From: an uncultured Acidobacteriota bacterium
GTDB lineage: Bacteria > Acidobacteriota > Vicinamibacteria > Vicinamibacterales > 2-12-FULL-66-21
Direction of reading: 5' to 3'
NCBI GenBank assembly: GCA_963755695.1
Contig: CAVWLB010000010.1
Location: 1,196,328 to 1,260,327 of the forward strand
Length of the DNA: 64,000 nt
Part shown: one piece after another, positions 1 to 64,000 of the stretch
Numbering within the stretch: position 1 is the stretch's first letter
Layout of the letters: each line of letters begins with the position of its first letter
Made by a program: the position numbers and the translations under genes
The notes under the pieces: model-generated
The model's database searches: none
What the model saw: the letters and a program-made list of their open reading frames with translations, nothing else
What the model was told of the DNA's origin: nothing

Positions 1-58
1 CGCCGACGACATTCCGCATTCGGGCCAGATCCTGGTGCGGCTTGGACCGACGTTCTGA
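1..58 (+). CDS. 3-prime end of an unidentified gene cut by the window edge
   Basis: Frame 2 is open from the edge (..ADDIPHSGQILVRLGPTF). It stops at TGA 56-58, overlapping the next start (TGATG). Too short to identify. Confidence 0.3.
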   Translation, partial: ADDIPHSGQILVRLGPTF

Positions 59-687
59 TGGGCAGGCGCGCGCTCTGGCTCGTGCTGCTTGCGCTGCTGG
101 GCACGGCCACGCCGGCAGCCGCGCTCGAAGCGCGGGTGACGGAAGTGCGCCTCGCCGGCGGCACGTTACGGGCCGCCCTCGAGATCCGCGACATGTTCCC
201 GACGAAGTTTCAATCGATCCTGACGCAGGGGGGCGCGCTCCATCTGCGCCTGCAGCTCGAGCTCTGGGAGGATCGTTCGATCTGGGATCGTCTGACGCAG
301 CCGGCGCTGGTCACCGTCTTCCGCATCATCCTCGATCCGTCAACCCGCCAGGTCAGCGTCTCGGATCAATATGGCGAGATCAGCCGTCAACCCGCGTGGC
401 AGGAGCCACTCACGGTGCGCCTCGATATCGGCCGCGCGGAAGCGGTGGACGAAGGCAACGAGTACTACCTCCGCACGCTTGCAACGCTCGGCACCATTGC
501 GGAAAAGGAAGCAACCGAAGCAGGAGAGGTGTTCGGCGGCGACGATGGGTCGGTGAGCCTGGGCTCGATGGGCCGCATGCTGTTTCACGCCGTGCTGCAA
601 GTGAACGACTACCTGCAGAGCATCTCCGCCGAGTCGCGCACCCGCACCGTTGGCGGCCGAGAATTCAAGGTGGGGGTAAAACCCTAA
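58..687 (+). CDS. hypothetical exported protein
   Basis: 209-aa ORF with a signal-like N-terminus (MGRRALWLVLLALLGTATPAAA), GC3-rich codons, and coupling to the upstream stop. Confidence 0.6.
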   Translation: MGRRALWLVLLALLGTATPAAALEARVTEVRLAGGTLRAALEIRDMFPTKFQSILTQGGALHLRLQLELWEDRSIWDRLTQPALVTVFRIILDPSTRQVSVSDQYGEISRQPAWQEPLTVRLDIGRAEAVDEGNEYYLRTLATLGTIAEKEATEAGEVFGGDDGSVSLGSMGRMLFHAVLQVNDYLQSISAESRTRTVGGREFKVGVKP

Positions 688-690
688 GCG

Positions 691-890
691 ACTGCAGACT
701 GAAGATTGAAGATTGAAGATTGGGATTGCAGAGTGAAGACTGAAGATTCGGATTGAAGACTGAAGATTGGCGATTTGGATTGTGAGTGCCGATTGAAGTC
801 GCCAATCTTCAATTGGCAATCGTCATTCCCAATCTTCAATCGCCAATCTTCAGTAACCAATCTTCAATCTTCAATCTTCAGTCTTCAGTG
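691..890. repeat. inverted arrays of degenerate GAAGATT/GAAGACT heptamers forming a ~90-bp imperfect hairpin
   Basis: Left arm ~691-798 (tgaagattgaagattgaagatt...). Right arm ~803-890 is the reverse complement (aatcttcaatcttcaatcttca...). Fills the spacer between convergent genes and overlaps the stop at 885-887. Confidence 0.85.
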
Positions 891-1307
891 TTGAGAGCCT
901 CCTGCTTCGCGCGCGCCGGGGCGGATCTTGACGTCCGTGGCGCCCACTGCGATCGTCTTGTCCTTCCTCTTGATCTTGAACTGGACGCGGTAATCGCCCG
1001 AGGTCTGGAAGATCTTCGAGGCGATGAAGTGGCGCTTGATTTCGCTCTTGCCTGCCTCGTACGGATCGCAGTCGAGGGTCTCTTCAGAAATCGTTCCGTC
1101 TCCCCACTCCCACTCGATTTCTGGACAATAGAAGTCTGCGTAATCGTTCGCGCCCCCTTTGAGGTCGGCGGTGACGATGACGCGGGCGGGGGAGAACGCG
1201 ATGACCGGAGACGCTTTGACGGAGATGTTCGGCTTGTCCTTATCGGCAGCACCGGCCGCGACCGGCAGTAGCAGCGCGATGGCCAGCGACAGTGAGAATT
1301 CCCTCAT
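885..1307 (-). CDS. hypothetical exported protein
   Basis: 140-aa ORF with a signal peptide (MREFSLSLAIALLLPVAAGAA) and SD GGAGGT 7 nt upstream of the ATG. Confidence 0.65.
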   Translation of the reverse strand: MREFSLSLAIALLLPVAAGAADKDKPNISVKASPVIAFSPARVIVTADLKGGANDYADFYCPEIEWEWGDGTISEETLDCDPYEAGKSEIKRHFIASKIFQTSGDYRVQFKIKRKDKTIAVGATDVKIRPGAREAGGSQH

Positions 1308-1348
1308 GAAAGTACCTCCGCAAAGGCTCAGAAGTCATTCTAGCAGAC

Positions 1349-1354
1349 TATAAT
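1349..1354 (+). promoter_or_regulatory. -10 box TATAAT 8 nt upstream of the pepA ATG (leaderless-type arrangement)
   Basis: gacTATAATtccatcacATG; no SD between box and start. Confidence 0.4.
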
Positions 1355-1362
1355 TCCATCAC

Positions 1363-2877
1363 ATGCCTCGTACCCTTCAATCGTCAGCCGTGCGGCTTTT
1401 CGCCGGGTCACCGGCACAAGTGGACGTCGATCTCCTTTTCGTCCCTCTCTTCGAGGGGGAACCAATAGCCGACAGCCTGAAAGGTCTCGACGCCGCGACG
1501 TCCGGCGAAGTCACCCGCGCGGTGACCTCAGGAGAACTCAAGGGTCGCCCCTACGATTTCTTCGTCACCCCGGTGATTTCCGGATGGAAAGCGCGGCGGG
1601 TCGCGCTCGTCGGCGCTGGCAAGGCCGGCGATTTCACGCTGGATCGCCTGCGCAAGGTTGCCGCCGCCGCGGCGATGACGGCGCGCCAGAAGGGGGTCGG
1701 CCGGGTGGCTTTTCTCGAGCGAGGCGGACTCGATGGGCCGGCCGCCGTCCAGGCGATCGCGGATGGGCTGACGTTGTCGGCCTTCAGCGCGGATCAGTAC
1801 AAGACCGGGGAACGCCTCGGGCCGCCGCCCGCAGAATTTACCGTCCTCGTGCCCCCCGATCGAGGGACGTCGATCCGCGAGCTGGAGGCGGCGGTCGAAC
1901 GCGGGTGCGTGCTCGCTGAGTCGTGCAACATCGCGAAAGCGCTCTGCAACGAGCCGTCGAACGTGCTCACCCCGCGTGAGTTCGCAGAGCGAGGCGCACG
2001 GATCGGGCGCGAGGCCGGGCTGGCCGTCGACATTCTCGACGAGCACCAGATTGGGCGGCTCAACATGGGGCTGCTGCTCGGAGTCGCTCGCGGAAGCGCG
2101 GAACCCCCTCGTGTCATCGTGCTCAAACACGAACCGGCAGGCGCACCGGCCGCTCCGGTCCTCGGCCTGGTGGGGAAGGGCATCACGTTCGACACCGGCG
2201 GCATCTCGATCAAGCCAGCGGACGGCATGGAGCGGATGAAAGACGACATGGCCGGCGGCGCCGCGGTCATCACCGCCATGCGCGCCATCGCGCTGCTGCG
2301 CGCGCCAATCAAGGTCGTCGGCGTCGTCCCGGCCACGGAAAACATGCCGGGCGGCAAAGCGGTCAAGCCTGGCGACGTGTTGAGGGGGGCGAGCGGCAAG
2401 ACCGTCGAGGTGATCAACACCGATGCAGAAGGACGCCTGGTGCTGGGCGATGGGCTGTGGTACGCGCAGCAACTTGGCGCCACCCATCTCGTCGATGTCG
2501 CAACCCTCACCGGCGCGTGTGCCGTCGCGCTCGGTCGCGCCGCATCGGGTCTGTTTGGCACGCCCGACACCTGGGTACAGTTCGTTCGCGACACCGCCGA
2601 CCGCGCCGGCGATCGCTGCTGGCCGATGCCGCTCTTCGAGGAGTACGCCGAGCAGCTCCGCAGCGAAATCGCCGACATGATGAACTCGGGTGGCCGTCCG
2701 GCCGGGGCCTGCACGGCGGCGATGTTCTTGAAGGAGTTCACGGGCGGTCTGCCATGGGCCCATTTCGACGTCGCCGGCACGGCGTGGGCAGACGAGACGA
2801 AACCCTATCAGTCGAAAGGGGCGACCGGAATTGCGGTGCGCGCGCTCGCGGAGCTTGCGCTGGCTATGAAGCCGTAG
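1363..2877 (+). CDS. pepA: leucyl aminopeptidase (M17 family)
   Basis: 504-aa ORF with M17 hallmarks VGKGITFDTGGISIKP and NTDAEGRLVLGD. Confidence 0.93.
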   Translation: MPRTLQSSAVRLFAGSPAQVDVDLLFVPLFEGEPIADSLKGLDAATSGEVTRAVTSGELKGRPYDFFVTPVISGWKARRVALVGAGKAGDFTLDRLRKVAAAAAMTARQKGVGRVAFLERGGLDGPAAVQAIADGLTLSAFSADQYKTGERLGPPPAEFTVLVPPDRGTSIRELEAAVERGCVLAESCNIAKALCNEPSNVLTPREFAERGARIGREAGLAVDILDEHQIGRLNMGLLLGVARGSAEPPRVIVLKHEPAGAPAAPVLGLVGKGITFDTGGISIKPADGMERMKDDMAGGAAVITAMRAIALLRAPIKVVGVVPATENMPGGKAVKPGDVLRGASGKTVEVINTDAEGRLVLGDGLWYAQQLGATHLVDVATLTGACAVALGRAASGLFGTPDTWVQFVRDTADRAGDRCWPMPLFEEYAEQLRSEIADMMNSGGRPAGACTAAMFLKEFTGGLPWAHFDVAGTAWADETKPYQSKGATGIAVRALAELALAMKP

Positions 2878-2879
2878 CC

Positions 2880-3046
2880 ACAGAACAAGCGCAGGCCACT
2901 GAAAACACGGAAGAACACGGCAAAGAAGACAGAACACGCGGCAAGAGGACAGAAAGACAGGGAACCCCACTCTCTCTGTGTCTTTCGTGTCTTTTGTGTC
3001 TTTGTGTCCTCTGTGTTATTCAGTGTTCTTCTGTGGCCCTGATCTG
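2880..3046. repeat. inverted arrays of GAACACG/GACAGAA-type units (long imperfect hairpin)
   Basis: Left arm 2880-2966 (cacagaac..ggaagaacacggcaaagaagacagaacacg..). Right arm 2972-3046 is its complement (ctgtgtctttcgtgtcttttgtgtc..gttcttctgtgg). Starts 3 nt after the pepA stop. Confidence 0.85.
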
Positions 3047-3066
3047 CCTGTTCAGGAGTGCGGTGG

Positions 3067-3309
3067 TTACGACAGCGAGTGCGGTGTCACCCGCAGCGCG
3101 TTCGGATCGCCCTCTTCCTCGACGCCGTAACGCGCGCGCAGCTTCTTCACGCCAATCAGGATCCCGCCAAGCACCAGGCCCAGCAGGGCAGCGGTAATCA
3201 GGAGAAAGCCGGTCAGCCCGATCGCGCCGATGATCACGTCAGCAATTGAGGTGTCCTGGACCGGCTGCTCGACAACGCGAACGATGATCGGCTCGGGCTG
3301 AAGAAGCAT
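3067..3309 (-). CDS. small membrane protein, hypothetical
   Basis: 80-aa ORF with one strong TM segment (VIIGAIGLTGFLLITAALLGLVLGGILIGV) and good GC3 bias. Confidence 0.55.
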   Translation of the reverse strand: MLLQPEPIIVRVVEQPVQDTSIADVIIGAIGLTGFLLITAALLGLVLGGILIGVKKLRARYGVEEEGDPNALRVTPHSLS

Positions 3310-3315
3310 AGAGCT

Positions 3316-3321
3316 ATTGTA
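3316..3321 (-). promoter_or_regulatory. -10 box TACAAT 6 nt upstream of the ATG at 3309 (leaderless-type)
   Basis: Minus strand reads gcgtTACAATagctctATG; no SD. Confidence 0.35.
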
Positions 3322-3340
3322 ACGCTTGCGTCGGGCACAG

Positions 3341-3434
3341 GGGCTAGCAGCTGGGAGCTAGGAGTTAGGAGCTGGAGTAAACCTTCTCATTATCGATCTA
3401 GCTCCCAGCTCCCAGCTCCTAGCCCCCAGCTCCT
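3341..3434. repeat. inverted arrays GCTGGGA/GCTAGGA versus TCCCAGC/TCCTAGC
   Basis: Arm 3341-3377 (gggctagcagctgggagctaggagttaggagctggag), 20-nt loop, arm 3398-3434 (ctagctcccagctcccagctcctagcccccagctcc). Overlaps the amidase stop. Confidence 0.85.
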
Positions 3435-5223
3435 ATTGCTCCGTCGCCCTTTTGGACGCAATCACTCGCATCCGCTTCAGGCCCTGCTGGTAGTTGACGA
3501 CGGCATCGAGGAGCGCCTGCGCGATCTGCTGACGGTAGGCGCCGGTTTTGAGCAGCGCTCCCTCCTGCCTGTTCGTGAGGAAGGAAATTTCCGCCAGCAC
3601 GCTGGGCATGCTGGCGCCGATGAGCACCACAAACGGCGCCTGCTTGACGCCCAGATCGCGGAGCTGCTTGTTGCGTGTCTTCAGCCGCGCGACCATGGCC
3701 TTCTGCACGATGTCCGCGAAATCGCGCGACTCGTTGATCTTGTTGTTGAGCGCAATCGCCTTCACGATGTCCGGCAAGCTGTGCATCGTCTGACCCGAGC
3801 CCGAGTTCTCGCGCGCTGCGACCGCTTCGGCTTCGGGATTGTTCGCGAAGTTGAGGAAATAGCTCTCGATACCCCTCGCCCTTGGGTTGGGGCTGGCATT
3901 GGCGTGGATTGAAAGAAACAGGTCAGCTGCCTCGCGGTTGGCGATCGCCGTTCGCTCCTGAAGCGGAATGAACTCGTCGCTATCGCGGGTCATGACGACT
4001 TCGACGCCGGGCTGTTTCGCTAACAGCTTCTGCAGTCGAAGCGCCACATCGAGCGTCAGCTCCGCTTCATTGATTCCATGCCCCTGTGCGCCGGGATCGT
4101 GCCCGCCGTGCCCAGCGTCGATGACGATGCGAGAGACGCTCAGGCCGAGCTGGCGGGAGATCGAGAATTTTCCGTCGGAGTTCGCGATTGGGGCCGCCGG
4201 TGGAAGCGACGGAGGGGTCCGCTCGATCGACGGCAGCGGCGTCTTGTCGATCCCAGGTGCCGGCACGGGCGTTCCGATTTCAATCTTTGGCGCCGGCGGT
4301 CGAGGGGCCGGCAGGGACGCGACGAGCGGCGGTGGCGATGCCGCCACCGGTTTCATCGCCCCGGACCTCCGGAAATCCATTATCAGCCGGTACGGGTTGT
4401 AGAGCGAATACACGCTGTAGCCGTCTACGCCTGACAGATCGACGACGATCCGCGTGGTGCTTTGCGGGTGACGTCCCAGACGGATCTCGCGGACGACATC
4501 GTCGTCGAACTTCAGCGTGACGTCCTGGAGTGCGGTGACGGCACGAACCCCCTTGAGATCGAAGAAGACGCGCTTCGGACGCTCGAGTTCCTCCTGGTGA
4601 AACGGGACCTCGGCGTCCAGATCGATCGTCACGCGCACACCATCGGGCAGAAGCGATCGCTTGATGCCTTTCAGCATCACGACATCGGTTGAAACCGGCG
4701 CCGCATCGGATTTCTCCGGCCGCGTGCCATCCGGCTTGTCGCCGAGGGAGGCCGCCGCTTTCTCCACTCTCGCGGGCTCGCCCGCGCTTGGCTTCAGTTC
4801 CGGTGAAGACGCACGCAGAGACGTTCCTGCCGCGCTGCTGCTTTCGATGTCCTGCAGGGTCGACTCGGCCTGCGCGACGAGGCTGCTCGATGAATAGCCC
4901 TCGGCCAGCATCTTCAGGAACCGGGCGGCGTCCTGTCGGTCCTTTTCGTCGCCGGACCGATCGAAGGCCAGCAGCGCAAGGTTGGCGGCTTGCCAAAGCG
5001 CGTTGTCCGCATACCCGCTGGCCGGGTACCGCTCAACGATCTTCTCGTAAGAGCGAATGACGCGGCGGATTGCCGCAGCCGACGCGTTGTCGTTTGCGTC
5101 TCGAACCACACGCTCCTGCCCGAGCGCGCGCGTGTACGCGGTACGGGCGGCGTCGGCTGCACGAGCGGGCACCGGCACGAACATCAGCAGGGCCAGTAGC
5201 GAGGGAAGCAGTCGCTGTGCCAT
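3433..5223 (-). CDS. N-acetylmuramoyl-L-alanine amidase (Amidase_3) with TPR-like N-terminus and AMIN-like middle domain
   Basis: 596-aa ORF with a signal peptide and C-terminal amidase motifs (IVIDAGHGGHDPGAQG, SIHANAS, EISFLTN). Confidence 0.9.
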   Translation of the reverse strand: MAQRLLPSLLALLMFVPVPARAADAARTAYTRALGQERVVRDANDNASAAAIRRVIRSYEKIVERYPASGYADNALWQAANLALLAFDRSGDEKDRQDAARFLKMLAEGYSSSSLVAQAESTLQDIESSSAAGTSLRASSPELKPSAGEPARVEKAAASLGDKPDGTRPEKSDAAPVSTDVVMLKGIKRSLLPDGVRVTIDLDAEVPFHQEELERPKRVFFDLKGVRAVTALQDVTLKFDDDVVREIRLGRHPQSTTRIVVDLSGVDGYSVYSLYNPYRLIMDFRRSGAMKPVAASPPPLVASLPAPRPPAPKIEIGTPVPAPGIDKTPLPSIERTPPSLPPAAPIANSDGKFSISRQLGLSVSRIVIDAGHGGHDPGAQGHGINEAELTLDVALRLQKLLAKQPGVEVVMTRDSDEFIPLQERTAIANREAADLFLSIHANASPNPRARGIESYFLNFANNPEAEAVAARENSGSGQTMHSLPDIVKAIALNNKINESRDFADIVQKAMVARLKTRNKQLRDLGVKQAPFVVLIGASMPSVLAEISFLTNRQEGALLKTGAYRQQIAQALLDAVVNYQQGLKRMRVIASKRATEQ

Positions 5224-5231
5224 TGAGTGAC

Positions 5232-7671
5232 CTATCGAAGCTGCGCGTCGACTTCGTCGAAATAGTCCTTCTTCACGAGCACCTCGCGCGGCTTGCCGCC
5301 AACCGCCGCCGAGACGAGCCCGTCCATCTCCATCATGTCCACCAGTCGCGCCGCACGGCTGAAGCCGATGCGGAGCCGCCGCTGCAGGTACGAGATCGAT
5401 GCCTGGCCGCTCGAGACCACGATGCGGGCAGCCTCGTCGTACAGCTCGTCCTTCTCGAACTCGATCGCTTCCTGCGCGCCCTTCTCCTCCGCGGTAATGG
5501 TGTTGTCGTAGGTCGGCTTTCCCTGTTTCCTGAGGAAACTCGCGAGCCGCGCCGATTCCTGTTCCGAGATGTACGGACCGTGCAGGCGCACGAACCGTGA
5601 CGACGCGGGAGGAAGGTACAACATGTCGCCGCGTCCAAGGAGCTGCTCGGCGCCGTTGCCGTCCAGGATGGTACGCGAGTCGATTTTCGACGACACGCGG
5701 AATGAAATGCGCGCCGGCAGGTTGGCCTTGATGAGACCGGTGATGACATCGACCGAGGGTCGCTGTGTGGCCAGTACCAGATGGATCCCGATCGCGCGCG
5801 CCATCTGCGCCAGCCGCGCAATCGACTCTTCGACCTCGTTGCCTGCCACCATCATCAGGTCCGCCAGCTCGTCGATCAGCACCACGATGAAGGGCAGGGG
5901 TTTGATCTCGTTGCCCTTGTCGTCGGTGACCACCTCGCCCTTCTTTTCCTCCTGCATCGCACGGACGTTGCGGTTGTACTGCTCGATGTTGCGCACGCCG
6001 AACGCCGCGAGCGTCTTGTAGCGTTCCTCCATCTCGCGCACCGCCCAGCGAAGCGCGTTCGAGGCGAGCTTCGGATCCATGACCACCGGCGTCAGAAGGT
6101 GAGGGATGTCCTCGTACATCCCGAGCTCGAGGCGCTTGGGATCCACCATGATGAACCGGACCTCATCGGGGGTCGCCCGCATCAGGATGCTGGTGATCAT
6201 CGCGTTGACACTGACCGACTTTCCGGCGCCGGTCGACCCGGCAATCAGCAGGTGCGGCATCGTCGCGAGATCGCTGACGAACGGCTCGCCGTGGATGGTC
6301 TTGCCCATGGCGAGGGTCAGCTTCGACGACGACCGGCGGTAGGCATCGGACTCGAGCAGCTCCCGCAGCGAGATTTGTTCGCGGTTCGGATTCGGAATCT
6401 GGATGCCGACGGTGGACTTCCCGGGAATGCGATCGATGATCACCGACTCGGCCTGCATCGCGAGACACAGGTCGTCGGCAAGACCGGTAATCTTGCTGTA
6501 CTTCACGCCGGCGTCGGGCTTGAACTCGTAAGTGGTGACAACCGGCCCCGGATGAATCTGGACGACCGTGCCTTCAACCGAGAACTCGCGACACTTGTCC
6601 TCCAGCAAGCGCGCTCCTTCCATCAACTCGCGCTCGTCGATCTTGCGTTCGCCCCGAGGCGCGTCGAGCAGCGCATTCGGCGGCAGCGCGAACGCGCCTT
6701 TCCGGCGCTCGGCGGGAGCCTTCTCGGGCTCGGACAGCGGCAAGGTTGGGGTCGAGGTCATGGGCGCCGGCCGTTTGATCGGCGGTGGTGGCGTCGGCTT
6801 CGACGAGGCAGCCTTGAGGGCAGCCGCAGCGGCCTCGACCATCGCCGCGGTCTTGGACTTCATAGGCGTCGGAGCCGAAGACGGAGTCGACGCCTCCTTC
6901 GCAGAGCTCGATGGATCTTTCGCGGATTTCAATGAGGCCGCCTTGGCCGCGACAAGCTCCGGTGTCAGTTCGGGAACCTCCTTGAACTCCTTCGACTCCT
7001 TCGTGTCCCTGGAATCCTTGCCCGGCCGCGTCAGGTGTTTCCTCATCACCTCCTGGCGCTGCTTTTCGCGGCGGCGCTCCTCGCGGCGCGCCTCGGCATT
7101 CGCCCTCATTGCCGCCCACCGATCGTGAGCGAGATGTCCGAGCACCCCGAACAGGCGGCCGAACGAGAACTGGGTCGAAAGAATGATCGCCAGGAAGAGC
7201 AACGTCAGGATCAGGATGATCGAGCCGGTGCGATTGAGATAATCCGCCAGCACCCCGGCGAGCCAATCACCAAGATATCCGCCGACACGAAACTCCTTGC
7301 CACTGACCTGGATCGTGCCAAAGGCGAGCGACAGGAAGGACGACACGCAGCCGAAGAGCAGCACCGCCCCTACCAGCTTCGTGTAGGCGGCGTCGACCGA
7401 TCGGCACCAGAAGTAATGCCAGCCGATCACCACGAAGACCAGCGGGACCAGGTACGCTGCAGTACCCAAGTACCTGGAAGGAGAGCTCGGCGAGAAAGGC
7501 GCCGACCCGTCCGGCGAAATTCGCCGCGGCCGGCGCCGCGCCGGTGTTGAAGAACCACACCGGGTCGGACGAACTGTAGCTGGCGAGCGCGATCACCCAG
7601 ATCAGCGCGCAGGCAAAGAGCGCCACGCCCGCGAACTCGCTCACGCGCCGCGACACGGTTCTGGAGGCCAC
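5232..7671 (-). CDS. ftsK: DNA translocase FtsK, reading frame broken once as sequenced (~7462-7474)
   Basis: The membrane N-terminus lies in ORF 7267..7671 (..FAGRVGAFLAELSFQVLG). It continues in another frame as ORF 5232..7469 (GTAAYLVPLVFVVIGW..). Walker A GSTGAGKS and a gamma-domain-like C-terminus (SISYLQRRLRIGFSRAARL) are present. Confidence 0.9.
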
Positions 7672-7672
7672 G

Positions 7673-9353
7673 TCAGATCTCCATGACCACCGGCAGCACG
7701 AGCGGCCGGAGACCCGAACGTTTGCGGAAGAAGCGCTGGAGGTCCACTCGAATCTTTTCCTTGATCAACCCTGGATCGGTCCGTTCTTCGACACTGGCGG
7801 TGTCGATCGCTGCCGCTACCAGCCCCGGCACTTCCTTGAGCAAACTCTCCGTTCGCAGGTCGAGCACGAAGCCACGCGTAATCACGTCCGGCGTCTCTTC
7901 CACCAGACCAGACTGCCGGCTGATTGCCACGACCGGAACGACCAGCCCGTCGCCGGCCAGGTGACGCCGATCGCGCAGCACCTCGTCGCCGACTTCGCCA
8001 CTGCGCGTCCCATCGATCAGAATCCGGCCCGCCGGCACCTTGTCCGCAACTCGGGCGCCGTCCGGGTCCACCCGAATCACGTCGCCGTTTTCCGCGAGCA
8101 CGACCTCGGTGCCTGGAGACACCCGTGCCGCCACTCGCGCATGTCGGGCGAGCTGACGGGTACTCTCCATGTATCGGCACGAAGTACTTCGGCCGTACCA
8201 GTGACAGCATGAGCTTGAGCTCTTCCTCAGAGCCGTGTCCCGAAACGTGGACATGCTTGATGCCCTCGTAGACTACATCGGCCCCCCGGCGGGCGATGTG
8301 GTTCATCACCCGGCCGATCGCCTTCTCGTTGCCCGGGATCTCGCGCGCTGAAAACACCACCACATCGTCACGCTCGAGCTTGACGTGACGATGGTCGTCA
8401 ATCGCAATCCGTGGAAGCGCGGCCTGCGGCTCACCTTGGGAACCGGTGCAGACACAAACCACGTCCTGGGACGGATAGTTCCTGACGTCACTGTCTCGTA
8501 TCTGCACGCCCGGCGGGATCCGCAAATATCCGAGCCTGTCGGCAATCTGCGAGTTCTCGACCACTCCCCGGCCGACGAACGCGACCCGCCGGTCGAACTG
8601 AAACGCCAGATCCAGCACGATCTGCATCCGGTACAGGCTGGAGGCGAACATCGCCACCACGATACGCCCCTGGGCGCTGGTGAAGATCTCCTCGAACCCG
8701 TCGATGACGTCGCGTTCGGAACCGCTGACCCCTTTCCGCTCAATGTTCGTGCTGTCGCCGAGCAGCACCAGCACCCCTTCGGCGCCGAGCTGCGCGAGAC
8801 GATGAAAGTCCACATGCTCGCCGTCGAGCGGGGTCTGATCGAACTTGAAATCCCCAGTGTGCAGCACGACTCCGGCCGGCGTGGTGATGGCAACCGCGAC
8901 GCAGTCGGGCATGCTGTGCGTAACGCGCAGGAACTCGATCGAGAAACTCCCTACCTGCACCCGATCGCGCGGACGCACGGCAGACAGGCGTGCGCGCGCG
9001 TCTTCGTCTTCGGCGAGCTTCGGCTCGACGAGCGCGAGCGTCAGCGGCGTCCCATAAACCGGTCCATCGACGTGCGGCAGCACGTGTGCGACCGCGCCGA
9101 TGTGATCCTCGTGGCCGTGCGTCAGAATCAGCGCCTGAATCTTGTACTGCTGGAGCGGACGCAGGTCCGGGATGATCAGGTCGACCCCGAGGAGCTCTGG
9201 CTCGGGAAACATCACGCCCGCGTCGATCAGGATGGCGGTCTCGCCGCAGGCGACCACCATCATGTTCATGCCGAACTCGCCCAGCCCCCCGAGCGGGATC
9301 AGCTCGAGCGGCGGCGTTTCGGAGACACCCGTCGATTCCGGACCGTTACGCAA
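7673..9353 (-). CDS. rnj: ribonuclease J, reading frame broken once as sequenced (~8155-8165)
   Basis: Metallo-beta-lactamase/beta-CASP motifs (LTHGHEDHIGAV; KYFVPIHGEY). After HGEY the sensible continuation (RQLARHARVAA..VVMEI) is in ORF 7673..8254. The 570-aa ORF tail is Arg/Gly-rich nonsense. TTG start. Confidence 0.9.
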
Positions 9354-9472
9354 ATGAACGAAGTCCCAGTCAAGAGGAACTAAATCTCATCGGACACGCT
9401 GCGGCGGGCGCCGCTAGGCGAGCGTATCCACCCGACCAGCGCTGGGACGATGGATCGGGAAAAATCGCTGAA

Positions 9473-9481
9473 ACTATAGCA
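9473..9481 (-). promoter_or_regulatory. extended -10 element TGCTATAGT upstream of rnj
   Basis: Minus strand reads cctgTGCTATAGTttc, ~115 nt upstream of the rnj start. The same nonamer recurs at 51759-51767. Confidence 0.35.
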
Positions 9482-9493
9482 CAGGTGGACTCG

Positions 9494-9532
9494 GGTTCTC
9501 CGGTTCTCCGGTTCTCCGGTTCTCCGGTTCTT
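9494..9532. repeat. tandem GGTTCTCC x ~4.5
   Basis: gggttctccggttctccggttctccggttctccggttc. Confidence 0.9.
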
Positions 9533-9556
9533 GTAGGGTGCGTCTTTAGACGCGCC
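9532..9556. repeat. REP-like hairpin element TGTAGGGTGCGTCTTTAGACGCGCC (copy 1 of 2)
   Basis: GC stem around a TTTA loop. Near-identical copy at 51774-51798 (tgtagggcgggtctttagatccgcc). Confidence 0.7.
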
Positions 9557-9647
9557 GTCGGCTTTCTAGGCAGGTGCCCTACAAACGATTACCCTAGACA
9601 CCTACGCGGCGCGCCTCTCAAGAGGCGCCCCACAGATAAGAGCAGGA

Positions 9648-10379
9648 TCAGCCTTTAAAATCGACCGACCTCGCCAGCCGCGCGAGCTCGCGCAGCTCCA
9701 GCGTCTCGGGACGCCGGCGCGCGTCGATTTCCGCCCGTGCCAGCGCCCTCGCCGGGTCGACGCCGAGCGGCTCGGCGAACGGACGCAAGGCATTGACCAA
9801 CGTCTTACGGCGCTGCATGAAGATGGTCCGGACCAGCCGCTCGAAACTGGCCGCATCTTCGATTGCAACCGTTGGCGGCCGGAAGACGAGTCGCACCACC
9901 GCAGATCGAACCTTCGGCATGGGCCGGAATGCGCCCGGCGGAAGCGTCAGCACTCGGGTGACGTCGGCGGAGAGCCGGGTGAGGATGCCCAGCACTCCGT
10001 AATCGGCCGTCCCGACCGGCGCGGTTAACCGTTCCGCCACTTCCGCCTGCAGCATGATGGTCGCGTCCCGAATCGCCGCCGTTCGGCGGGCCGTTTCCAT
10101 CAACTTGAACAGGATCGGCGACGAGATGTTGTAAGGGAGGTTCCCGGCGACCCGCAGCGGTCCGCCGGCCGTCATCTCCGCGAGATCCATCGAGAGCACG
10201 TCGCCGACGATGACACGGGCGTTGGACGGCAGTGAAGGGGCCAGGCGGGCAGCAAGGTCGCGGTCGATTTCGACGGCCGTCAGCTCGCGCACCCGCGGCG
10301 CAAGTCTCGTCGTGATGATGCCGGGACCCGGGCCGATTTCCAGAAATCGGTCGTCAGGCCGAGGGGCAATCGCCTCCAC
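9648..10379 (-). CDS. rsmA: 16S rRNA (adenine1518/1519-N6)-dimethyltransferase RsmA/KsgA (true start probably upstream of 10379)
   Basis: SAM motif LEIGPGPGIITTRL and NLPYNISSPI. The conserved N-terminal KRFGQHFL lies in frame upstream (10380-10430) of the GTG used by the ORF track. Confidence 0.9.
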   Translation of the reverse strand: MEAIAPRPDDRFLEIGPGPGIITTRLAPRVRELTAVEIDRDLAARLAPSLPSNARVIVGDVLSMDLAEMTAGGPLRVAGNLPYNISSPILFKLMETARRTAAIRDATIMLQAEVAERLTAPVGTADYGVLGILTRLSADVTRVLTLPPGAFRPMPKVRSAVVRLVFRPPTVAIEDAASFERLVRTIFMQRRKTLVNALRPFAEPLGVDPARALARAEIDARRRPETLELRELARLARSVDFKG

Positions 10380-10447
10380 GACCTTGTCCGCCCATACGGG
10401 CTCGAGGAAGTGCTGGCCGAATCGTTTCCTCGGCCGGGACTTGCGTT

Positions 10448-10846
10448 CTAGGCCTGCTCGATCGACTCGCCGCGCCAGAATTTCTCCTCAATCTCTTCGA
10501 TCTCTTCCTCGCTCATCCCGAAGTAGTGGCCGAACTCGTGGATCACGGTTTCAGCGATGCAGTCGCGAATCTCTTCCTCGTCGGCGCACGCCTCTTCGAT
10601 CGGTCGTTGATAGATCGAAATGCGATCCGGGAGGCTGTTGCCGTAGCCCCATCCGCGCTGCGTGAGCGGCGTGCCGTGATAGAGACCGAACAGCGTATCC
10701 CCCTCGTCGATCTCCATTTCCTCGAGGATGTCCGGCGATGGTTCTTCTTCCACCACGACGGCCACGTTGCGCATCGCCTTTCGAAACCGTCGCGGAATCT
10801 CACGGAGCGCTTCCTCGACCAGCACAGTGAAGGCCTCGCGCGTCAC
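10448..10846 (-). CDS. zincin-like metallopeptidase family protein (DUF1025-type)
   Basis: 132-aa acidic protein with an HExxH motif (VIHEFGHYFG). SD AGGAGG upstream of the GTG start. Confidence 0.75.
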   Translation of the reverse strand: MTREAFTVLVEEALREIPRRFRKAMRNVAVVVEEEPSPDILEEMEIDEGDTLFGLYHGTPLTQRGWGYGNSLPDRISIYQRPIEEACADEEEIRDCIAETVIHEFGHYFGMSEEEIEEIEEKFWRGESIEQA

Positions 10847-11571
10847 CGTGCCCTCCTTGGCTTCAGGCTTCGGGCTGCAGGCTTCAAGCTTCGGGTTTCA
10901 TTCTTCACACCGGCAACCTTGCGCGGACGGGTGACGACCCCAAGCACGCTTCGGTAGTAGCTGCAATCGTCGCGAACGACGCATCGATCGCAGAGCGGCT
11001 TCGGCTTGCAGATTCGGCGGCCGTGCAGGATCAGGGTATCGGAGGTCAGCGTCCAGTGCTTCGGCGGCATTGCCGCACACAGCTGTTGTTCGACGACCTC
11101 AGGATCATCGGACTTCGCGATGCCGATCCGGTTCGACACGCGGAGCACGTGACGGTCTACCGGAAGGCCTGGCACGCCGAGGGCATGACCGAGGACCACG
11201 TTCGCCGTCTTGCGGCCGACGCCGGGGAGTCCCGTGAGATCTTCCATCCGCGGCGGGATCTCTCCTCGGTACCGCTCCACGACCACCTTGGCCATTCCAA
11301 CCAGCGCCTTCGATTTCATGCGGAAGAAGCCGGTCGACTGGATCTGCGGCTCGAGTTCGTCGGTGCTGGCCGTCGCAAGCGCCCGCGGGTCGGGGTAGCG
11401 CTTGAACAGCGCCGGCGTCACCTGGTTCACCCGTTCATCAGTGCACTGCGCCGAGAGGATCGTGGCGACGAGCAACTCGTACGCGTTCGAGTAGTGCAGC
11501 TCGGTATCCGCATTCGGGTGCTGCTTGGCGAGCTTCTTGATGATCGCGCGCGTCTCGGCTCGCGAGGGCAT
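10843..11571 (-). CDS. nth: endonuclease III
   Basis: HhH-GPD (LTGLPGVGRKTANVVLG) and Fe-S cluster (CKPKPLCDRCVVRDDC). Start placed at MPSRAETRA; the ORF-track extension to 11640 reads through a repeat arm. The ~35-aa C-terminal tail is encoded by a heptamer array. Confidence 0.88.
   Translation of the reverse strand: MPSRAETRAIIKKLAKQHPNADTELHYSNAYELLVATILSAQCTDERVNQVTPALFKRYPDPRALATASTDELEPQIQSTGFFRMKSKALVGMAKVVVERYRGEIPPRMEDLTGLPGVGRKTANVVLGHALGVPGLPVDRHVLRVSNRIGIAKSDDPEVVEQQLCAAMPPKHWTLTSDTLILHGRRICKPKPLCDRCVVRDDCSYYRSVLGVVTRPRKVAGVKNETRSLKPAARSLKPRRAR
10859..10898. repeat. GGCTTCA/GGCTTCG/GGCTGCA heptamer array inside the nth 3-prime tail
   Basis: ggcttcaggcttcgggctgcaggcttcaagcttcgggtttc; translated on the minus strand as ..SLKPAARSLKP.. 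Confidence 0.75.
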
Positions 11572-11593
11572 GAGGGTATTGTAGGGGATTCTC

Positions 11594-12199
11594 ACAATCG
11601 AAGAGTCGAAGGAAGACCGAAGGGTCGAAGGAGCACCCAATGGTTATCGAAGGAGCAACCAGGCCTTATCGAAGGAGCAACCTAGCCCTATCGAAGGAGC
11701 ATCCAAGCCTTATCGAACGAGCGAAGGAGCGGAGGAGCGATAAAGGCCCCATCAGGATTCTTCAAAGTTGGAGGGCGGTTGGACTCGCGTTCGTTGGCCC
11801 GCTTCCTTTGATTCCGCCGCCGGGGATCTCTCGAGATCCGGATGCAGGACCCGACGGATACCGTGTCGAAGAATCGGCACATTGAAGTTGATGCGGAAAC
11901 CGACGGACAGGCCCGTCATCTTCAGGTACGTCTTCACCTGCGCGATGTGTACCGGCAGCACTTGCTCCACTGCCTTGATTTCGACGATGACGGTCTGCTC
12001 GACAAGCAGGTCGAGCCTGTACGAGCAGGGCAGCTGCCTGTTGCGCTCCGTCGGACCTGCAACCCTTCAGGCCTAAGATCTTCGGATTGAGAATCCCTCA
12101 GATTCGAGATCCTTCGAATCTTCGACCTTCGAGCTCCTTCGAAGAATAAAAGAGCGTTCTCCTTCGACTCCTTCGCTCTTCCTTCGAACCTTCGATTGT
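11594..12199. mobile_element. inverted-repeat-bounded intergenic element carrying a truncated GxxExxY gene
   Basis: Arms 11594-11638 and 12153-12199 are ~41/47 identical in inverted orientation (acaatcgaagagtcgaaggaagaccgaagggtcgaaggag vs the complement of ctccttcgactccttcgctcttccttcgaaccttcgattgt). Both arms are TCGAAGGA-type arrays. The element fills the whole dinB-nth spacer. Confidence 0.45.
11752..12066 (-). pseudogene. GxxExxY-family (PD-(D/E)XK-like) protein, 5-prime truncated fragment
   Basis: Encodes ..CSYRLDLLVEQTVIVEIKAVEQVLPVHIAQVKTYLKMTGLSVGFRINFNVPILRHGIRRVL. This aligns to the C-terminal half of the intact copy at 57399-57836. An in-frame TGA at 12067-12069 precedes it, and the GxxExxY motif region is missing. 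Confidence 0.7.
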
Positions 12200-13246
12200 C
12201 TAGACAGCAAACAGCGCAGGATCCCCACCTGCCCTCAACAGACCCGGGCAGGTGACGTTGACGGAGCGGACCGGGCGGTCGGGGCGGGACCTCTTCTCGA
12301 GCAACTCGCACGCAACGGCGGCCAGCGGTTCGTCGAGGGCAGAGGGTTGCGCGAGTGCGGCAGTCCGCGACTCGACGCGGCCGTCGACGTGACGGAGGCG
12401 CACGGTGACCGACCGCGCAAACATCCCGTGCGCCCGCAGTTGACGCCCGAGGTGTTCGGCCCGCGCCCGGACCAGCGCTCTCAGCACCTCCGCATCCGCA
12501 GTGGGCGTTGGCAGTTCGTAGTCATCGATCGGAGCGTGAAGGAGTGCCGTCGGTCGAACCCGCGTGAAATCGATGCCCGCCGCGTGCCGTGTGAGCGCCG
12601 CGGCGGGACGACCGGCCAGGAGAGCGAGTTGCGCCTCTGAGAATTTGGCGAGCTGGCCGAGTCGCCGTATGCCGGCAGCGCGAAGCTTCCGGCCGAGCGC
12701 CGCGTCGACACCTGGGAGCAGTTCGATCTTCAAGGGCGCGAGGAATCGGGCCTCGTATCCCTCGAGCACGTGAACGACACCACGCGGACGCGCGAGCTGA
12801 GACGCAATCCGCGCAACCACCTTGGATCGGGCCAGTCCACAGGCGGCGTCCAGCCCCATCGCCTGCAGCGCCGCCTGGATCCGCTCGATGGCGGCAATGT
12901 CGGCCGAGGCGGTGGATGCGCGCGGCATCGCCATGAACGCTTCGTCGATCGACATCCACTCGATGTCGGCGCTCTCGCGCCTGAGCACCTCGTCGACCCG
13001 CGCGGATGCCGCGAGGTAGGCATCGACTGCGCCGCCGAGAAAGATCGCCTGGGGACATCGCACCGATGCCTGCGCGAGCAGCATGCCCGGACGAACGCCT
13101 GCCCGCCGTGCTTCGCGCGAGGCCGCCGCCACGACGCCGCCGCTCCCGGGACGGCCGCCAATCACCACCGCCTGACCGATCAGGTCCGGTCTGCGCGCAC
13201 GCTCAACCGCAATGAAAAACGATCCAAGATCGACGTGGGCAATCAT
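12200..13246 (-). CDS. dinB: Y-family DNA polymerase (DNA polymerase IV-like)
   Basis: 348-aa ORF with an N-terminus typical of DinB (IAHVDLGSFFIAVERARRPDL..VVIGG..GVVAAASREARRAGVRPGM). Confidence 0.85.
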   Translation of the reverse strand: MIAHVDLGSFFIAVERARRPDLIGQAVVIGGRPGSGGVVAAASREARRAGVRPGMLLAQASVRCPQAIFLGGAVDAYLAASARVDEVLRRESADIEWMSIDEAFMAMPRASTASADIAAIERIQAALQAMGLDAACGLARSKVVARIASQLARPRGVVHVLEGYEARFLAPLKIELLPGVDAALGRKLRAAGIRRLGQLAKFSEAQLALLAGRPAAALTRHAAGIDFTRVRPTALLHAPIDDYELPTPTADAEVLRALVRARAEHLGRQLRAHGMFARSVTVRLRHVDGRVESRTAALAQPSALDEPLAAVACELLEKRSRPDRPVRSVNVTCPGLLRAGGDPALFAV

Positions 13247-13285
13247 GGCGCCTTCCGGCAGCCGTTTCCGTTCGGCGTCCTCCGG

Positions 13286-13603
13286 CTAATGCACCGGGCC
13301 CTTGTCCCAGCCAGGCGGCGTCCCGGTCGACTCGGTGAACACCCGCACGTGTTCCTGCAGGGCGGCGATCAGGTTGGGCACGACCTGGAGCGGCAGGACA
13401 ATGCGTACGCGGACGGGGGCTTTGATGGTGTGCTCCTGCTCGGCGGCCTCGATGTCTCTCTGCGAGAGCGGCTGCACTTCGCAGAACGACAGCGTGAAAT
13501 CGAACGGCGTGTGCGAAATTGCGCAGAAGTTCGCGTACGTCCGCGGCGAGTCGCCGGTCTCGTCGGGAACGATGGTGAAATTGATCTGTTTGCGTTCGTT
13601 CAT
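13286..13603 (-). CDS. DUF3467-like small protein
   Basis: 105-aa ORF (..YANFCAISHTPFDFTLSF..) matching my memory of DUF3467. Sits 16 nt after lexA and 39 nt before dinB. Confidence 0.7.
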   Translation of the reverse strand: MNERKQINFTIVPDETGDSPRTYANFCAISHTPFDFTLSFCEVQPLSQRDIEAAEQEHTIKAPVRVRIVLPLQVVPNLIAALQEHVRVFTESTGTPPGWDKGPVH

Positions 13604-13619
13604 GCCCCAGTATGCGCGA

Positions 13620-14225
13620 TCAATACCGGCGCATGACGCCGATCACCACCCCCTGCACTTGCACCTGCTCCGAGGGGACGATGATCGGCTGCATCGCAGG
13701 ATTGGCCGGCTGGAGGCGGATGTTCCCCTGTTCGCGATACAGCTTCTTCAACGTGACGTCGGCGCCGTTCAGCAACGCGATGACCATTTCCCCGTTTTCC
13801 GCCGTCCGGCGATCTTCGACGATGACGTAGTCGCCGTCCCGAATCTGCTCGTCGATCATCGAGTCGCCCTTGACGCGCAGCACATAGGTATCGCGCTTGC
13901 CGACGAGGTCTTCCGGCACCGCAATGGTTTCGCTGCCAACGACGGCTTCGATTGGAACGCCGGCGGCGACGTACCCGAGCAGCGGCAGTTCGACGGCCCG
14001 GCCCCCGAGCCGCGACGAGACGAGCTCGACCGAACGACTGCGATTCCACGCGCGCTTGATGAATCCTTTTTCCTGAAGATTGGTCAGGTGCTTGTGGACG
14101 GTCGCGAGCGATGACAGGCCGAAGCGACGGCCGATTTCCTCCAGGCTTGGCGCATAGCCATGTTGCTGAATGAAATCGTTGAGGTAGTCGAGAATCTCCC
14201 GCTGGCGTTTCGTCAGTGGCAGCAT
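13620..14225 (-). CDS. lexA: LexA repressor
   Basis: wHTH N-terminus (LTKRQREILDYL..HGYAPSLEEIG) plus S24 peptidase domain (LRVKGDSMIDEQIRDGDYVIV). Confidence 0.93.
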   Translation of the reverse strand: MLPLTKRQREILDYLNDFIQQHGYAPSLEEIGRRFGLSSLATVHKHLTNLQEKGFIKRAWNRSRSVELVSSRLGGRAVELPLLGYVAAGVPIEAVVGSETIAVPEDLVGKRDTYVLRVKGDSMIDEQIRDGDYVIVEDRRTAENGEMVIALLNGADVTLKKLYREQGNIRLQPANPAMQPIIVPSEQVQVQGVVIGVMRRY

Positions 14226-14233
14226 GGCGCCGC

Positions 14234-14239
14234 ACTATA
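14234..14239 (-). promoter_or_regulatory. -10 box TATAGT 8 nt upstream of the lexA ATG (leaderless-type)
   Basis: Minus strand reads ttgcaTATAGTgcggcgccATG; no SD. Confidence 0.4.
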
Positions 14240-14314
14240 TGCAAAAGAAAAGCGAAAGTCAATGGCCCTTCCGTTTAACCTTCGCCCCGCAGTAACGGTC
14301 TAACGACGTGAGGC

Positions 14315-14902
14315 ATGCTGACCAACGTGTGGCCGCGGATTACCGACAGCCCCGGCAAGCTCGTGGTGACCAATCCCACTGATGCCGAGCTGGTCGAGGC
14401 GTGTCTCGCCGGCCGGCGCGACGCCTTCGACACCATCGTCGAACGGCATCGCCGTCAGGTCTACCAGCTCTGTTACCGGTTCGTCGGCAATCACGAAGAT
14501 GCCAGCGATCTCGCCCAGGATGTCTTCGTCCGCGCGTATCGAGGCCTGCATCGCTTCAAGGGGCATGCGTCGCTTGCCACCTGGTTGTATCGGATCAGCG
14601 TCAACGTCTCTCTGAACCGGGTCTCGGCCCGGCGACCCATCACGTCGCCGATCACAGAGCATCGGCTGATAAGCGCCGCCGACAGTCCGGCCGATCTGGT
14701 GTTGCGCGAAGAGCGCGCCGAGCAGGTGCGCGCCGCAATCGCGCGGCTGCCGAAGAAACAGCGCGCAACGTTGATCCTGCGCATGTATCACGAGCTGCCA
14801 CACGATCAAATCGCGAGCGTGCTCGGCAGCTCGGTTGGCGCGGTGAAGGCCAACTTCTTTCATGCACTCAACAATCTGAAGAAACTGCTGGGCACCATAT
14901 GA
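14315..14902 (+). CDS. ECF-type RNA polymerase sigma factor
   Basis: Region 2 (DASDLAQDVFVRAYRGL, ATWLYRISVN) and region 4 (SSVGAVKANFFHALNNLK). Confidence 0.9.
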   Translation: MLTNVWPRITDSPGKLVVTNPTDAELVEACLAGRRDAFDTIVERHRRQVYQLCYRFVGNHEDASDLAQDVFVRAYRGLHRFKGHASLATWLYRISVNVSLNRVSARRPITSPITEHRLISAADSPADLVLREERAEQVRAAIARLPKKQRATLILRMYHELPHDQIASVLGSSVGAVKANFFHALNNLKKLLGTI

Positions 14903-15465
14903 GTCACCTGTCGCCTTCGGCATTCGTGGACCTGCTGGACCAGGCGCTCGATCCGGCTCACGCGGCCCATCTGGAGCGGTGCGATGCGTGCCGCACCCAG
15001 GCGAATGCGCTGCAGTCGACGCTGAAGGAGGCGCGCAGCGATGGGATGCTCGAGCCGTCGCCGCTGTTCTGGGATCATTTCCAGAAACGCGTGCAGCAGG
15101 CGATTGCTGCCGAGCCCTCGCCGCGCCGCTCGTGGCATCTCCTTCGGCCCATGCCGGCGCTCGTCACCGTGATGGTGATTGCAGTCGCCATCGCAACGAT
15201 TACGCTCTATCCTCGTCGCGCGCACGACGGGCCCGCGGACGTTGCGCCACCGGCCGCAGTCGTTCCCGCGGTCGACCCGGCGGACGATCCGGCGTGGATG
15301 CTCCTGCGCGACGTGGCCGCTGATATGGCCATCGAAGACGCGCCCGACGCCGGCATGATGCTGCGCCCGGGCGAGACTGAAAACGCTGTCCTGCAATTGA
15401 CGCCGGACGAGCGCACTGAGCTGCGACGGCTGCTGCAGGACGCGCTCAAGCGGGCAGGCGCCTGA
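14899..15465 (+). CDS. putative anti-sigma factor (zf-HC2-like, single TM)
   Basis: ATGA overlap with the sigma stop. HLERCDACRTQ motif and TM segment PALVTVMVIAVAIATITLY. Lies inside the longer 14401..15465 ORF frame. Confidence 0.6.
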   Translation: MSHLSPSAFVDLLDQALDPAHAAHLERCDACRTQANALQSTLKEARSDGMLEPSPLFWDHFQKRVQQAIAAEPSPRRSWHLLRPMPALVTVMVIAVAIATITLYPRRAHDGPADVAPPAAVVPAVDPADDPAWMLLRDVAADMAIEDAPDAGMMLRPGETENAVLQLTPDERTELRRLLQDALKRAGA

Positions 15466-15476
15466 GGATTCAACCC

Positions 15477-16007
15477 GTGCGCGCTCAATTCGTGCTGATT
15501 GCGCTCCTTGTCTTCAGCGGCCGAGTAGCTGCCCGGCAGCAGGCCGCGCCGACACCGGAACCCGCTCCTCCGGCCGCGGACGCGCAAGGCGTTTCTGCAG
15601 GTGAAATACAGCGGTTGTACGACGCCTACGCGCTGGTGCAGGCGCAGGAGGCGTTGCAGCTGACCGACGATCGCTACGTCCGCTTCGTCGCACGCCTGAA
15701 GGCTCTCCAGGAAACCCGGCGGCGCCACGTCATCGCTCGCAACCGGATTCTCCAGGACCTCCGGCGGCTGTCGAACCCGCAGGCGCCCGTTGACGAAGCG
15801 GCCATGCGCGATCGACTCAAGGCGCTTCGCGACGAGGACGACCGCGGCGCGGCCGAGGTCCAAAAGGCGTACGATGCCGTCGACGAGCTGCTGGATGTCC
15901 GGCAGCAGGTGAAGTTCCGCCTGTTCGAGGAGCAGATGGATCGGAAGCGCCTGGATCTCCTCATGCGCGCCCGTCAGAACGCGCGAGGGCGGAGAGGGGG
16001 AAGTTGA
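15477..16007 (+). CDS. hypothetical periplasmic helical protein
   Basis: 176-aa ORF with a signal peptide (MRAQFVLIALLVFSGRVAA) and charged helical repeats. Directly follows the sigma/anti-sigma pair. Confidence 0.5.
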   Translation: MRAQFVLIALLVFSGRVAARQQAAPTPEPAPPAADAQGVSAGEIQRLYDAYALVQAQEALQLTDDRYVRFVARLKALQETRRRHVIARNRILQDLRRLSNPQAPVDEAAMRDRLKALRDEDDRGAAEVQKAYDAVDELLDVRQQVKFRLFEEQMDRKRLDLLMRARQNARGRRGGS

Positions 16008-16009
16008 AA

Positions 16010-16072
16010 GGCTTCGGGCTTCGGGCTTCGGGCTCCGGGCTCCGGGCTCCAGGAGCCTGAAGCCTGAAGCCC
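16010..16072. repeat. heptamer arrays GGCTTCG x3, GGCTCCG x3 followed by the complementary GAAGCCT units
   Basis: ggcttcgggcttcgggcttcgggctccgggctccgggctccaggagcctgaagcctgaagccc; starts 3 nt after the stop at 16007. Confidence 0.85.
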
Positions 16073-16099
16073 CTCCTCCTGCTAGAATGGATCTGCCAG

Positions 16100-16732
16100 T
16101 TGCCGCCGGGCTTCACGTTCATGCAGGTTCAGAATCACAACACTCTTCGCGGATTCGCAGTCCTCGCCGGCTTCTGTTTCTCCGTGTCGCTTGCGGCTCA
16201 GGCGACGCCCACGAAACAGGACGCCGCGCGATTTGAAACCAAGCTTGCCCAGATCGCTCAGCAGGGGACTGTGGCGCATCCGCCGCGGGCATCGCGCACG
16301 ACACAGGTGACCGACGCAGAGGTCAACGCCTACCTGAAATACTCCGCGAGCGGCGTCCCTGTGGGCATCGTCGATCCCACGCTCTCCGCGCTCGGGAACG
16401 GGCGGGTCGGCGGCCGCGCCATCGTCGATCTCGATGCGGTACGGAAGCAGAAGAAGCGCGGGTGGGGCGACCCGCTCGGTTATCTGACGGGACGATTGCC
16501 CGTCACCGCCGCCGGGACGCTCACCACGCAGAACGGGACGGGCAAGTTTCAACTCGAAAGTGCCGAGATCTCCGGCGTGACGATCCCGAAGGCGCTGCTG
16601 CAGGAGCTCCTCAGTTACTACTCGAAGACCCCGGAGAACCCCGCGGGCATCAACATGGACGATCCGTTCGCTCTGCCGTCCGCAATCCGCGAAATCAAAG
16701 TCGGGCAGGGAACCGCGACGATCGTCCAGTAG
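16100..16732 (+). CDS. hypothetical exported protein
   Basis: 210-aa ORF with a signal-like FAVLAGFCFSVSLAAQA. The start may be the internal ATG (MQVQNH). Confidence 0.5.
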   Translation: MPPGFTFMQVQNHNTLRGFAVLAGFCFSVSLAAQATPTKQDAARFETKLAQIAQQGTVAHPPRASRTTQVTDAEVNAYLKYSASGVPVGIVDPTLSALGNGRVGGRAIVDLDAVRKQKKRGWGDPLGYLTGRLPVTAAGTLTTQNGTGKFQLESAEISGVTIPKALLQELLSYYSKTPENPAGINMDDPFALPSAIREIKVGQGTATIVQ

Positions 16733-16740
16733 TGTCCCGG

Positions 16741-16810
16741 TTCAATGTTCATGTTCACTGTTCAATGCCGAACGCTTGAGAACTGGAACATTCAGCGTTG
16801 AGCATTGAGC
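16741..16810. repeat. inverted TTCAATG/TTCACTG-type arrays
   Basis: ttcaatgttcatgttcactgttcaatg .. gaacattcagcgttgagcattgag (imperfect complement). Confidence 0.6.
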
Positions 16811-18966
16811 GGTCGAGCATGATGATGGATCCCCTCCAAGGTTCTCTGCAGTACCTGAAAGGTGTCGGACCGAGACGCGCGGCTGATCTGCAGCGGGTCG
16901 GCCTCTCGACGATCGAGGATCTTCTCTATCGCTTTCCCACGCGATACGAAGACCGGGGTCATTTCCAGACCATTGCTTCGCTGAAACCAGGCGTGGCGGC
17001 CTCGATTGCGGGTGAAGTCCTGAGCTGCGGCGTGCGCCCGACTCGCCGGCCACGGTTCAAGATTTTCGAAATGCTCGTCCGCGATCGGACCGGCAGCCTG
17101 CGCGCGATCTGGTTCAACCAGCCGTTCCTCAACGACATCTTCCGCCCGCACCAGCGGGTCATTCTGTTCGGCAAGCTGGAGCTGACGTCGCACGGCTTGC
17201 AGATGCAGGGCCCCCAGTACAAACTGCTCGAAGCAGTCGAAGGGGACGAAGGAATCGAAGGAGCGGCCGAAGGAATCGAGAGCGCGGCCGATTCGGATCG
17301 GTCGACGGTTCACACCGGCCGTATCGTTCCCATTTACGAGAAGACCGGGCAGCTCACGGCGAAGATGCAGCGCACGCTCGTGCATCATGCGCTGGAGCAG
17401 TTGCCGCCCGAGCTTCCGGATCCGCTTCCGCCGGACGTGCGGAACCGGCAACAGCTGATCGACCGGCGAGCCGCGCTCGACGCGGTGCACTTTCCGCCGG
17501 CCGACGCCTCGCTCGGTGAGCTCAACGCGTTTCGTTCACCCGCGCACCGGCGGCTCATCTTCGAGGAGTTCTTCCTCTTTCAGCTCGGCATCGTGCAACG
17601 GCGGCGACGGGCGGACTCGGAACGCAAGGCCCGCGCGGTCGTGGTCACCGACACCACCCGCGAGGCGGTGCGCAAGATCCTGCCGTTCCGGCTGACCAAC
17701 GATCAGAAGACGGTCATTCGCGAGATCGTGCGCGACATGGAACGGCCGCAGCCGATGAACCGGCTGCTGCAGGGAGACGTCGGCTCCGGCAAGACGATCG
17801 TGGCGTTGATGGCGGCGCTGGTCGCGATGGAGAACGGCCTGCAGGTTGCCTTCATGGCGCCGACCGAAATCCTGGCCGAGCAGCACTTCTTCAACGTCCG
17901 CCGGCTGCTCGAACAGTCGCGGTTCCGATTGACGCTGTTGACCGGCGGCACGCCCGCACGGAAGCGACGGGAACTCCTCGCGGAGCTCGCCGGCGGTTCC
18001 ATGCACATGGTCATCGGCACGCACGCACTCGTGCAGGAGGACGTGGCGTTTCGCGAGCTCGGCCTGGCGATCATCGACGAGCAGCATCGGTTCGGGGTCC
18101 TGCAGCGCGCGACGCTGCGCGCCAAGGGACTGCACCCCGACGTCCTGGTCATGACCGCGACCCCCATCCCGCGCACGCTGGCGTTGACCACCTACGGCGA
18201 TCTCGACGTATCGACCATGCGGGAGATGCCACCGGGCCGGCAGCCGATCGCCACGACGGTGCGTCCGGAGTCACGGCGCGACGAGATCTACCAGTTCGTC
18301 CGTGAGCAGATCGACGCGGGTCGCCAGGGCTACATCATCTATCCGCTGGTCGAGGAGTCGGCGAAGGTCGATCTCAAGGCCGCGACCGAGATGGCCGACC
18401 ATCTGTCACAGGATGTGTTTCCGCAATATCGGGTCGCGCTGCTCCACGGCCGGATGAAGCAGGACGCCAAGGATCGGGTGATGGGCGCGTTCGCGCGCAA
18501 CGAGTTTCAGATTCTCGTGTCGACGACGGTGGTGGAGGTGGGTGTCGACGTTCCGAACGCCACGGTGATGGTCGTCGAACATGCCGAGCGATTCGGCCTG
18601 TCGCAGCTCCATCAGCTGCGCGGACGCGTCGGCCGCGGCCCGCACAAGTCGCACTGCGTGCTCCTCTATCAATACCCAATCACCGACGAGGGCAAGGCGC
18701 GGCTCAAGGCACTGGCCGAGACAACCGATGGTTTCGAGATCGCGGAACGCGATCTGAACCTGCGCGGGCCCGGGGATTTCTTCGGCACCCGTCAGTCGGG
18801 GATGCCGACGCTTCGCGTCGGCGACCTGCTGCGCGATCATGCCTTGATGGAAGAAGCGAGGCGCGAAGCCGTTGCCGCGCTCGACGATCCGTCGCAGGCC
18901 GCGGCGCTCACCTCGCTCATCGATACGAGCTGGGAACATCGGTTCGGCCTGGTGGGAATAGGGTAG
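16798..18966 (+). CDS. recG: ATP-dependent DNA helicase RecG
   Basis: Walker A GDVGSGKT and DEQH box (IIDEQHRFGV); helicase C-terminus. The likely start is ATG 16819 (MMMDPLQG). Confidence 0.93.
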   Translation: MSIERSSMMMDPLQGSLQYLKGVGPRRAADLQRVGLSTIEDLLYRFPTRYEDRGHFQTIASLKPGVAASIAGEVLSCGVRPTRRPRFKIFEMLVRDRTGSLRAIWFNQPFLNDIFRPHQRVILFGKLELTSHGLQMQGPQYKLLEAVEGDEGIEGAAEGIESAADSDRSTVHTGRIVPIYEKTGQLTAKMQRTLVHHALEQLPPELPDPLPPDVRNRQQLIDRRAALDAVHFPPADASLGELNAFRSPAHRRLIFEEFFLFQLGIVQRRRRADSERKARAVVVTDTTREAVRKILPFRLTNDQKTVIREIVRDMERPQPMNRLLQGDVGSGKTIVALMAALVAMENGLQVAFMAPTEILAEQHFFNVRRLLEQSRFRLTLLTGGTPARKRRELLAELAGGSMHMVIGTHALVQEDVAFRELGLAIIDEQHRFGVLQRATLRAKGLHPDVLVMTATPIPRTLALTTYGDLDVSTMREMPPGRQPIATTVRPESRRDEIYQFVREQIDAGRQGYIIYPLVEESAKVDLKAATEMADHLSQDVFPQYRVALLHGRMKQDAKDRVMGAFARNEFQILVSTTVVEVGVDVPNATVMVVEHAERFGLSQLHQLRGRVGRGPHKSHCVLLYQYPITDEGKARLKALAETTDGFEIAERDLNLRGPGDFFGTRQSGMPTLRVGDLLRDHALMEEARREAVAALDDPSQAAALTSLIDTSWEHRFGLVGIG

Positions 18967-19135
18967 GCGTCGAATCGAGGCCCGAGGTCCGAGGCCCGAG
19001 GTCCGAGGCCCGAGGTCCGAGGCCCGAGGTCCGAGGTCGATCCGAGGTCCGAGGCTCGAGATCCGAGATCCGAGGTCCGAGATCTGAGGTCCGAGGCTCG
19101 AGATCCGAGATCCGGGATCCGAGGTCCGAAAAGCA
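18967..19135. repeat. tandem heptamer array CCGAGGT/CCGAGGC/CCGAGAT, ~23 units, direct only
   Basis: ccgaggtccgaggcccgaggtccgaggc... begins 1 nt after the recG stop. Confidence 0.9.
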
Positions 19136-19200
19136 AGGTGCGATCGGTGCCTTCGATGACGTGGACGGCGGATAGGAGATACTGGATCGGGGACTGACGA

Positions 19201-19761
19201 TTGCGTGTCGTTGCCGGTGAGTTCAGAAGCCGCCAGTTGAAGACGCCGACGTGGGAGGGGTTGCGGCCCACGTCCGACCGTTTGCGCGAGACGCTGTTCA
19301 ATGTGTTGGGGGCCTCCGTGATCGGGGCGCGCGTGCTCGATGGTTACGCGGGGACCGGCGCCATCGGGATCGAGGCGTTGAGCCGAGGCGCCGCGCACGT
19401 CACCTTTGTCGAGCGCGACCCGCGCGCCGTGCGATTGATCGAGGAGAACCTCGCGCGCGTGCTGTCCGCAACGCCGGCGGACGGAGAGCGCTATGCTATT
19501 ATCCGCGCGGGATTTGCCGATGCGGCCGGGCGAGGGCTGGGCGGCTTCGAGATTGTGGTGCTCGACCCACCGTATTCGGACCAGGCGGTCGGAGACGCGC
19601 TCGATGCCGCGGCGCGGATCGCCGGACCGGCGACCCGAGTCGTGATCGAACACGCGAAACGCTATACGTCACCGGCCGAACGCGCCGGCTTGCGGTTGTT
19701 GCGCACGGTCGTTTCCGGCGACAGCGCGTTGTCTTTCTTTGGGGCCGCTGATGAGCGCTGA
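19201..19761 (+). CDS. rsmD: 16S rRNA (guanine966-N2)-methyltransferase RsmD
   Basis: RPTSDRLRETLFNVLG and the VLDPPY motif. Confidence 0.85.
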   Translation: MRVVAGEFRSRQLKTPTWEGLRPTSDRLRETLFNVLGASVIGARVLDGYAGTGAIGIEALSRGAAHVTFVERDPRAVRLIEENLARVLSATPADGERYAIIRAGFADAAGRGLGGFEIVVLDPPYSDQAVGDALDAAARIAGPATRVVIEHAKRYTSPAERAGLRLLRTVVSGDSALSFFGAADER

Positions 19762-20257
19762 GGTCATTGCCATCTACCCGGGGTCGTTCGACCCATTGAC
19801 CAATGGCCACGTCGATATCATCGAGCGCGGCTCCGGGCTGTTCGACAAGATCGTGGTGGCGATCCTGGTGAACCTGGAGAAGTCGCCGCTCTTCACCGTG
19901 CCAGAACGGGTGGATATTGCGCGCAAGGTGTTCTCGACCTACTCCAACGTCGAAGTGGACACCTTCGATGGCCTGCTCGTCGATTACGCTCGGAGCCGCC
20001 GGGCGAGCGTCATCGTCCGCGGTCTGCGTGCCGTCTCCGATTTCGAGTACCAGATGCAGATGGCGCTCATGAACCGTCGCCTCAATCCCGAGGTCGAGAC
20101 GGTGTTCATGATGCCGGCCGAACCTTATACCTACGTGAGCTCGCGGCTGGTGAAGGAGGTCGTCGCGCTCGGCGGCTCGGTCACCGGCCTCGTGCCCACG
20201 GTCGTCGAAGATCGATTGCGCGAGAAGAAGCTCGCGCGACAAACCTTGAGGGCGTGA
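19751..20257 (+). CDS. coaD: phosphopantetheine adenylyltransferase
   Basis: IAIYPGSFDPLTNGHVDIIERG. ATG at 19751 lies within the 19739 ORF. Confidence 0.92.
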   Translation: MSAEVIAIYPGSFDPLTNGHVDIIERGSGLFDKIVVAILVNLEKSPLFTVPERVDIARKVFSTYSNVEVDTFDGLLVDYARSRRASVIVRGLRAVSDFEYQMQMALMNRRLNPEVETVFMMPAEPYTYVSSRLVKEVVALGGSVTGLVPTVVEDRLREKKLARQTLRA

Positions 20258-20262
20258 ACAAC

Positions 20263-21465
20263 ATGGCACTTTCAGCACGAACCAGGCGAATCGCGATGTC
20301 GCCGACCATGAAGGTGACGGCGGATGCGCTGCGCCTGAAGGCGCAGGGAGTCGACATCGTCGATTTCGGCGCCGGCGAACCGGATTTTCCGACCCCGCCG
20401 CACATCTCGGCCGCGGCGCACAAGGCGATCGACGCCAACTTCACGAAGTACACGACCAACTCCGGCACCGACGATCTCAAGCGCGCGATCGTCGAACGGT
20501 ATCGCGCCGACTACGGCGTCGAGTATTCCCCCGGCGAGGTGATCGTCACGGCCGGCGGCAAGCAGGCGCTGTTCAACGCCGCGATGTCGGTCTTCGAAGG
20601 CGGCGACGAGGTGATTACCCACGCGCCCGGCTGGCCGACGCTGGTCGAGCAGATCAAGATGGCCGACGCGACGCCGGTGATCGTGCGGTCGCACGCGGAG
20701 GATGGATTCAGCCTTCATGCGGAGGCGTTTCTGTCCGCGATCACGCCGCGCACGCGCGGCTTCATCATCAATTCGCCGGCCAACCCGACCGGAGCGCTGA
20801 TTGCGGAAGAGGATCTCACGGCGATCGCGCAGGAAGCGGCGCGCCGGAACCTCTGGATCCTGCTGGACCTCTGTTACGAGAAGCTGATCTACGACCCGGT
20901 GCCGCACAACCTGGTGGGTGTGCTGGCGAAATACAACCGTGAACGATCGATCCTGTGCGGCTCGGCGTCGAAGGCGTACGCCATGACCGGCTGGCGGTGC
21001 GGCTGGACGATCGCACCCAAGGAAATCGTGAGCGCATCGAACGCGCTTCAGAGCCACTCGACGTCGAACGTCTGTTCGATCAGTCAGAAGGCGACGGAGG
21101 CGGCGCTTCGGGGGGCGCAGTCCTGCGTCACGGAGATGCTCGACGAGTATCGGAGCCGTCGGGATCAACTCTTCGTCTGGCTCACCGCAGACCCCCGCAT
21201 CCGACTGACGAAGCCGGCCGGCGCGTTCTACATGTTCCCGGACGTGTCCGAGTTCCTGTCGCCGGACGGTATCCGTACATCCGCGGATCTGGCCACTGCG
21301 CTCTTGAACGACGCGCGCGTCGCCGTCACTCCGGGTGAGGCGTTCGACGCGCCCGGCTTCCTGCGTCTGTCTTACGCGACGTCCCTTCAGGAGCTTCGCC
21401 GCGGCACCGATCGGATTTTCGAGCTCCTGAACCGGGTCGCGGAGCCCCGCGCCGCGCGAACCTGA
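20263..21465 (+). CDS. PLP-dependent aminotransferase (aspartate aminotransferase-like, class I)
   Basis: PLP-lysine motif SASKAYAMTGWRCGW. About 400 aa. Confidence 0.88.
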   Translation: MALSARTRRIAMSPTMKVTADALRLKAQGVDIVDFGAGEPDFPTPPHISAAAHKAIDANFTKYTTNSGTDDLKRAIVERYRADYGVEYSPGEVIVTAGGKQALFNAAMSVFEGGDEVITHAPGWPTLVEQIKMADATPVIVRSHAEDGFSLHAEAFLSAITPRTRGFIINSPANPTGALIAEEDLTAIAQEAARRNLWILLDLCYEKLIYDPVPHNLVGVLAKYNRERSILCGSASKAYAMTGWRCGWTIAPKEIVSASNALQSHSTSNVCSISQKATEAALRGAQSCVTEMLDEYRSRRDQLFVWLTADPRIRLTKPAGAFYMFPDVSEFLSPDGIRTSADLATALLNDARVAVTPGEAFDAPGFLRLSYATSLQELRRGTDRIFELLNRVAEPRAART

Positions 21466-23439
21466 TGACGATCATCGTCAGCCGGTTGTCGGTCGCGATC
21501 GTTGCAGCCACGGTCACCGTCGCCGGTGCGGTATACGCTCAGCAGCCGCCCGATGCCATCAATCCGCCCGACAGCGTCGCCGCGGACGGCATTGCCCCAA
21601 TTCCCCGGAGCATCGTCGCGGAGGTCAGCCGGTACACGAACTTTCGACCGGCAACGTTCCAGGACTGGGATCCGAAGACGCGCCGCGTGCTGCTGACCAC
21701 CCGGTTCGGAGATACGAATCAACTTCATATCGCCGATCACCCGGGCGGGGCGCGTCACCAGATCACCTTTCTCGACGAGCCGGTGGCCGAAGGCACCTTC
21801 ACGCCGGCGGGCGACGCGATCATCTACCGCAGCGACGTCGGAGGCGGGGAGTTCTTTCAGTTCTATCACCTCGACCTGAAGACGCGCGTCAGCACGCTGC
21901 TGACCGACGGCAAATCACGAAACGAAGGACTCACCTGGTCGCGGAAGGGCGACCGCTTTGCCTACGCCTCGACCAGGCGCAACGGCCGGGACAACGACAT
22001 CTATGTCGCCGGTCCTGCCGATCCGGTTGCGCGCCATGTGCTGGCACTCGAGGGACAGGGCGCGTTCGACCCGCTGGACTGGTCGGCCGACGACCGGCGG
22101 CTCCTGGTCGAGGAATTCCTGTCGGTCGCCGAGAGCCGCCTGTGGGTCGTCGATCTGAATGGTGGTGCCAGGCAGCCGGTTGCGCCAAACCGCCGAGCCT
22201 CGGTACTCGGACGCCCAGTTCGCTGCTGACGGCACGTCGATCTACGCGGTCACCGACGACGAGTCGGAGTTCCTGCGGGTGGTCCGAATCGATCTCGCGA
22301 CAGGCGCGGCCACGCCGGTGTCGGCGCGGGTGAACTGGGACGTCGAAGCCGCGCGCCTGTCGGACGACGGGCGCACGCTGGCCTACATCACCAATGAAGA
22401 CGGGGTCTCCGTGCTTCACGTGCTGGACGTCGCCTCGGGAGCCGATCGCATCGCCAGCGATGTCCCCAAGGGAGTGATCGCCCGCCTGAAGTGGCACCCG
22501 AACAACGTGGATATCGGCTTCTCGTTGTCCTCCGCGCAGTCGGTGTCCGATGTCTATAGCGTCGACGCGAAGACACTTCGGGTCGAGAGGTGGACGCGCG
22601 GCGAGGGCGCGGTGGATCCGGCAACGTTCACCCAGCCAGAGCTGATTCACTGGAAGAGTTTCGACGGCCGGTCGATCTCCGGGTACCTGTATTCGCCACC
22701 GGCGAAGTTCGCTGGCAAGCACCCGGTCATCATCAACATCCACGGCGGCCCCGAAGGGCAGTCGCGACCGACGTTCATCAACCGGAACAATTACTACGTC
22801 GACGAGCTCGGGATCGCGATGATTTACCCGAACGTCCGCGGCTCGACCGGGTACGGCAAGTCATTTCTCGCGCTCGACAACGGCCTGAAACGTGAAGACT
22901 CGTACAAGGACATCAATGCGCTGTTCGACTGGATCGCGACGCGGCCCGATCTCGACGGGTCCCGGATCATGGTCACCGGCGGCAGCTACGGCGGATTCAT
23001 GACCCTGGCGATTGCGACGCACTACAACGACCGAATCGCCTGCTCTCTGTCGATTGTAGGGATCTCGAACCTGGTGACGTTCCTGGAGCGGACCGAGGCG
23101 TATCGACGCGATCTTCGCCGGGTAGAGTATGGGGACGAACGCGATCCGCAGGTGCGGGCGTTCATGGAACGAATCGCCGCGGTCAACAACGTGCGCAAAA
23201 TCACCAAGCCGCTGTTCGTCGTCTCGGGAAAAAACGATCCGCGCGTCCCGCTGAACGAGGGACAGCAGATGGTGACGGCCGCGCGTATGCAGCAGGCGCC
23301 GGTGTGGTACCTGGTCGGCAACGACGAAGGACACGGCTTTGCGAAGAAGAAGAACCAGGATTACCTGTTTTACGCGAGCATCGCCTTCGTCAAACAGTAC
23401 CTCCTCAAACAACCCCCGACCGACACCGCGCAACGGTAA
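21465..23439 (+). CDS. S9 family prolyl oligopeptidase with TolB-like propeller, frame broken once as sequenced (22159-22210)
   Basis: ORF 21465..22229 (..LWVVDLNGG) continues as ORF 22159..23439 (..YSDAQFAADGTSIY..). Nucleophile motif VTGGSYGG; C-terminal DEGHGF. Confidence 0.85.
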
Positions 23440-23443
23440 GCGG

Positions 23444-24829
23444 GTGGCTCTTCCCCCTGACTTTCTCCGCGGCCTCGAGCGCGTGGTTGGTGCCGACCAT
23501 GTTCGCACCGACCCTACGAGCCTCCAGACATACGGCACCGACGGCACCAAGCGTGGACATCCTCCCGATGTCGTTGTGTCTCCCGAAGGTTCCGATCAGA
23601 TTGCCGGCGTCGTGGCGCTGTGTGCGGAGCACAGCGTTCCGTTAGTGCCGCGTGGCGCAGGAACCGGATACACGGGCGGTGCGGTACCGCTGGAGGGGGG
23701 TGTTCTCCTTTCGCTCGAACGGATGAACCGTATTCTCGAAATCGACGAAGAGAACCTGATTGCCGTCGTCGAGCCGAACGTCATTACCGGAGATCTCCAG
23801 GCTGCGGTCGAACTGGTGGGGCTCTTCTATCCGCCCGACCCGGCGTCGCTGAAACAGTCTGCGATCGGCGGAAACGTGGCGGAGTGCGCAGGCGGGCCGC
23901 GCGCGTTCAAGTACGGCACCACGAAACAGTATGTGCTCGGTTTGGAGGCGGTGCTGCCGACCGGAGAGATCGTTCAGACCGGCGGGAAGGTCGTCAAGAA
24001 TGTGGTCGGCTACGATCTCACGCATTTGCTCGTGGGATCGGAAGGCACGCTGGCGATCATCACGAAGATAGTGCTGCGCCTGGTACCGAAACCGCCAGTC
24101 CAGTCGGCGCTCCGCGCGACCTTTCGGACCATCAGCGACGCCGCACATGCCGTTACCGAGATCATTCGCGAGCGGGTCGTACCCGCCGCCGTCGAGCTGA
24201 TCGATCGAGATTCGCTGGATGCGGTGGCGCGCTACCTCGGCGTGCGATCGCTGGCGCCTGAAGACACCGGCGCGTTGCTGCTCCTCGAAGTCGACGGTCT
24301 TGCGGAAGCGGTGACGGAAGAGGCTGCCCGGGTCGACCGCGCGTGCCGGCGCGCCGGTGCCACCGAAGTCCTGCGGGCGCGTGATGAAGCCGAGCGCCAG
24401 GAGCTCTGGAGGGTGCGCCGCGAGATCTCGCCGTCACTCAAAACCATCACGCCAATCAAGTTCAATCACGACGTCGTGGTTCCCAAGGGTCGGGTCCCAC
24501 AGCTCTTCGAGCTGGTCGAGCGCCTCAAGTCGGACTACCGGCTGCGCATCCCGTGCTTCGGCCACGCTGGGGACGGCAACATCCACGTCAACATCATGGT
24601 CAACGACGTGGACGAGGAGATCCGCCGCGCCCACGAAGCGGAGCGCGTGCTCTTCGAAGGGGTCGTGGCACTCGAAGGGTCAATCAGCGGCGAGCACGGA
24701 ATCGGCTACGCGAAGTCGAAATTCCTGCCGATCGAATTGTCGGCTGACGAGATCGCATTGATGCAACGGATCAAGCGGGCGTTCGACCCGCAGGGTATCC
24801 TGAATCCGGGGAAAATCTTCCCTCAATAG
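23444..24829 (+). CDS. FAD-linked oxidase (GlcD-like)
   Basis: FAD_binding_4 N-terminus (VPLVPRGAGTGYTGGAVP) and C-terminal GSISGEHGIGYAK. GTG start at 23444, just after the upstream stop. Confidence 0.85.
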   Translation: MALPPDFLRGLERVVGADHVRTDPTSLQTYGTDGTKRGHPPDVVVSPEGSDQIAGVVALCAEHSVPLVPRGAGTGYTGGAVPLEGGVLLSLERMNRILEIDEENLIAVVEPNVITGDLQAAVELVGLFYPPDPASLKQSAIGGNVAECAGGPRAFKYGTTKQYVLGLEAVLPTGEIVQTGGKVVKNVVGYDLTHLLVGSEGTLAIITKIVLRLVPKPPVQSALRATFRTISDAAHAVTEIIRERVVPAAVELIDRDSLDAVARYLGVRSLAPEDTGALLLLEVDGLAEAVTEEAARVDRACRRAGATEVLRARDEAERQELWRVRREISPSLKTITPIKFNHDVVVPKGRVPQLFELVERLKSDYRLRIPCFGHAGDGNIHVNIMVNDVDEEIRRAHEAERVLFEGVVALEGSISGEHGIGYAKSKFLPIELSADEIALMQRIKRAFDPQGILNPGKIFPQ

Positions 24830-24837
24830 GAGGCTTC

Positions 24838-25500
24838 ATGCGCTCGATCATCCTGGGCGTGCTGACGGCGGTGGCAATGTCGATGGCTCAGCAACACCCC
24901 GCGCAGCACGACCCCGGCAAGGTGATAAAGGGTAGCGGCAAGCTGCCGACAGGCTGGGAGGGCAGGCTGGACGACGCGGCGGCAAAGCTCGACGCCGTGG
25001 TGTTCATGGAAGACAAAGGCACGCTCACCTTCACCACCGGCCCCGCCGGCATCTACTACAAGCCAGCGATGAGGGGCAGCGGCGACTACGACGTCAGCGG
25101 CACGTTCTCGCAGACGAAACCATCCACTCACCCCGAAGCCTACGGCCTCTTCATCGGCGGCAGCGATCTCGATAAGGACAACCAGCGCTATACCTATTTC
25201 CTGATCCGACAAGACGGGAAGTACCTGATCAAGTCGCGCGACGGGGCGACAACGAAGCCGATCGTGAACTGGACCACTGCCGCGCCGATGAAGGACGCGA
25301 ACGTCGCCAAGGCCGGTTTCAAGACCAGCAACGAGCTGGCGGTACATGTCAAAGGGAGCAAGGTGTCGTTCCTGATCGGCGGCACGCAGGTGCACGAACT
25401 GCCGCGGACGCAAGTCTCCACCGAGGGGATCGCCGGGATCCGAATCAATCACAACCTCGAGGTGCAGGTGACTGGGTTCGATGTGAAGAAGGGAAGCTAG
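24838..25500 (+). CDS. hypothetical exported protein (possibly a DUF1080/LamG-like jelly roll)
   Basis: 220-aa ORF with SD AGGAGG, a signal peptide and a beta-rich sequence. The family call is tentative. Confidence 0.55.
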   Translation: MRSIILGVLTAVAMSMAQQHPAQHDPGKVIKGSGKLPTGWEGRLDDAAAKLDAVVFMEDKGTLTFTTGPAGIYYKPAMRGSGDYDVSGTFSQTKPSTHPEAYGLFIGGSDLDKDNQRYTYFLIRQDGKYLIKSRDGATTKPIVNWTTAAPMKDANVAKAGFKTSNELAVHVKGSKVSFLIGGTQVHELPRTQVSTEGIAGIRINHNLEVQVTGFDVKKGS

Positions 25501-25557
25501 GTCGGACTGGCAGGACCATCTCTCGGAGGCTGGCCGCTCTTCAGCACGGGCATCCGG

Positions 25558-26679
25558 CTACAGCGTGCGCAACCGCCGGCTACCCGGGAGGAACGGCGTC
25601 GACGTGAGTTGCCCGGCAAACTGCGCTCCCCATCGCCCGGGAATCGAGGTGCCGCATGTCGGACAGTTGCCGGTCGCGGTTATCCGGTAGCTCCGGATGT
25701 AGTATCCGAACCGTTCGACGAGCAGCGTCGAGCAGTGGTGGCAGCGGGTGTGCTCGAGATCGCCTACCTGTCCCGGCAGGTTTCCCGCATAGACGTACTT
25801 GAGACCCGCCGCCCCTCCAATCTGCGCCGCCCGCACGAGCATCTCCGGCGTGGTGTTGTCCGGATCGTTCATGCGGTAATCCTTGTGAAACGCCGTGACG
25901 TGCCAGGGAATGTACGGAGAGACAGACACCAGAAAGGCCGTGAGCCGCTGCAGTTCGTCTTCGTCGTCGTTGAATCCAGGGATCAGCAGGGTCACGATTT
26001 CGAGCCAGATTCCCATCTGGTGCAGTGCGCGGATCGTGTAGAGGATCGGGTCGATGCGGCCGCCGAGCTGACGATAGTGGCGGTCGTCGAAGCTTTTCAG
26101 ATCCACCTTGTAGAGATCGACCCATGGCTTGATGTAGTTCAGAACGCGTGGCGTACCGTTGCCGTTCGACACGTAGGCGGTAAGGAGTCCTGCGGCGCGC
26201 GCTTCGCGGAAGATGGCAACCGCCCATTCGCTGGTGATCAGCGGCTCGTTGTAGGTCGAAACGACGACGCGTGCACCGAGACGAACGGCATCCGAGACGA
26301 GGGCCCTGGGCGTGGTCTCGAGTGGCGGTGACACCGCGGTGGGATCGCGCAGCGCCTGGGAGGTCACCCAGTTCTGGCAGTAGGAGCAGTGCAGATCGCA
26401 TCCCAGCATGCCGAAGCTGTAGGCGAGCGCGCCGGGATGGGCATGGAAGAAGGGCTTCTTCTCAATCGGGTCGCACTGCACGCCGCCGACATAACCCCAT
26501 GGCACGTGCAGGTGTCCACCCTTGTTGAAGCGCACCTTGCACACGCCGACGGCACCGTCAGGAATCGGGCATTCGTGGCCGCACGCGTAGCAGCGAATTC
26601 GTTCCTTGGAGATCTTCTCGACGAGCTCGGCCGCGGCCTCGACCGTGCGGACCTCGAGCACCTCTGCGAGCGACGCCAT
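25558..26679 (-). CDS. AmmeMemoRadiSam-type radical SAM enzyme
   Basis: N-terminal Cys cluster (CYACGHECPIPDGAVGVCKVR) and radical SAM CX3CX2C (GCDLHCSYCQNW). Confidence 0.8.
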   Translation of the reverse strand: MASLAEVLEVRTVEAAAELVEKISKERIRCYACGHECPIPDGAVGVCKVRFNKGGHLHVPWGYVGGVQCDPIEKKPFFHAHPGALAYSFGMLGCDLHCSYCQNWVTSQALRDPTAVSPPLETTPRALVSDAVRLGARVVVSTYNEPLITSEWAVAIFREARAAGLLTAYVSNGNGTPRVLNYIKPWVDLYKVDLKSFDDRHYRQLGGRIDPILYTIRALHQMGIWLEIVTLLIPGFNDDEDELQRLTAFLVSVSPYIPWHVTAFHKDYRMNDPDNTTPEMLVRAAQIGGAAGLKYVYAGNLPGQVGDLEHTRCHHCSTLLVERFGYYIRSYRITATGNCPTCGTSIPGRWGAQFAGQLTSTPFLPGSRRLRTL

Positions 26680-26685
26680 CTTACC

Positions 26686-26691
26686 AATATA
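26686..26691 (-). promoter_or_regulatory. -10 box TATATT 6 nt upstream of the ATG at 26679 (leaderless-type)
   Basis: Minus strand reads gtcTATATTggtaagATG. Confidence 0.3.
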
Positions 26692-26785
26692 GACTGAAGA
26701 CTGCAGATTGAAGATTAAAGACTGAAGCTTGGAGATTGAAGATCAAACACTGAAGACTGGAGATTGGAGCCTCCTGCCTTCTGTC
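26690..26785. repeat. GAAGATT/GAAGACT-family heptamer array, direct only
   Basis: agactgaagactgcagattgaagattaaagactgaagcttggagattgaagatcaaacactgaagactggagattggag. Confidence 0.8.
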
Positions 26786-26793
26786 CTTCATAG

Positions 26794-27171
26794 ATGACTT
26801 CGATGAAGACCGTCGCCATTATCGGCGCCTCATCAAATCGGGGGAAATACGGCAACAAGGCGCTTCGCGCGTTCGAGCAGCAGGGCTTTCACGTACTCGC
26901 GATCAACCCGAACGAGCGGGAAGTCGAGGGCCATCGAACCTATCCGTCGGTCCTCGATGTGCCGGGGGCGATCGACATGGCAACCGTCTACGTGCCGCCC
27001 CACATCGGCGTGCGGGTGATGGAAGATCTCGCGAAAAAGGGTATTCCCGAAGTGTGGTTGAATCCCGGCGCAGATGGCCCGGAAGTGATCGAACGTGCGC
27101 GCGTGCTGGGTATCAAACCGATCCTCGCCTGCAGCATCATCGGTATCGGCGACTCACCTGGACGTTACTAG
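26794..27171 (+). CDS. CoA-binding domain protein (YccU-like)
   Basis: KTVAIIGASSNRGKYGNKA..VLAINPN..TYPSVLDVPG pattern. Confidence 0.85.
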   Translation: MTSMKTVAIIGASSNRGKYGNKALRAFEQQGFHVLAINPNEREVEGHRTYPSVLDVPGAIDMATVYVPPHIGVRVMEDLAKKGIPEVWLNPGADGPEVIERARVLGIKPILACSIIGIGDSPGRY

Positions 27172-27189
27172 CGGCGCAATCGGCTGTAT

Positions 27190-27218
27190 TTGACAGGACC
27201 CTGTGCCAGTCCTATACT
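27190..27218 (+). promoter_or_regulatory. near-consensus sigma-70 promoter for rho
   Basis: TTGACA (27190-27195), exactly 17 nt spacer, TATACT (27213-27218). Predicts a ~125-nt leader before the rho ATG. Confidence 0.6.
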
Positions 27219-27349
27219 CCGGTTCAACGAGACAGACTTCCTTCACAAATGAGGTCCCCCCGCGACCTCGCTGACGCCGCGGTCGGCGACCGTTGAATCA
27301 ACCCGTAATTTCAGCATCGTAACAACCACCTAAAACGCCAGTAGTGACC

Positions 27350-28828
<1,479 letters not shown>

Positions 28829-28829
28829 A

Positions 28830-28960
28830 AGTGAAGACTGAAGATTGAAGATTGCAGATTGGAATTGAAGACTGACGACTGACGACTGACGATTGACGAC
28901 TGACGATTGACGATTGAAGATTGACGATTGACGACTGAAGAAGGAAGTACTCTGCGTTCG
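28830..28960. repeat. GAAGATT then GACGACT/GACGATT heptamer array, direct only
   Basis: gaagactgaagattgaagattgcagatt..gactgacgactgacgactgacgattgacgactgacgattgacgattgaagatt..; begins right after the rho stop. Confidence 0.9.
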
Positions 28961-28990
28961 GTACTTCGGCCTTCCGTCCTCGCTTACCGG

Positions 28991-29440
28991 TCATCCCTCG
29001 CAGTTTCCTCCGACCAGCTGGATCGACGACATGTCGAGCACGACTACGTTTTCTGCTGGATCGGCCGCTGTCGTCGGACCGGGGGCGGTGCCGTTGGTCC
29101 CACCGCCGACGGTGACGCGGCCGCCCTTGAAGCGCAGGCCCGGTTCGATCAGCGCCGACTTCTTGATCAAACCGGTGACCTCGACCCGCTGCTTGTCGTT
29201 GTTCTTCACGGTTTCGATCAAGTCCTTCTTGCCCTGCAGCCTGAACGCATGATTGCGGACCACCGGTCCGCTCTGCACGTCGGTCTGCCGCACGTCGGAT
29301 GCCACCAGCACCCGCTTGTTCAGGCACCCCGTGATCGTGACTTCGAGGGAGTCGTTGGGAATCTTCGGACGCTCCTGTTCCTGCTGGGCAGCAAGCGGCG
29401 CCACCGCGATGAAACAGGCGAAAAGAAGTCTGGGCGTCAT
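28991..29440 (-). CDS. hypothetical exported protein
   Basis: ATG at 29440 is preceded by GGAGGA. Signal peptide MTPRLLFACFIAVAPLAAQ. The 243-aa ORF-track extension is upstream read-through. Confidence 0.6.
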   Translation of the reverse strand: MTPRLLFACFIAVAPLAAQQEQERPKIPNDSLEVTITGCLNKRVLVASDVRQTDVQSGPVVRNHAFRLQGKKDLIETVKNNDKQRVEVTGLIKKSALIEPGLRFKGGRVTVGGGTNGTAPGPTTAADPAENVVVLDMSSIQLVGGNCEG

Positions 29441-29558
29441 CGTTCCTCCGGCGTTCGGCAGGTACTTTGACGATATCACGATCCGGTGGGCGGCCCGGGC
29501 GGTGGTACACTCGCAATGACCGCGTGCCCTGGCCCCCCGCGCGCGTCGGAGCGCTGCC

Positions 29559-30347
29559 ATGCCGCGCCGGCGGGTGCTGGTCTCCATTCTCTCGGGCGTT
29601 CTCCTGCTTCCTGCGGTGTGCGCCTTCGGCCAGCGGTGGATGACGAGCGGCGTGGACGTGCCAGTCGATCCGCCGCCTGCCGACGACGGCCGCTTCGTGT
29701 TCGCCCGCCTGCGCTTCACCACGGGACCTGGCGGTTACTACTTCCGCGGCCTTCCGGCCTGGGCCCATGGCTACTACGGCGGCGGCGAGGGACGGCGAGC
29801 GGAACGGAGCCTCGTCAAGATCCTCAACAGCGTCACGAACATGAACCCGCACATCGACGGCTCGCGCGTGGTCGACGTGGGTGACCCCGACCTGTTCCGC
29901 TATCCGGTCGTGTATGCCACCGAGCCGGGCTACATGTCGCTCGACGACCACGAAACCCGCGCCCTTCACGACTACATGTTCAAGGGCGGATTCGTCATTT
30001 TCGACGACTTCCGTGGACCGTACGACTGGGAAAATTTTCGCGAGACGATGGAGCGCGTGCTGCCGGGCGAACAGCCGGTGGCGCTCACGCTCGATCATCC
30101 GATCTTCCATGCGTTCTTCGATATCCCAACACTGAACTTCGTCCAGTACCTACGATCGCGGTACCCGACCTTTTACGGCATGTTCCCGCACAACGACGCC
30201 TCGAAGCCGCTCCAATTGATCGCGAACTTCAACAACGACGTCTCCGAGTACTGGGAATACTCGGACACCGGCTTCACGGCAATCGATCTCTCGAACGAAG
30301 CCTATAAACTCGGAGTGAACTATGTCATCTACGCGATGACCCACTAG
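29559..30347 (+). CDS. DUF4159-like protein
   Basis: 262-aa ORF (..FARLRFTTG..YPVVYATEPGYMSLDDHETRALHDYMFKGGFVIFDDF..) matching my memory of DUF4159. Confidence 0.7.
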   Translation: MPRRRVLVSILSGVLLLPAVCAFGQRWMTSGVDVPVDPPPADDGRFVFARLRFTTGPGGYYFRGLPAWAHGYYGGGEGRRAERSLVKILNSVTNMNPHIDGSRVVDVGDPDLFRYPVVYATEPGYMSLDDHETRALHDYMFKGGFVIFDDFRGPYDWENFRETMERVLPGEQPVALTLDHPIFHAFFDIPTLNFVQYLRSRYPTFYGMFPHNDASKPLQLIANFNNDVSEYWEYSDTGFTAIDLSNEAYKLGVNYVIYAMTH

Positions 30348-30390
30348 GATTTGGTGATTTGGTGATTTGGGGATTTGGTGATTGCAGGTC
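30345..30390. repeat. tandem GGTGATTT x ~5
   Basis: ggatttggtgatttggtgatttggggatttggtgatt. The reverse-complement array is at 42283-42326. Confidence 0.85.
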
Positions 30391-30519
30391 GTCGGTTCGT
30401 TTCGTAATTCCACGGCGAAAATCGTAATCTCGTCCAGTCTGTCCCGCTGGGCCTGTCTTGCTGGCCGCGTGTGCGCGCCCGGCCCCGCGCTTGCTCCGTC
30501 CACCTCGAACCCTGAACCA

Positions 30520-30633
30520 AGAACTTGAACCCGGACCTCGGATCTCGAATTTCGGACCTCGAACCTCGGATCTCGGACCTCGAACCTCGGACCTCGAACC
30601 TCGGACCTCGGACCTCGGACCTCGGACCTCGAC
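30520..30633. repeat. tandem heptamer array ACCTCGG/ACCTCGA (reverse complement of the 18967-19135 unit)
   Basis: cggacctcggatctcgaatttcggacctcgaacctcggatctcggacctcgaacctcggacctcgaacctcggacctcggacctcgg...; abuts the ATG at 30634. Confidence 0.9.
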
Positions 30634-31705
30634 ATGATCACCCCGGTTCTCTGCCTCCTCCTCCTCACGCGTGCGCCGCAAACCATGCCGGAAGGACCGG
30701 CGCGCACCGGATGGGAAGCCGTCCAGCGCGGCGACGGCGAAAAGGCGGCTGTGGCCTTTCGCCAGGTGCTCGCGGACAATCCACGTGACCCCGGGGCGCT
30801 GGCGGGTTCCGCGATCGCGTCGCACCTCCTCGGGCGCGACGACCAGGCGATTGCTGCGCTGAAACGGGCGCTCGAGATCAAACCGGACTTTGCCTACGCG
30901 GCTTTCCTGCTGGGACAGTACGCCTATGCACAGGGGGACCTGGATCTCGCGATCAAGTCGTACGACCGCGGGTTGAAGATCGCGCCAGGCAGTCCGGAGC
31001 TCTACAAACAGCTCGAGGCGTGGAAGAAAGAGGCGGAGCTGCATGCCGGATTCACCAGCCGCCCCGGTGTCCGGTTCAACATCCTGTTTGAGGGGCCAGA
31101 GCAGCAGGCCATTGCGACGCGCGTCTCGAATGTGCTCGAAGCGGCGTATGCAAACGTGGGTGGCTCGCTCGGCGTGTATCCGCCGGAAACGATCACCGTG
31201 ATTCTGTATTCACGCGAGCAGTTCCACGACGTGACCAAGTCGCCCAGCTGGGCCGCCGGCGCGTACCGACGGACGGATCCGCATCCCGGTACTCGGATCG
31301 CTGCGTACGCCTGGCGAGCTCGATCGCGTCGTCACGCATGAGTACGTGCACGCCGCGCTTCAGAGTCTCGCCCCGCGCGGCTTGCCGTTCTGGTTGAACG
31401 AAGGGCTCGCGACCTACTTCGAGCCGGTCGAACACAGTTGGCTCGAGCAGCGGCTGCGTACGGCCAAGACCACGATTCCGATGAGCGATCTCGAACAGAG
31501 CTTTGGCCGGCTGGACGGTGCTGACGCGCTCCTCGCCTATGCGCAGGGCTTCAGCGCAGCCAGGTTGCTGGCCCAGCGGCTCGGCGGCAACTTCCCGGTC
31601 TTCCTGCAATACGTCGGTAACGGTACGTCGCTGGATCAGGCGCTGCTGCTATTCAACATCACTGACGCCGACGTCCAACGGGAGTGGCGCCGCCGAGCAC
31701 GGTAA
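30634..31705 (+). CDS. TPR-repeat protein with C-terminal peptidase-MA-like (HExxH) domain, frame broken once as sequenced (~31260-31270)
   Basis: ORF 30634..31341 ends in nonsense after ..SPSWAAGAY. The continuation DGRIRIPVLGSLRTPGELDRVVTHEYVHAAL.. joins ORF 31346..31705 (FWLNEGLATYFEP). Confidence 0.7.
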
Positions 31706-31715
31706 GACACAAGCA

Positions 31716-31749
31716 GTTAGCGGTGAACGGTTAAGGGTTCACCGCTAAC
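31716..31749 (+). terminator. 13-bp perfect stem-loop right after the stop at 31705
   Basis: gttagcggtgaac ggttaagg gttcaccgctaac; there is no U-tract. Confidence 0.45.
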
Positions 31750-31791
31750 AGCCAACGATCCCGACCCCGTTTCCCGTTCGTCCCGCACGTT

Positions 31792-32986
31792 TTGTTCCCC
31801 GGTCTGCCGGGACTATCATCGGACGCGGTGCCCGAGGTTCGTCGCGCGTTTTCCCGCATTGGTCTGCTGGCGCTAGCCGCGGCTTCGCTGCTGCTGTGCC
31901 TCACGCCGACCGCGCGTCGCGTTTCGCAGGGCCTTCCGCAGCGGCTCGACGACCACGAATTCTGGTCGATGGTATCGAATTTCTCGGAGCCCGGCGGGTT
32001 CTTCCGGTCGGACAATCTCGTATCGAACGAAACGACGTTCCAGCACGTGATTCCCGTACTGCAGCGCCAACTCGGCACGGCGAGCGCCTATCTCGGCGTT
32101 GGTCCCGACCAGAACTTCACCTACATCGTCGCGCTCAAACCGAAGATTGCATTCATCGTCGACATCAGGCGGCAGAACATGCTTCTGCACCTGATGTACA
32201 AGGCACTCATCGAGATGTCGCCGACGCGGGACGAGTTCCTGTCACGGCTGTTCTCACGCGAGCCGCCGTCCGAGCTCGACCCTTCGGTCACCGCCGAGGC
32301 GCTGTTTGGCGCCTTCGAGCACGCGCAGGGGGACGAGCAGGCCTTCGCGCGCAATCTGCACGACCTCGAAACCTGGCTGCAGGGCCACCATCGCTTCAGC
32401 CTTTCGAGCGGAGATCTTCGATCGATCGAGTACGTCTACCGATCGTTTTATTCGGCGGGACCGGAAATCCGGTATTCGTTCGGCCGCGGGCCGGGATGGG
32501 CGCCGTTTCCCAGCTATCGCGACCTGATGGTGGAAACCGACGGGGAAGGGGGCCATCGCAGCTACCTCGCGACCGAGGACCACTACCAGGCGCTGCGAAG
32601 TCTCGAACTGCGAAACCTGATTGTGCCGATCGTCGGAGATTTTTCCGGGCCGAAAGCGCTGCGCGACGTGGCCGCCTATCTTCGCGAACGTGGCGGGACC
32701 GTCACGGCGTTTTACACCTCGAACGTAGAGCAGGTACCTGTTCAGGGGAGACGAGTGGCAGCGGTTCTACGGCAACGTCGCGGCGCTCCCGATCGACGAT
32801 CGCAGCACGTTCATTCGCGCCTACTTCAACAATGCCGGACGCGGCGGCTACCAGTTCGCGCCACTGCCCTCCATTCCGCCGACCCCCCGTTCCGTCACGC
32901 TGCTCAATCCGATCACCCTGCTGCTGACGGCCGTCAGCGAGGGACGGGTTCAGCGCTATCTCGACGTGGTGGAGCTATCGAAGTAG
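31792..32986 (+). CDS. conserved hypothetical protein, frame broken once as sequenced (~32728-32745)
   Basis: The ORF reads sensibly to ..TAFYTSNVEQ. The sensible continuation YLFRGDEWQRFYGNVAALPIDDRSTFIRAYFNN..VELSK (stop ~32986) is in the +1 frame. Confidence 0.55.
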
Positions 32987-32996
32987 CTCGCACGTC

Positions 32997-33533
32997 TTAT
33001 TTCTTGAGCAGCTGCTCGAGTCTCGAGATCAACTCGGTCCAGCGGGCTTCTTCCGCCTGAGACTCCTGATCCGCTTCGGCCTCGCGGGCTCTGATCTGTT
33101 GTTCCTGCGCAGCCATCCGCTCCAGTTCCGCCTTCTGATCGCGAACCTGCTGCTCGAGCTGCTGTCGTTTCGCCGGATCCGCTTCCTGCGACAGCGCTGT
33201 TTCGAGGGCCGCGGCGTTTTGCGTCAGTTCGTGCCCGTTGGTGGTGATCGTCTCCAGCTCTCTCCTGACCGCGTCGAGACGCGTGGTTGCGTGCGTGACG
33301 CGGTTCTGCTGCAGGCTGAGATACAAGCCGAGAATCTGACCCTGTAGTTGGCTCTCCGCCGTTCGCTCGATGACAGCTCTCAGGCTTCGAACCTCGCCGG
33401 TCAGCTCCCTGATCGCCTTTGCGGTGTCGGCAGCCTGCGTCGACTCCTGCGCCCACAGCGGCGCGGCTGTCGCGAACAGGGTCAATACGGCGCATACAAT
33501 CATTCGAACGCTCGGACAGTTACCGCTGCGCAT
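32997..33533 (-). CDS. hypothetical exported coiled-coil protein
   Basis: ATG at 33533 is preceded by GGAGGA. Signal peptide (MIVCAVLTLFATAAPLWAQ region) and Q/E/R-rich heptad-like sequence. Confidence 0.6.
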   Translation of the reverse strand: MRSGNCPSVRMIVCAVLTLFATAAPLWAQESTQAADTAKAIRELTGEVRSLRAVIERTAESQLQGQILGLYLSLQQNRVTHATTRLDAVRRELETITTNGHELTQNAAALETALSQEADPAKRQQLEQQVRDQKAELERMAAQEQQIRAREAEADQESQAEEARWTELISRLEQLLKK

Positions 33534-33709
33534 CGTTCCTCCTTGACGCTGCCGATCGAGATTATCGCTGTTCACCTCGGTGACGCGACCGATTCCGGGC
33601 ACCACGACTCGGCACGAATCGCACCGCCACGATTTCACACATCATCGCCGAGAACCGCAGGAGCAACATCGGACCCCCACTCACCGGGTATCAATTCGGT
33701 CGGTTGAAA

Positions 33710-33715
33710 TAGAAT
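33710..33715 (+). promoter_or_regulatory. -10 box TAGAAT 6 nt upstream of the ATG at 33722 (leaderless-type)
   Basis: ggttgaaaTAGAATcctcacATG. Confidence 0.35.
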
Positions 33716-33721
33716 CCTCAC

Positions 33722-36628
33722 ATGAACAGGTCGTTCTCATATGCCGCCATCGCGGCCGTCTGCTGCGCGATGCTCGGCGCGCAGACACCATCCGGTACGG
33801 ACGGGATCAGTCCGGATTCATTCAGGGGCATCGAATTCCGCAGCCTCGGACCGAGCGTTACGACCGGACGAATCTCTGACGTCGACATCGATCCCGGGAA
33901 CCCCAACGTCTGGTACGTCGCATCTGCATCGGGAGGGCTCTGGAAAACCGAGAACCGCGGCAACACCTTCACGCCGATCTTCGACGAGTACGGCGCCTAC
34001 TCGCTCGGCTGCGTCGTTGTCGACCCACGGAACTCGAATGTCGTGTGGCTCGGCACCGGAGAGAACAACAACCAGCGTAGCGTTGGGTTCGGCGACGGCG
34101 TCTACAAGTCCACGGATGCGGGCAAGACCTGGAAGCGCATGGGGCTCGAGAACTCCGAGCACATCCAGAACATCGTGATCGACCCTCGCAATTCCAACGT
34201 CGTCTACGTCAGCGCGATTGGGCCGCTCTGGTCATCCGGTGGCGATCGCGGCGTCTATAAGACCACCGACGGTGGCGCGACGTGGAAGGCGGTATTGACG
34301 GTCAGCCCCGACACCGGCGTCACCGACATCGTCATCGATCCGAAGAAGCCTGATGTGCTGTATGCCGCAGCGCTGCAACGCCGCAGGGCCTTGGGTCAAC
34401 TCATCGGCGGCGGACCCGAGAGCGGCATCTACAAGACCACCAACGCAGGGAGCAAGTGGACCAGGCTGACGAAAGGACTCCCCACCGTCGAGATGGGCCG
34501 TGTCGGCATGGCGCTCAATCCGAAGAACCCGAACACGATCTACGCCCTCGTGACCGCGCAGAAAGATCAAGGGGGCTTCTTCCGGTCGGACGACGCGGGA
34601 GCGAGCTGGACGCGAATCGGCAGACAGATCGGCGGGCGCGGCGGACCTGGCGCTGCCGAGGACGCGGCGCAAGGGCGGGGAAACACGCAAGCGAGCGCCG
34701 AGGAGTGGTATCGCGGCGGCGACCCTGGCTACTACAACGAGATCGTCGTCGATCCGAACAATCCTGAGATCATCTATTCGCCGCAGACCAACATGTGGCG
34801 GAGCGAGGACGGCGGCAAGACCTGGCGCTCGGTGCCGATGCCGGGCGTGCACGTCGACTTCCACGAGATCCTCTGGGATCCGAGCGATCTGCGTCACGTG
34901 CTGATTGGCAACGACGGCGGCCTCTATGAAACCTACGACAGCATGAAGAGCTGGCGCCATTTCACGAACCTGCCATTATCGCAGTTCTACCGGATCTCGA
35001 CCGACAGCGCGCGGCCGTTCTACCACGTATGCGGCGGCTCGCAGGACAACGGATCGGTCTGCGGGCCGTCGCGAACGCTCAATCGAGCCGGCATTCGCAC
35101 CAGCGACTGGTACAGCGTCGGCGGCGGCGACGGCTTCCAGGTGCGCGTCGATCCCGAAGATCCGAACATCGTCTATGCACAAACGCAGGAGGGAAATCTG
35201 TCGCGTCTCGATCTTCGCACCGGGCAGAGCGTGAACGTTCGGCCGCGCACCAGCAACGTGTTCGGCATGAGCCAGGCGGACATCGACGCGGAAACGCGGG
35301 CGAATCGTCGGCCCGGGCAGGACGAAGGTGAACCACAAGAAGGGTCGTCCGGACGGGGAGGCGGGGGGCAGGGGAGCGGCGGGGGACGCGGCGGAGTGCT
35401 CGGACGATGGCACTGGGACGCGCCAGTGATCGTCAGCCCACACTCGGCGCGGCGCCTGTATTTCGGCGGCGATCGTGTCTATCGCAGCGACGACCGCGGC
35501 GACAGCTGGACGGTCGTCAGCGCTGATCTGACACGCAGCCTCGATCCGCGAAAGATCGCGATTATGGGGAAGCTGTGGCCGTCCGACTCCGTGGCGTTCA
35601 ATCAGGCCACGACCAGGCTCAGCACCATCACGGCCCTCGACGAATCGTCGCTTGCCGAAGGATTGATCTACGTCGGTACCGACGATGGACTGGTGCAGGT
35701 GACGGAGGACGGCGGCAAGACATGGCGAAAGGCGAATCCGATACCGGGACTACCTGAGTTCAGCTACGTCACCGACCTCCAGCCCTCGGCGCGCGACGCC
35801 AACGTCGTGTTCGCAACGTTCAACAACTGGCAGCGCGGCGACTACAAACCCTACGTGATGAAGAGTGGCGATCGAGGGCAGACGTGGACCTCGATTGCCG
35901 GAGACCTGCCGCCGCGGTCCGGAGTGTGGTCGATCGTGCAGGATCCGGTGAATGACAATCTGCTGTTTGCCGGGCTCGAGTTCGGCGTCTACCTGACGCT
36001 TGACGGTGGCAGCCACTGGATTCCGCTCGAGGGCGGGATTCCCACGATTCAGGCACGCGACCTCACGATTCAGCGCCGCGAGGAAGATCTCGTGGTCGGC
36101 ACGTTTGGCCGGGGCGTCTATATTCTCGACGACTACACCGCGCTGCGCGAGGTGACTCCTCTGACGATGCGCGAAGAGGCGTGGCTGTTCCCGCTTCGCG
36201 ATCCGTACCAATACAACGAGCTGACCCAGGTCGGTGCGGCGTGGGGAGACATCGCAACGCCGAATCCGCCGTACGGGGCGCTTTTCACCTATCACGTCGG
36301 GCGCGCGCCCGAGGGCGACACGAAGCTGGCGCTGAAGATCAGCGACGAAGCCGGCAAGGAAATTCGTCGCATCACATTGCCATCGGAACCGGGCTTGCAC
36401 CGCGCCGCGTGGGACCTCCGTGGCGAACCGCCTGCGCTCCAGAGTGGGCGCGGCGGACGTGGAGAGGGAAGCGACCAGGAGAGCGCTCCTCAGTTCGGTC
36501 GCGGCCGACAAGGTGGCCCAATCGTGTCGCCGGGCCGCTATCGTGCGTCGATCGGAAAGGTGGCAGGCGAGAATTTCACCGCAATCGGCGAGTCGGTATC
36601 GTTCGCGGTGGTTCCGCTGCCGCGATGA
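33722..36628 (+). CDS. BNR/Asp-box repeat protein (VPS10/sortilin-like glycosyl-hydrolase-like)
   Basis: 968-aa ORF with many S/T-x-D-x-G-x-T-W motifs (STDAGKTW, TTDGGATW, SDDAGASW, SEDGGKTW, TEDGGKTW, SGDRGQTW). Confidence 0.8.
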   Translation: MNRSFSYAAIAAVCCAMLGAQTPSGTDGISPDSFRGIEFRSLGPSVTTGRISDVDIDPGNPNVWYVASASGGLWKTENRGNTFTPIFDEYGAYSLGCVVVDPRNSNVVWLGTGENNNQRSVGFGDGVYKSTDAGKTWKRMGLENSEHIQNIVIDPRNSNVVYVSAIGPLWSSGGDRGVYKTTDGGATWKAVLTVSPDTGVTDIVIDPKKPDVLYAAALQRRRALGQLIGGGPESGIYKTTNAGSKWTRLTKGLPTVEMGRVGMALNPKNPNTIYALVTAQKDQGGFFRSDDAGASWTRIGRQIGGRGGPGAAEDAAQGRGNTQASAEEWYRGGDPGYYNEIVVDPNNPEIIYSPQTNMWRSEDGGKTWRSVPMPGVHVDFHEILWDPSDLRHVLIGNDGGLYETYDSMKSWRHFTNLPLSQFYRISTDSARPFYHVCGGSQDNGSVCGPSRTLNRAGIRTSDWYSVGGGDGFQVRVDPEDPNIVYAQTQEGNLSRLDLRTGQSVNVRPRTSNVFGMSQADIDAETRANRRPGQDEGEPQEGSSGRGGGGQGSGGGRGGVLGRWHWDAPVIVSPHSARRLYFGGDRVYRSDDRGDSWTVVSADLTRSLDPRKIAIMGKLWPSDSVAFNQATTRLSTITALDESSLAEGLIYVGTDDGLVQVTEDGGKTWRKANPIPGLPEFSYVTDLQPSARDANVVFATFNNWQRGDYKPYVMKSGDRGQTWTSIAGDLPPRSGVWSIVQDPVNDNLLFAGLEFGVYLTLDGGSHWIPLEGGIPTIQARDLTIQRREEDLVVGTFGRGVYILDDYTALREVTPLTMREEAWLFPLRDPYQYNELTQVGAAWGDIATPNPPYGALFTYHVGRAPEGDTKLALKISDEAGKEIRRITLPSEPGLHRAAWDLRGEPPALQSGRGGRGEGSDQESAPQFGRGRQGGPIVSPGRYRASIGKVAGENFTAIGESVSFAVVPLPR

Positions 36629-36629
36629 C

Positions 36630-36745
36630 TCGTGGCTCAAGGCTTAGCCTCATGGCCGAGGCTGGCTTACGGCTCATGGGCTCAATGGCATTGAGCGGCC
36701 TGGCCTTGAGCCGGCCTGCGTCCTAAGCCTCGAGCCCTGAGCCTA
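36630..36745. repeat. GCTCAAGG/GCTCATGG-type arrays with complementary units (imperfect hairpin)
   Basis: ggctcaaggcttagcctcatggccgaggctggcttacggctcatgggctcaatgg..ccttgagccggcctgcgtcctaagcctcgagccctgagcc. Confidence 0.7.
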
Positions 36746-39184
36746 TTTCACCTTCCATTCCTGTACACCCGCAGAGACCTCGGGCTGCATGGTCAGCTCC
36801 AATCTAAGCACCGAGGTCGTGACCGGCTTGAAGCGAACGGTGTTGTAGCGGTCCTTCGCGACACCGTATTCGCCGGTTGTCTCGACCGGCTTCCACTGCT
36901 CGCCATCTTTGTAGAGCAACCGCCAGCTTTTCGGCACGCGTACGCCGCCTTGGCCGGTGTCATCGAACCAGTAAACGTCGGCCTGCGACACCGTCGCGGG
37001 CTTTGCGAACCTCATCTCGATCCACTCGTCGCTCCCGTTCTTCGGCCACCAGTCGAAATACGAGGTGGGATCGTCGGAGGACGACGGATCTTCGCCGTCG
37101 ACGGCATTGCGAATGTTCTTCTCGCTCGGCGAATTCGTCAGCGTGCTGGCCGTCGCGAGGGTGGGGTAAGGAGTTGGTTTCGCCGCCGCGTCGGTCCGCG
37201 CAAGCCAGACGGCCATCTGCCCACGTCCGCGATTCGCCCAGGTGGCATAGGGAATGGCCAGAAATGGCTGCTCGGTTCTGGTGACGGTCCCGTTCGCCTG
37301 CAAGGCAAGGCCGACGGCGCGACCCTTGATCACCTCGACGCCGTTCAGGAGATCCGGCCGGAACTCCGGAGTCAGGCTGTTGGCATCCGACAGCACGATG
37401 TTCCGCACCTTGCCGTTTGGATTGTCGGGCCACTCCGCCGCGTAGACGATCGGACCGCGTTGCAACGCGACCCGGTTGCGATCCGCGTCGACCCGGTCGT
37501 CCGCGACGATGCGCCTGACCGGCATCGGCAGGTTCAGCTCGATCGCGTCGCCGGCCGTCCACGTGCGATTGATGGCGACGTAGCCGTTTTCGATCTTCAT
37601 CGGCACGTCGTGCCCCTGGACTTTCAGCGACGGCTGGGCCGGTGCCTTGTCCATGAATCGATAGAGACTGCCCGGCACGGGTTCGTCGCGGGCCCAGCCC
37701 GGAATGCGAACGTTGACGGTGAAGGCGCGCGCCTGGTCAGGCGTCAACGTCATCCGAACCGCGCCGTCCCACGGATAGCGAGTCTGCTGTGCGATCTTGA
37801 CCTTGCCGCCCGCAAGGTCCGCGTCGGCGCTGCCAGCCGCGAAGAGGTTCACGAACAGCACGTCGCCGCGCTTGGCGTAGATGTAGCCGGGCACTGACGC
37901 CATGAAACGCGTGATGTTGCCGGGGCAGCATGCGACTCCGAACCACTGCTGTCGCGCGTGCTGGCCGTTCGACTCCAGCGGGTTCGGATAGAAGAAGGTG
38001 TCCCCCTTGAGCGAGACGCCGGAAATGAGGCCGTTGTAGAGAGTGCGCTCCATCACGTCGACGTATTTCGCATCGCCGTGGAGCAGGAACTGACGATGAT
38101 TCCAGTAATCCATCCCGACGGATGCGCAGGTCTCGTTGTATGCGGTCATGTTCGGCAATTCGTATTCGCGCCCGAATCCTTCGTGCCCGCCCGCCGCACC
38201 GATACCACCCGTGAGGTATAGCTTGGTGTGCACCAGGTTCTCCCAGATCCGGTCCCCCGCCGCGCGCATCTTGTCGTCGGCTTCAAGCGCCGCCACGTCC
38301 GCCATGCCTGAGTACATGTACATGGCACGAACCGCATGGCCGACGGGTTCGGTCTGGTCGATCACCTTGAGCTGTGCCTGGTTGTAGTCGAGACCGCGCG
38401 GATTGACCTTTTCACCCGGAGGAATCTTGTCCGGCCCCCGCTCGTCGAGCATGAATTTCGCGAGCGCCAGGTACTGTTCGTTGCCGGTGACCCTGTAGAG
38501 CTTGACCAGTGCCATCTCGGTGATCTGGTGGCCGGGCCAGATCGATCGCTTGCCCGGTCCGAACGTCCGGGTGAGGAGATCTGCTTCGCGAATCGCAACC
38601 GTGAGCAACGTCTTCTTTCCGGTTGCCTGATAGTGCGCGACCGCGGCCTCGATCAGATGCCCGGCGTCGTACAGCTCGTGGCTGTCGTCGCGCTCGTTCA
38701 CCCACCGCTCGGCGCCCGCCCAGCGGTGCGGATTCTTCGGATCGATCGTGCGGGTCGTGTAAATGTAGCCATCCGGTTCCTGCGCGGCGGCGATCTTCGC
38801 AATCATGCCGTCGACATAGGCGTCGAGCTTGGGATCCGGCTGCACGCTCAGCACATAGGCAGCCCCTTCGATCACCTTGTACAGGTCGGTGTCGTCGAAC
38901 GGATACCCCGGCGCCTTGGTGTCGTGCGGCTCGCCGCGGAGAGCCTGCGCTGCCCGCTCGAAATTGTTCACGCGTCCGCTCAGCTCGCATTGCTGGAAGG
39001 CGGCAGGAATCGTGACTTTCCGGTTCGTCTCGATTCGCGGCGCCCAGAACTCGTCGTCGAGATGTACGGCGGTAAACGGAATCGGCTGAACCGGATAGTC
39101 GTGCGTTGGCTTTTGCGCCCGTGCGGCAAGAGCAGCCAGCGCCATAGTCGAAAGAGTGAGAGCGAGGGTAACCAGTCTGGCCAT
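36743..39184 (-). CDS. glycoside hydrolase family 127 (beta-L-arabinofuranosidase-like) with C-terminal discoidin-like domain
   Basis: 813-aa intact ORF. DUF1680/GH127 core (..DDSHELYDAGHLIEAAVAHY..) with a C-terminal carbohydrate-binding-like tail. Confidence 0.85.
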   Translation of the reverse strand: MARLVTLALTLSTMALAALAARAQKPTHDYPVQPIPFTAVHLDDEFWAPRIETNRKVTIPAAFQQCELSGRVNNFERAAQALRGEPHDTKAPGYPFDDTDLYKVIEGAAYVLSVQPDPKLDAYVDGMIAKIAAAQEPDGYIYTTRTIDPKNPHRWAGAERWVNERDDSHELYDAGHLIEAAVAHYQATGKKTLLTVAIREADLLTRTFGPGKRSIWPGHQITEMALVKLYRVTGNEQYLALAKFMLDERGPDKIPPGEKVNPRGLDYNQAQLKVIDQTEPVGHAVRAMYMYSGMADVAALEADDKMRAAGDRIWENLVHTKLYLTGGIGAAGGHEGFGREYELPNMTAYNETCASVGMDYWNHRQFLLHGDAKYVDVMERTLYNGLISGVSLKGDTFFYPNPLESNGQHARQQWFGVACCPGNITRFMASVPGYIYAKRGDVLFVNLFAAGSADADLAGGKVKIAQQTRYPWDGAVRMTLTPDQARAFTVNVRIPGWARDEPVPGSLYRFMDKAPAQPSLKVQGHDVPMKIENGYVAINRTWTAGDAIELNLPMPVRRIVADDRVDADRNRVALQRGPIVYAAEWPDNPNGKVRNIVLSDANSLTPEFRPDLLNGVEVIKGRAVGLALQANGTVTRTEQPFLAIPYATWANRGRGQMAVWLARTDAAAKPTPYPTLATASTLTNSPSEKNIRNAVDGEDPSSSDDPTSYFDWWPKNGSDEWIEMRFAKPATVSQADVYWFDDTGQGGVRVPKSWRLLYKDGEQWKPVETTGEYGVAKDRYNTVRFKPVTTSVLRLELTMQPEVSAGVQEWKVK

Positions 39185-39192
39185 AGCGGCGC

Positions 39193-39198
39193 ATGATA
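39193..39198 (-). promoter_or_regulatory. -10 box TATCAT 8 nt upstream of the ATG at 39184 (leaderless-type)
   Basis: Minus strand reads cggTATCATgcgccgctATG. The divergent spacer to araB is only 26 nt. Confidence 0.3.
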
Positions 39199-39210
39199 CC
39201 GTGATAGGCC

Positions 39211-40925
39211 ATGCCTCGCACAGGATTCACCATCGGCGTCGACTACGGCACGAACTCCGTCCGCGCGGTCGTCGTCGATTGCACCGACGGGCGCGTCGCT
39301 CGGCACGCGCGTCTTCGACTATCCGAGCGGCGATCAGGGCGTGCTGCTCGACCCGAAGCAGCCGCACCTGGCGCGGCAGAATCCGGCCGACTACATCGAC
39401 GGACTGCGCGCGTCGGTCGCGCGGCGCGCTGGCGGAAGCGGAGCGCGATCCGGCGTTTCTCACGCGATCGCGTCATCGGCATCGGCGTCGACACGACCGG
39501 CTCGACGCCGCTGCCGATCGACGCGCAAGGCGCGGCCGCTGGCGCTCGATCCGCGGTGGAAGAACAACCTCGCGGCGCACGCGTGGCTGTGGAAGGACCA
39601 CACCTCCGCCGCCGAGGCTGCGCGCGATCACCGAGACCGCGGCCGCAGCACGCGCCGGAACTGCTCGCGCCGATCGGCGGCACCTATTCGTCGGAGTGGT
39701 GGTGGTCGAAGATCTGGCACTGCCTGAAGGTCGCGCCGGACGTCTTCGACGCGGCGGCGAGCTGGGTGGAGCTGGCCGACTTCGTTCCGGCCGTCCTCGC
39801 CGGCGTCGACGACCTCGCGACGATCGTCCGCTGCGTCTGCGCCGCCGGCCACAAGGCGATGTACTCCGACGCCTGGGGCGGCCTGCCGCCGAAGGCGTTT
39901 CTCGCGCGGCTCGATCCGAAGCTCGCCGAGCTGCGCGATCGGCTCTACGACAAGGCGCTGGCCGCCGGGCCGTCCCGCGGGGCAGCTCTGCAGCCGAGTG
40001 GGCCACGACGCTCGGCCTGCGCGCCGGGCATCGCGATCGCGATGGGCGGCTTCGACGCGCACTACGGCGCCGTCGGCTCCGGCGTCACGACCGGCACGCT
40101 GGTGAAGATCATCGGCACCTCGACGTGCGACTGCGCGATCGCGCCGGTCGGCCGACGAGATCGCCGACATCCCCGGCATCTGCGGCATCGTCAACGGCTC
40201 GATCATGCCGGCTACTTCGGCATCGAGGCGGGGCAGTCGGCGGTCGGCGACATCCTGAAGTGGTGGGTCGAAGGCGTGTGCGGGGGCGGCGACGCGCTGC
40301 ACGCGCGAGCTGTCCGCGCGAGGCGGCGACGCTCGCGCCCGGCGAATCGGGGCTGGTCGCGCTCGACTGGAACAACGGCAACCGCACCATCCTCGTCGAT
40401 CACGCGGCTGACCGGACTGCTCGTCGGCCAGACGCTGCACACGACCCGCGCCGAGATCTATCGCGCGCTGATCGAAGCGACCGCCTTCGGCGCGCGCGCC
40501 ATCATCGAGCGCATGCGCGAGTACGGCGTGCCGATCGATCGCGTCGTCTGCTGCGGCGGCATCGCCGAGAAGAACGACCTGTTCATGCAGATCTACGCCG
40601 ACGTCATCGGCCAGCCGATGCTGATCGCCGGCTCGCCGCAGACGCCGGCGCTCGGCGCCGCCGTTTCCGCCGCGGTCACGGCCGGCGCCGCCGCCGGCGG
40701 CTACGACGACTGGACCGAGGCGCAGGAGCGCATGACGACGCTGAAGGAGAAGCGGTTCGAGCCCGATCCCGACGCGCGCGCCGGTCTACGACGAGCTGTA
40801 CGGCATCTACCGCGAGCTGCACGACGCCTTCGGCGGCGTGGCAGCGGAGCGCGGGCCGGACCTCGGGATCGGTGATGAAGCGGCTGCTGGCGATCAAGGA
40901 ACGCGCCGTGCGGTGTCCGGCATGA
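39211..40925 (+). pseudogene. araB: ribulokinase, reading frame broken ~16 times as sequenced
   Basis: Ribulokinase segments are recovered only by hopping among the three forward frames. Segments: FTIGVDYGTNSVRAVVVD / LGTRVFDYPSGDQGVLLDPKQPHLARQNPADYIDGLRASV / RVIGIGVDTTGSTPLPID / RPLALDPRWKNNLAAHAWLWKDHTS / GGTYSSEWWWSKIWH / GLVALDWNNGNRTILVD / CCGGIAEKNDLFMQIYADV / PVYDELYGIYRELHDAFGG. Confidence 0.85.
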
Positions 40926-41631
40926 TTGCGCGCCGAGCTGCGCGAGATCGTGTATCAGCGCCAACCGTGCAGCTGGCCGGGACGCGGGCTGGTCATGGGG
41001 ACGTTCGGCAACGTGTCGGCCGTCGATCGCGCCGCCGGCGTGTTCGTCGATCAAGCCGAGCGGCGTGCCCTACGAGCAGCTGACGCCGGAGCACATGGTG
41101 CCGGTCTCGCTCGAGACGGGCGAGGTCGTCGACGGCACGCTGCGCCCCTCGTCCGACACGCCGACGCACCTCGAGCTGTATCGCGCGTTCGACTGTCGGC
41201 GGCATCGTCCACACGCATTCGGAGTACGCCACGGTGTTCGCGCAGGCGCGGCCGCCGATCCGCTGCATGGGAACGACGCACGCGGACTATTTCCGGGGCG
41301 ACGTGCCGGTGACGCGGCCGATGCACGCGAGCGAAGTCGAGCACGACTACGAGAAGAACACCGGCCTGGTGATCGTCGAGACGCTTCGCCGCCAGCGGCT
41401 GTCGCGCCGACGAGATGCCGGCGGTGCTGGTCGCCAACCACGGCCCGTTCACCTGGGGAGCGGATGCGTGCGACGGCCATCGAGCACGCCGCAGGTCCTC
41501 GAGTACCTCGCGCGCCTCGAGTGGCGCGTGCGGGCGCTCGCAGCCGAGGCGCCCGCGCCGGACGCATTTCCTGGTCGACAAGCACTACCTGCGCAAGCAC
41601 GGTCCCGGCGGCGTACTACGGACAGAAATGA
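40926..41631 (+). pseudogene. araD: L-ribulose-5-phosphate 4-epimerase, multiply frame-broken as sequenced
   Basis: Segments [15 protein letters not shown] / [47 protein letters not shown] / [15 protein letters not shown] / [15 protein letters not shown] / [11 protein letters not shown] / AYYGQK are spread over three frames. Confidence 0.85.
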
Positions 41632-42276
41632 CTCGCGCCGTGTTGTGGGATCTCGACGGCACGCTGGTCGACTCCGAGGAGTTCCACTGGCAGTCCTGGC
41701 GAGCACGTGCTCGGCGCCGAAGGCGTGCGGGTGACCTGCGAGCAGTTCAAGGCGAGCTTCGGTCAGCGGAACGATCGGATCCTGCGCGGCTGGCTCGGCG
41801 CCGAATCCACCGACGAGCGCATCGCCCGCATCGCGGAAGCCAAGGAAGCCGAATACCGCCGGCTCGCGGAAGTGCACGGTCTGACGCCGCTGCCGGGCGC
41901 CGCGGAATGGCTGGTGCGTCTTCAGGCTGAGGGCTGGAAGCAGGCGATCGCCTCCTCGGCGCCGCGACAAAACGTCGAAGTGATGCTGCGGGCGCTGCAT
42001 CTCCAAGGATACTTCGACGCGATCGTCGCGTCCGAAGATGTCACGAAGGGGAAGCCGGATCCGCAGGTGTTCCTTGCCGCCGCGACGCGACTCGCCATTG
42101 CTGCCTCGCGCTGCATCGTCGTCGAAGACGCCGCGGCCGGGATCGAGGGAGCACAGCGCGCGGGGATGAAGTGCATCGGCGTCAGCCGAACGGCGCCGCT
42201 CGATGCCGACGTGTTCGTGAGGTCGCTCGACGATCTCTCCGCCGACGCCTTCGAACGGCTGCTCCAGACTCGCTGA
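41628..42276 (+). pseudogene. HAD-superfamily hydrolase (beta-phosphoglucomutase-like), frame broken near 41700
   Basis: [24 protein letters not shown] in one frame, then ..[42 protein letters not shown] in ORF 41707..42276. ATGA overlap with the araD stop. Confidence 0.8.
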
Positions 42277-42282
42277 CCTCGA

Positions 42283-42326
42283 AATCACTAAATCACTAAA
42301 TCACAAATCACCAAATCACCAATTCA
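42283..42326. repeat. tandem AAATCACY x ~5 (reverse complement of the 30345-30390 unit)
   Basis: gaaatcactaaatcactaaatcacaaatcaccaaatcaccaattc. Confidence 0.85.
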
Positions 42327-43323
42327 ACTTCCGCTCTCCATCTTCTTCCACGCCGCGGCATAGGCGTCCACGTTCTCCTTGGTGACCACATCCACGCCCG
42401 AGTCGATGATTGGCGAGGCGGGATTCTTGCCGTGCTTGATGTCGTAGAGCAGCTGCACCGTCTCGCTGCCCCAGCCGAAGTACTTCTGGCCGAGAAGCAC
42501 CTGTACCTTGCCCTCGCGCAGGAGATCGAGCGCCGGCTGAATCGTGTCGAAGGAGATGACTTTGGTCTTCGACGGATCGACCGACGCGGTCGCGTTGCGC
42601 GTGAACACCGGCCAGCCACCGACCGAGAGCCAGGCGGCGAGATCGGGATAGCGCCGCGTGCCGGTGGCGATGATCTCGGCGCAGCGGACCGAGTCTTCCT
42701 TGATGTCGAAGACCTCGACGATCTGGATGCCGGGTGCCTTCGCGAGCGCATCCTTGACGCCGTCGAGCCGGCGCTGGAGATTGGTGGCGCCGACGCTGGT
42801 GATGATCGCGATCTTGCCCTTGCCGTCGAGCAGGCGGATGGCCTGCTCGCCGATGATTCGGCCCGACGCAAAGTCGTCGACGCCGTAGAAGGCAAAGCGC
42901 TTGGACTTCGGCGCGTCGGAGTCCCAGGTCACGACCGGAATGCCGGCGTCAACCGCACGGTTGATGGTTTCGGTCAGGAAGTCGCCGTTCAGCGAGGAGA
43001 TCGCGATGCCGTCGACGCGCTGGGTGATGTAGGACTCGAGGATCTTCCTTCTGCTTCAGCTGATCGGCGTTGGTCGGCGCATTCCAGAGGATGTCGACGT
43101 TGCCGAGCTCCTTCGCTTTCCGCTCGGCGCCGATCTTCGCGTAGTTGAAGACCGGAATGTCGAGCGCCTTGGGGATCACGGCGAACCGCAGCCGCTTCTC
43201 CCCGGCCGGTGCATTCGACGACTGCCCGCCGCGGCCACAGCCGGACACGGCCATCAGTACCATCAACGCCAGACCCAGGATTCTAGCGATTGGTCTTCCG
43301 ATTGGTCTTCGACCACAAATCAT
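42324..43323 (-). pseudogene. sugar ABC transporter substrate-binding protein (RbsB-like), frame broken near 43040
   Basis: Lipoprotein-like start MICGRRPIG..LMAVSGCG and ..RFAVIPKALDIPVFNYAKIGAE.. in one frame. The remainder is in ORF 42324..42932 (VVTWDSDAPKSKRFAFYGVDDF..). Confidence 0.8.
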
Positions 43324-44284
43324 GTTTGCCTCTTGAGCAGCAGTTGATCCATCACCACGATCACGATGACGACCAGGCCGACGATCAGGCGATCGTAGAA
43401 CGTCGCGCCCGGAATCTGCGGCAGCGCATTGCGCAGCACGCCGAAGATCAGCGTGCCGAGCACGGCGCCGAGCACCGACCCGCGGCCGCCCGCCAGGCTG
43501 GCGCCGCCGACGACCGCTGACGCGATGATATCCAGCTCGTAGCCGGTGGCAAGATCGGCCTTGCCCTGGCCCTGGACGAGCACCAGCACGACCCCTGATA
43601 CGCCCGGCGAGCAGGCCGGACAGCGCATAGACCGACGTCTTGATCCGGTTGACCGCGATGCCCGAGAACAGCGCCGCCGTCTCGTTGCCGCCGATCGAGA
43701 ACACCGCGCGTCCCCACTGGAAGGTGGTCATCAGCACCTGGAAGACGAGCGCGAGGACGATCATGACGATCGGCGCCACCCAGTCGGCGGGAAGGCCGAG
43801 CGGCCGCCAGCCGCCGAGCAGGCGGCTCGAGACGTCGAAGTATTGACCTTCGGTGATGATGAAGGCCGCGCCGCGCGTGATGCCCATCATGCCCAGCGTC
43901 GCGATGAACGGCGGCAGGCGCACGAGCACGATCAGCGCGGCGCTCAGCAGGCCCGACGCGAGCCCGACCAGGACGCCAAGCCATCATCGCTGCCGCCGAG
44001 CGACCAGCCCTCGCACGACGAATAGCTGCGATCCAACGACGCCGGCAAGCGCCATCACCGCGCCCGGCGCGAGGTCGATGCCGCCCGAGATGATGACGAT
44101 CGCCGCGCCAACCGCCGCGATGCCGTAGATCGCCGAGTACTTGAGGATCAGAAGCGCGTTTCCGCGCGTTCAGGAACGGGTGTGCCCGGCCGGCTTCCGG
44201 CCACAGCTACCAGGTGAAGAACAGCACTTCGAGCACGAGGATGACGACCGTGCTGAGCTCGCGGACTCCCAAGAGTTTCTTCAT
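43320..44284 (-). pseudogene. sugar ABC transporter permease (RbsC-like), multiply frame-broken
   Basis: Fragments [23 protein letters not shown] / PPFIATLGMMGITRGAAFIITEG / GGNETAALFSGIAVNRIK / GYELDIIASAVVGGASLAGGRGSVLGAVLG lie in different frames. ATGA overlaps at both ends. Confidence 0.8.
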
Positions 44285-45837
44285 GCGGCGGATGACCTCG
44301 TGAGTGGCCAGGTGCATGACGCTTTCCTCGGTCGCCGCCGTTCCGTCGATCGCTCCCTGGATCCGGCCTTCGCGCATGACGACGATGCGATCGGCGAGCG
44401 CGAGCACCTCCGGCAGATCGCTCGACGCAACCAGACAGCCGCGCCGCGCGCCGCCTCGCGACGGATGATCTCGTGAATTTCGAACTTGGCGCCGACGTCG
44501 ACTCCCTTGGTCGGTTCGTCGAGCAGGATCACCCGCGGCGAGGTCGCCAGCCACTTGGCGACGACGACCTTCTGCTGGTTGCCGCCGCTCAGGCTGTCGG
44601 GCGAGCGTCTCGACGCCGGCGGCCTTGATGCGCCACCGTGTCGACGAGCTCGCTGCGCCTCGCGGCGTTCGCGCGCGCGTCCGGACGAGGACGTCGCGCC
44701 GCACGGTGCGGTCGGGCAGCACGAGATTGTGACGGATGCGTCAGGTTGAAGAGCAGTCCCTGGCGTTGCCGCTCCTCGGGCACGAGCGCGATCCCGGCCG
44801 CGCGGCCGTCGCGCTGGCGATGCCGGGCGTACGAGCTGCGCCGTCGACGCGAATCGTTGCCGCCGTCGGCGCGTAAACAGCCCGAAGATCGTCTCGAGCA
44901 GCTCGGAACGTCCTGATCCGACCAGCCCGAAGAGCCCGACGATCTCGCCCGAATGGACGGTGAGCGACACGTCGCGAAAGCACGGCGCGCGCGTCAACCG
45001 CTGGAGGGCGAGCGGTGGGGTTCGACGAGCGGCGCCGAGACATCCACCGCGCGCGGCGGCAGATCGCGTCCGACCATCGATGCGCACGATGTGCGCAGCG
45101 TGACGCTGCGGCGGCGCGGACGGGTCTCGACGTGGGCGCCGTCGCGCAGCACGGTGATGCGATCGCACAGGCGGAACACTTCGGGCAGCCGGTGCGACAC
45201 GTAGAGCAGCGTACGCCTGCGCGCCTTCAGCTTCTCGCAGCACGGCGAACAGGTGGTCCGCTTCGGCGTCGGTCAGCGACGTCGTGGGCTCGTCGAGCAC
45301 CAGGATGCGGCACTCGAAGGCGAGCGCGCGCGCCACCTGCAGCAGCTGCCGATACGCGGCCGAGAGCGAGTCCGCCGGGGCGTCCGGGGAGATGGGCAGG
45401 TGCAGCTCGGCGAGGAGCGCCTGGGTCCGCTCGCGCATGCTCGCCGTGGCGCAGCCGTCCGAAGCGGTCGACAATCTCGCGTCCGGCGAAGATGTTGCCC
45501 GGTGACCGACAGATTCGGGAAGCACAGCATCTCCTGGTAGACCATGCCGATGCCGCGCTCGAGCGCGTCGCGCGGGCTGCCGAGGTGAAGCCGTTCGCCT
45601 CGCCAGAGGACCTCGCCCGCATCGGGCTGAACGATGCCGGCGAGAATCTTGAGCAGCGTGGACTTGCCGGCGCCGTTCTCGCCCACGAGCGCGTGCGCCT
45701 CCCCCTCGGCCGACCGCGAACGAGACGCCGCGCAGCGCCTGGACGGCGCCGAAGGACTTGCGGACGTTTTGAAATGCGAGGCCCGGCGGCGTGCATATCG
45801 CGGTGCATATTACGTGATCAGCGCGCGTCGCGGTCAT
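44281..45837 (-). pseudogene. sugar ABC transporter ATP-binding protein (two cassettes, RbsA-like), multiply frame-broken
   Basis: GENGAGKSTLLKILAG (ORF 45273..45686), ILVLDEPTTSLTD, GEIVGLFGLVGSGRSEL and [26 protein letters not shown] lie in alternating frames. Confidence 0.8.
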
Positions 45838-45881
45838 CGCTTACAATGCGCGCACATTTGTCCGGAATTGGAGCGCCCGAT

Positions 45882-47044
<1,163 letters not shown>

Positions 47045-47073
47045 ATCGAACCGTTCAACCGGTCACAGGGATC

Positions 47074-49321
47074 ATGCCGATCCCGATCTCGCGGCGGGAC
47101 GCGCTTCGTGGCCTTGGGATGGCGACCGCATCGGTGCTGTTCTGCTCCGACGTGGAGGGCCAGTCCCGGCCGTTTCGTTACGCCAATCAGCCAGTCGACC
47201 TGACCCTCTCGACGGTCAGCGCACACGCGGTGCGGATCAGGATTGTTCCGCAGGGCTCCGAGCGCATCGCAGCGAACGAAGACGGGGCGCTCGTCGATTT
47301 CGCTGAACAACACCGGGCGATTTCGAACGGGTGGCTGGCGGCAGGTGCAATTCGCGTGTCCGTGGCTCGCGATCCGCTGACGATTCGCATCGCACGTTCG
47401 AGCGGAGAGCTCGCCCAGGAGCTCCGCGAGTCGCCGAACACCGGCGAGCTCGAGTTCAGCGTTGGCGACGCTCCGCTGCTTGGTTTGGGCGAAGGCGGAC
47501 CGCAATTCGATCGCCGCGGCTCGACCGACGCGATGCGCAGCGGACAGGACGGCTACCAACTGCGCACGCACGGCGGCCGCGTCCCGATCCAGTGGCTGGT
47601 CAGTACCGCCGGCTGGGGCCTTTTCATTCACCAGCCGATCGGCGCGCTCGATTTCACCGGCACTCGCGGCCGTCTGGCCTCGGCGTCGCCGCTGCCGGCC
47701 GACCTGTTCGTAATCGTATCCGCCGACCCGCGCGTGATCATGCGCGAGTACGCACGCATCACGGGGCTCGCGGCAATGCCGCCGCTGTGGACATTCGGAT
47801 ATCAGCAATCGCACCGTACGCTGGCCGGACCCGACGAAGTACTGGCGGTGGCGCGCACGATGCGCGCAAAGAAGCTGCCGTGCGACGCTCTGATATACCT
47901 TGGCACCGATTTCACGCCGTCGGGGTGGAACACGCACAATGGCGAGTTCACCTGGAACCAAGCGAACTTCCCGGACCCGAAGCAGACGATCGACGATCTC
48001 CACGGACTGCATTTCAAGGTCGTGCTGCACGCGGTCATCGAAGGCCGGCACCTGACGGGTACGGTGAAGGATGAGTGTTCCGCGCCAGAGCCAAGCGGGA
48101 GGACGCCCGACGGTCACTGGCCCGACCAACGCCGCGTCGGCTGCTACTGGCCGTATCACAAGAACGGGTTCGATCTCGGCATCGACGGCTGGTGGCCGGA
48201 TCAAGGCGACGGCCTCGATCCGGCCTCGCGGCTGAATCGCATCCGGATGTATTGGGAGGGCCCGCAATTGTGGCGGCCGAATGAGCGGCCGTATGCCCTT
48301 CACCGTAACGGCTACGCCGGCATGGCGCGCTACGGAGCCTTTCTGTGGTCGGGCGACGTGTATTCCACGTGGGAGACACTCCGGACGCATGTCCCGGTCG
48401 CCATCAACACGAGCTTGAGCGGCATTCCGTATTGGGGTACGGATATCGGCGGCTTCGTGCCCACGCCGGAGCTCACCGGCGAGCTCTACGTACGCTGGTT
48501 CCAGTTCGGCGCCTTCTGTCCGCTGTTCCGGGCTCACGGCAGAACCTGGCACCTGCGGCTCCCGTGGGGATGGAACACTGGGGAGCTCGGCCCGAACGAA
48601 GTCTCGTCATATCGCGACGCCGGCAATCCGCCCGAGTCCGAACTGCACAACGCGCAGGTCGAACCGATCTGCCGCAAGTATCTCGAGCTGCGCTACCGTC
48701 TAATGCCGTATCTCTACTCGTGCATGAGGCAGACGTCGTTGACCGGCCTTCCGATCATCCGCGCCTTGTGGCTGCATCACAGTGACGATCCCATGGCGGT
48801 GGCACGCGGCGACGAGTACTCTGTGGGGAAGAGACATCCTCGTCGCCCCGGTCACCGAGAAGGGCGCATCCACGCGGCGCGTGTACCTGCCGCGTGGCTG
48901 GTGGTACGACTTCTGGACCAACGAACGCGTAAACGGCGGACGCGAGCTCGAACGCGCCGTCGATCTCGAGACGATGCCTCTGTATGTCCGGGCCGGCGCG
49001 ATCGTGCCCATGGGATCCGTCAAGCAGTACACAGCCGAACAGACCGACGATCCGCTGACGGTCGTCGTCTATCCGGGGGCGGACGGCGCGTTCGATCTGT
49101 TCGAGGATGACGGCCGCTCGTTCGACTACCAGCACGGCGCATGGATGGGGCTCGAGCTGCATTGGACGGATGCGGCACGCCGATTGTCGGTTTCACTCGC
49201 CCGCGGTTCACGGATGCTGCCGCCGGTCCCCCGCGAGCTGCAGATCCGAATGGCGGGCGGCGCCGGGGTCCAGACGATCCGGTTCGACGGCCGATCGCAG
49301 TCCCTCTTGCTTCGGGACTGA
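47074..49321 (+). CDS. glycoside hydrolase family 31, frame broken once as sequenced (~48814-48824)
   Basis: Tat-like signal (MPIPISRRDALRGLG). GH31 blocks (GIDGWWPDQGDG; WFQFGAFCPLFRAHG). After ..ARGDEY the continuation LWGRDILVAPVTEKG.. is in ORF 48782..49321. Confidence 0.85.
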
Positions 49322-49335
49322 CGGCGGACGGTAAC

Positions 49336-49374
49336 GGGGTCTGACCCCGGGGTCTGACCCCGGGGTCAGACCCC
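49336..49374. repeat. three tandem copies of the self-complementary 13-mer GGGGTCWGACCCC between convergent genes
   Basis: ggggtctgaccccggggtctgaccccggggtcagacccc; candidate bidirectional terminator. Confidence 0.8.
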
Positions 49375-49379
49375 AGTGA

Positions 49380-51750
49380 TCACCGTCCCGGCTGCACGGC
49401 GCGGACTTCGACCAGCCCTCCGGTGCGCGCGGTGCCCTGCGGCTGGAACCGTACCGTGACCCTCGATTTGCCGCGCGTCAGCCCCTCGGGAACCTGGTAT
49501 TCCTTGTCGAGCAGTTCGGTCGGGTGGTATTCGAGGCTCTCGGTGGCGATCTTCTCGCCGTCGACGAGGACGTCGAATACGCGCTGCTGACCTTCGCTGC
49601 CGCGATACGTACAGACGAGGGTGAGCGGCTTATCTGGCTGGACCTTCAGCTCGTAGCTGAGGAAGCCGTCGTGAGCGTCGCGCCAGCGCCGTCCTTCCAC
49701 GAACCCCTCGTCCGCTCCTTCGCTCTTGAACGCATGCGCCCGCTCGCTCGCATCGTCGTTCACGTTGACGGTATCGATGGTTCGTCCCTCGATGTCCTTG
49801 CGGCGGGCCGCTGCACGGGCGAGGTCTGCCTTGTACTTGTCGTATTCCGCCCGCGTGTAAATCGTCCAGTAGACCGTGTAACGCGGATCCATGGTCTTGT
49901 AGAGCGGCATCAGGGTGACGTCGTGGGGCTCGGCGAGACCGTCGGTCTGGAACGTCAAGGGCTTGCCCGCAACCGGCTTCACACGATCGAGCACCTGCTG
50001 CGGCGTCGAGGCGATGAATACCGGAATCGGTATCGACGTCAGACGCCCGAGCGGCGGCGCGCTCGGACCGTAGCGGCGGACCGCGTCGAGGCCGGCGGTG
50101 CCGAGATCACCGGCGAGGACGACTGGACCGTACATCAGCGCCTGAACGTGCGGATCATCGGGAAGAGACTCGAGGTGGAGCGACATCGGCAACTTGATCT
50201 GCATGCTGTCGCCCGTCTTCCACTCGCGCGTCACGTCGATGTATTGGCCGGGTTTCGCTGCGGCAGTTTCCTGCGATTTGCCGTTGACGGTCAGCGTCAT
50301 CCCTGACGTCGCCCACGATGGATAGCGCACTCTGACCGCGAGGCGCAGGGGCTGGTCCACCGTGAAGGTGAGGGAAGTCGAGTCTCCTTCCGGGAATTTC
50401 GTCAGCTGCCGGACCTTCACTCCCATTTCCTTCCAGGTCAGCTCGGAGGGGACGAACAAATTCACGTAGAGCGCGGCCGCATCATGAAAGTAAATCGTGT
50501 CGTTGTACTTGGCATGGTTCTCCATGCCGGTACCGACGCAGCACCAGAACGAATCGTTGGCCGTCGAGAATGTCTTGAACGCGCCAGGCTTGAGCGGGCA
50601 GTAATAGAGCACGCCGCCGGTTTTGGGATCCTGCGACGCGAGAATGTGGTTCAGCAGCGCGCGCTCGTAGTAGTCCATCATGTCGGCCGACGGCGACCAC
50701 GCGAACAGGTGGCGCGTCAGCTTCAGCATGTTGTAGGTGTTGCAGGTCTCGGGGCCCGACGTCCCGAGATGGTGCGACGTTTCCTCCTCAGGAAAGAACG
50801 ACTCGTCGTCGCTGTGGCCGCCGATCACGAACGATCGGTGATGGACGACCCGGCTCCAGAAGAAGGTGGCGATGTCGCGATAGCGGGGATCGCCGGTCAG
50901 CTCGTACTCGCGGGCGGCGCCGATGATCTTGGGAATCTGGGTGTTCGCATGCACGTTGTCGAGCGGATCGACGCCACGAGCGAGCGGATCGAGGATGCGT
51001 CGGTGGTCGAATTTCTTCGCGGTCTCGAGATACTTCGGCTCGCCGGTGACGGCGTAGAGGTTGGCGAGCACTTCGTTCATCCCGCCGAACTCCGTGTCGA
51101 GCGCCTTCTGTTGCTGTTCGTCGGTCAGGCGGCCGACGCGGAACTTGACCCAGTCCGCCTGCTTCTTCAAAACGTCGAGCGCCTGCTGGTTTCCGGTCAG
51201 CAGGTTCGCGTCGAGCAGCCCCGCCATGATCTTGTGAATCGTGTAGTACGGCGCCCAGACCCGCCGGCGCGAGTCGACGCGGTCGAAGAGTTCTTCAGGA
51301 AAGGCAGAAAGGTAGCCCGGATTGAACGTCTTCGCCTCGGCGGCCTGCACCTTCGCGAGCTCCGCGACGAGGCTGTCGGCGCGTGCCTTGAACCTCGTGT
51401 CGCCGGTGCTCGCGTACATGATCGAAACCGCGGACAGGTAGTGGCCGACCGAGTGCCCGCGCAGTTCGACGTCCGGCGCCTCCCACCCGCCGAGCGGCTG
51501 CGCGGACGAGGGAAGGCCGGCGGTGACGCGGAAGTTGTGGAGCAGGCGATCCTGGTCGAGGCTGAGGAGATATTCCTCATCGCGGATCATCGCGTCGCGG
51601 TAGGGACCGTCGAGGAGCCGGACGTCCTCGAGTTTGAACGGTACTGCCTTCGATGGGACTTTGTCGGGCACCGACGCCTTGGTCCAGGTACTGCCGACCT
51701 GCGGCCGCCGCGACGCAAAACACCGCCACAGTCAGCGTCAAGATCCTCAT
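49380..51750 (-). CDS. GH127-family (DUF1680; possibly GH146) glycoside hydrolase, frame broken in the signal peptide as sequenced (~51675-51720)
   Basis: 763-aa ORF (..ELRGHSVGHYLSAVS..). An ATG at 51750 encodes MRILTLTVAVFCVAAAA in a different frame from ..GSTWTKASVPDKVPSK. Confidence 0.8.
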
Positions 51751-51758
51751 GGCGTCGG

Positions 51759-51767
51759 ACTATAGCA
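51759..51767 (-). promoter_or_regulatory. extended -10 element TGCTATAGT 8 nt upstream of the ATG at 51750 (leaderless-type)
   Basis: Minus strand reads gcggTGCTATAGTccgacgccATG. Same nonamer as 9473-9481. Confidence 0.4.
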
Positions 51768-51773
51768 CCGCGG

Positions 51774-51798
51774 TGTAGGGCGGGTCTTTAGATCCGCC
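51774..51798. repeat. REP-like hairpin element (copy 2 of 2)
   Basis: tgtagggcgggtctttagatccgcc, compared with 9532-9556. Confidence 0.7.
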
Positions 51799-51803
51799 TG
51801 CGT

Positions 51804-53582
51804 CTATCCGCCGCTCGAGCCTTGCACCTTCAGATCAACCGTGCGCGTCTCATCTTCGTTGACGACCACCACCGTTGCCTCATTCGAGAGCTCTTCGTAG
51901 AAGGAAACCTCGTCGATCCCGGGGATGTTCAACCGCTCCTGCGGCGCCGCGACGATGAAATACCGTCCGGGGTGTATCGCGGCAATTCTGTAGTGGCCGT
52001 TCTCGTCCGGCGACGAGCGATGCACGCGCATCCCATTTGCCTGCCAACCCGCCTTGTCCTCGGGAAAGACGATGACGTAGGCGTTGCTGGCCGGTGCGCC
52101 TTCGGCGTCGGTTACCGTCCCTTCGAGCGAGGCGCCGCGCGACGAGACGACGATCGTGACGCGATCCCGCGAATTGAACTCGTGCGGCGTGTCGGAGATG
52201 TCGTTGCCGTCGAGCAGCACCGCCTTGACATAGGCCTTTGGCGGCAGCCCGACGCCCTCCCGGATCACTTGCTCGCCGCTCAGGCCCTGCAGGCGGAACG
52301 TGAAGTCGCTCTCAACCAGCGCCGTCGGAGGCGGTCCGAACGTCGGAGACTCGGAATCGGCAGGCATCGCCACGACGCGCATCTCCTTGACCGGCCGCTC
52401 CGGTGGAGCCGGCTCGAACTCGACATGTCCAAGGACCGTCGCGCCAGGCGCCGTCACCACAACCAGGTTCTCGAGGTCCGCGGCGGCAATCGTGACGGGC
52501 ATGTTAGCCATCTCACCAGGATCACCTTCGGGCCCATTCGGGCCGAACACCGGCGGGTGCTGACGGACAATCAGTCGATAGGTTCCCGGTGGGAGATTCT
52601 GCATCCGGAAACGCCCCTGTTCATCGGTGGTGAACCCCTCACTAGACATGCTGAACGCCGGAGTGCGTCGTGCAAGCTGAACGTCCGCGCTCGCTATTGG
52701 ACTCCCTTGCGAATCCATCACGATGCCGGACAGGCGAAAGAAACGTCCACGCGACATCCGAATCTCGATGCCGCTGGCTTCACCGCCAGCCCGCGTTCGC
52801 ACGCGTTGCGCGCTCGCCTGGTCCGGCGTTCCCGGGTAGAACGTCGTCAGGAAACCGTTACGCTCATCGTCCTGGCCTGTGTGCAGCATGCTTGGATCGA
52901 CGGACGTTGAGATTTGCGCCTCCGCAGCGACCGCGTATTCTCCCGGCAGCAGAGAAAACAATCGAAACTGGCCGAGGTCGTCGGTCTGTACATCGTTTAC
53001 GAGGCGGCGGCTGCGCGCGCTGCCGGGCGGAAACCACAGTGCGGAGACCTGTACCCGCGCCATCGGCTCACCGCCGTCGTCGGTGACACGGCCTGCGATC
53101 ACCGATCCACGCGGCAGCGCGATCGTCGCCTTGTCGAACGTTTCTCCATCCGACAGCTTGATCGGCGTGCCCGGATCCAGCGCGGGCCCCTTGGCGCCGT
53201 AGCTGAACGCGAGGTACTGGGCGGAAAACTGGCTGGTCGAAGCCGTCACGCGGTAGCTTCCGGCCGGGAGTCCTTCGAATTCGAAATTTCCCTGATCGTC
53301 GGTCCGGGTGGATCGACCCACGATCCGTCCGGCAGCCATCTCGTTGAGAACAGACGCCACAAACGCCTCGACGATCGCCTGGCGAATGGGGAGGTTCGTG
53401 TCAGCCGCCACGACGCGTCCGCGAATGATGGCGGTGCCTTTCTGTTCAGGAACGCGCGCGTCACGCGGCGGCTGCGCGCTGGCCGGAGGGAGCGGGGGAA
53501 CAGCTTGCTGCGGCGTCGAGGCAAAAAGCGCAAGAAGAACGAGTGGGATCACGCGCACGGGAACCCTCCGGTGATTGGACAC
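51804..53582 (-). CDS. carboxypeptidase-regulatory-like domain repeat protein
   Basis: 592-aa ORF with a signal peptide and repeated G-x-V-x-D..G.P..A.V and PGxYxL/V beta-sandwich motifs. Confidence 0.7.
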   Translation of the reverse strand: MSNHRRVPVRVIPLVLLALFASTPQQAVPPLPPASAQPPRDARVPEQKGTAIIRGRVVAADTNLPIRQAIVEAFVASVLNEMAAGRIVGRSTRTDDQGNFEFEGLPAGSYRVTASTSQFSAQYLAFSYGAKGPALDPGTPIKLSDGETFDKATIALPRGSVIAGRVTDDGGEPMARVQVSALWFPPGSARSRRLVNDVQTDDLGQFRLFSLLPGEYAVAAEAQISTSVDPSMLHTGQDDERNGFLTTFYPGTPDQASAQRVRTRAGGEASGIEIRMSRGRFFRLSGIVMDSQGSPIASADVQLARRTPAFSMSSEGFTTDEQGRFRMQNLPPGTYRLIVRQHPPVFGPNGPEGDPGEMANMPVTIAAADLENLVVVTAPGATVLGHVEFEPAPPERPVKEMRVVAMPADSESPTFGPPPTALVESDFTFRLQGLSGEQVIREGVGLPPKAYVKAVLLDGNDISDTPHEFNSRDRVTIVVSSRGASLEGTVTDAEGAPASNAYVIVFPEDKAGWQANGMRVHRSSPDENGHYRIAAIHPGRYFIVAAPQERLNIPGIDEVSFYEELSNEATVVVVNEDETRTVDLKVQGSSGG

Positions 53583-53589
53583 CGCACCG

Positions 53590-53735
53590 GCCGAGTTGTT
53601 CTGACGCGGTGCCGGCTCATGGCTCGTGATTCAGGGCTCATGCCGGCGGATGACCATGGACCTAGCCGTTGTCGCCATAGACCACCTCGAGTTTTGAGTC
53701 ATGAGCCTCGGGCCCGAAGGTTGGAGCCCGAAGCC
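53590..53735. repeat. GCTCATGG/GCTCAGGG-type arrays with complementary units
   Basis: ggctcatggctcgtgattcagggctcatgccgg .. gagtcatgagcctcgggcccgaaggttggagcccgaagcc. Confidence 0.6.
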
Positions 53736-56700
53736 TATTTCTCGTCCAGCTTTCGGCCCGCGTCAAGGTTGTCGAAATTCAAGAGCGTGTTGAACACGAG
53801 GAAATAGCTGCCCTGCGTCTCCCCCCGCCAGATCGGATTGTTCGAGAACATGACGACGTGTCCCTTGTCGACGGGGACGTCGATCACCATCGGGCGTTGA
53901 GCGAGATCCGCGCCGTTATCGAGAAGTCCCGAGACGAGGAGATCCCGCGCGTCCCCGTAGCGCAGGACGACGCGCGGACGGAAGCGCGGGGGAATGATGT
54001 TGGTCGCATTGCGGCGCTGCTCGTCCTGAATCGGCGCAAACTGCCAGGCCTCTGCACGCGGCTCGTCGGGAAGGGGAGCGGTTGGACTGAATCCCTGCAC
54101 CTGATCCGGGTCGTCGGGTGTCCCACGCCCAGTGGCGCGACGCTGGGCCTCATCGCCGCCGCGGCGTCCGCCGCCGGCGCCGCCAACGCGAGCACTCACA
54201 CCGAAGATCGGCGGATTGTCCGCATAGATCGAGAGGTCGTCGCCGTAGCCGTAGGCGATCGGGCTGGCCGCGTCCACCGTCTTCGATCGAAGCACCGAGC
54301 CGACGACCTTCAAGCGCTGCGACTCGGTGGTCGAGACGCCCGGTGCGAAGCCGAACTGCTGCGCGAACTCCGCCGTGTCGTCGACCACGATCAACACGCC
54401 GCCATCGGAGACGAACTTCTGCAGGTGGATCAACCCCTCCCAGCCCATGCCGGGACGGATGTCGTCGGTCGAATCCTCCTTGCCGATATTCGGCGTCAGT
54501 TCCGTTGTCTTCCACGGGATCGGATTGCCGTACATCGGCATGCCCGTGATGATCTGTTGCGCGGATGCGCGTCCGACGGGCGGGAACAGGATGACGTCGT
54601 ACTTCGATTTCAGATCCCCCTCCTGCCTGAGCGCCTGCGTGCTGATATAGGTGAAGGGCACGCCTCGAAGGTCGAGTGTTTGCCGCCACCAGCCTTCGTC
54701 CTGGGTGTTGATCCACGTGTGGAGGAGGGCAACCCGCGGCGTGCGGCCGGGATGCGTTGTCACGTTCGGAGCGGACGCAAGCGCGGTCACCTTGATACCG
54801 AGATCCGACGCGGCCTTCCGGAGATCGTCCGAGCTGACCCCCTGCACGATGAACGACCCGCGGCCGAATTTCTGTCCGCCGGCCTCGAATCCCTCTTCGG
54901 CGATGTCGAACTTCGCGTCCTTCAAGCGATAGCGCAGCGTGATCAGCGCCGGCTCGCTGTTGTGGTTAATGGCGAATACGGAGCCGCTGCCGGAGACACC
55001 ACCGCCGGCCTTGACCTCTCCCCTGACGGCTTCAACCTTGGCATCGAGCACCTTCACGTCGGTCACTCGCGTGACCTTCACGTTGAACAGCTCGGGGAAC
55101 GTCCACCCGGTGTCGTCGTAGGGCTGGCGCTGCGGGTCGTCGGGCGCCCAGGTACCTGATAATCGAGCAGCGCGTCGGCGATCCGGCTGAACGGCTGGTC
55201 CATCCGAACGATGAAGGAACCGGCCGGAAAGGTGCGACTCTCCGACGGCGACGCGGCGGTGCGATCGTTCTTCTGGCCTTCCTGCGAGTCCTGGCCAGCC
55301 TGCGAATCTCCCCCTCCATTCGAGCCGCCACGGTCCGCCGACGTCTCAGTCGTGTTGCTCGGACGTTTGGGCCGGCGCGGACCCGGCACCGAAACCGTGA
55401 ACGGCTGCGTCGCACGCGAAATCTCGACCTTTTGCATCTGCAGAATGCGCAGCAAATCCGCCTGTGCGCCTGGCCGCGGATCGTCGCCGGCAAACACATA
55501 CGCCGCCGGCCCTTCGGTCTGCGGCTTGAGGATCGATCGCTTGCCCTTCAAATAGAAATTCTTGAGAAAGTACTGCGCGTTGTCCGCGAACTGATTCAGC
55601 GATACGAGCAGACCGGTCTCCTGGTAATTGTTGTTGTTGCGTTGTGACCACTTCGTCTTCGGTAAGGGAGGGTTCTGCCGGTACCAGGTGCGTGAGGTCT
55701 GCGACGGGGGAAGCGTCCGCTCGAGCGTGTCGGCGCCGCCATTCCCGAAGGTTTCGTAGAGCCGGCTGATGCCGTTGTGCATCGCGGCAATGAACATCAG
55801 ATAACCGGGGGACCAGGTATCGAAGGTACCGTGAGTGAACACGCCCGGCATGCCGAACTTGGTCATCTCGTTGACGTTGTGCCAGCCGATCATCTGCCAT
55901 TCGCTGGCGAGAATGGGATCGATCCAGGCGTTGTACGGGCCGTCACCGACCGTGTTGTCGTACAGATAGGGCACCGACTCGTGGAGATCGTGGATCACTT
56001 GCGCGTGCCAGTCGACGTAGGTGTTCAGCACGTTGCGCGTCAGCGCCAGCGTGAGTCCCATCGCGTCACGATTGTTGTCGTGCGCGACGTACTTGCCCCA
56101 ATAGAGCGTGCCGGGCCAGTTCTTGTCAGGGTTGGCCAGGTGCCAGCGATACACGTCCACGTGTCGATCGCGTCCGTCCACTTCCACGATCGGCGTGACG
56201 AGGGTGATGACCTTGTTGCGGATCTTCTGGATATAAGGGCTTTCGTCAACCGCCAGCCGATATACCAGCTCCATCAGCGCGGTCGGGGAGCCGGTTTCAG
56301 GAGAATGGATCGTCCCGGTAATGTAATAGACCGGGGTCGTCGTGGCCACGATCCGGTCCGCTTCATCGTCTTTCATCTTGATGGCGCGCGGATCCGCCAG
56401 CTTCTCGAGATTGGCGCGGTTGGCCTCGAGTTTCGCGAGATTGGCTTCCGACGACACCGCGACCGCGATCATCTCGCGTCCTTCTTCCGTTTTGCCGATG
56501 GAGAAGACCTTGACCCGCGGCGTTGCGTTCTCGACCATCCGCATGTACTGGTAGACCTCGCGCGAGTACGGAAGGATGCCGGGCGCCCCGGCCACATCCT
56601 TGAGAACCGCCATTGGCGTCGGGACGGTTTTCGACGCCGGCAGATAGTCGACCAGCGGCGACGTGAAGTACGGTGCGGTCGTGTACTCCTTCATCCTGGC

Positions 56701-56865
56701 GGTATAGGTGTCGTCGATCGGCTGCTTCGTGTCGCGAACGTAGGGATTGCCAGAAGCGGCGACAGGCGCAGACTGCTGCCCGGCCTGTGCGCGAATAGCG
56801 GTGGATGGGCCAGTCGCGAACACGATTGCCGCGGCCGCGATCCATCGAGTGATGCGTCGTGTCAT
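53735..56865 (-). CDS. large M14-family zinc carboxypeptidase-like protein, frame broken once as sequenced (~55148-55158)
   Basis: Start MTRRITRWIAAAAIVFA (ATG 56865). HxxE (TIHSPETGS), HDNNRD and HDLHES motifs. ..RIADALLDYQ (ORF 55078..57066) continues as WAPDDPQRQPYDDTGWTFPELFNVKV.. (ORF 53735..55081). Confidence 0.7.
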
Positions 56866-57174
56866 GGAAACCAGACCTCGAGTAAGGAATGAGGCAGAAC
56901 CGGCGTGCGGGTCCCTGTCAATCTTACATCGAAGGATGCGCGCATCTTCTACGCGACGGCGTTCGTGCGTTCGACGGCGGCTGGACTCACCGGGGTCGCG
57001 GCCGCCGTTGCCCTCCGCGAACGCGGGCTGACGGTAGGACAGTCCGGCTCGCTGCCTGGCTGGCACGGCGCATCGGTCTGGTAAAGATGATCGCCGGCGC
57101 GATGATGCAGGGCGTCGGGTCGGTAACGCGTCGCTGACTCACGCAAGGGCGCAAGGACCCAAAAGGGCTGGACC

Positions 57175-57319
57175 GTCGCGACCTGCGCCGCCGCGCAGCG
57201 GCGGCCCTGGAGGAAACGAACCCTCCAGATCAAAACGCCAGAAGATCAAGTGGCGCTTTGATCTGGAGGGTTCGTTTCCTCCGACGCGGCCCGGCTTCGC
57301 TGGGCCCGCAGGTCGCGAC
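57175..57319. other. 145-bp nested palindromic element (candidate structured RNA or MITE core)
   Basis: Outer 13-bp stem gtcgcgacctgcg / cgcaggtcgcgac. Inner hairpins ccgccgc-gca-gcggcgg and ggccc..gggcc. Central ~31-bp stem ggaggaaacgaaccctccagatcaaaacgcca / tggcgctttgatctggagggttcgtttcctcc with 1 mismatch. Confidence 0.6.
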
Positions 57320-57398
57320 TCGTACATTTGCGGTAAGAAATCAAAGTGAACACTCTGACTTGATCAGCGGTGCTTTGATCTGGCGGATCCCCTTAGTT

Positions 57399-57836
57399 CT
57401 ACGACGGCCCGGCTTCGCCGAGCCGTAGATCGCCATTCGTGCCTTCAGGAAAGTGGTTCACGATGCGGCGTACGCCGCTCCTCATGGTCTCTTCTCCAAA
57501 GTTCATCAGTAGCCCGAGCGGGCAGCCAGTGAGAGTTAGATATGTCCTCACCTGACGAAGGTGCACTGGCGAAATCGTTTGTAACGCCTTCACCTCAATC
57601 ACAACCACGCCTTCAACGATAAAATCGGCTACGTACGCCCGCGGTACCCAGAGCTCCTCATAGTGCAGGTCGAGTTCAACGTTGGCCTCGAACTGCAAGC
57701 CTCGCCTCCGCATCTCGTACGCGAGGCAAGGGGAGTAAGTCGATTCGAAGCACCCAGGGCCGAACGCCTTGTGGAGTGCAATGGCGCCGAGGACGATCTC
57801 ACGAGCGATACGATTGATTTCTTGTTCCGTAGCCAC
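57399..57836 (-). CDS. GxxExxY-family protein (PD-(D/E)XK-like)
   Basis: GTG start near 57836 (VATEQEINRIAREIV..). GxxExxY motif GCFESTY and core FIVEGVVVIEVKALQ..HLRQVRTYLTLTG. The C-terminal ~15 aa read into a flanking repeat. The ORF-track N-terminal extension to 57992 is discounted. Confidence 0.75.
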   Translation of the reverse strand: MATEQEINRIAREIVLGAIALHKAFGPGCFESTYSPCLAYEMRRRGLQFEANVELDLHYEELWVPRAYVADFIVEGVVVIEVKALQTISPVHLRQVRTYLTLTGCPLGLLMNFGEETMRSGVRRIVNHFPEGTNGDLRLGEAGPS

Positions 57837-58013
57837 GTTGCCCCTGAAGCAGGCGACGTGCCACCGTGCTTTGCAAGGGCTTGCGCCGGATCCAGGCCAA
57901 TGTGTTGCAAGAATCGCAAACATCGTTGAAATGAAGTGTTGAACTAATTGCGTTTGCGCCCTTGCGCCATTGCGTGAGACAAAGGTAACCACGCGGGCAC
58001 ATGGTGTTTATGA

Positions 58014-58994
58014 ATGCGTAACGGCCTGATTCTTCTTAGCCTTGTGGCGTGCGCATGTGCGGCTCCCCGCGCTGAAATGCCACTCACTATCGCCGGACGC
58101 ATCGAATTGCCCGGAGTCGAGGGACGGTTCGATCATTTCGCGTTCGATTCCGGCAGTGGCCGGTTGTTCGTGGCTGCGCTTGGCAACAACTCCATAGAGG
58201 TAATAGATACGCACGACGCGAAGCGTGTGACCTCAGTAGGTGGAGTCGACGAACCGCAGGGGCTCGGGTTCGTTGCTCCCGGCACGCTGATCGTCGCCAA
58301 TGGCGGAACCGGCGAGGTGCAGTTTCGCGAGGGAGGCGACTTGCAGGTCGCCGCCCGTCTTGAAACCGTGGGCGATGCCGATAACGTGCGGTACGACTCT
58401 GCGGCTGGGCGTGCGTACGTCGGCGTGGGCTCCGGCGCACTCGTCGCGATCGACCCCTCCGGCGCCAAAAAGATGAACGAGGTGCATCTGCCTGCCCATC
58501 CGGAATCATTCCAGCTCGAACGGACCGGCGCACGCATATTCATCAACGTTCCCAACGCCCACCAGGTTGCCGTCGTCGACCGGCAATCGATGTCGATCGT
58601 GGCAACGTGGAAGGTCACCGCCGCGGCCGCCAACTATCCGATGGCACTCGATGAAGATGCCAAGCGGCTGTTCGTGGTGTGCCGCAGTCCTGCGCGGGCG
58701 CTCGTCTACGATACGACTGGCGGCGCGCTGACCGAGTCATTCGAAACGGTCGGCGATGCTGACGATGTGTTCTGGGACGGGCGGCGGAAGCGTCTCTACG
58801 TGATTGGGGGAACGGGCTTCATTGACGTCTTTCAACAGGCGGAAGGCAACCGCTTCACGCGGGTCGCTCACCTGGCGACTGGATCCGGCGCGCGCACCGG
58901 ACTCTTCGTTTCAGAAATCGATAGGCTGTTCGTTGCCGTTCCGCACCGCGGAGAACAGCGGGCGGCAATTCTAATGTTGGAACCTCGGGACTGA
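58014..58994 (+). CDS. YncE/YVTN-like beta-propeller protein
   Basis: 326-aa ORF with a lipoprotein-like signal (LILLSLVACACA) and repeated ..G.L.V...G...V.V.D.. blades. Confidence 0.65.
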   Translation: MRNGLILLSLVACACAAPRAEMPLTIAGRIELPGVEGRFDHFAFDSGSGRLFVAALGNNSIEVIDTHDAKRVTSVGGVDEPQGLGFVAPGTLIVANGGTGEVQFREGGDLQVAARLETVGDADNVRYDSAAGRAYVGVGSGALVAIDPSGAKKMNEVHLPAHPESFQLERTGARIFINVPNAHQVAVVDRQSMSIVATWKVTAAAANYPMALDEDAKRLFVVCRSPARALVYDTTGGALTESFETVGDADDVFWDGRRKRLYVIGGTGFIDVFQQAEGNRFTRVAHLATGSGARTGLFVSEIDRLFVAVPHRGEQRAAILMLEPRD

Positions 58995-59003
58995 CCAGGC
59001 GCT

Positions 59004-59729
59004 CTACGCCCGTACCGCAGCGTTGACGAGCTGCTGGCGCCGCTCGCGCGAGAGCGTGTTGATGCCCGATTCGAGGTCGCTGACCGCCTTCGCCAGCGCC
59101 TTGCGCTCGGCACGGGTCAGCGGCGCCGGCGGCCACTCGTAAACGAAGAAGTGTCCCGACCATCCGGCTCCCGACCAGACCTGGTCGACCCAGCCGAACT
59201 CGGTGTCGACGCCGATGCATTTCCAGTCGTGCGCGCGAATCGGACGTTTCACGGATGGACGCGCCTGCCGGGCTGCGGCATCCACTTCGACGACGACTCG
59301 TTCGAAGAGAAAGTCGCGGAGCGGCGCGTCCAGCTCTTCGATCTGGCGGCACTGCTGGAGACGTGACGGAATGGCCGAGCGGGCCCGGCCTGCAGCCAGC
59401 GCGCGAGGGACCAGCACCAGACGCCGGAGCCCGACCTGAACCCGCGGGAGACCCGGAGCGTAGGCGAGATCGCTGAGACCGCGCGCATAGACGTCGGCCG
59501 CCGCGTCGAGTGCCGCGGCGCCAGCCGATGACGCGGCGATATCTCGCAGCCGCCGCCACATCGACCGTCGCGCAGCTCGTGCACGGCCGAACAGGCGAAA
59601 ACCGATCTGCTTCGCTGCTGCGCCGACGGCTTCATCGCCCGCAGGCGTCGAGACCCAAGAGTCGAAGGGCGCACGGTCGATCCGCCCTCGGTAGCGCAGC
59701 CGCTCGTCGCTGATCTGGAACCAGCTCAT
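59004..59729 (-). CDS. hypothetical protein
   Basis: Coding-like GC3 bias. Start placed at MSWFQISDERL. No family recognised. Confidence 0.45.
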   Translation of the reverse strand: MSWFQISDERLRYRGRIDRAPFDSWVSTPAGDEAVGAAAKQIGFRLFGRARAARRSMWRRLRDIAASSAGAAALDAAADVYARGLSDLAYAPGLPRVQVGLRRLVLVPRALAAGRARSAIPSRLQQCRQIEELDAPLRDFLFERVVVEVDAAARQARPSVKRPIRAHDWKCIGVDTEFGWVDQVWSGAGWSGHFFVYEWPPAPLTRAERKALAKAVSDLESGINTLSRERRQQLVNAAVRA

Positions 59730-59856
59730 ATCGGGGTCTCGTCGTATTGCGACGAACGTGCCTGCGCAATCCGACAGCAAATCGAGTGAAACCTGCCTGG
59801 ACCGCCCGACGCGAAGCGACAGAATTGTGCGGTCGAGCGCAGGACTCGTATCAGGC

Positions 59857-59965
59857 GGCTCAGGGCTCAACGCTCAGGGCTCATGCTTGCTCAAGGCCAT
59901 TAAGCCAAAAGAAGGCTCGAGACTCAGAGCTCAGAGACCATAAGCCGCCCTGAGCCCTGAGCCAT
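59857..59965. repeat. GCTCAGGG arrays with complementary CCCTGAGC units (imperfect hairpin)
   Basis: ggctcagggctcaacgctcagggctcatg .. gccgccctgagccctgagcc. Confidence 0.7.
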
Positions 59966-61805
59966 TCATCTGTCCAGATGAAACGGCACACTCGTCACGA
60001 CCACCCGCGGACGGAACAGCAGTGCGCCCTTGATCAGGAGCGCTCGTTGATTGTGGAGCAGGTGCTGCCACCACCTTGCGGGCACGAACTCGGGCAACAC
60101 GACGGTGACGTAGTCCTGCGGGTTGGAGCGTTGAAGATCGTCGATGTACTCGAGCAGTGGCTCCATCAGCGATCGATAGGGCGACTCGAGCACGTCCAGG
60201 CGGGTGCCGTTGCCCCATCGCTGCCACTCGAGACGTACCTTCTCGGTCGCCGCGGGATCGGTATCGACGAATATGGCCCGTACGTCTGCCGACAGGCTGC
60301 GGGCGTAAGCGATGGCCTGCAACACCGCGCGGTGAACGCCGCCGATCGGCACCAGCACGGTACTATGTTGCGGCCCTTCTCCCTTCCAGCCGCGCAGTGA
60401 CAGTTGCGAGGCGACATGGTAGTAGTGCGCGCGGGTCGCCCTGAACACGATCACCAACACCGGAATCAGCAGCAGGATGATCCATGCGCCCTCGAGCACT
60501 TTGGTCACGGTGACGATGACCAGGACAACCGCAGTGGCCATCGCGCCAATTCCGTTCACGAATGCGCTGGTTCGCCAGCCCGGCCCTCGCAGCCGCCACC
60601 AATGGAGCACCATTCCGCTCTGCGACAGCGTGAACGAGATGAAGACCCCGATCATGTAGAGCGGGATCAGCGCGTGCGTATCGCCGCCAAAGGCAATCAG
60701 CAGCGTGCCGGCGAAGATGCTCAGCGCGAAGATGCCGTTCGAAAACGCCAGCCGGTCACCCTGATTCGCGAACTGACGCGGCAGATACCCATCGCGCGCC
60801 ACGATCGAAGCGAGCCGCGGGAAATCGGCGTACGCGGTGTTTGCCGCCAGCACCAGGATCAGCATCGTCGCGAGCTGCACGAGGAAGTATGGGATGCCGC
60901 GTCCGCCGAACGTGCCGCGCGCGATCTGCGACACGACGGTCTCGGTCTCCGATGGGACGACCCGGTAGGCGTGCGCCAGGACGCGTAATGCCAACGAACA
61001 TGGTGATCGCGAGCGCCGCCATCGTCATCAGCGTGTGTGCGGCATTCTTGGCCTCCGGCTGACGAAATGCCGGGACGCCGTTCGAGACGGCCTCGACGCC
61101 GGTCATCGCCGTGCAGCCATTGGAAAACGCGGTCAGCAGGGCGAACGTCGCAAGGACACTCCCGCCAATTGGAACCGGACTCTGGGGCTCGACTGGGTGG
61201 ATCGTGCCGGTCACGTAGCGCCACGCGCCGACGCCAACCAGCAAAAGGATCATGAGGATGAAGAAATACGTCGGAATCGAAAAGATGCGGCCGGACTCGC
61301 GGATTCCGCGCAGGTTGCCGACCGCCAGCACGGCCAGGAAGACCAGCGACAGCTCGACGCGATTGACATGCAGCGTCGGAAACGCAGACGTGACCGCCGC
61401 TACACCTGCCGCGATACTGACCGCGACCGTCAGCGTGTAGTCGATCAACAGCGCCGCAGCGGCGACCAGGGCGGCGCCGCTTCCGAGATTGTCCTTGGAA
61501 ACGATATAGGCGCCTCCGCCGCTGGGATAGGCATAGATCGTCTGGCGGTACGAGAAGGCGACAATCGCGAGGAGCGCCGCGATCAGCAGCGCAATGGGCA
61601 TGGCATGCGACAAGACCGCCAGCCCACCGATCACCAGGACCCGAAGGATTTCTTCTGTCGCGTACGCCACCGACGACAGCGCATCGGAAGACAGGACGGC
61701 CAGACCGGTGACCTTAGAGAGTCGTTCGTGATGAGCGAGGTGAGTGGGAATTGGGCGTCCGAGGAGGACCCGCTTCAACGCCGAATATGCGCCACCTTCG
61801 GGCAC
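59966..61805 (-). CDS. APC-family amino acid permease with C-terminal cytoplasmic domain, frame broken once as sequenced (~60979-60990)
   Basis: ORF 60756..61805 reads sensibly to ..AALAITMFVGIT. The continuation VLAHAYRVVPSETETVVSQIARG.. is ORF 59966..60994. The break lies in gacgcgtaat with no GTAC nearby. Confidence 0.8.
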
Positions 61806-61993
61806 GAGCCGCCTTCCAATCTGCCGACGAGGTTAGCTGACGGGCTCGAGGTTGGAAGTCCCCGTTCAGAAGCGCGCGAATTGCGTGCTCCGGAATTCGC
61901 CCCGGCCGCCGGCATTGGCGGCTGTGGTTCCCCCGTGCGCCGAAGGCTGCGGCGCTTAGGCAAATTCATCGTAGCGCGTTGGGCATTAGGAAG

Positions 61994-62269
61994 TCATAAA
62001 GGCCGCACAACCGCGCCTGAGTGGGGGCCGAGCAGCCACGCCAGCAGCACCAGCAGGGCGATGACCACCACCAGCATCACGCTGGCGTGGGAACGGCGCG
62101 GCACCGCGAGAAATCTGACATTCGACTGCTCGCCGGCGCACTCGAGCATCTTGATCTCGAGCAGTTCCTGAATCGCTGCATCGATCTGTTCCAGCTTTTC
62201 AACGTGGCTGCCGGAAATGACTCGCGCGCCGACGCGATACTCGGGCTGTGGGGTAACGGTTTTCATCAC
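61994..62269 (-). CDS. hypothetical tail-anchored small protein
   Basis: 91-aa ORF with good GC3 bias and a C-terminal TM segment (VMLVVVIALLVLLAWLL). Confidence 0.45.
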   Translation of the reverse strand: MMKTVTPQPEYRVGARVISGSHVEKLEQIDAAIQELLEIKMLECAGEQSNVRFLAVPRRSHASVMLVVVIALLVLLAWLLGPHSGAVVRPL

Positions 62270-62373
62270 CTTCCGACGATAGAGCGCGCGCCATTGAAAA
62301 GGACTTAGGAAGGCATTAGAAGTCCATTAAACAGACCCGCGGTGCAGGTCGAGCCGCCAGGGGACAGCTCGAC

Positions 62374-63804
62374 TCAGAGCAGCGTCCCCCGGAGCACGAC
62401 CAGCGCGACAGAGAAGTAGATCAGCAGGCCCGTCACGTCTACGAGCGTCGCGACAAACGGTGCGGACGAGGCTGCCGGATCGAAGCCGAGGCGGCGGAGC
62501 AGGAAAGGAAGCAGCGAACCGACGAGCGTTCCCCAAAGCACGATACCGACCAGTGCGATCGCCACGGTGATGGCCACCAACAGCCAGTGTTGACCATAAA
62601 CGTCGGAAAAGGCCGACCAGATACTGATCCGCATGAAGCCAATCGTGGCCAGGATTGCGCCCAGCGCCAGGCCCGCAGCCAGCTCGCGCCGCATCACGCG
62701 CCACCAGTCGCGCAGCCTCACCTCGCCCAGTGCCAGGGCGCGAATGACCAGCGTCGACGCCTGCGATCCGGAGTTGCCGCCGCTCGAGATGATCAACGGG
62801 ACGAACAGCGCGAGCACGACCGCCCGCGAGATCTCGGCCTCGAAGAAGCCCATCGCCGTGGCCGTCAACATTTCTCCGACGAACAGCGCGGTCAGCCAGC
62901 CGGCGCGTTTCTGAATCATCTTGCCGAACGAGATATCCATGTACGGTTCGTCGAGTGCCTCCGATCCGCCGATCCGCTGGATGTCTTTGGTCGCTTCGAT
63001 CTCCGCCACGTCGAGCACGTCGTCCACGGTCACGATGCCGATCAGCATGCCCGACGTGTCGGTGACCGGCAGGGCAGAGCGATCGTACTGGCGGAACACG
63101 GACACCGCCGTCTGCTGATCGTCGGTCGCCTTGAGCGCCACGAACCGCCGGTCCATGATGTCGGCGACCCGCCGCGACGGATCGGCGAGCAGAATCTCCC
63201 GGATCCGGATGTCATCAGCCAACCCGCCGTGATCGTCGACGACGTAAATGACGTTGAGCGTTTCGCTGTCCTGGCCGTGGCGGCGGATGTAGTCGAGTAC
63301 CTCCTGAACGCTCCAGTCCTCATGAACCGCGACGTAGTCGGGGGTCATCAGCCGTCCGACCGATCGCTCGGGATAGCCGAGCAGGGTCAGCGCGATGGCG
63401 CGCTCCTGAGGGGTCAGCAGCGCGAGCAACTCGCGCGTCGCAGCCGCCGGAAGTTCTTCGAGGAACATCGTGCGGTCGTCAGGCGCCATCTCGTTGAGGA
63501 TCGAGGCGACCACTTCCTTGGAGAGGGTCTTCAGCAGCGCCTCGCGCGCGTCCTGGGGCAGGTACTCGAACGTCGCGGCTGCGTCCTTGCGCGGCAGCAG
63601 GCGGAAGACGACCGCCTGGTCCTCGAGCGAGAGGGCCGCGAGCAGCTCGCCCAGCTCGCTCGGCGGGCGGTTCCGCACCATGTCGCGGAGCCGCGCGTAG
63701 TCGCGTGTTCGAAGGGCCGCGGCGAGCTCGTCTGCCGGTTTGGCCACCCTGCGGATGGCCTCCAGCGCCTCGTCGCGGTCTGGGCCGCTTAGTTGTTCAG
63801 CCAT
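62374..63804 (-). CDS. mgtE: magnesium transporter MgtE
   Basis: MgtE-N (SELGELLAALSLEDQAVVFRLLP), CBS pair and TM domain (PLIISSGGNSGSQAS). Start placed at MAEQLSG. The frame stays open upstream to at least 63942, so the true start is uncertain. Confidence 0.9.
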   Translation of the reverse strand: MAEQLSGPDRDEALEAIRRVAKPADELAAALRTRDYARLRDMVRNRPPSELGELLAALSLEDQAVVFRLLPRKDAAATFEYLPQDAREALLKTLSKEVVASILNEMAPDDRTMFLEELPAAATRELLALLTPQERAIALTLLGYPERSVGRLMTPDYVAVHEDWSVQEVLDYIRRHGQDSETLNVIYVVDDHGGLADDIRIREILLADPSRRVADIMDRRFVALKATDDQQTAVSVFRQYDRSALPVTDTSGMLIGIVTVDDVLDVAEIEATKDIQRIGGSEALDEPYMDISFGKMIQKRAGWLTALFVGEMLTATAMGFFEAEISRAVVLALFVPLIISSGGNSGSQASTLVIRALALGEVRLRDWWRVMRRELAAGLALGAILATIGFMRISIWSAFSDVYGQHWLLVAITVAIALVGIVLWGTLVGSLLPFLLRRLGFDPAASSAPFVATLVDVTGLLIYFSVALVVLRGTLL

Positions 63805-64000
63805 TTGTGTCAGCGCCGCTCGAACGATGTCGTGATGATGGACGTGCTGGCCCACCGAAGTCACCGCGTCGAGCCAGACCGAATGAATGAGATCGAGATC
63901 GCGTGCGTTGAGCTCCGGAGCGTGCGCGCCGATGTGGTACACGTCGGTGCGGCCGCTGCGGTGATGAATGACGAGTCGGACGTGAAGGTCGGACCGGGGC

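Follow-up and report, generated by a model that had tools for sequence, protein, structure and literature searches.

Intergenic heptamer arrays, often paired with their reverse complements, in a Vicinamibacterales chromosome and related loci

Why should one spacer after another on a bacterial chromosome be filled with short tandem repeats that keep their period and layout while their sequence changes? The question is raised by a 64,000-nucleotide stretch (the window) of the chromosome of a soil acidobacterium of the Vicinamibacterales (Acidobacteriota gp6), in which tandem arrays of 7–8-nt units occupy 16 intergenic spacers. A sequence-only reading had put the number at about twenty, which proved too high; all 15 coordinates that it gave hold by tandem-repeat calling with TRF, by folding or by both.

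Arrays and hairpins in the window

TRF calls period-7 or period-8 arrays at 14 sites (including 2912–3016 and 16740–16820), and the tandem signal of the window is limited to lags 7 and 8 and their multiples. Autocorrelation in a sliding 35-nt frame (threshold ≥0.74) finds 275 positions at lag 7, 225 at lag 14, 46 at lag 8 and 20 at lag 13, and none in the same scan at lags 4–6, 9–12 or 15. Sites 36630 and 53590 show weak periodicity, yet both fold. Long hairpins, formed by an array and its reverse-complement array, are present in 8 of the 16 spacers (z −2.7 to −11.1, each fold against 200 dinucleotide shuffles), as the first reading had proposed, and several occupy convergent spacers end to end. 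Relative to called genes, every array lies outside or at a gene edge. The earlier remark that arrays abut stop or start codons is borne out: a stop codon lies within 9 nt of 11 of the 16 arrays and within 3 nt of nine, and one array (30532–30631) adjoins a start codon. A single array (26691–26766) lies between divergent genes.

The hairpin at 691–887 has a GAAGAYT left arm (696–782) and an AATCTTC right arm (799–887; TRF), and folds at −105.3 kcal/mol (688–890, z −11.1); it makes up a whole convergent spacer, from 3 nt past the stop of the plus-strand gene 58–687 to a final 3 nt that overlap the stop codon of the minus-strand gene 885–1307. Purine-rich GAACACG/GACAGAA-type units followed by complementary TGTGTCT/TTC units form the element at 2905–3035, again in a convergent spacer (TRF periods 8, 9, 17 and 20; 2878–3050 folds with z −3.9), 27 and 31 nt from its two stop codons. 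At 3339–3433 a GGAGCTR array runs into an AGCTCCC array (TRF; fold of 3330–3436, −61.1 kcal/mol, z −6.3) and adjoins the stop of a minus-strand amidase gene (3433–5223). GGCTTCG/GGCTCCG units precede AGCCTGA units at 16010–16071 (TRF, 96% matches; fold of 16008–16075, −51.7 kcal/mol, z −5.3), beginning 2 nt past a stop codon. Between the stop of gene 16100–16732 and the start of recG, GTTCAMT units precede CATTGAG units at 16740–16820 (TRF; fold of 16733–16825, z −4.1); the relative L001 has a homologous hairpin at this site, and the spacer measures just 1–7 nt in relatives L035 and L002. Degenerate GGCTCAW/GGCTTAG units and their complement fill the convergent spacer at 36632–36742, weakly periodic, 3 and 0 nt from its two stop codons (fold of 36629–36745, −64.6 kcal/mol, z −3.8). 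Degenerate GGCTCRT units with an ATGAGCC complement make up 53620–53734, which adjoins the stop of the minus-strand gene 53735–55081 (fold of 53586–53735, z −2.7). The element at 59857–59963 opens with GGCTCAG units and closes with CTGAGCC units (TRF; fold of 59855–59966, z −3.7); the stop codon of the minus-strand gene 59966–60994 is 2 nt away, and the unit family is also present in two relatives, L026 and L033.

The other spacers hold direct arrays. Five copies of the 8-mer CTCCGGTT at 9490–9531 (TRF, 97% matches) are followed by a REP-like GTAG palindrome; L001 has 11 copies of GGCTTCG at this site instead. Six copies of GGCTTCA at 10859–10900 (42 nt, a multiple of 3; TRF), an addition to the sites first listed, lie within the 3′ tail of the minus-strand ORF 10843–11640, and relatives have between −8 and 401 nt at the orthologous junction. 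The array at 18976–19129 (CGAGGTC/CGAGGCC/CGAGATC; TRF) begins 9 nt past the recG stop and, with 22 copies, is the copy-number maximum of the whole data set; L001 has a hairpin at this site, with which the array has GATCCGGGATCC and a right-arm remnant in common. GAAGAYT units at 26691–26766 (TRF periods 7 and 28) occupy the divergent spacer between a radical-SAM gene and a CoA-binding-domain gene, and this unit is shared with 696–887 and with 28832–28941, where 16 GAAGAYT/GACGAYT copies (TRF) begin 3 nt past the rho stop codon and L001 has a REP doublet instead. The 8-mer GATTTGGT is arrayed at 30348–30383 (TRF) from the first base past the stop of a DUF4159 gene and recurs inverted at 42282–42326, where an AAATCACY 7/8-mer array (TRF) fills a 47-nt convergent spacer and is unstructured (0 kcal/mol). 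Fourteen copies of CGGACCT at 30532–30631 (TRF) stop 2 nt short of the start of a TPR-repeat gene; their unit is the reverse complement of that at 18976–19129, and 105 nt of the two align at 86%. That the unit differs between loci is therefore true only in part, since four families cover 12 of the 16 elements: GAAGAYT at three spacers, GGCTYNG-type units at five, and GGTCCGA and GATTTGGT at two each, in opposite orientations.

Recurrence, turnover and copying among relatives

The window pattern recurs in 160 related loci (2.06 Mb), where genes were called crudely from ORF length and GC3 and distances to start codons are therefore approximate. Period 7 accounts for 176 arrays and period 8 for 45, with periods 4–6 and 10–11 rare; among loci of at least 10 kb, 67 of 89 show the pattern. 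The intergenic and stop-codon association for which the first reading had proposed a wider check holds here: the 13% of DNA called non-coding harbours 135 of the 176 heptamer arrays (77%), and 48 arrays lie within 3 nt of a stop codon against 20.2 expected, in similar fractions of hairpin-type (45%) and direct-only (51%) spacers. Array density is 0.80–0.85 per kb in spacers with a gene 3′ end and 0.22 per kb, about fourfold lower, between divergent genes. A reverse-complement partner accompanies 95 of 221 arrays (43%), compared with 2 and 9 (1–4%) in controls. Other in-phase registers pair the arms almost equally well (identity 0.88 versus 0.80), so the arms are arrays of one consensus and not strict mirror copies. 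The units themselves are diverse: 171 arrays carry 103 distinct units, most of them seen once, which have no more than a weak motif in common (4.19 bits of information content against a null of 3.51 ± 0.14), and 32% contain a G3 or C3 run.

Array turnover is very fast. Downstream of recG the spacer measures anything between −1 and 839 nt among the first 75 relatives and carries 19 different units in 133 relatives under a strict detector. The architecture, an array with or without its reverse-complement array beginning at the stop codon, thus persists while sequence turns over, the outcome that the earlier reading had proposed to look for. The recG downstream spacer is structured in most species, by arrays or by plain GC hairpins (median z across species −3.6, against −0.3 for the upstream spacer), which hints at a needed structure at that site. 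At 98.6% identity of their recG 3′ ends, two strains differ by a 21-nt, three-unit indel, the one clean multiple-of-7 indel found, and at 98.4% identity the unit has changed in both arms; both events support the local generating process that the sequence-only reading had suggested. Between strains 98% identical in recG a whole hairpin is replaced by a different one, and one pair at 96% identity differs by presence against absence (126 nt versus 8 nt). Change can also be gradual, as in the drift from GATCCCT to GRTCCGA seen at orthologous sites between the window and L001.

Units also recur across spacers. Identical units are found in 5.7% of pairs between spacers of one genome but in 0.8% of pairs between loci, and GGCTTCG is shared by the window and L001 at different spacers. 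Two relatives have a whole element duplicated at a second spacer, non-repetitive core included (L033, 4004–4119 and 6151–6245; L105, 3308–3438 and 9600–9720), with homology across the core and boundaries at the array ends. Recurrence and duplication point to a copying mechanism beyond slippage.

Origin of the arrays

Bacterial intergenic DNA has a known, unexplained excess of heptamer repeats, and the elements here represent it in a form with many units. We lean, with moderate confidence, towards their being extragenic heptamer (sometimes octamer) microsatellites driven by slippage, tolerated just past stop codons and with their arms kept alike. Slippage during replication would lengthen or shorten arrays by one to four units, a range suggested by the clean 21-nt indel and otherwise by super-periods of 14, 21 and 28 nt. 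Point mutation would create new unit variants that then sweep through an array, a course visible in the comparisons of L074 with L099 and of the window with L001. Arrays would fill constraint-free DNA, from the upstream gene's stop codon to just short of the next start signals, and such confinement would account both for the observed contact with stop codons and for the scarcity of arrays between divergent genes. Where one arm of an extragenic palindrome holds an array, the other holds a complementary array and the arms change together; template switching inside the hairpin as it is replicated may pass information between them, a process akin to quasipalindrome correction, an event type known in E. 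coli, or mild selection may keep them paired. Some unit families would in addition have been copied to further spacers of the same genome. The 7-nt period is constant and the sequence is not; the period is therefore presumably set by something that measures length, not by a sequence-specific binder. The hairpins formed in RNA and DNA are probably by-products that are tolerated, and some of them may secondarily serve as 3′ hairpins. Slippage alone leaves the preference for 7 over 5, 8, 10 or 11 nt unexplained, and selection for the hairpin could fit the 43% inverted pairing and the concerted arm change equally well.

The most serious competitor, possible though doubtful, is that the elements are functional 3′-end RNA hairpins (bidirectional terminators lacking a U-tract, or obstacles to 3′ exonucleases) in a lineage without canonical terminators, slippage merely lengthening the stems. 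Placement at gene 3′ ends with scarcity between divergent genes, the complete filling of several convergent spacers, the structured recG downstream spacer and the joint change of both arms all fit, as does the lack of enrichment of canonical hairpin-plus-T-run terminators in the window (15 versus 12.8 expected; 3 versus 12.5). Yet direct-only arrays that do not fold, such as 42282–42326, are equally stop-adjacent, and the sense strand has no G·U folding advantage (sense 17, antisense 17), a negative result for the structure-based function (terminator, stabiliser or insulator) that the first reading had suggested. Arms of 35–100 nt far exceed what a terminator needs, and the pair at 96% identity has an element in one strain only. 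Moreover, inside apparent operons many hairpins take up the entire space between a stop codon and the following start codon, leaving no room for a promoter, and just some 20% of the 3′ spacers without arrays are structured.

The recurrence of identical units across spacers of one genome, the duplicated elements of L033 and L105, the occurrence of GGCTTCG at different spacers in the window and L001, whole-hairpin replacement and the true REP-like GTAG palindromes found in the very same spacers of relatives would suit mobile, non-autonomous REPIN- or MITE-type hairpins with heptamer-array arms, copied by a structure-recognising transposase. We regard this as improbable: units are many and most are seen once, conserved termini, target-site duplications and a shared core were not found across families, no transposase gene was seen beside the elements, and the drift from GATCCCT to GRTCCGA agrees better with change in place than with insertion. 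Ribbon-helix-helix repressors, among them the omega protein of plasmid pSM19035, bind arrays of heptads, and the strict 7-nt spacing, the coexistence of direct and inverted arrangements and the within-genome recurrence of some units could reflect binding sites for a protein recognising 7-bp repeats, or for a nucleoid or RNA-binding protein. This is very unlikely given more than 100 units without a strong common motif, rapid turnover and loss at orthologous sites, and a location past stop codons and not at promoters. Repeats can mis-assemble in principle, but nothing here speaks for an assembly artefact, whose probability we consider negligible; separately deposited assemblies share identical arrays (the L001 MAG and JGI contig L081; L105 and L106; L096 and L097), arrays are denser, not rarer, in long-read MAG loci (grouped by record names), and the pattern is spread over three-quarters of the longer loci.

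Relation to known repeats and hairpins

REP, BIME and REPIN elements are extragenic, prefer gene 3′ ends and are imperfect palindromes whose doublets form long hairpins, so that the elements here resemble them in location, palindromy and hairpin length. REPs, however, have a conserved 20–40-nt sequence with a GTAG head and no internal periodicity, whereas here period and layout are conserved and sequence is not. Intrinsic (Rho-independent) terminators likewise place a stem-loop just past the stop codon; the elements here differ in lacking a T/U tract, in arms of 35–100 nt instead of 5–14 bp, in that half of the arrays are foldless and in that many adjoin the next start codon. Foldback transposons, which are eukaryotic, kilobase-scale and transposase-associated, are alike in architecture alone, with long inverted arms built of short tandem subrepeats. 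Cyanobacterial STRRs are intergenic tandem heptamers found lineage-wide, with few fixed units per genome, unlike the arrays here; we know of no function for them, nor is hairpin pairing, to our knowledge, one of their hallmarks.

The sequence-only reading had not recognised a described repeat class, but the class has been published, as a general intergenic heptamer excess and as inverted pairs in Xanthomonas. Between prokaryotic genes, heptanucleotide simple sequence repeats (SSRs) occur in excess (Mrazek et al. 2007, cited in PMC4692102; Mori et al., bioRxiv 10.1101/309039). The repeats of these surveys share with our arrays the over-represented long class of period 7, the intergenic location, a proposed origin by polymerase slippage and an unknown function; the surveys do not describe the hairpin pairing, stop-codon abutment or orthologous unit turnover seen here. 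Our literature search found no report of such arrays for Acidobacteriota. Closest in layout are the GGGAATC repeats of Xanthomonas. Rehm et al. (2015, PMC4692102) described these heptamers together with the GGGGAYT repeats of Nostoc, and their paper also mentions Calothrix heptanucleotides. About 90% of the Xanthomonas heptamers are intergenic and far nearer the upstream than the downstream ORF; many form convergent inverted pairs capable of stem-loops, comparatively few of them lie between divergent ORFs, their length and sequence vary at the same gene pairs between close species, and no function was identified (PMC4692102). Both systems thus have inverted pairs near the upstream ORF and a shortage of arrays between divergent genes. 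In Xanthomonas, however, a single G-rich unit with the potential to form G-quadruplexes predominates, whereas the acidobacterial arrays comprise 103 units in 171 arrays, with several families per genome and G3 or C3 runs in just 32% of units, and here the start of an array is usually the stop codon itself.

Heptamer arrays in the window and its relatives

The window (G+C 62–70%) carries ordinary chromosomal genes, among them pepA (1363–2877), an amiC-like amidase (3433–5223), ftsK (5232–7469), recG (16798–18966), an rsmD-like methyltransferase (19201–19761), rho (27344–28828) and two GH127 glycosidases (36743–39184 and 49380–51671). All relatives of its RecG in genome and metagenome collections belong to Acidobacteriota subdivision 6/Vicinamibacterales, the best match being 92% identical. 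A sequence-only reading had listed intergenic arrays of 7–8-nt units here, often paired with their reverse-complement array. TRF reports period-7 or period-8 arrays at nearly all of its positions, and TRF, autocorrelation, folding and stop-codon distances show its description to be correct and the pattern far beyond chance. We count 16 elements, 15 from that reading plus 10859–10900, whose 7–8-nt units are contiguous, with super-periods of 14, 21 and 28 nt seen in arrays (TRF). A 35-nt sliding autocorrelation of the window gives signal only at lags 7, 14, 8 and 13, with 275 positions at lag 7 and none at lags 4–6, 9–12 or 15. All 16 elements lie outside genes or at a gene edge, several filling their spacer completely; a stop codon is within 9 nt of 11 and within 3 nt of 9. 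Eight form long imperfect hairpins with energies far below those of dinucleotide shuffles (z −2.7 to −11.1), and the direct-only arrays have no fold (for example, 0 kcal/mol for 42277–42326).

The array at 10859–10900 is 42 nt long and lies inside the 3′ tail of a minus-strand ORF (10843–11640) whose stop overlaps the start of the next gene; as 42 is a multiple of 3, the array may be translated as a 14-residue C-terminal extension. An intergenic 22-nt tandem repeat at 11625–11740 (TCGAAGGAGCAACCAAGCCTTA, 4.5 copies, each with an AAGGAG Shine–Dalgarno-like core) is followed by CGAAGGAG 8-mers.

The window and 160 related loci together give a pool of 2.06 Mb, in which crude gene calls (ORF length plus GC3) mark 87% of the sequence as coding. 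The pool holds 176 non-redundant arrays of period 7 and 45 of period 8, whereas period 6 accounts for 9 arrays and period 10 for 23; periods 4–6 and 10–11 are rare, and arrays of periods 9, 12 and 15 lie mainly within genes. The intergenic and stop-codon associations read from the window hold across this pool. Of the heptamer arrays, 135/176 fall in the 13% of sequence called non-coding, and array density is 0.80–0.85 per kb in co-directional or convergent spacers versus 0.22 per kb in divergent ones. Array starts lie within 3 nt of the upstream stop in 38% of cases (co-directional spacers) and within 10 nt in 52%; 48 arrays are within 3 nt of a stop, compared with 20.2 expected under uniform placement in their own spacers. 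Median distances from array end to next start are 15–24 nt. The window is denser in arrays than its relatives (2.5 versus 0.85–1.44 per 10 kb), and arrays are missing from 22 of the 89 long loci. The pattern is a property of the lineage. Assembly artefact is rejected as its source by the presence of identical arrays in separately deposited assemblies and by the higher array density in loci grouped, from record names, as long-read MAGs.

Ignoring rotation and strand, 171 heptamer arrays comprise 103 distinct units, most of them single-copy in the data examined. An alignment search over rotations finds a weak common preference (4.19 bits versus a null of 3.51 ± 0.14), an excess too slight for a cryptic motif common to all units, and no sequence is common to array elements across families in the window and related loci. 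Units near the Xanthomonas repeat GGGAATC are modestly enriched, with 9/171 arrays within one mismatch. The earlier statement that the unit differs between loci needs correction: among pairs of arrays at different spacers of one genome, 5.7% have the same unit, whereas pairs from different loci do so in 0.8% of cases and random heptamers in 0.1%. Four families cover 12 of the 16 window elements, namely GAAGAYT (691–887, 26691 and 28832), GGCTYNG (10859, 16010, 36632, 53620 and 59857), GGTCCGA (18976, inverted at 30532) and the 8-mer GATTTGGT (30348, inverted at 42282). Two relatives each have a whole element, non-repetitive centre included, at two spacers (4004–4119 and 6151–6245 in locus L033; 3308–3438 and 9600–9720 in L105), with homology stopping at the array ends. 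Target-site duplications and conserved termini are not evident at the arrays. Recurring units and duplicated elements show that some copying between spacers occurs, whatever its route.

The same-unit inverted pairs of the window (18976–19129 with 30532–30631; 30348–30383 with 42282–42326) are 11.4 and 11.9 kb apart and share the spacer at 30.3–30.6 kb. The two GAAGAYT arrays that start at 26691 and 28832 have the same orientation and lie on either side of a CoA-binding-domain gene and rho. Such placements could be fortuitous, or they may record copying or inversion from one spacer to another.

Paired arms and turnover at orthologous spacers

The pairing of arrays with their inverse is genuine, and change is concerted between the two arms. 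A reverse-complement array lies within 250 nt of 95/221 arrays, compared with 2/221 for the reversed-only unit and 9/221 for the complement-only unit. Arm identity is 0.88 in the best register and still 0.80 when the register is shifted in phase; the arms therefore represent arrays built on a single consensus and not strict mirror images; their lengths are weakly correlated (ρ 0.27, P = 0.17). In 14 of 27 inverted pairs (window plus loci L014–L148), the unique centre between the arms measures 44–53 nt. We rejected a conserved central core, as the 27 centres have no common sequence and few contain a REP-like palindrome.

The spacer from the recG stop to the rsmD start shows how far these elements turn over. 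Among the first 75 relatives its length is anywhere between −1 and 839 nt, and in many species it holds an array plus its reverse-complement array, with a unit that differs from species to species (for example, GATCCCT, AGCTTCC, GTGCCTC, GCTGGTA, AATCGGA, GGTTGCC and the 8-mer AGGAGATC). Other species have a plain GC hairpin, a REP-like GTAG palindrome or nearly no spacer. Across 133 relatives the spacer after recG is strongly structured (median z −3.6), whereas that upstream of recG is not (median z −0.3). The suggestion that architecture persists while units turn over is borne out by these orthologous spacers.

Elements come and go even between near-identical strains. At 98.6% identity of the recG 3′ end, two relatives (L099 and L103) differ by a 21-nt, three-unit indel in one arm; this is a single clean event, and the pooled indel spectrum, inspected for multiples of 7, is noisy and holds few clean events. 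At 98.4% (L074 and L099) units differ in both arms, each retaining a remnant of the other's unit, and at 98% (L063 and L064) the hairpins are unrelated and the upstream spacer identical. The spacer is replaced at 96.7% (L036 and L116), and measures 126 nt versus 8 nt at 96% (L044 and L100). Unit drift after recG also separates the window from L001, the locus with 92% RecG identity: the site holds a GATCCCT/AGGGATC hairpin in L001, and in the window GRTCCGA in 22 copies followed by the decayed remnant of a right arm. Arrays of the direct-only type can therefore be derived from hairpins. After rho, L001 carries a REP doublet and the window a GAAGAYT array; at 9490, L001 has 11 copies of GGCTTCG and the window the 8-mer CTCCGGTT. 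Next to this last site, about 135 nt (9354–9488) upstream of a minus-strand gene (7641–9353) is conserved between the two genomes, in which the adjoining arrays are wholly different; this stretch is a possible 5′ leader or regulatory RNA.

The post-stop spacers that hold heptamer arrays are also occupied by a family of REP-like elements in which GTAG precedes a GC-rich palindrome whose loop is CTTYAG (GTAGGGCGGGTCTTTAGATCCGCC and GTAGGCCCGACCTTCAGGTCGGGC are examples). It is found in the window (9533–9556 and 51775–51798) and in L001, L002, L035, L040, L048, L054, L129, L160 and other loci, with inverted doublets in L001 (after rho) and L044 (after recG). The intergenic share of GTAG palindromes is 35%, compared with 10–17% for control tetranucleotides. 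Two further post-stop structures are a 13-nt palindrome (GGGGTCTGACCCC) present three times in tandem at 49335–49374, 5 nt from the stop of the minus-strand GH127 gene at 49380–51671, and a perfect 13-bp palindrome at 31713–31751 (GTTAGCGGTGAAC ... GTTCACCGCTAAC, z −6.4), a plain, non-repetitive hairpin 8 nt after the stop of the gene at 31346–31705.

Origin of the arrays and possible roles

The step of 7 nt stays fixed irrespective of sequence, which speaks against G-quadruplexes, and against a protein that binds specific sequences, as the general cause. G-quadruplexes as a shared cause were also rejected because G3 or C3 runs occur in only 32% of units (21% expected). The arrays may grow by slippage in whole-unit blocks, a process that the 14-, 21- and 28-nt super-periods and the 21-nt indel fit. 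Expansion into unconstrained DNA would give arrays that start at stop codons, end short of the next start and avoid all-promoter spacers. For the likeness of the arms we prefer an origin at the DNA level, through template switches inside the hairpin of the type termed quasipalindrome correction. The alternative, weak selection for pairing, would also keep arms complementary; concerted arm change, pairing in shifted registers and the lack of a sense-strand folding advantage (17 versus 17 for sense versus antisense fold stability, P = 0.30, against RNA-level selection seen as G·U bias) favour the DNA-level route. More than 100 unrelated units that have in common their 7-nt step, their beginning at the stop codon and the joint growth of both arms would point to a length-measuring process, one candidate being the footprint of replication or repair machinery at hairpin-stalled forks. 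That the period and not the sequence is inherited, through length-measuring, sequence-independent duplication at gene 3′ ends, with hairpins that could also have a role, is a conjecture we rate as improbable.

Roles in expression were weighed alongside. A consensus scan for hairpin-plus-T-run terminators found no enrichment in the window and none coincident with an array, and T runs are absent after the window hairpins; with canonical terminators not enriched, a role for hairpins that lack a U-tract is conceivable. In apparent operons, many hairpins take up the entire interval between a stop codon and the following ATG. Stop adjacency is alike in direct-only (51%) and hairpin-type (45%) spacers, and, being independent of folding ability, provides no evidence for hairpin function. 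A putative dedicated terminator or stabiliser role seems to us doubtful. More speculatively, a stop-to-start hairpin may loop out inserted DNA and juxtapose the stop and start codons, in which case operons would keep their translational coupling and slippage could tune it.

Other candidates were rejected. The arrays are not three-frame stops, as units near stops contain a stop triplet in 32% of sense and 23% of antisense readings (27% random), nor Rho-utilisation-like C-rich tracts, as the sense strands of direct arrays (GAAGATT, GATTTGGT and CGAGGTC) are not C-rich. A universal hairpin at every 3′ spacer is excluded by z < −2 in only about 20% of array-free 3′ spacers, compared with 7% between divergent genes. 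The arrays have no Rfam match. Rfam yields a single hit in the window, a full-length c-di-AMP riboswitch (RF00379, 61.9 bits) at 61807–61972 on the minus strand, upstream of an ORF ending at 61805. A near-consensus sigma-70-type promoter (TTGACA, 17 nt, TATACT) lies on the plus strand at 27190–27218, about 125 nt upstream of rho.

Relation to known repeats

The sequence-only interpretation is partly supported. It stands in separating the arrays, on defining features, from REP/REPIN and CRISPR elements, and probably from MITEs: the conserved 20–40-nt GTAG-headed palindrome of REP/REPIN, with its many near-identical copies, is absent from the array elements; MITEs combine terminal inverted repeats, target-site duplications and multiple homologous copies; and CRISPRs have 23–47-nt repeats with unique spacers of like length, compared with contiguous 7–8-nt units here. 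The short GC-rich stem-loop and T/U run of intrinsic terminators is also absent at the arrays. The sequence-only interpretation fails in calling the arrays a class not yet described. A survey of about 7,000 prokaryotic genomes found heptamers to be the most abundant intergenic periodic repeat and reported 'no clear clue' as to what they do (Mori et al., bioRxiv 10.1101/309039), and heptamer SSRs are the over-represented long SSR class in many bacteria, for which slippage was proposed (Mrazek 2007, as cited in PMC4692102). The excess was already on record in 2007 and still lacks an explanation. Our arrays share its head-to-tail 7-nt units and non-coding bias. No report of such repeats in Acidobacteriota was found in the literature.

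The layout matches that in Xanthomonas, where repeats are 89–93% intergenic, lie on average 28 nt from the upstream ORF, form 70–75 convergent inverted pairs, are rare between divergent ORFs and vary between close species, with no function found (Rehm et al., PMC4692102). Nearness to the upstream ORF end, convergent inverted pairs and depletion between divergent ORFs, as in Xanthomonas and Nostoc, are all present here. In those genomes, which are the best studied, a single G-tract, G-quadruplex-capable unit dominates, so sequence-specific ideas (a G-quadruplex or a binding protein) are inseparable from the period. Among Vicinamibacterales one period persists across a more than hundred-fold variety of units, and close strains catch arrays in the act of changing; together these make the lineage a natural experiment. 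With period separated from sequence, an old puzzle becomes more tractable, and the lineage opens the questions of what sets the 7-nt step, how arms stay complementary and whether the 3′ hairpin acts. Such arrays give rise to spurious ORFs and unstable spacers, for which annotators of these abundant soil bacteria should be prepared. This is a known, unexplained kind of repeat, within which the present case stands apart by many coexisting unit families, tight stop-codon abutment and documented turnover.

Follow-up and report, generated by a model that had tools for sequence, protein, structure and literature searches.

Frame breaks at GTAC tetranucleotides in a Vicinamibacterales contig as probable long-read consensus errors

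The window considered here is a 64-kb stretch of DNA from a Vicinamibacterales (Acidobacteriota) bacterium, in which nine otherwise ordinary genes, ftsK and rnj among them, are each split by a single change of frame. A reading made from the letters alone had placed eight of these nine breaks at the tetranucleotide GTAC and had attributed them to systematic base-calling or consensus error rather than to pseudogene formation or recoding. The locus raises two questions, namely whether the breaks are a property of the organism or of its assembly, and what it is about GTAC that attracts them.

Position and nature of the frame breaks

A codon-usage Viterbi frame path, which is blind to GTAC, was used to follow the reading frame through the window. 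Outside a heavily frame-shifted stretch at 39.2-47.0 kb, the same-strand frame switches that it returned are exactly the nine breaks noted earlier, all of which exist and all of which lie in real genes (Table 1). Pfam matches place breaks in FtsK, RNase J, S9 peptidase, TPR/Peptidase_MA_2, DUF7790 and GH31 genes and identify a further broken gene as Peptidase_M14, the match lying in its upstream part. The reality of the GH127-like gene and the APC permease comes from alignment to relatives, the name of the latter being the label given in the sequence-only reading, with no Pfam check behind it. DNA alignment to relatives pins each of the eight GTAC breaks as a single-base insertion, or insertions, 0-1 nt from the motif. 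The APC break had been described as lacking GTAC, and the nearest copy is indeed 152 nt away.

In coding sequence only 2.25% of positions are no further than 2 nt from a GTAC, and against this background the coincidence of eight out of nine loci with the motif is well beyond chance (P = 6e-13). Counted as events, 11 of 12 single-base indels outside 39.2-47.0 kb fall within 2 nt of a GTAC (P = 9e-18), the 12 being made up of the nine break loci, with M14 counted as two insertions, and a compensated pair in a DUF4159 gene. The motif itself is rarer than the once per 200-300 bp that had been estimated, with 169 sites in the window and a spacing of 379 bp, and the figure of about ten unbroken copies in ftsK has to be replaced by a total of 12 GTACs in that gene. 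The inserted base mostly doubles the terminal C of the motif (G on the other strand). The idea that the errors arise in G/C runs beside GTAC is only loosely right, as no pre-existing run is required. Some insertions precede the palindrome and others follow it, and M14 has one of each, which is the symmetry to be expected of a single lesion that is read on both strands. The in-frame Tyr codon seen at most break sites is explained by codon bias, since 96 of the 140 coding GTACs (69%) have the phase xxG/TAC.

Table 1. Frame breaks and related features of the window (window positions; a bracketed base is the extra one)
Feature	Position	Strand	Description
ftsK frame break	7460..7465	-	one extra base, C at 7460 on + strand, 1 nt from GTAC 7462-7465
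rnj (RNase J) frame break	8157..8163	-	extra G in GGG 8157-8159, abutting GTAC 8160-8163
S9 peptidase frame break	22201..22208	+	extra G directly 5' of GTAC 22203-22206, CCTC[G]GTAC
DUF4159 gene, compensated pair (30150, 30165)	30146..30165	+	+C after GTAC 30146-30149, -1 right after GTAC 30161-30164
TPR/Peptidase_MA_2 frame break	31263..31267	+	extra C after GTAC 31263-31266, GCGTAC[C]GAC
DUF7790 frame break	32733..32737	+	extra G 5' of GTAC 32734-32737, GAGCA[G]GTAC
Heavily frame-shifted stretch	39211..47041		second error class; frame path hops about 25 times
GH31 frame break	48816..48820	+	extra T after GTAC 48816-48819, GAGTAC[T]CTG
GH127-like gene, N-terminal frame break	51687..51692	-	extra C after GTAC (coding strand), CAGTAC[C]TGG
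M14 carboxypeptidase frame break	55151..55156	-	two insertions flanking GTAC 55152-55155, CAG[G]TAC[C]TGG
APC permease frame break	60979..60990	-	extra G, ACGC[G]TCC; L098 has CACGC-TCC

The relatives are in frame at each of the break sites. In ftsK the window has GGGTAC[T]GCA against GGNTAC-GCN in 25 relatives, and on the coding strand of rnj it has GAGTAC[C]CGT where 25 of 25 relatives have GAGTA-CCG. When 7 kb are aligned to L081 (93.5% nucleotide identity), the S9 insertion is the only indel in coding sequence, and the repaired protein of 657 aa is 96% identical to an intact one (P0001). The TPR site is GCGTA-CGACGG in L138, with no extra C; a single Peptidase_MA_2 match bridges this break and the repaired protein is 94% identical to an intact protein of 356 aa (P0241). 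The DUF7790 site, which had been given as cagGGTACctg, actually reads CAGGTACCTG, and L083, L084 and L138 all have GAGCA-GTACCTG. The corresponding sequences are GACGAGTAC-CTGTGGGG at the GH31 site (L086 and L089) and CAGTA-CTGGAC at the GH127-like site (L085, L086 and L087). The M14 break had been seen as a unit of 5 nt but consists instead of two insertions flanking the motif: L085 reads TATCAGTACTGGGCG, two bases shorter than the window, and zero mismatches to it are left once one base is removed from each side of GTAC. The DUF4159 pair was revealed by alignment to L138, having been invisible to the frame analysis because the frame is regained after 5 codons.

Same-strain contigs and related Vicinamibacterales

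Exact look-ups with two ORFs of the window (36743-39184 and 33722-36628) gave no match, and among GTDB representatives there is no copy, the best hit having 84% aa identity. Near-identical contigs (99.3-99.6% identity to the window) are found in the ENA assembly ERZ25039579. They bear Flye-style names (contig_N), from which, together with the error profile, we infer a Nanopore assembly. The insertions in ftsK, rnj and the TPR gene are absent from these contigs, which have their own errors at other GTACs (15872 and 36205). The 99.6%-identical contig L143 reads GGGTACTCAGCG at the ftsK site, in frame and without the extra base, and encodes an intact RNase J of 559 aa. The TPR insertion is missing from contig L142 (99.3% identity), though this contig has an extra C of its own at 31313. 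Two sites are discordant: the S9 GTAC carries a different error pair in L143 (CCT-GGTACT-GG), and a 99.4%-identical Logan contig (L145) reads CCAGG-ACCGCC in the GH127-like gene, an in-frame sequence whose departure from the window coincides with the GTAC. Only the DUF7790 insertion is shared, by L142, which also has CT>TC just after the motif; a systematic error would give such sharing, as would a real mutation. At the DUF4159 gene L142 has substitutions within and beside the same GTAC. Taken together, these alignments to near-identical contigs cover 38 kb and contain 21 small indels and 121 substitutions. Of these, 8 indels and 14 substitutions are no more than 2 nt from a GTAC, where 0.41 and 2.4 would be expected. 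The only homopolymer difference is at 27517 (G7 vs G6).

The wider comparison set consists of 80 related ftsK loci of Vicinamibacterales. Within it, 30 frameshifts are present in 306 kb of Microflora Danica (MFD) MAG sequence as against none in 495 kb of other MAGs, which were classed as short-read by their contig names. The MFD MAGs are Nanopore-only and were produced with Flye and one round of Medaka 1.8.0 (PMC12313526). The MFD frameshifts that could be located are insertions in 27 of 27 cases, and seven of them (26%; P = 2e-6) abut a GTAC, spread over seven Nanopore MAGs of related species. The same rnj insertion occurs at the same site in one Nanopore MAG, L017. The rate of frameshifts per GTAC is 5.7% in the window versus 1.1% in the MFD relatives (Fisher P = 0.002), whereas away from GTAC the rate per kb is 0.02 and 0.075, respectively. 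The GTAC frameshift excess is therefore strain-specific, despite the lower background.

Probable consensus error and its possible trigger

The frame breaks are, with very little doubt, artefacts, and ftsK, rnj and the other broken genes are almost certainly intact in the organism. The overall explanation that is judged likely is one of long-read consensus errors at GTAC, with base modification as the trigger and a second class of error standing apart. The source would be a long-read metagenome assembly, most likely Nanopore-only of the Flye-plus-one-round-of-Medaka type, and the breaks would not be present in the organism. Reads of this strain would be systematically miscalled at the edges of the GTAC palindrome, usually by the gain of one pyrimidine behind the terminal C, seen from the opposite strand as a purine gained ahead of the G, and sometimes by a deletion or substitution there instead. 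Where coverage is modest, such miscalls would outvote the correct call at a few percent of the GTACs, and every one of these that lies in a gene would appear as a frameshift. The trigger would be a base modification of GTAC (4mC, 5mC or 6mA), made by an RsaI/CviQI/HpyAXII-like methyltransferase, on which the base-caller and polisher would not have been trained. As only about 6% of the GTAC sites are affected, something else must contribute, for instance coverage, the flanking sequence or incomplete modification.

Systematic Nanopore errors that arise from the modification of short motifs have been described before (PMC10687267; bioRxiv 10.64898/2026.01.14.699587), including assembly errors at GCAGC and GCTGG in Listeria (PMC10687267) and a methylation-linked excess of errors in native as compared with amplified DNA (bioRxiv 10.64898/2026.01.14.699587). 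The present errors resemble these in their recurrence at one short motif, their survival of the read consensus, their differences between lineages and their absence from short-read data. They differ in that the motif is GTAC, with a modification that we infer, and in that a single-base insertion at the motif edge dominates, along with some substitutions, rather than mismatches inside the motif; the published modification-linked errors are mostly substitutions (PMC10687267). A likeness also exists to long-read MAGs rich in frameshifts, as genes are split by single-base indels and the affected relatives are exclusively Nanopore-only MAGs. The classic cause of such MAG errors is homopolymer length. 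Unlike these, the hot spot here is a palindromic tetranucleotide, with just the one homopolymer difference at 27517.

That modification of GTAC causes the GTAC errors is moderately probable, and it is plausible that the organism modifies GTAC and has an active GTAC methyltransferase. Type II restriction-modification systems with this specificity are RsaI, CviQI and, in Helicobacter pylori, HpyAXII, and a system of this kind would supply the GTAC-specific methylation that the explanation needs. However, the 64-kb window contains no DNA methyltransferase gene or domain (Pfam and neighbour annotations), its only methyltransferases being rRNA ones (RrnaAD, Cons_hypoth95). Avoidance of GTAC, considered as a pointer to a restriction system, was dropped since the window and 1.37 Mb of relatives give observed/expected ratios of 0.92 and 0.91, respectively, and GTAC is unremarkable among palindromic tetramers. 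The comparison is a lead and not a finding. No paper was found that reports GTAC methylation in Acidobacteriota. The error pattern may nevertheless be taken as a sequence-only hint of GTAC modification in the lineage.

The main competitor, which is considered unlikely though by no means negligible, is that base-calling or polishing is biased at the k-mers surrounding GTAC when the DNA is GC-rich, a motif-specific effect that involves no modification. The occurrence of GTAC-adjacent insertions in seven different Nanopore MAGs of related species fits such a bias, as do the missing methyltransferase and the lack of GTAC avoidance in the window, and insertions are unusual as a published signature of modified motifs. 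Yet the rate per GTAC is five times higher than in relatives from the same kind of pipeline, despite a lower background error, and if so widely used a platform had a general bias at GTAC, this should be well known. A literature search found no such bias, nor any paper linking GTAC with Nanopore insertion errors, and we know of no report of a general GTAC bias on Nanopore. A different long-read chemistry, such as PacBio continuous long reads, in which a modified base slows the polymerase and raises insertion calls, would account for the dominance of insertions and for the likeness of 39-47 kb to poorly polished, insertion-rich sequence. It is quite improbable, given that the Nanopore-only MFD MAGs have the same insertion-only profile and GTAC hot spot and that the same-strain contigs are named in the Flye manner.

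Explanations that place the breaks in the organism fare worse. Real mutations at a GTAC hot spot, for example through cutting by a GTAC-specific nuclease and sloppy repair, would make the genes pseudogenes; the insertions are present in the sequence as given, and that in DUF7790 is also in a second contig of the strain. The proposal is nonetheless extremely improbable, as near-identical contigs lack three of the insertions and have their S9 and GH127 GTACs changed differently, ftsK and rnj belong to the core gene set, the share of broken genes outside 39.2-47.0 kb would reach about 15%, the rnj insertion is missing from all intermediate relatives yet reappears in L017, a distant Nanopore MAG, and short-read relatives are free of frameshifts over their 495 kb. 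Programmed recoding, in which the ribosome skips one base after or before the Tyr TAC codon, is the least credible of all. It draws on five sites where exactly one extra base comes after a TAC that is in frame, but 69% of coding GTACs have this phase regardless, and the Tyr codon was therefore rejected as a sign of recoding. Moreover, the extra base precedes TAC at S9 and DUF7790, two skips would be required at M14, orthologues are in frame at every site, 99%-identical ones included, and an unsystematic look noticed no shared stimulatory context. The earlier preference for systematic error over pseudogenes and recoding is thus borne out by the near-identical contigs, with other GTAC errors in place of the three insertions, and by the confinement of the relatives' frameshifts to Nanopore-only MAGs, once at the same rnj site.

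If consensus error at GTAC is accepted, the biological weight of the breaks is small, and their value lies in a quality warning and in the hint of GTAC modification in a soil bacterium. About 6% of the GTAC sites in the genes of the window carry a frameshifting error, which by extrapolation would amount to hundreds of falsely split genes across the genome. Other soil MAGs of the order that are Nanopore-only show the same signature, and their gene calls, pseudogene counts and completeness estimates are affected; motif-aware or short-read polishing would clear most of the GTAC errors. It is a long shot that the modification lies outside the usual 6mA/4mC/5mC repertoire, or is unusually bulky, in this lineage. 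Such a modification would be absent from base-caller training and would thereby give an atypical insertion signature at the motif edge, in which case the errors would be the first trace of a new DNA modification system, in a soil lineage that is both abundant and uncultured.

A second, motif-independent class of insertions

The 39.2-47.0 kb stretch encodes an araB-like FGGY kinase, an araD-like epimerase and a HAD protein, a sugar ABC transporter (binding protein, permease and ATPase) and an aldose 1-epimerase. Compared with L083 and L088, its single-base insertions number about 28 and its deletions about 4; GTAC is the site of none of them, and the insertion density is about one per 100 nt. 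The inserted base is C on the + strand in about 20 cases, irrespective of gene strand. In the FGGY gene the insertions are grouped with a net shift of 0 mod 3, such that an ORF of 554 aa stays open. These frame-restoring clusters were provisionally put down to chance, as the spacing is Poisson-like (coefficient of variation about 1, by hand calculation) and no such clusters are seen in the other genes of the stretch.

Misassembly at the left edge of the stretch was also considered. L083 has an arabinofuranosidase gene between the GH127 and FGGY genes, but L139 and L140 are arranged like the window, which indicates natural variation with no signal of a chimera, and the idea was rejected. We assign the stretch and the APC site to a second class of error, made up of C/G insertions and independent of the motif, for which the probable cause is low or one-strand coverage of a sugar-utilisation island that varies between strains. 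The single APC insertion is of the same G/C type as those at 39-47 kb.

Frame breaks and their position relative to GTAC

The window has a G+C content of 64.2% and contains 169 GTAC tetranucleotides, equivalent to one per 379 bp. Against the GTDB representative genomes its FtsK open reading frame (ORF) matches exclusively metagenome-assembled genomes (MAGs) of the Vicinamibacterales/Acidobacteriota, the top match having 84% amino acid identity, and gene order across 1–19 kb of the window is kept in these relatives. Many of the relatives matched are Microflora Danica (MFD) MAGs, which are derived from Nanopore reads only, with R10.4.1 chemistry, Flye assembly and one round of Medaka 1.8.0 (PMC12313526).

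A frame path was calculated with a seven-state Viterbi model (six frames and a non-coding state), using codon log-odds from the long ORFs of the window and no information on GTAC. Outside 39.2–47.0 kb, gene junctions aside, the path switches frame on the same strand at exactly the nine places where the sequence-only reading had claimed a broken gene (see table). Six of these genes were identified through Pfam (FtsK, RNase J, S9 peptidase, TPR with Peptidase_MA_2, DUF7790 and GH31) and the M14 gene through a separate domain assignment, while the GH127-like gene and the permease were identified through alignment to relatives, the label 'APC permease' being taken from the sequence-only reading.

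Frame breaks outside 39.2–47.0 kb, with bases that are extra relative to related genomes in square brackets
Gene	Frame switch (approximate)	Site in window	Alignment
ftsK	7460	GGGTAC[T]GCA	GGNTAC-GCN in relatives
rnj	8174	GAGTAC[C]CGT	GAGTA-CCG in 25/25 relatives
S9 peptidase	22158	CCTC[G]GTACTCGG	JGI contig, 93.5% nt identity
TPR gene	31266	GCGTAC[C]GAC	DNA alignment to relatives
DUF7790	32734	GAGCA[G]GTACCTG	DNA alignment to relatives
GH31	48831	GAGTAC[T]CTG	DNA alignment to relatives
GH127-like	51689	CAGTAC[C]TGG	DNA alignment to relatives
M14	55155	CAG[G]TAC[C]TGG	CAGTACTGG in relative
APC permease	60983 (60979–60990)	ACGC[G]TCC	DNA alignment; GTAC-free within 152 nt

The extra G of the S9 peptidase gene is the sole coding indel across the 7-kb alignment with the JGI contig, and the M14 gene contains two insertions, one on each side of the GTAC palindrome. 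In a 5.8-kb alignment with the related locus L138 all four coding indels fall at GTACs. These include a compensated pair in a DUF4159 gene (30146–30165), where a C is gained after the GTAC at 30146 and a base is lost directly after that at 30161, garbling five codons but leaving the ORF unbroken. Such a pair is invisible to frame analysis, which therefore under-counts the GTAC errors. Read on the strand that places the event 3' of GTAC, the changes are mainly an added C, with an added T twice and a deletion once.

Outside 39.2–47.0 kb only 2.25% of coding positions are 2 nt or less from a GTAC, and yet this is where 11 of the 12 events (P = 9e-18) and eight of the nine loci (P = 6e-13) are located, so the enrichment claimed from sequence alone stands. 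The in-frame tyrosine codon that recurs at the breaks is due to codon bias, since the xxG|TAC phase accounts for 96 of the 140 coding GTACs.

Discordance between assemblies and platforms

Contigs from essentially the same strain were retrieved by exact-protein look-up. Two of them belong to ENA assembly ERZ25039579, L143 (99.6% identity over window 3621–24235) and L142 (99.3% over 24752–36686), whilst run ERR11571146 supplies L144 and L145, both short Logan contigs. The extra bases of ftsK and rnj are absent from L143, which reads in frame (GGGTACTCAGCG) and encodes an intact RNase J of 559 amino acids; at the S9 GTAC it has another error pair (CCT-GGTACT-GG), and at 15872 it has a GTAC+C insertion not shared by the window, which is intact there. 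The TPR insertion is missing from L142, which has that of DUF7790 in common with the window and also miscalls the two bases after that GTAC; a T insertion of its own 5' of the GTAC at 36205 disrupts a gene left whole in the window. Over 3.1 kb, L145 has one indel relative to the window, located at the GH127 GTAC. Over the 38 kb aligned at near identity, 8 of 21 small indels (expected 0.41, P = 4e-9) and 14 of 121 substitutions (expected 2.4, P = 1e-7) are no more than 2 nt away from a GTAC. That two assemblies of the same strain differ preferentially at GTAC, each differently, indicates a systematic read-level problem rather than mutation.

Other discrepancies were seen in these contigs. The gene call in L143 (16583–20606) joins FtsK and the downstream AMIN/Amidase_3 gene into a single 1403-aa protein, a further case of error-driven mis-annotation in these assemblies that may stem from an extra G which L143 itself has at window position 5816. 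At 50816–51087 the window shows ten successive differences from L145 (99.4% identity), the window base always being G; at 50816, 50917 and 51006 all outgroups side with L145, codon positions 1 and 2 included, and the window probably contains erroneous substitutions to G here.

Sequencing platforms were compared by searching 80 related loci (tblastn) with 13 proteins of the window, the ftsK and rnj products in repaired form. All 30 frameshifts detected fall within MFD Nanopore loci, of which 26 (306 kb) were tested; the remaining 54 loci (495 kb), classed as short-read by their contig names, have none. Each of the 27 that could be located against non-MFD relatives is an insertion. Seven, in seven different MAGs, abut GTAC (expected 0.6, P = 2e-6), and the rnj insertion of one Nanopore MAG (GAGTAC[C]CGG in L017) is the same as that of the window. 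The frameshift rate per GTAC is five times higher in the window (8/140, 5.7%) than in the MFD relatives (7/645; Fisher P = 0.002), whereas away from GTAC the window has the lower rate (0.02 against 0.075 per kb). This combination points to something particular to this strain and a small number of relatives, rather than to generally low assembly quality or a universal pipeline bias.

Origin of the GTAC errors

The systematic consensus or base-calling error proposed in the sequence-only reading is thus supported, both by the discordance of same-strain contigs and by the confinement of frameshifts to Nanopore MAGs. The errors occur at both symmetric edges of the palindrome, mostly as a doubled terminal C (G on the other strand), and are stochastic between assemblies and restricted to long-read assemblies. 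Judged from this sequence pattern, GTAC methylation is a plausible cause: the motif would be modified on both strands, the modified base would disturb base-calling and the erroneous call would occasionally prevail in the consensus. Motif-specific, modification-mediated Nanopore errors are documented, although mostly as mismatches (PMC10687267). For CycloneSEQ, substitution and insertion rates are reported in a preprint to be higher for native than for amplified DNA, the results for R10 being more variable (bioRxiv 10.64898/2026.01.14.699587).

A k-mer bias at GTAC that needs no modification stays a live rival, if a rather unlikely one, because domain searches and neighbour annotations reveal no DNA methyltransferase in the 64-kb window and GTAC is not avoided there (observed/expected 0.92). 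Real pseudogenes or a mutational hot spot at GTAC are contradicted by the same-strain contigs; moreover, the rnj insertion recurs solely in a distant Nanopore MAG and too many core genes are hit. Programmed frameshifting is rejected since orthologues are in frame at every site, the extra bases lie on either side of TAC and M14 represents a double event. The frame breaks hence represent a known type of artefact with little biological interest, the GTAC pattern being of some practical use in curating Nanopore-only soil MAGs.

A small PD-(D/E)XK nuclease family protein (PDDEXK_3, E = 1.5e-33) is encoded on the minus strand at 57399–57992, isolated within 1.3 kb that the frame path labels non-coding, and has no methyltransferase partner nearby.

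The 39.2–47.0 kb stretch and minor observations

The region 39211–47041 encodes an FGGY kinase, an araD-like epimerase with a HAD domain, a sugar ABC transporter and an aldose 1-epimerase. A 3.6-kb alignment to the related loci L083 and L088 contains about 28 single-base insertions, around one per 100 nt, and about four deletions, none of them at GTAC. The inserted base on the plus strand is C in about 20 cases, irrespective of gene strand, an asymmetry suggesting that few reads, of a single orientation, went into the consensus. A low-coverage, strain-variable island would fit, as gene content at the sugar cluster differs among relatives. The APC insertion belongs to this same second error class, which is separate from the GTAC finding yet shares its root in imperfect long-read consensus.

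The FGGY gene (39211–40875) contains 15 insertions and one deletion, grouped with a net shift of 0 mod 3, such that a 554-aa ORF is not interrupted, even though meaningless out-of-frame sequence makes up about one third of it. The intervals in frame exceed those out of frame in length, the spacing otherwise being Poisson-like. The grouping is not seen in the other genes of the stretch and is probably chance.

The hexamer ACGCGT is found at the APC break, where it arises from the insertion itself, and at three Nanopore-MAG frameshift junctions (L041 17061; L073 15887 and 8756). This recurrence may reflect a second motif prone to errors, or be coincidental given the GC-rich DNA.

Gene content near the sugar cluster is variable within the order. 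An alpha-L-arabinofuranosidase gene lies between the GH127 and FGGY kinase genes in L083 (8620–10206) and is missing from the window (39150–39211), L139 and L140, and L088 is without the GH31 gene. Intergenic arrays of short tandem units, such as GGACCTCGAACCTC, GATTGGAGA, CCGAGGT and GGCTTCG, occur in the window at 16010–16030, 19023–19100, 26729–26782, 30497–30630 and 31761–31790, and their copy number differs among the window, its near-identical sister contigs and relatives.

Follow-up and report, generated by a model that had tools for sequence, protein, structure and literature searches.

The dinB-nth spacer and its inverted arms

The window, by which we mean the whole 64,000-nt stretch of DNA analysed here, comes from an uncultured Acidobacteriota bacterium (GCA_963755695.1, CAVWLB010000010.1:1196328-1260327). 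It contains a minus-strand cluster of co-oriented genes in the order lexA-DUF3467-dinB-nth-zincin-ksgA, and between dinB and nth lies a cassette made of two inverted arrays of short tandem units with the remains of a GxxExxY gene between them (Table 1).

Table 1. Features of the dinB-nth region and of a second cassette, in window coordinates
Feature	Position	Strand	Remarks
nth (HhH-GPD endonuclease III), downstream flanking gene	10843..11571	-	
nth leader GAGAATCCCCTACAATACCCTC, outside the element	11572..11593	-	core CCCTACAATACCC also present in an empty site
3' terminal arm, partner of 12156-12199	11594..11636	-	sense strand ...CCTTCGGTCTTCCTTCGACTCTTCGATTGT
Downstream tandem array, 22-nt unit x 4.5	11625..11722	-	sense core GCTCCTTCGA
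Truncated GxxExxY / PDDEXK_3 pseudogene, C-terminal half only	11752..12066	-	PF13366, TIGR04256
Upstream-array remnant plus ~60 nt of unassignable filler	12067..12155	-	from comparison with L002-L004
5' terminal arm (sense = minus strand)	12156..12199	-	ACAATCGAAGGTTCGAAGGAAGAGCGAAGGAGTCGAAGGAGAAC; starts right after the dinB stop
dinB (IMS + IMS_C), upstream flanking gene	12200..13246	-	
Second cassette, intact	57135..57981	-	arms 57135-57163 / 57953-57981, 29 nt, 86%
Full-length GxxExxY gene of the second cassette	about 57399-57830	-	PF13366 117.8 bits, profile positions 2-117 of 117

A gapped local inverted alignment of the two terminal arms matches 39 of 44 columns with one gap (score 30). 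The initial annotation, which had placed the arms at 11594-11638 and 12153-12199 with about 41 of 47 positions identical, was thus about right. Is such a match to be expected by chance? Dinucleotide-preserving shuffles of both flanks scored 8.9 ± 1.3 with a maximum of 16, and 0 of 1000 reached 30. A repeat search gave as the core of the pair 11594-11623 and 12170-12199, each 30 nt long, 90% complementary and 546 nt apart. On the dinB side the edge of the bracket is the first base past the dinB stop codon; on the nth side it lies 22 nt ahead of the nth ATG. The 606 bp first reported for the spacer is the length of the element, but the true spacer is 628 nt (11572-12199).

The unit core TCGAAGGA occurs 14 times in the window against 3.1 ± 1.9 expected (0/100 shuffles), and nine of these copies are in the dinB-nth spacer, five on the plus strand at its left end and four on the minus strand at its right end. 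Two units remain in the remnant of the upstream array (12110-12117 and 12135-12142), and the downstream array has the upstream core in reverse complement. Arrays of this kind give long spurious ORFs that run across them. The longest ORF at nth begins within the arm, at 11640, which is 69 nt upstream of the likely ATG.

The truncated GxxExxY gene

The reading frame inside the bracket scores 67.3 bits against Pfam PDDEXK_3 (PF13366; cut-off 22) and 68.6 bits against TIGR04256 GxxExxY (cut-off 35), covering only positions 53-117 of 117 in the former profile and 52-115 of 116 in the latter. Its homology to full-length relatives spans about 12045 to 11761, and two in-frame stops lie upstream. The closest relative, P0005, is 94% identical to the fragment across the shared part; like P0001-P0004 it is full-length, with ~56 extra N-terminal residues that include the GxxExxY motif. 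Because the profile match is partial, stops lie upstream and ~56 residues are missing, we regard the fragment as a pseudogene piece of a family member. Profile coverage and the two stops agree here with the initial annotation, in which the gene had been described as a C-terminal half preceded by a stop and lacking the motif-bearing N-terminus.

A frameshifted N-terminus was considered and rejected: upstream of 12066 all three frames hold low-complexity repeat DNA only, and the ~135 nt there are insufficient for the 56 missing codons. Within the fragment D19, E29 and K31 fall in invariant columns, so that the catalytic PD-(D/E)XK core residues D ... E-x-K are retained. Where relatives have two nearly invariant leucines (GLLINFN), the fragment has F-R (GFRINFN).

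An AlphaFold (AF2) model of a full-length relative had a pLDDT of 93. When compared using Foldseek it gave weak matches to PD-(D/E)XK proteins of the Cas4 and lambda-exonuclease types (best E = 2.6e-3, TM about 0.5), and a sequence search of the PDB found no relative. Since only a generic PD-(D/E)XK core is recognizable, the fold gives no hint of the substrate. No encoded transposase of a known family was found, PF13366 being the sole family match. The closest named GxxExxY relatives belong to Vicinamibacterales MAGs. PF13366 itself has been described as of 'function unknown' and as having undergone multiple lateral transfers (PMC3424549).

A second cassette and gene-less hairpins in the window

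The window holds a second, intact cassette (Table 1), whose arms are built from GCGCAAGG-type units, unlike the TCGAAGGA units of the dinB-nth spacer. Hairpins with no gene between their arms also occur in the window, and the initial annotation had taken them to be made of the same kind of units as the dinB-nth arms. This holds for their build, since they too are inverted arrays of 7-9-nt units, but not for the unit itself: theirs are GAAGATT, GGGAGCT, GGCTCAG and CACAGAG-like, and no empty hairpin with TCGAAGGA units was seen in the window outside the dinB-nth spacer. Intergenic heptamer arrays are abundant in this genome, and several of them are single-armed.

States of the same site in related contigs

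The site was traced in related organisms by exact-protein look-ups and by searching for homologues. A scan of metagenomes with DinB gave one locus (L087), and orthologous spacers were then reached via Nth homologues. Breakpoints relative to L002-L004 were read by eye; MAFFT misplaced the 5' arm of the window.

Three contigs carry a full cassette of more than 1 kb at this site. Their DinB C-termini are 80% identical to that of the window in L004 (189 aa) and 80-82% identical in L002 and L003 (last 51 aa). In all three the dinB stop is followed by an arm, ACAATCGAAG(G/T)TTCGAAGGAAGAGCGAAGGAGTCGAAGGAG, that is common to the window. Past this arm runs a long array of 17-18-nt units with the TCGAAGGA core, whose copy number varies by contig; beyond it come a leader of ~150 nt, an intact GxxExxY gene of 155 aa and arrays whose 20-22-nt units contain TCCTTCGA, the inverted core, these too in varying copy number. 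By comparison, a deletion that lies within 12067..12155 has cost the window about 56-58 codons along with the leader and the greater part of the upstream array. Arrays of this kind break assemblies, and the contigs of L002-L004 all end inside them.

Other contigs show smaller states. A near-identical strain (L005) has a truncated copy identical in kind to that of the window. In L088, whose DinB C-terminus is 96% identical, the spacer is 429 nt long; the 5' arm is duplicated and only the last ~28 codons of the gene are left, inverted with respect to dinB and nth. An inverted gene piece is expected from recombination between inverted arms. The outer ~37 nt of the 3' arm (CCCCTTCGG...CTTCGATTGT) are identical in L088 and the window. 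L087, with a DinB 76-79% identical to all the others, has a spacer of 88 nt containing a degenerate mini-hairpin, ACATCGACGG...CCTCCGATTGT.

An orthologous site without the gene had been sought, and one exists. In L092 (DinB 84%, Nth 84%) the dinB-nth spacer is only ~36 nt long and has neither gene nor arms, while the nth leader CCCTACAATACCC is kept; CCCTACAATACCC or CCCTAAAATATC stands directly ahead of the nth ATG in L092 and L087. DinB identity is 85% between L004 and L092, 84% between the window and L092 and 80% between the window and L004. The empty site is thus nested among occupied lineages by DinB identity, which requires either a clean loss or repeated insertion.

Is the arm more than passive repeat DNA? 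The 5' arm of the window shares 93% identity with that of L003/L004, as against 77-78% (56% at third codon positions) for the dinB 3' end beside it and 76-78% for the coding part of the GxxExxY gene. With the arm at 93% and the neighbouring coding DNA at 76-78%, the arm sequence is either constrained or homogenised. Outside this site, in an unrelated genomic context, locus L001 has a gene of 71% identity whose TCGAAGGA arms have the same ends, CAATCGAAGGA...TCCTTCGATTG; the gene is placed between two closed hairpins. No target-site duplication is evident at the dinB-nth site. Direct matches of 4-5 nt by the arms were in slight excess (18 of 38 loci, against about 9 of 38 permuted pairs) and were inconsistent in length and position.

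These contigs show the element present, absent, truncated or inverted at one and the same site. The arms provoke deletion and inversion of the loop.

The bracket across the GxxExxY family

Are GxxExxY genes elsewhere also bracketed? A GxxExxY alignment, searched against one genome for each species, gave 80 loci from Chloroflexota, Bacteroidota, Acidobacteriota, Planctomycetota, Proteobacteria, Cyanobacteria, archaea and other groups. For each, the upstream and downstream flanks, 600 nt long, were aligned locally in inverted orientation and the best score was kept as the bracket score. The median was 16.5 for the 80 loci, compared with 10.0 for between-locus pairs and 10.5 for displaced windows. 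Scores of at least 22 were obtained for 24% of the loci and for 0% of either control (Mann-Whitney p about 1e-22). When each upstream flank was compared with ~17 windows per locus, its best partner was the downstream flank in 47 of 78 loci (5 expected). Other ORFs of these loci scored 17 or more in 1.8% of 224 cases. Together with the second copy in the window, this survey answers in the affirmative the question, raised at the dinB-nth locus, whether other GxxExxY genes are systematically flanked by inverted arrays. We found no description of such a bracket around GxxExxY genes in the literature that we searched.

The arms average about 38 nt in length, are about 86% complementary and are separated from the start and stop codons by 5-100 nt; at their outer boundary complementarity drops abruptly. 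They consist of degenerate tandem units of 7-9 nt such as CACAGAG, CGCAGAGG, CGCGGAG, CGCAAAG and CACGAAG. The motif ACC[AG]CN[AG]AG upstream with its reverse complement downstream is present in 39 of the 80 loci (background, 2.5% per 250-nt window). In 32 of 38 loci it is the 5' arm that is rich in purines, and a few loci are flipped. There is a modest enrichment for co-orientation with neighbouring genes (78-84% vs a baseline of 68%).

Arm similarity rises with protein identity (Spearman 0.32; Mantel 0/2000); in L052 and L076, for instance, the proteins are 83% identical and the arms are the same. This correlation and the displaced copy in L001 imply that arms and gene behave as one unit. 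The arms therefore have three properties: they set sharp ends to the element, they are conserved above the neighbouring coding DNA and they move with the gene. As judged from sequence, the foldback cassette is one small GxxExxY gene between two inverted arrays of short tandem units.

RNA folding and transcription

The minimum free energy and centroid folds of both cassettes in the window close on the terminal arms, with z = -7.2 for the dinB-nth cassette and z = -9.3 for that at 57135-57981. No promoter-like or terminator-like site was found in the spacer proper; the sole terminator-like match, at 12216-12232, is inside the dinB 3' end. The cassette hairpin itself resembles neither an intrinsic terminator (a short GC-rich stem plus a T run) nor the promoter consensus. 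Because the spacer has no promoter- or terminator-like site and the neighbouring genes are co-oriented, the cassette is probably co-transcribed with dinB and nth. A search of Rfam for a known RNA family gave, at E ≤ 1, only a chance match to OxyS (18 bits, where the gathering score is 75).

Selection for an RNA stem could be expected to leave a wobble bias in the arm mismatches. None was seen in 38 loci, G:U-type mismatches numbering 48 and A:C-type 53. There is therefore no visible selection for an RNA stem, on either strand, that would maintain complementarity. The lack of wobble bias and the conserved arm sequence point instead to DNA-level copying, homogenisation or protein recognition of the units.

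Resemblance to 23S rRNA intervening sequences and other repeats

The closest known system is the intervening sequence (IVS) of 23S rRNA, as found in Coxiella burnetii and Leptospira (PMC4990558). Both this and the cassette are a few hundred nucleotides long and have a terminal inverted-repeat stem, a loop that carries a single small decay-prone ORF in the sense orientation of the host transcript, and tandem heptamer-type repeats of variable copy number beside that ORF. In the Coxiella IVS the stem is a 28-bp terminal inverted repeat, the loop contains an S23p (PF05635) ORF that is decaying, the heptamer GACAGAT is repeated two to three times with the number varying by strain, and RNase III cuts within the stem (PMC4990558). 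The differences are in cargo, site and arms. The cassette carries a PF13366 PD-(D/E)XK protein whereas the 23S IVS carries a four-helix PF05635 protein; its host site is the spacer of a protein-coding operon rather than helix 25 or 45 of 23S rRNA; and its arms are longer arrays, with 17-22-nt periods and an 8-nt core. The cassette is thus built like a 23S rRNA IVS but lacks two features that define one, the rRNA location and the PF05635 cargo. Conserved 23S motifs were found neither in the window nor in any of 86 loci, and tblastn detected no PF05635 relative in the window.

That said, brackets do occur around other cargo. In the fetched loci, two brackets that do not enclose a GxxExxY gene contain PF05635 (23S_rRNA_IVP, four-helix bundle) genes and one contains a GIY-YIG gene. 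All five PF05635-like genes in these loci (two of them Pfam-confirmed) are bracketed by inverted tandem units, with scores of 17.5-25.5. Because this unrelated four-helix cargo has the same type of bracket, the bracket cannot rest on the nuclease activity of the cargo alone.

A second resemblance is to repeats in Geobacter metallireducens, which has 21-24 intergenic inverted tandem-repeat pairs per class that are absent from a sister species; the pairs (classes 1-3) were read as binding sites for IHF/HU or a global regulator (PMC2700814). Like the cassette arms, they consist of 7-9-nt tandem units on opposite strands (3-5 units in Geobacter) at variable spacing. Read on the other strand, the class 2 unit TCTCCGTS gives the CACGGAGA units found around GxxExxY genes (L071). 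No gene between the two halves of a pair was described in Geobacter, and the pairs were not connected with GxxExxY or IVS-protein genes. They resemble the cassette bracket minus its gene.

Two further groups of elements share parts of this organization. REP/RAYT elements (REPtrons) have a small gene flanked by inverted short repeats, and the repeat is also dispersed without the gene; the foldback (FB) transposons of eukaryotes have terminal inverted repeats composed of variable tandem sub-repeats, with an optional coding loop. To our knowledge, the cassette has no Y1 (RAYT) transposase and no homology to FB elements. Its units vary from copy to copy whereas REP is one genome-wide family. Terminal inverted repeats with defined ends, a feature of TIR transposons and MITEs, are present in the cassette.

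Origin of the dinB-nth cassette

We think it probable that the dinB-nth spacer is a decayed copy of a discrete foldback cassette, for which we propose IVS-like RNA excision and spread based on the arm units. That it is a decayed discrete element follows from the existence of intact, empty, 5'-deleted, inverted-remnant and mini-hairpin states at one site. The initial annotation had offered 'a decayed copy of a small element' as one of two explanations, and the full cassettes of L002-L004, the empty site of L092 and the family-wide brackets all favour it.

The proposed history runs as follows. In an ancestor, the cassette as a whole, arms and gene, would have inserted between dinB and nth in an SOS-type operon. 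Later, in the lineage of the window, roughly 0.5 kb would have been deleted from inside it, so that the first ~56 codons, the leader and the greater part of the upstream array were lost and the gene became a pseudogene. In the co-transcript of dinB, cassette and nth the arms may pair as a duplex of at least 40 bp that RNase III would cut, by analogy with the Coxiella IVS, and excision at the RNA level could let the insertion be tolerated inside the operon. Such excision would explain why insertions of this kind are tolerated in operons and in rRNA. For spread at the DNA level, the arm units may provide homology or be recognised, possibly by the encoded nuclease; this is the weakest step of the proposal.

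What other origins could account for the same structure? The gene-less inverted arrays may have come first, with the GxxExxY gene spreading into their loops, for example by cutting and arm-homology repair. Empty hairpins of the same build are indeed abundant in the window and in other genomes such as Geobacter metallireducens (PMC2700814), the mini-hairpin of L087 is gene-less at the orthologous site, the L001 gene sits between two closed hairpins, and the conserved arm sequence tracks the protein, as a recognition or homology role would need. We nonetheless consider this order of events rather unlikely. L092, the one clean empty site, lacks a hairpin altogether; the degenerate arms of L087 look more like a remnant than like a target; L088 and the window are filled cassettes decaying to smaller states; and an empty TCGAAGGA hairpin was not seen in the window outside the dinB-nth spacer. 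Insertion of the gene into a pre-existing hairpin, the other explanation put forward at the outset, is accordingly less favoured: arms and gene travel together, and L092 is empty without a hairpin. A classical DNA transposon or MITE, with the arms as TIRs, the GxxExxY protein as transposase and the empty hairpins as non-autonomous derivatives, would account for the sharp ends of the element, the terminal motif conserved across phyla, the presence/absence variation at one site and the occurrence of the same cassette type in a different context (L001). It is nevertheless a poor candidate, since no consistent target-site duplication was seen, the protein would be a minimal nuclease of 126 aa without known transposase relatives, the arm units differ widely between copies even in one genome (TCGAAGGA vs GCGCAAGG), and the same type of bracket surrounds PF05635 cargo, which is not a nuclease.

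Alternatively, dinB and nth could be controlled by a host DNA-binding protein, of IHF/HU type or some other global regulator, for which the arrays are clustered binding sites, the gene fragment being incidental. This is the published reading of the very similar Geobacter metallireducens pairs (PMC2700814), and the constraint on the arm sequence would suit it. It becomes very improbable when set against the finding that about half of the PF13366/PF05635 cargo genes have the bracket, compared with 1.8% of control genes. Moreover, the units vary from locus to locus within a genome, the L092 operon does without arrays, and across genomes the arrays largely go with the cargo gene and not with the flanking operon. 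As for chance or slippage, it would require two independent microsatellite-like arrays, complementary by accident and unrelated to the gene. In favour of this idea, intergenic heptamer arrays abound in the genome and several have a single arm; it is effectively refuted by the shuffles, 0 of 1000 of which reach the arm score, by the conservation of the arm in orthologous loci and by the recurrence of the architecture in 80 loci from many phyla.

Going beyond the dinB-nth site, the decayed-cassette reading can be widened to a general scheme, which we advance tentatively as possible rather than probable. GxxExxY (PF13366) and PF05635 genes, members of two very large families, would be the cargo of one widespread and apparently undescribed class of foldback cassettes in bacteria and archaea, the 23S IVSs would be copies that landed in rRNA, the abundant gene-less heptamer hairpins, those of the window and the Geobacter pairs, would be non-autonomous or decayed derivatives, and the arm units would be recognition sequences that co-evolve with the protein.

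Significance

The origin and mobility of 23S rRNA IVSs are questions that have stood since about 1990. The GxxExxY family and the four helix bundle / 23S IVS protein family are both of unknown function, although they have many copies per genome in numerous phyla. The tandem-unit bracket common to GxxExxY and PF05635 genes (the latter n = 5 loci), the linkage between arms and gene in GxxExxY cassettes, and the coexistence of several states at one site make the questions about the IVSs and about these families testable. The dinB-nth locus itself, a pseudogene relic, is of value for revealing a family-wide and apparently undescribed architecture that ties GxxExxY genes to IVS-type elements.

The dinB-nth cassette within an apparent operon

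On the minus strand (9648-14225) lie, all co-oriented, lexA, a DUF3467 gene, dinB, the decayed GxxExxY cassette, nth, a zincin gene (PF06262) and ksgA, and the gene cluster is conserved in both the near-identical strain L005 and L092, a relative whose dinB-nth spacer is empty. The lexA-DUF3467-dinB-nth-zincin-ksgA cluster looks like an SOS-linked operon, and the cassette therefore interrupts it. The same gene boundary is occupied by a different mobile element in a relative with a 90% identical Nth (L090): there, a group II intron ends upstream of nth, its 3' part (positions 1-420, with the GIIM maturase domain) standing in place of dinB or the cassette.

The longest nth open reading frame has a TTG start at 11640 and, over its first part (11572-11640), runs through the 3' arm of the cassette. 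In homologues the start is the ATG at 11571; an nth gene model could thus gain 23 spurious codons from an ORF caller.

The second cassette and gene-less repeats

The second GxxExxY cassette is intact, has its own inverted arms, and occupies the entire spacer from a divergent gene (58014-58994, plus strand) to the downstream gene. Within it, 3' of the GxxExxY gene, is an extra hairpin (57200-57291; 41-nt arms, 88% complementary, 10-nt loop), one arm of which has a direct copy, 71% identical, 117 nt away (57366-57403).

Elsewhere in the window are hairpins that enclose no gene, with arms made of tandem 7-9-nt units that differ from hairpin to hairpin. For the six single-armed heptamer or octamer arrays, which resemble the STRR-type repeats of cyanobacteria, no partner arm was seen in the vicinity. 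A 13-nt unit, CGGGGTCTGACCC, itself a near-palindrome, is repeated three times in tandem at 49335-49374 (96% matches).

Repeat features of the window
Feature	Position	Units or arms
Empty hairpin	691-889	GAAGATT
Empty hairpin	2899-3024	ACACGG/GACAGA vs CTCTGTG
Empty hairpin	3339-3433	GGGAGCT
Empty hairpin	16010-16071	GGCTTCG
Empty hairpin	16740-16820	GTTCA(A)T
Empty hairpin	59857-59963	GGCTCAG
Second GxxExxY cassette, intact	57135-57981	29-nt inverted arms, GCGCAAGG-type units
Single-armed tandem array	18976-19129	CGAGGTC x22
Single-armed tandem array	26691-26766	AGATTGA x11
Single-armed tandem array	28832-28941	TGAAGAT x16
Single-armed tandem array	30348-30383	GATTTGGT x4.5
Single-armed tandem array	30532-30631	CGGACCT x14
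Single-armed tandem array	42282-42326	AAATCACC x6

Brackets around other genes

In a Methanosarcinales MAG (L022, 2984-5735), CGCAGAG- and CTCTGCG-type arms alternate between all genes of the stretch. These include a GxxExxY gene and a Fic-like gene as well as 127 aa from the N-terminus of HsdM; this appears to be a type I R-M locus split by the arrays. In a Maribellus MAG (L009, 5683-6247), a small GIY-YIG ORF lies inside a perfect 26-nt inverted repeat, GTCACCCTGAGCGGAGTCGAAGGGTG, an arm that is not a tandem array. GIY-YIG is a third cargo family with a hairpin bracket.
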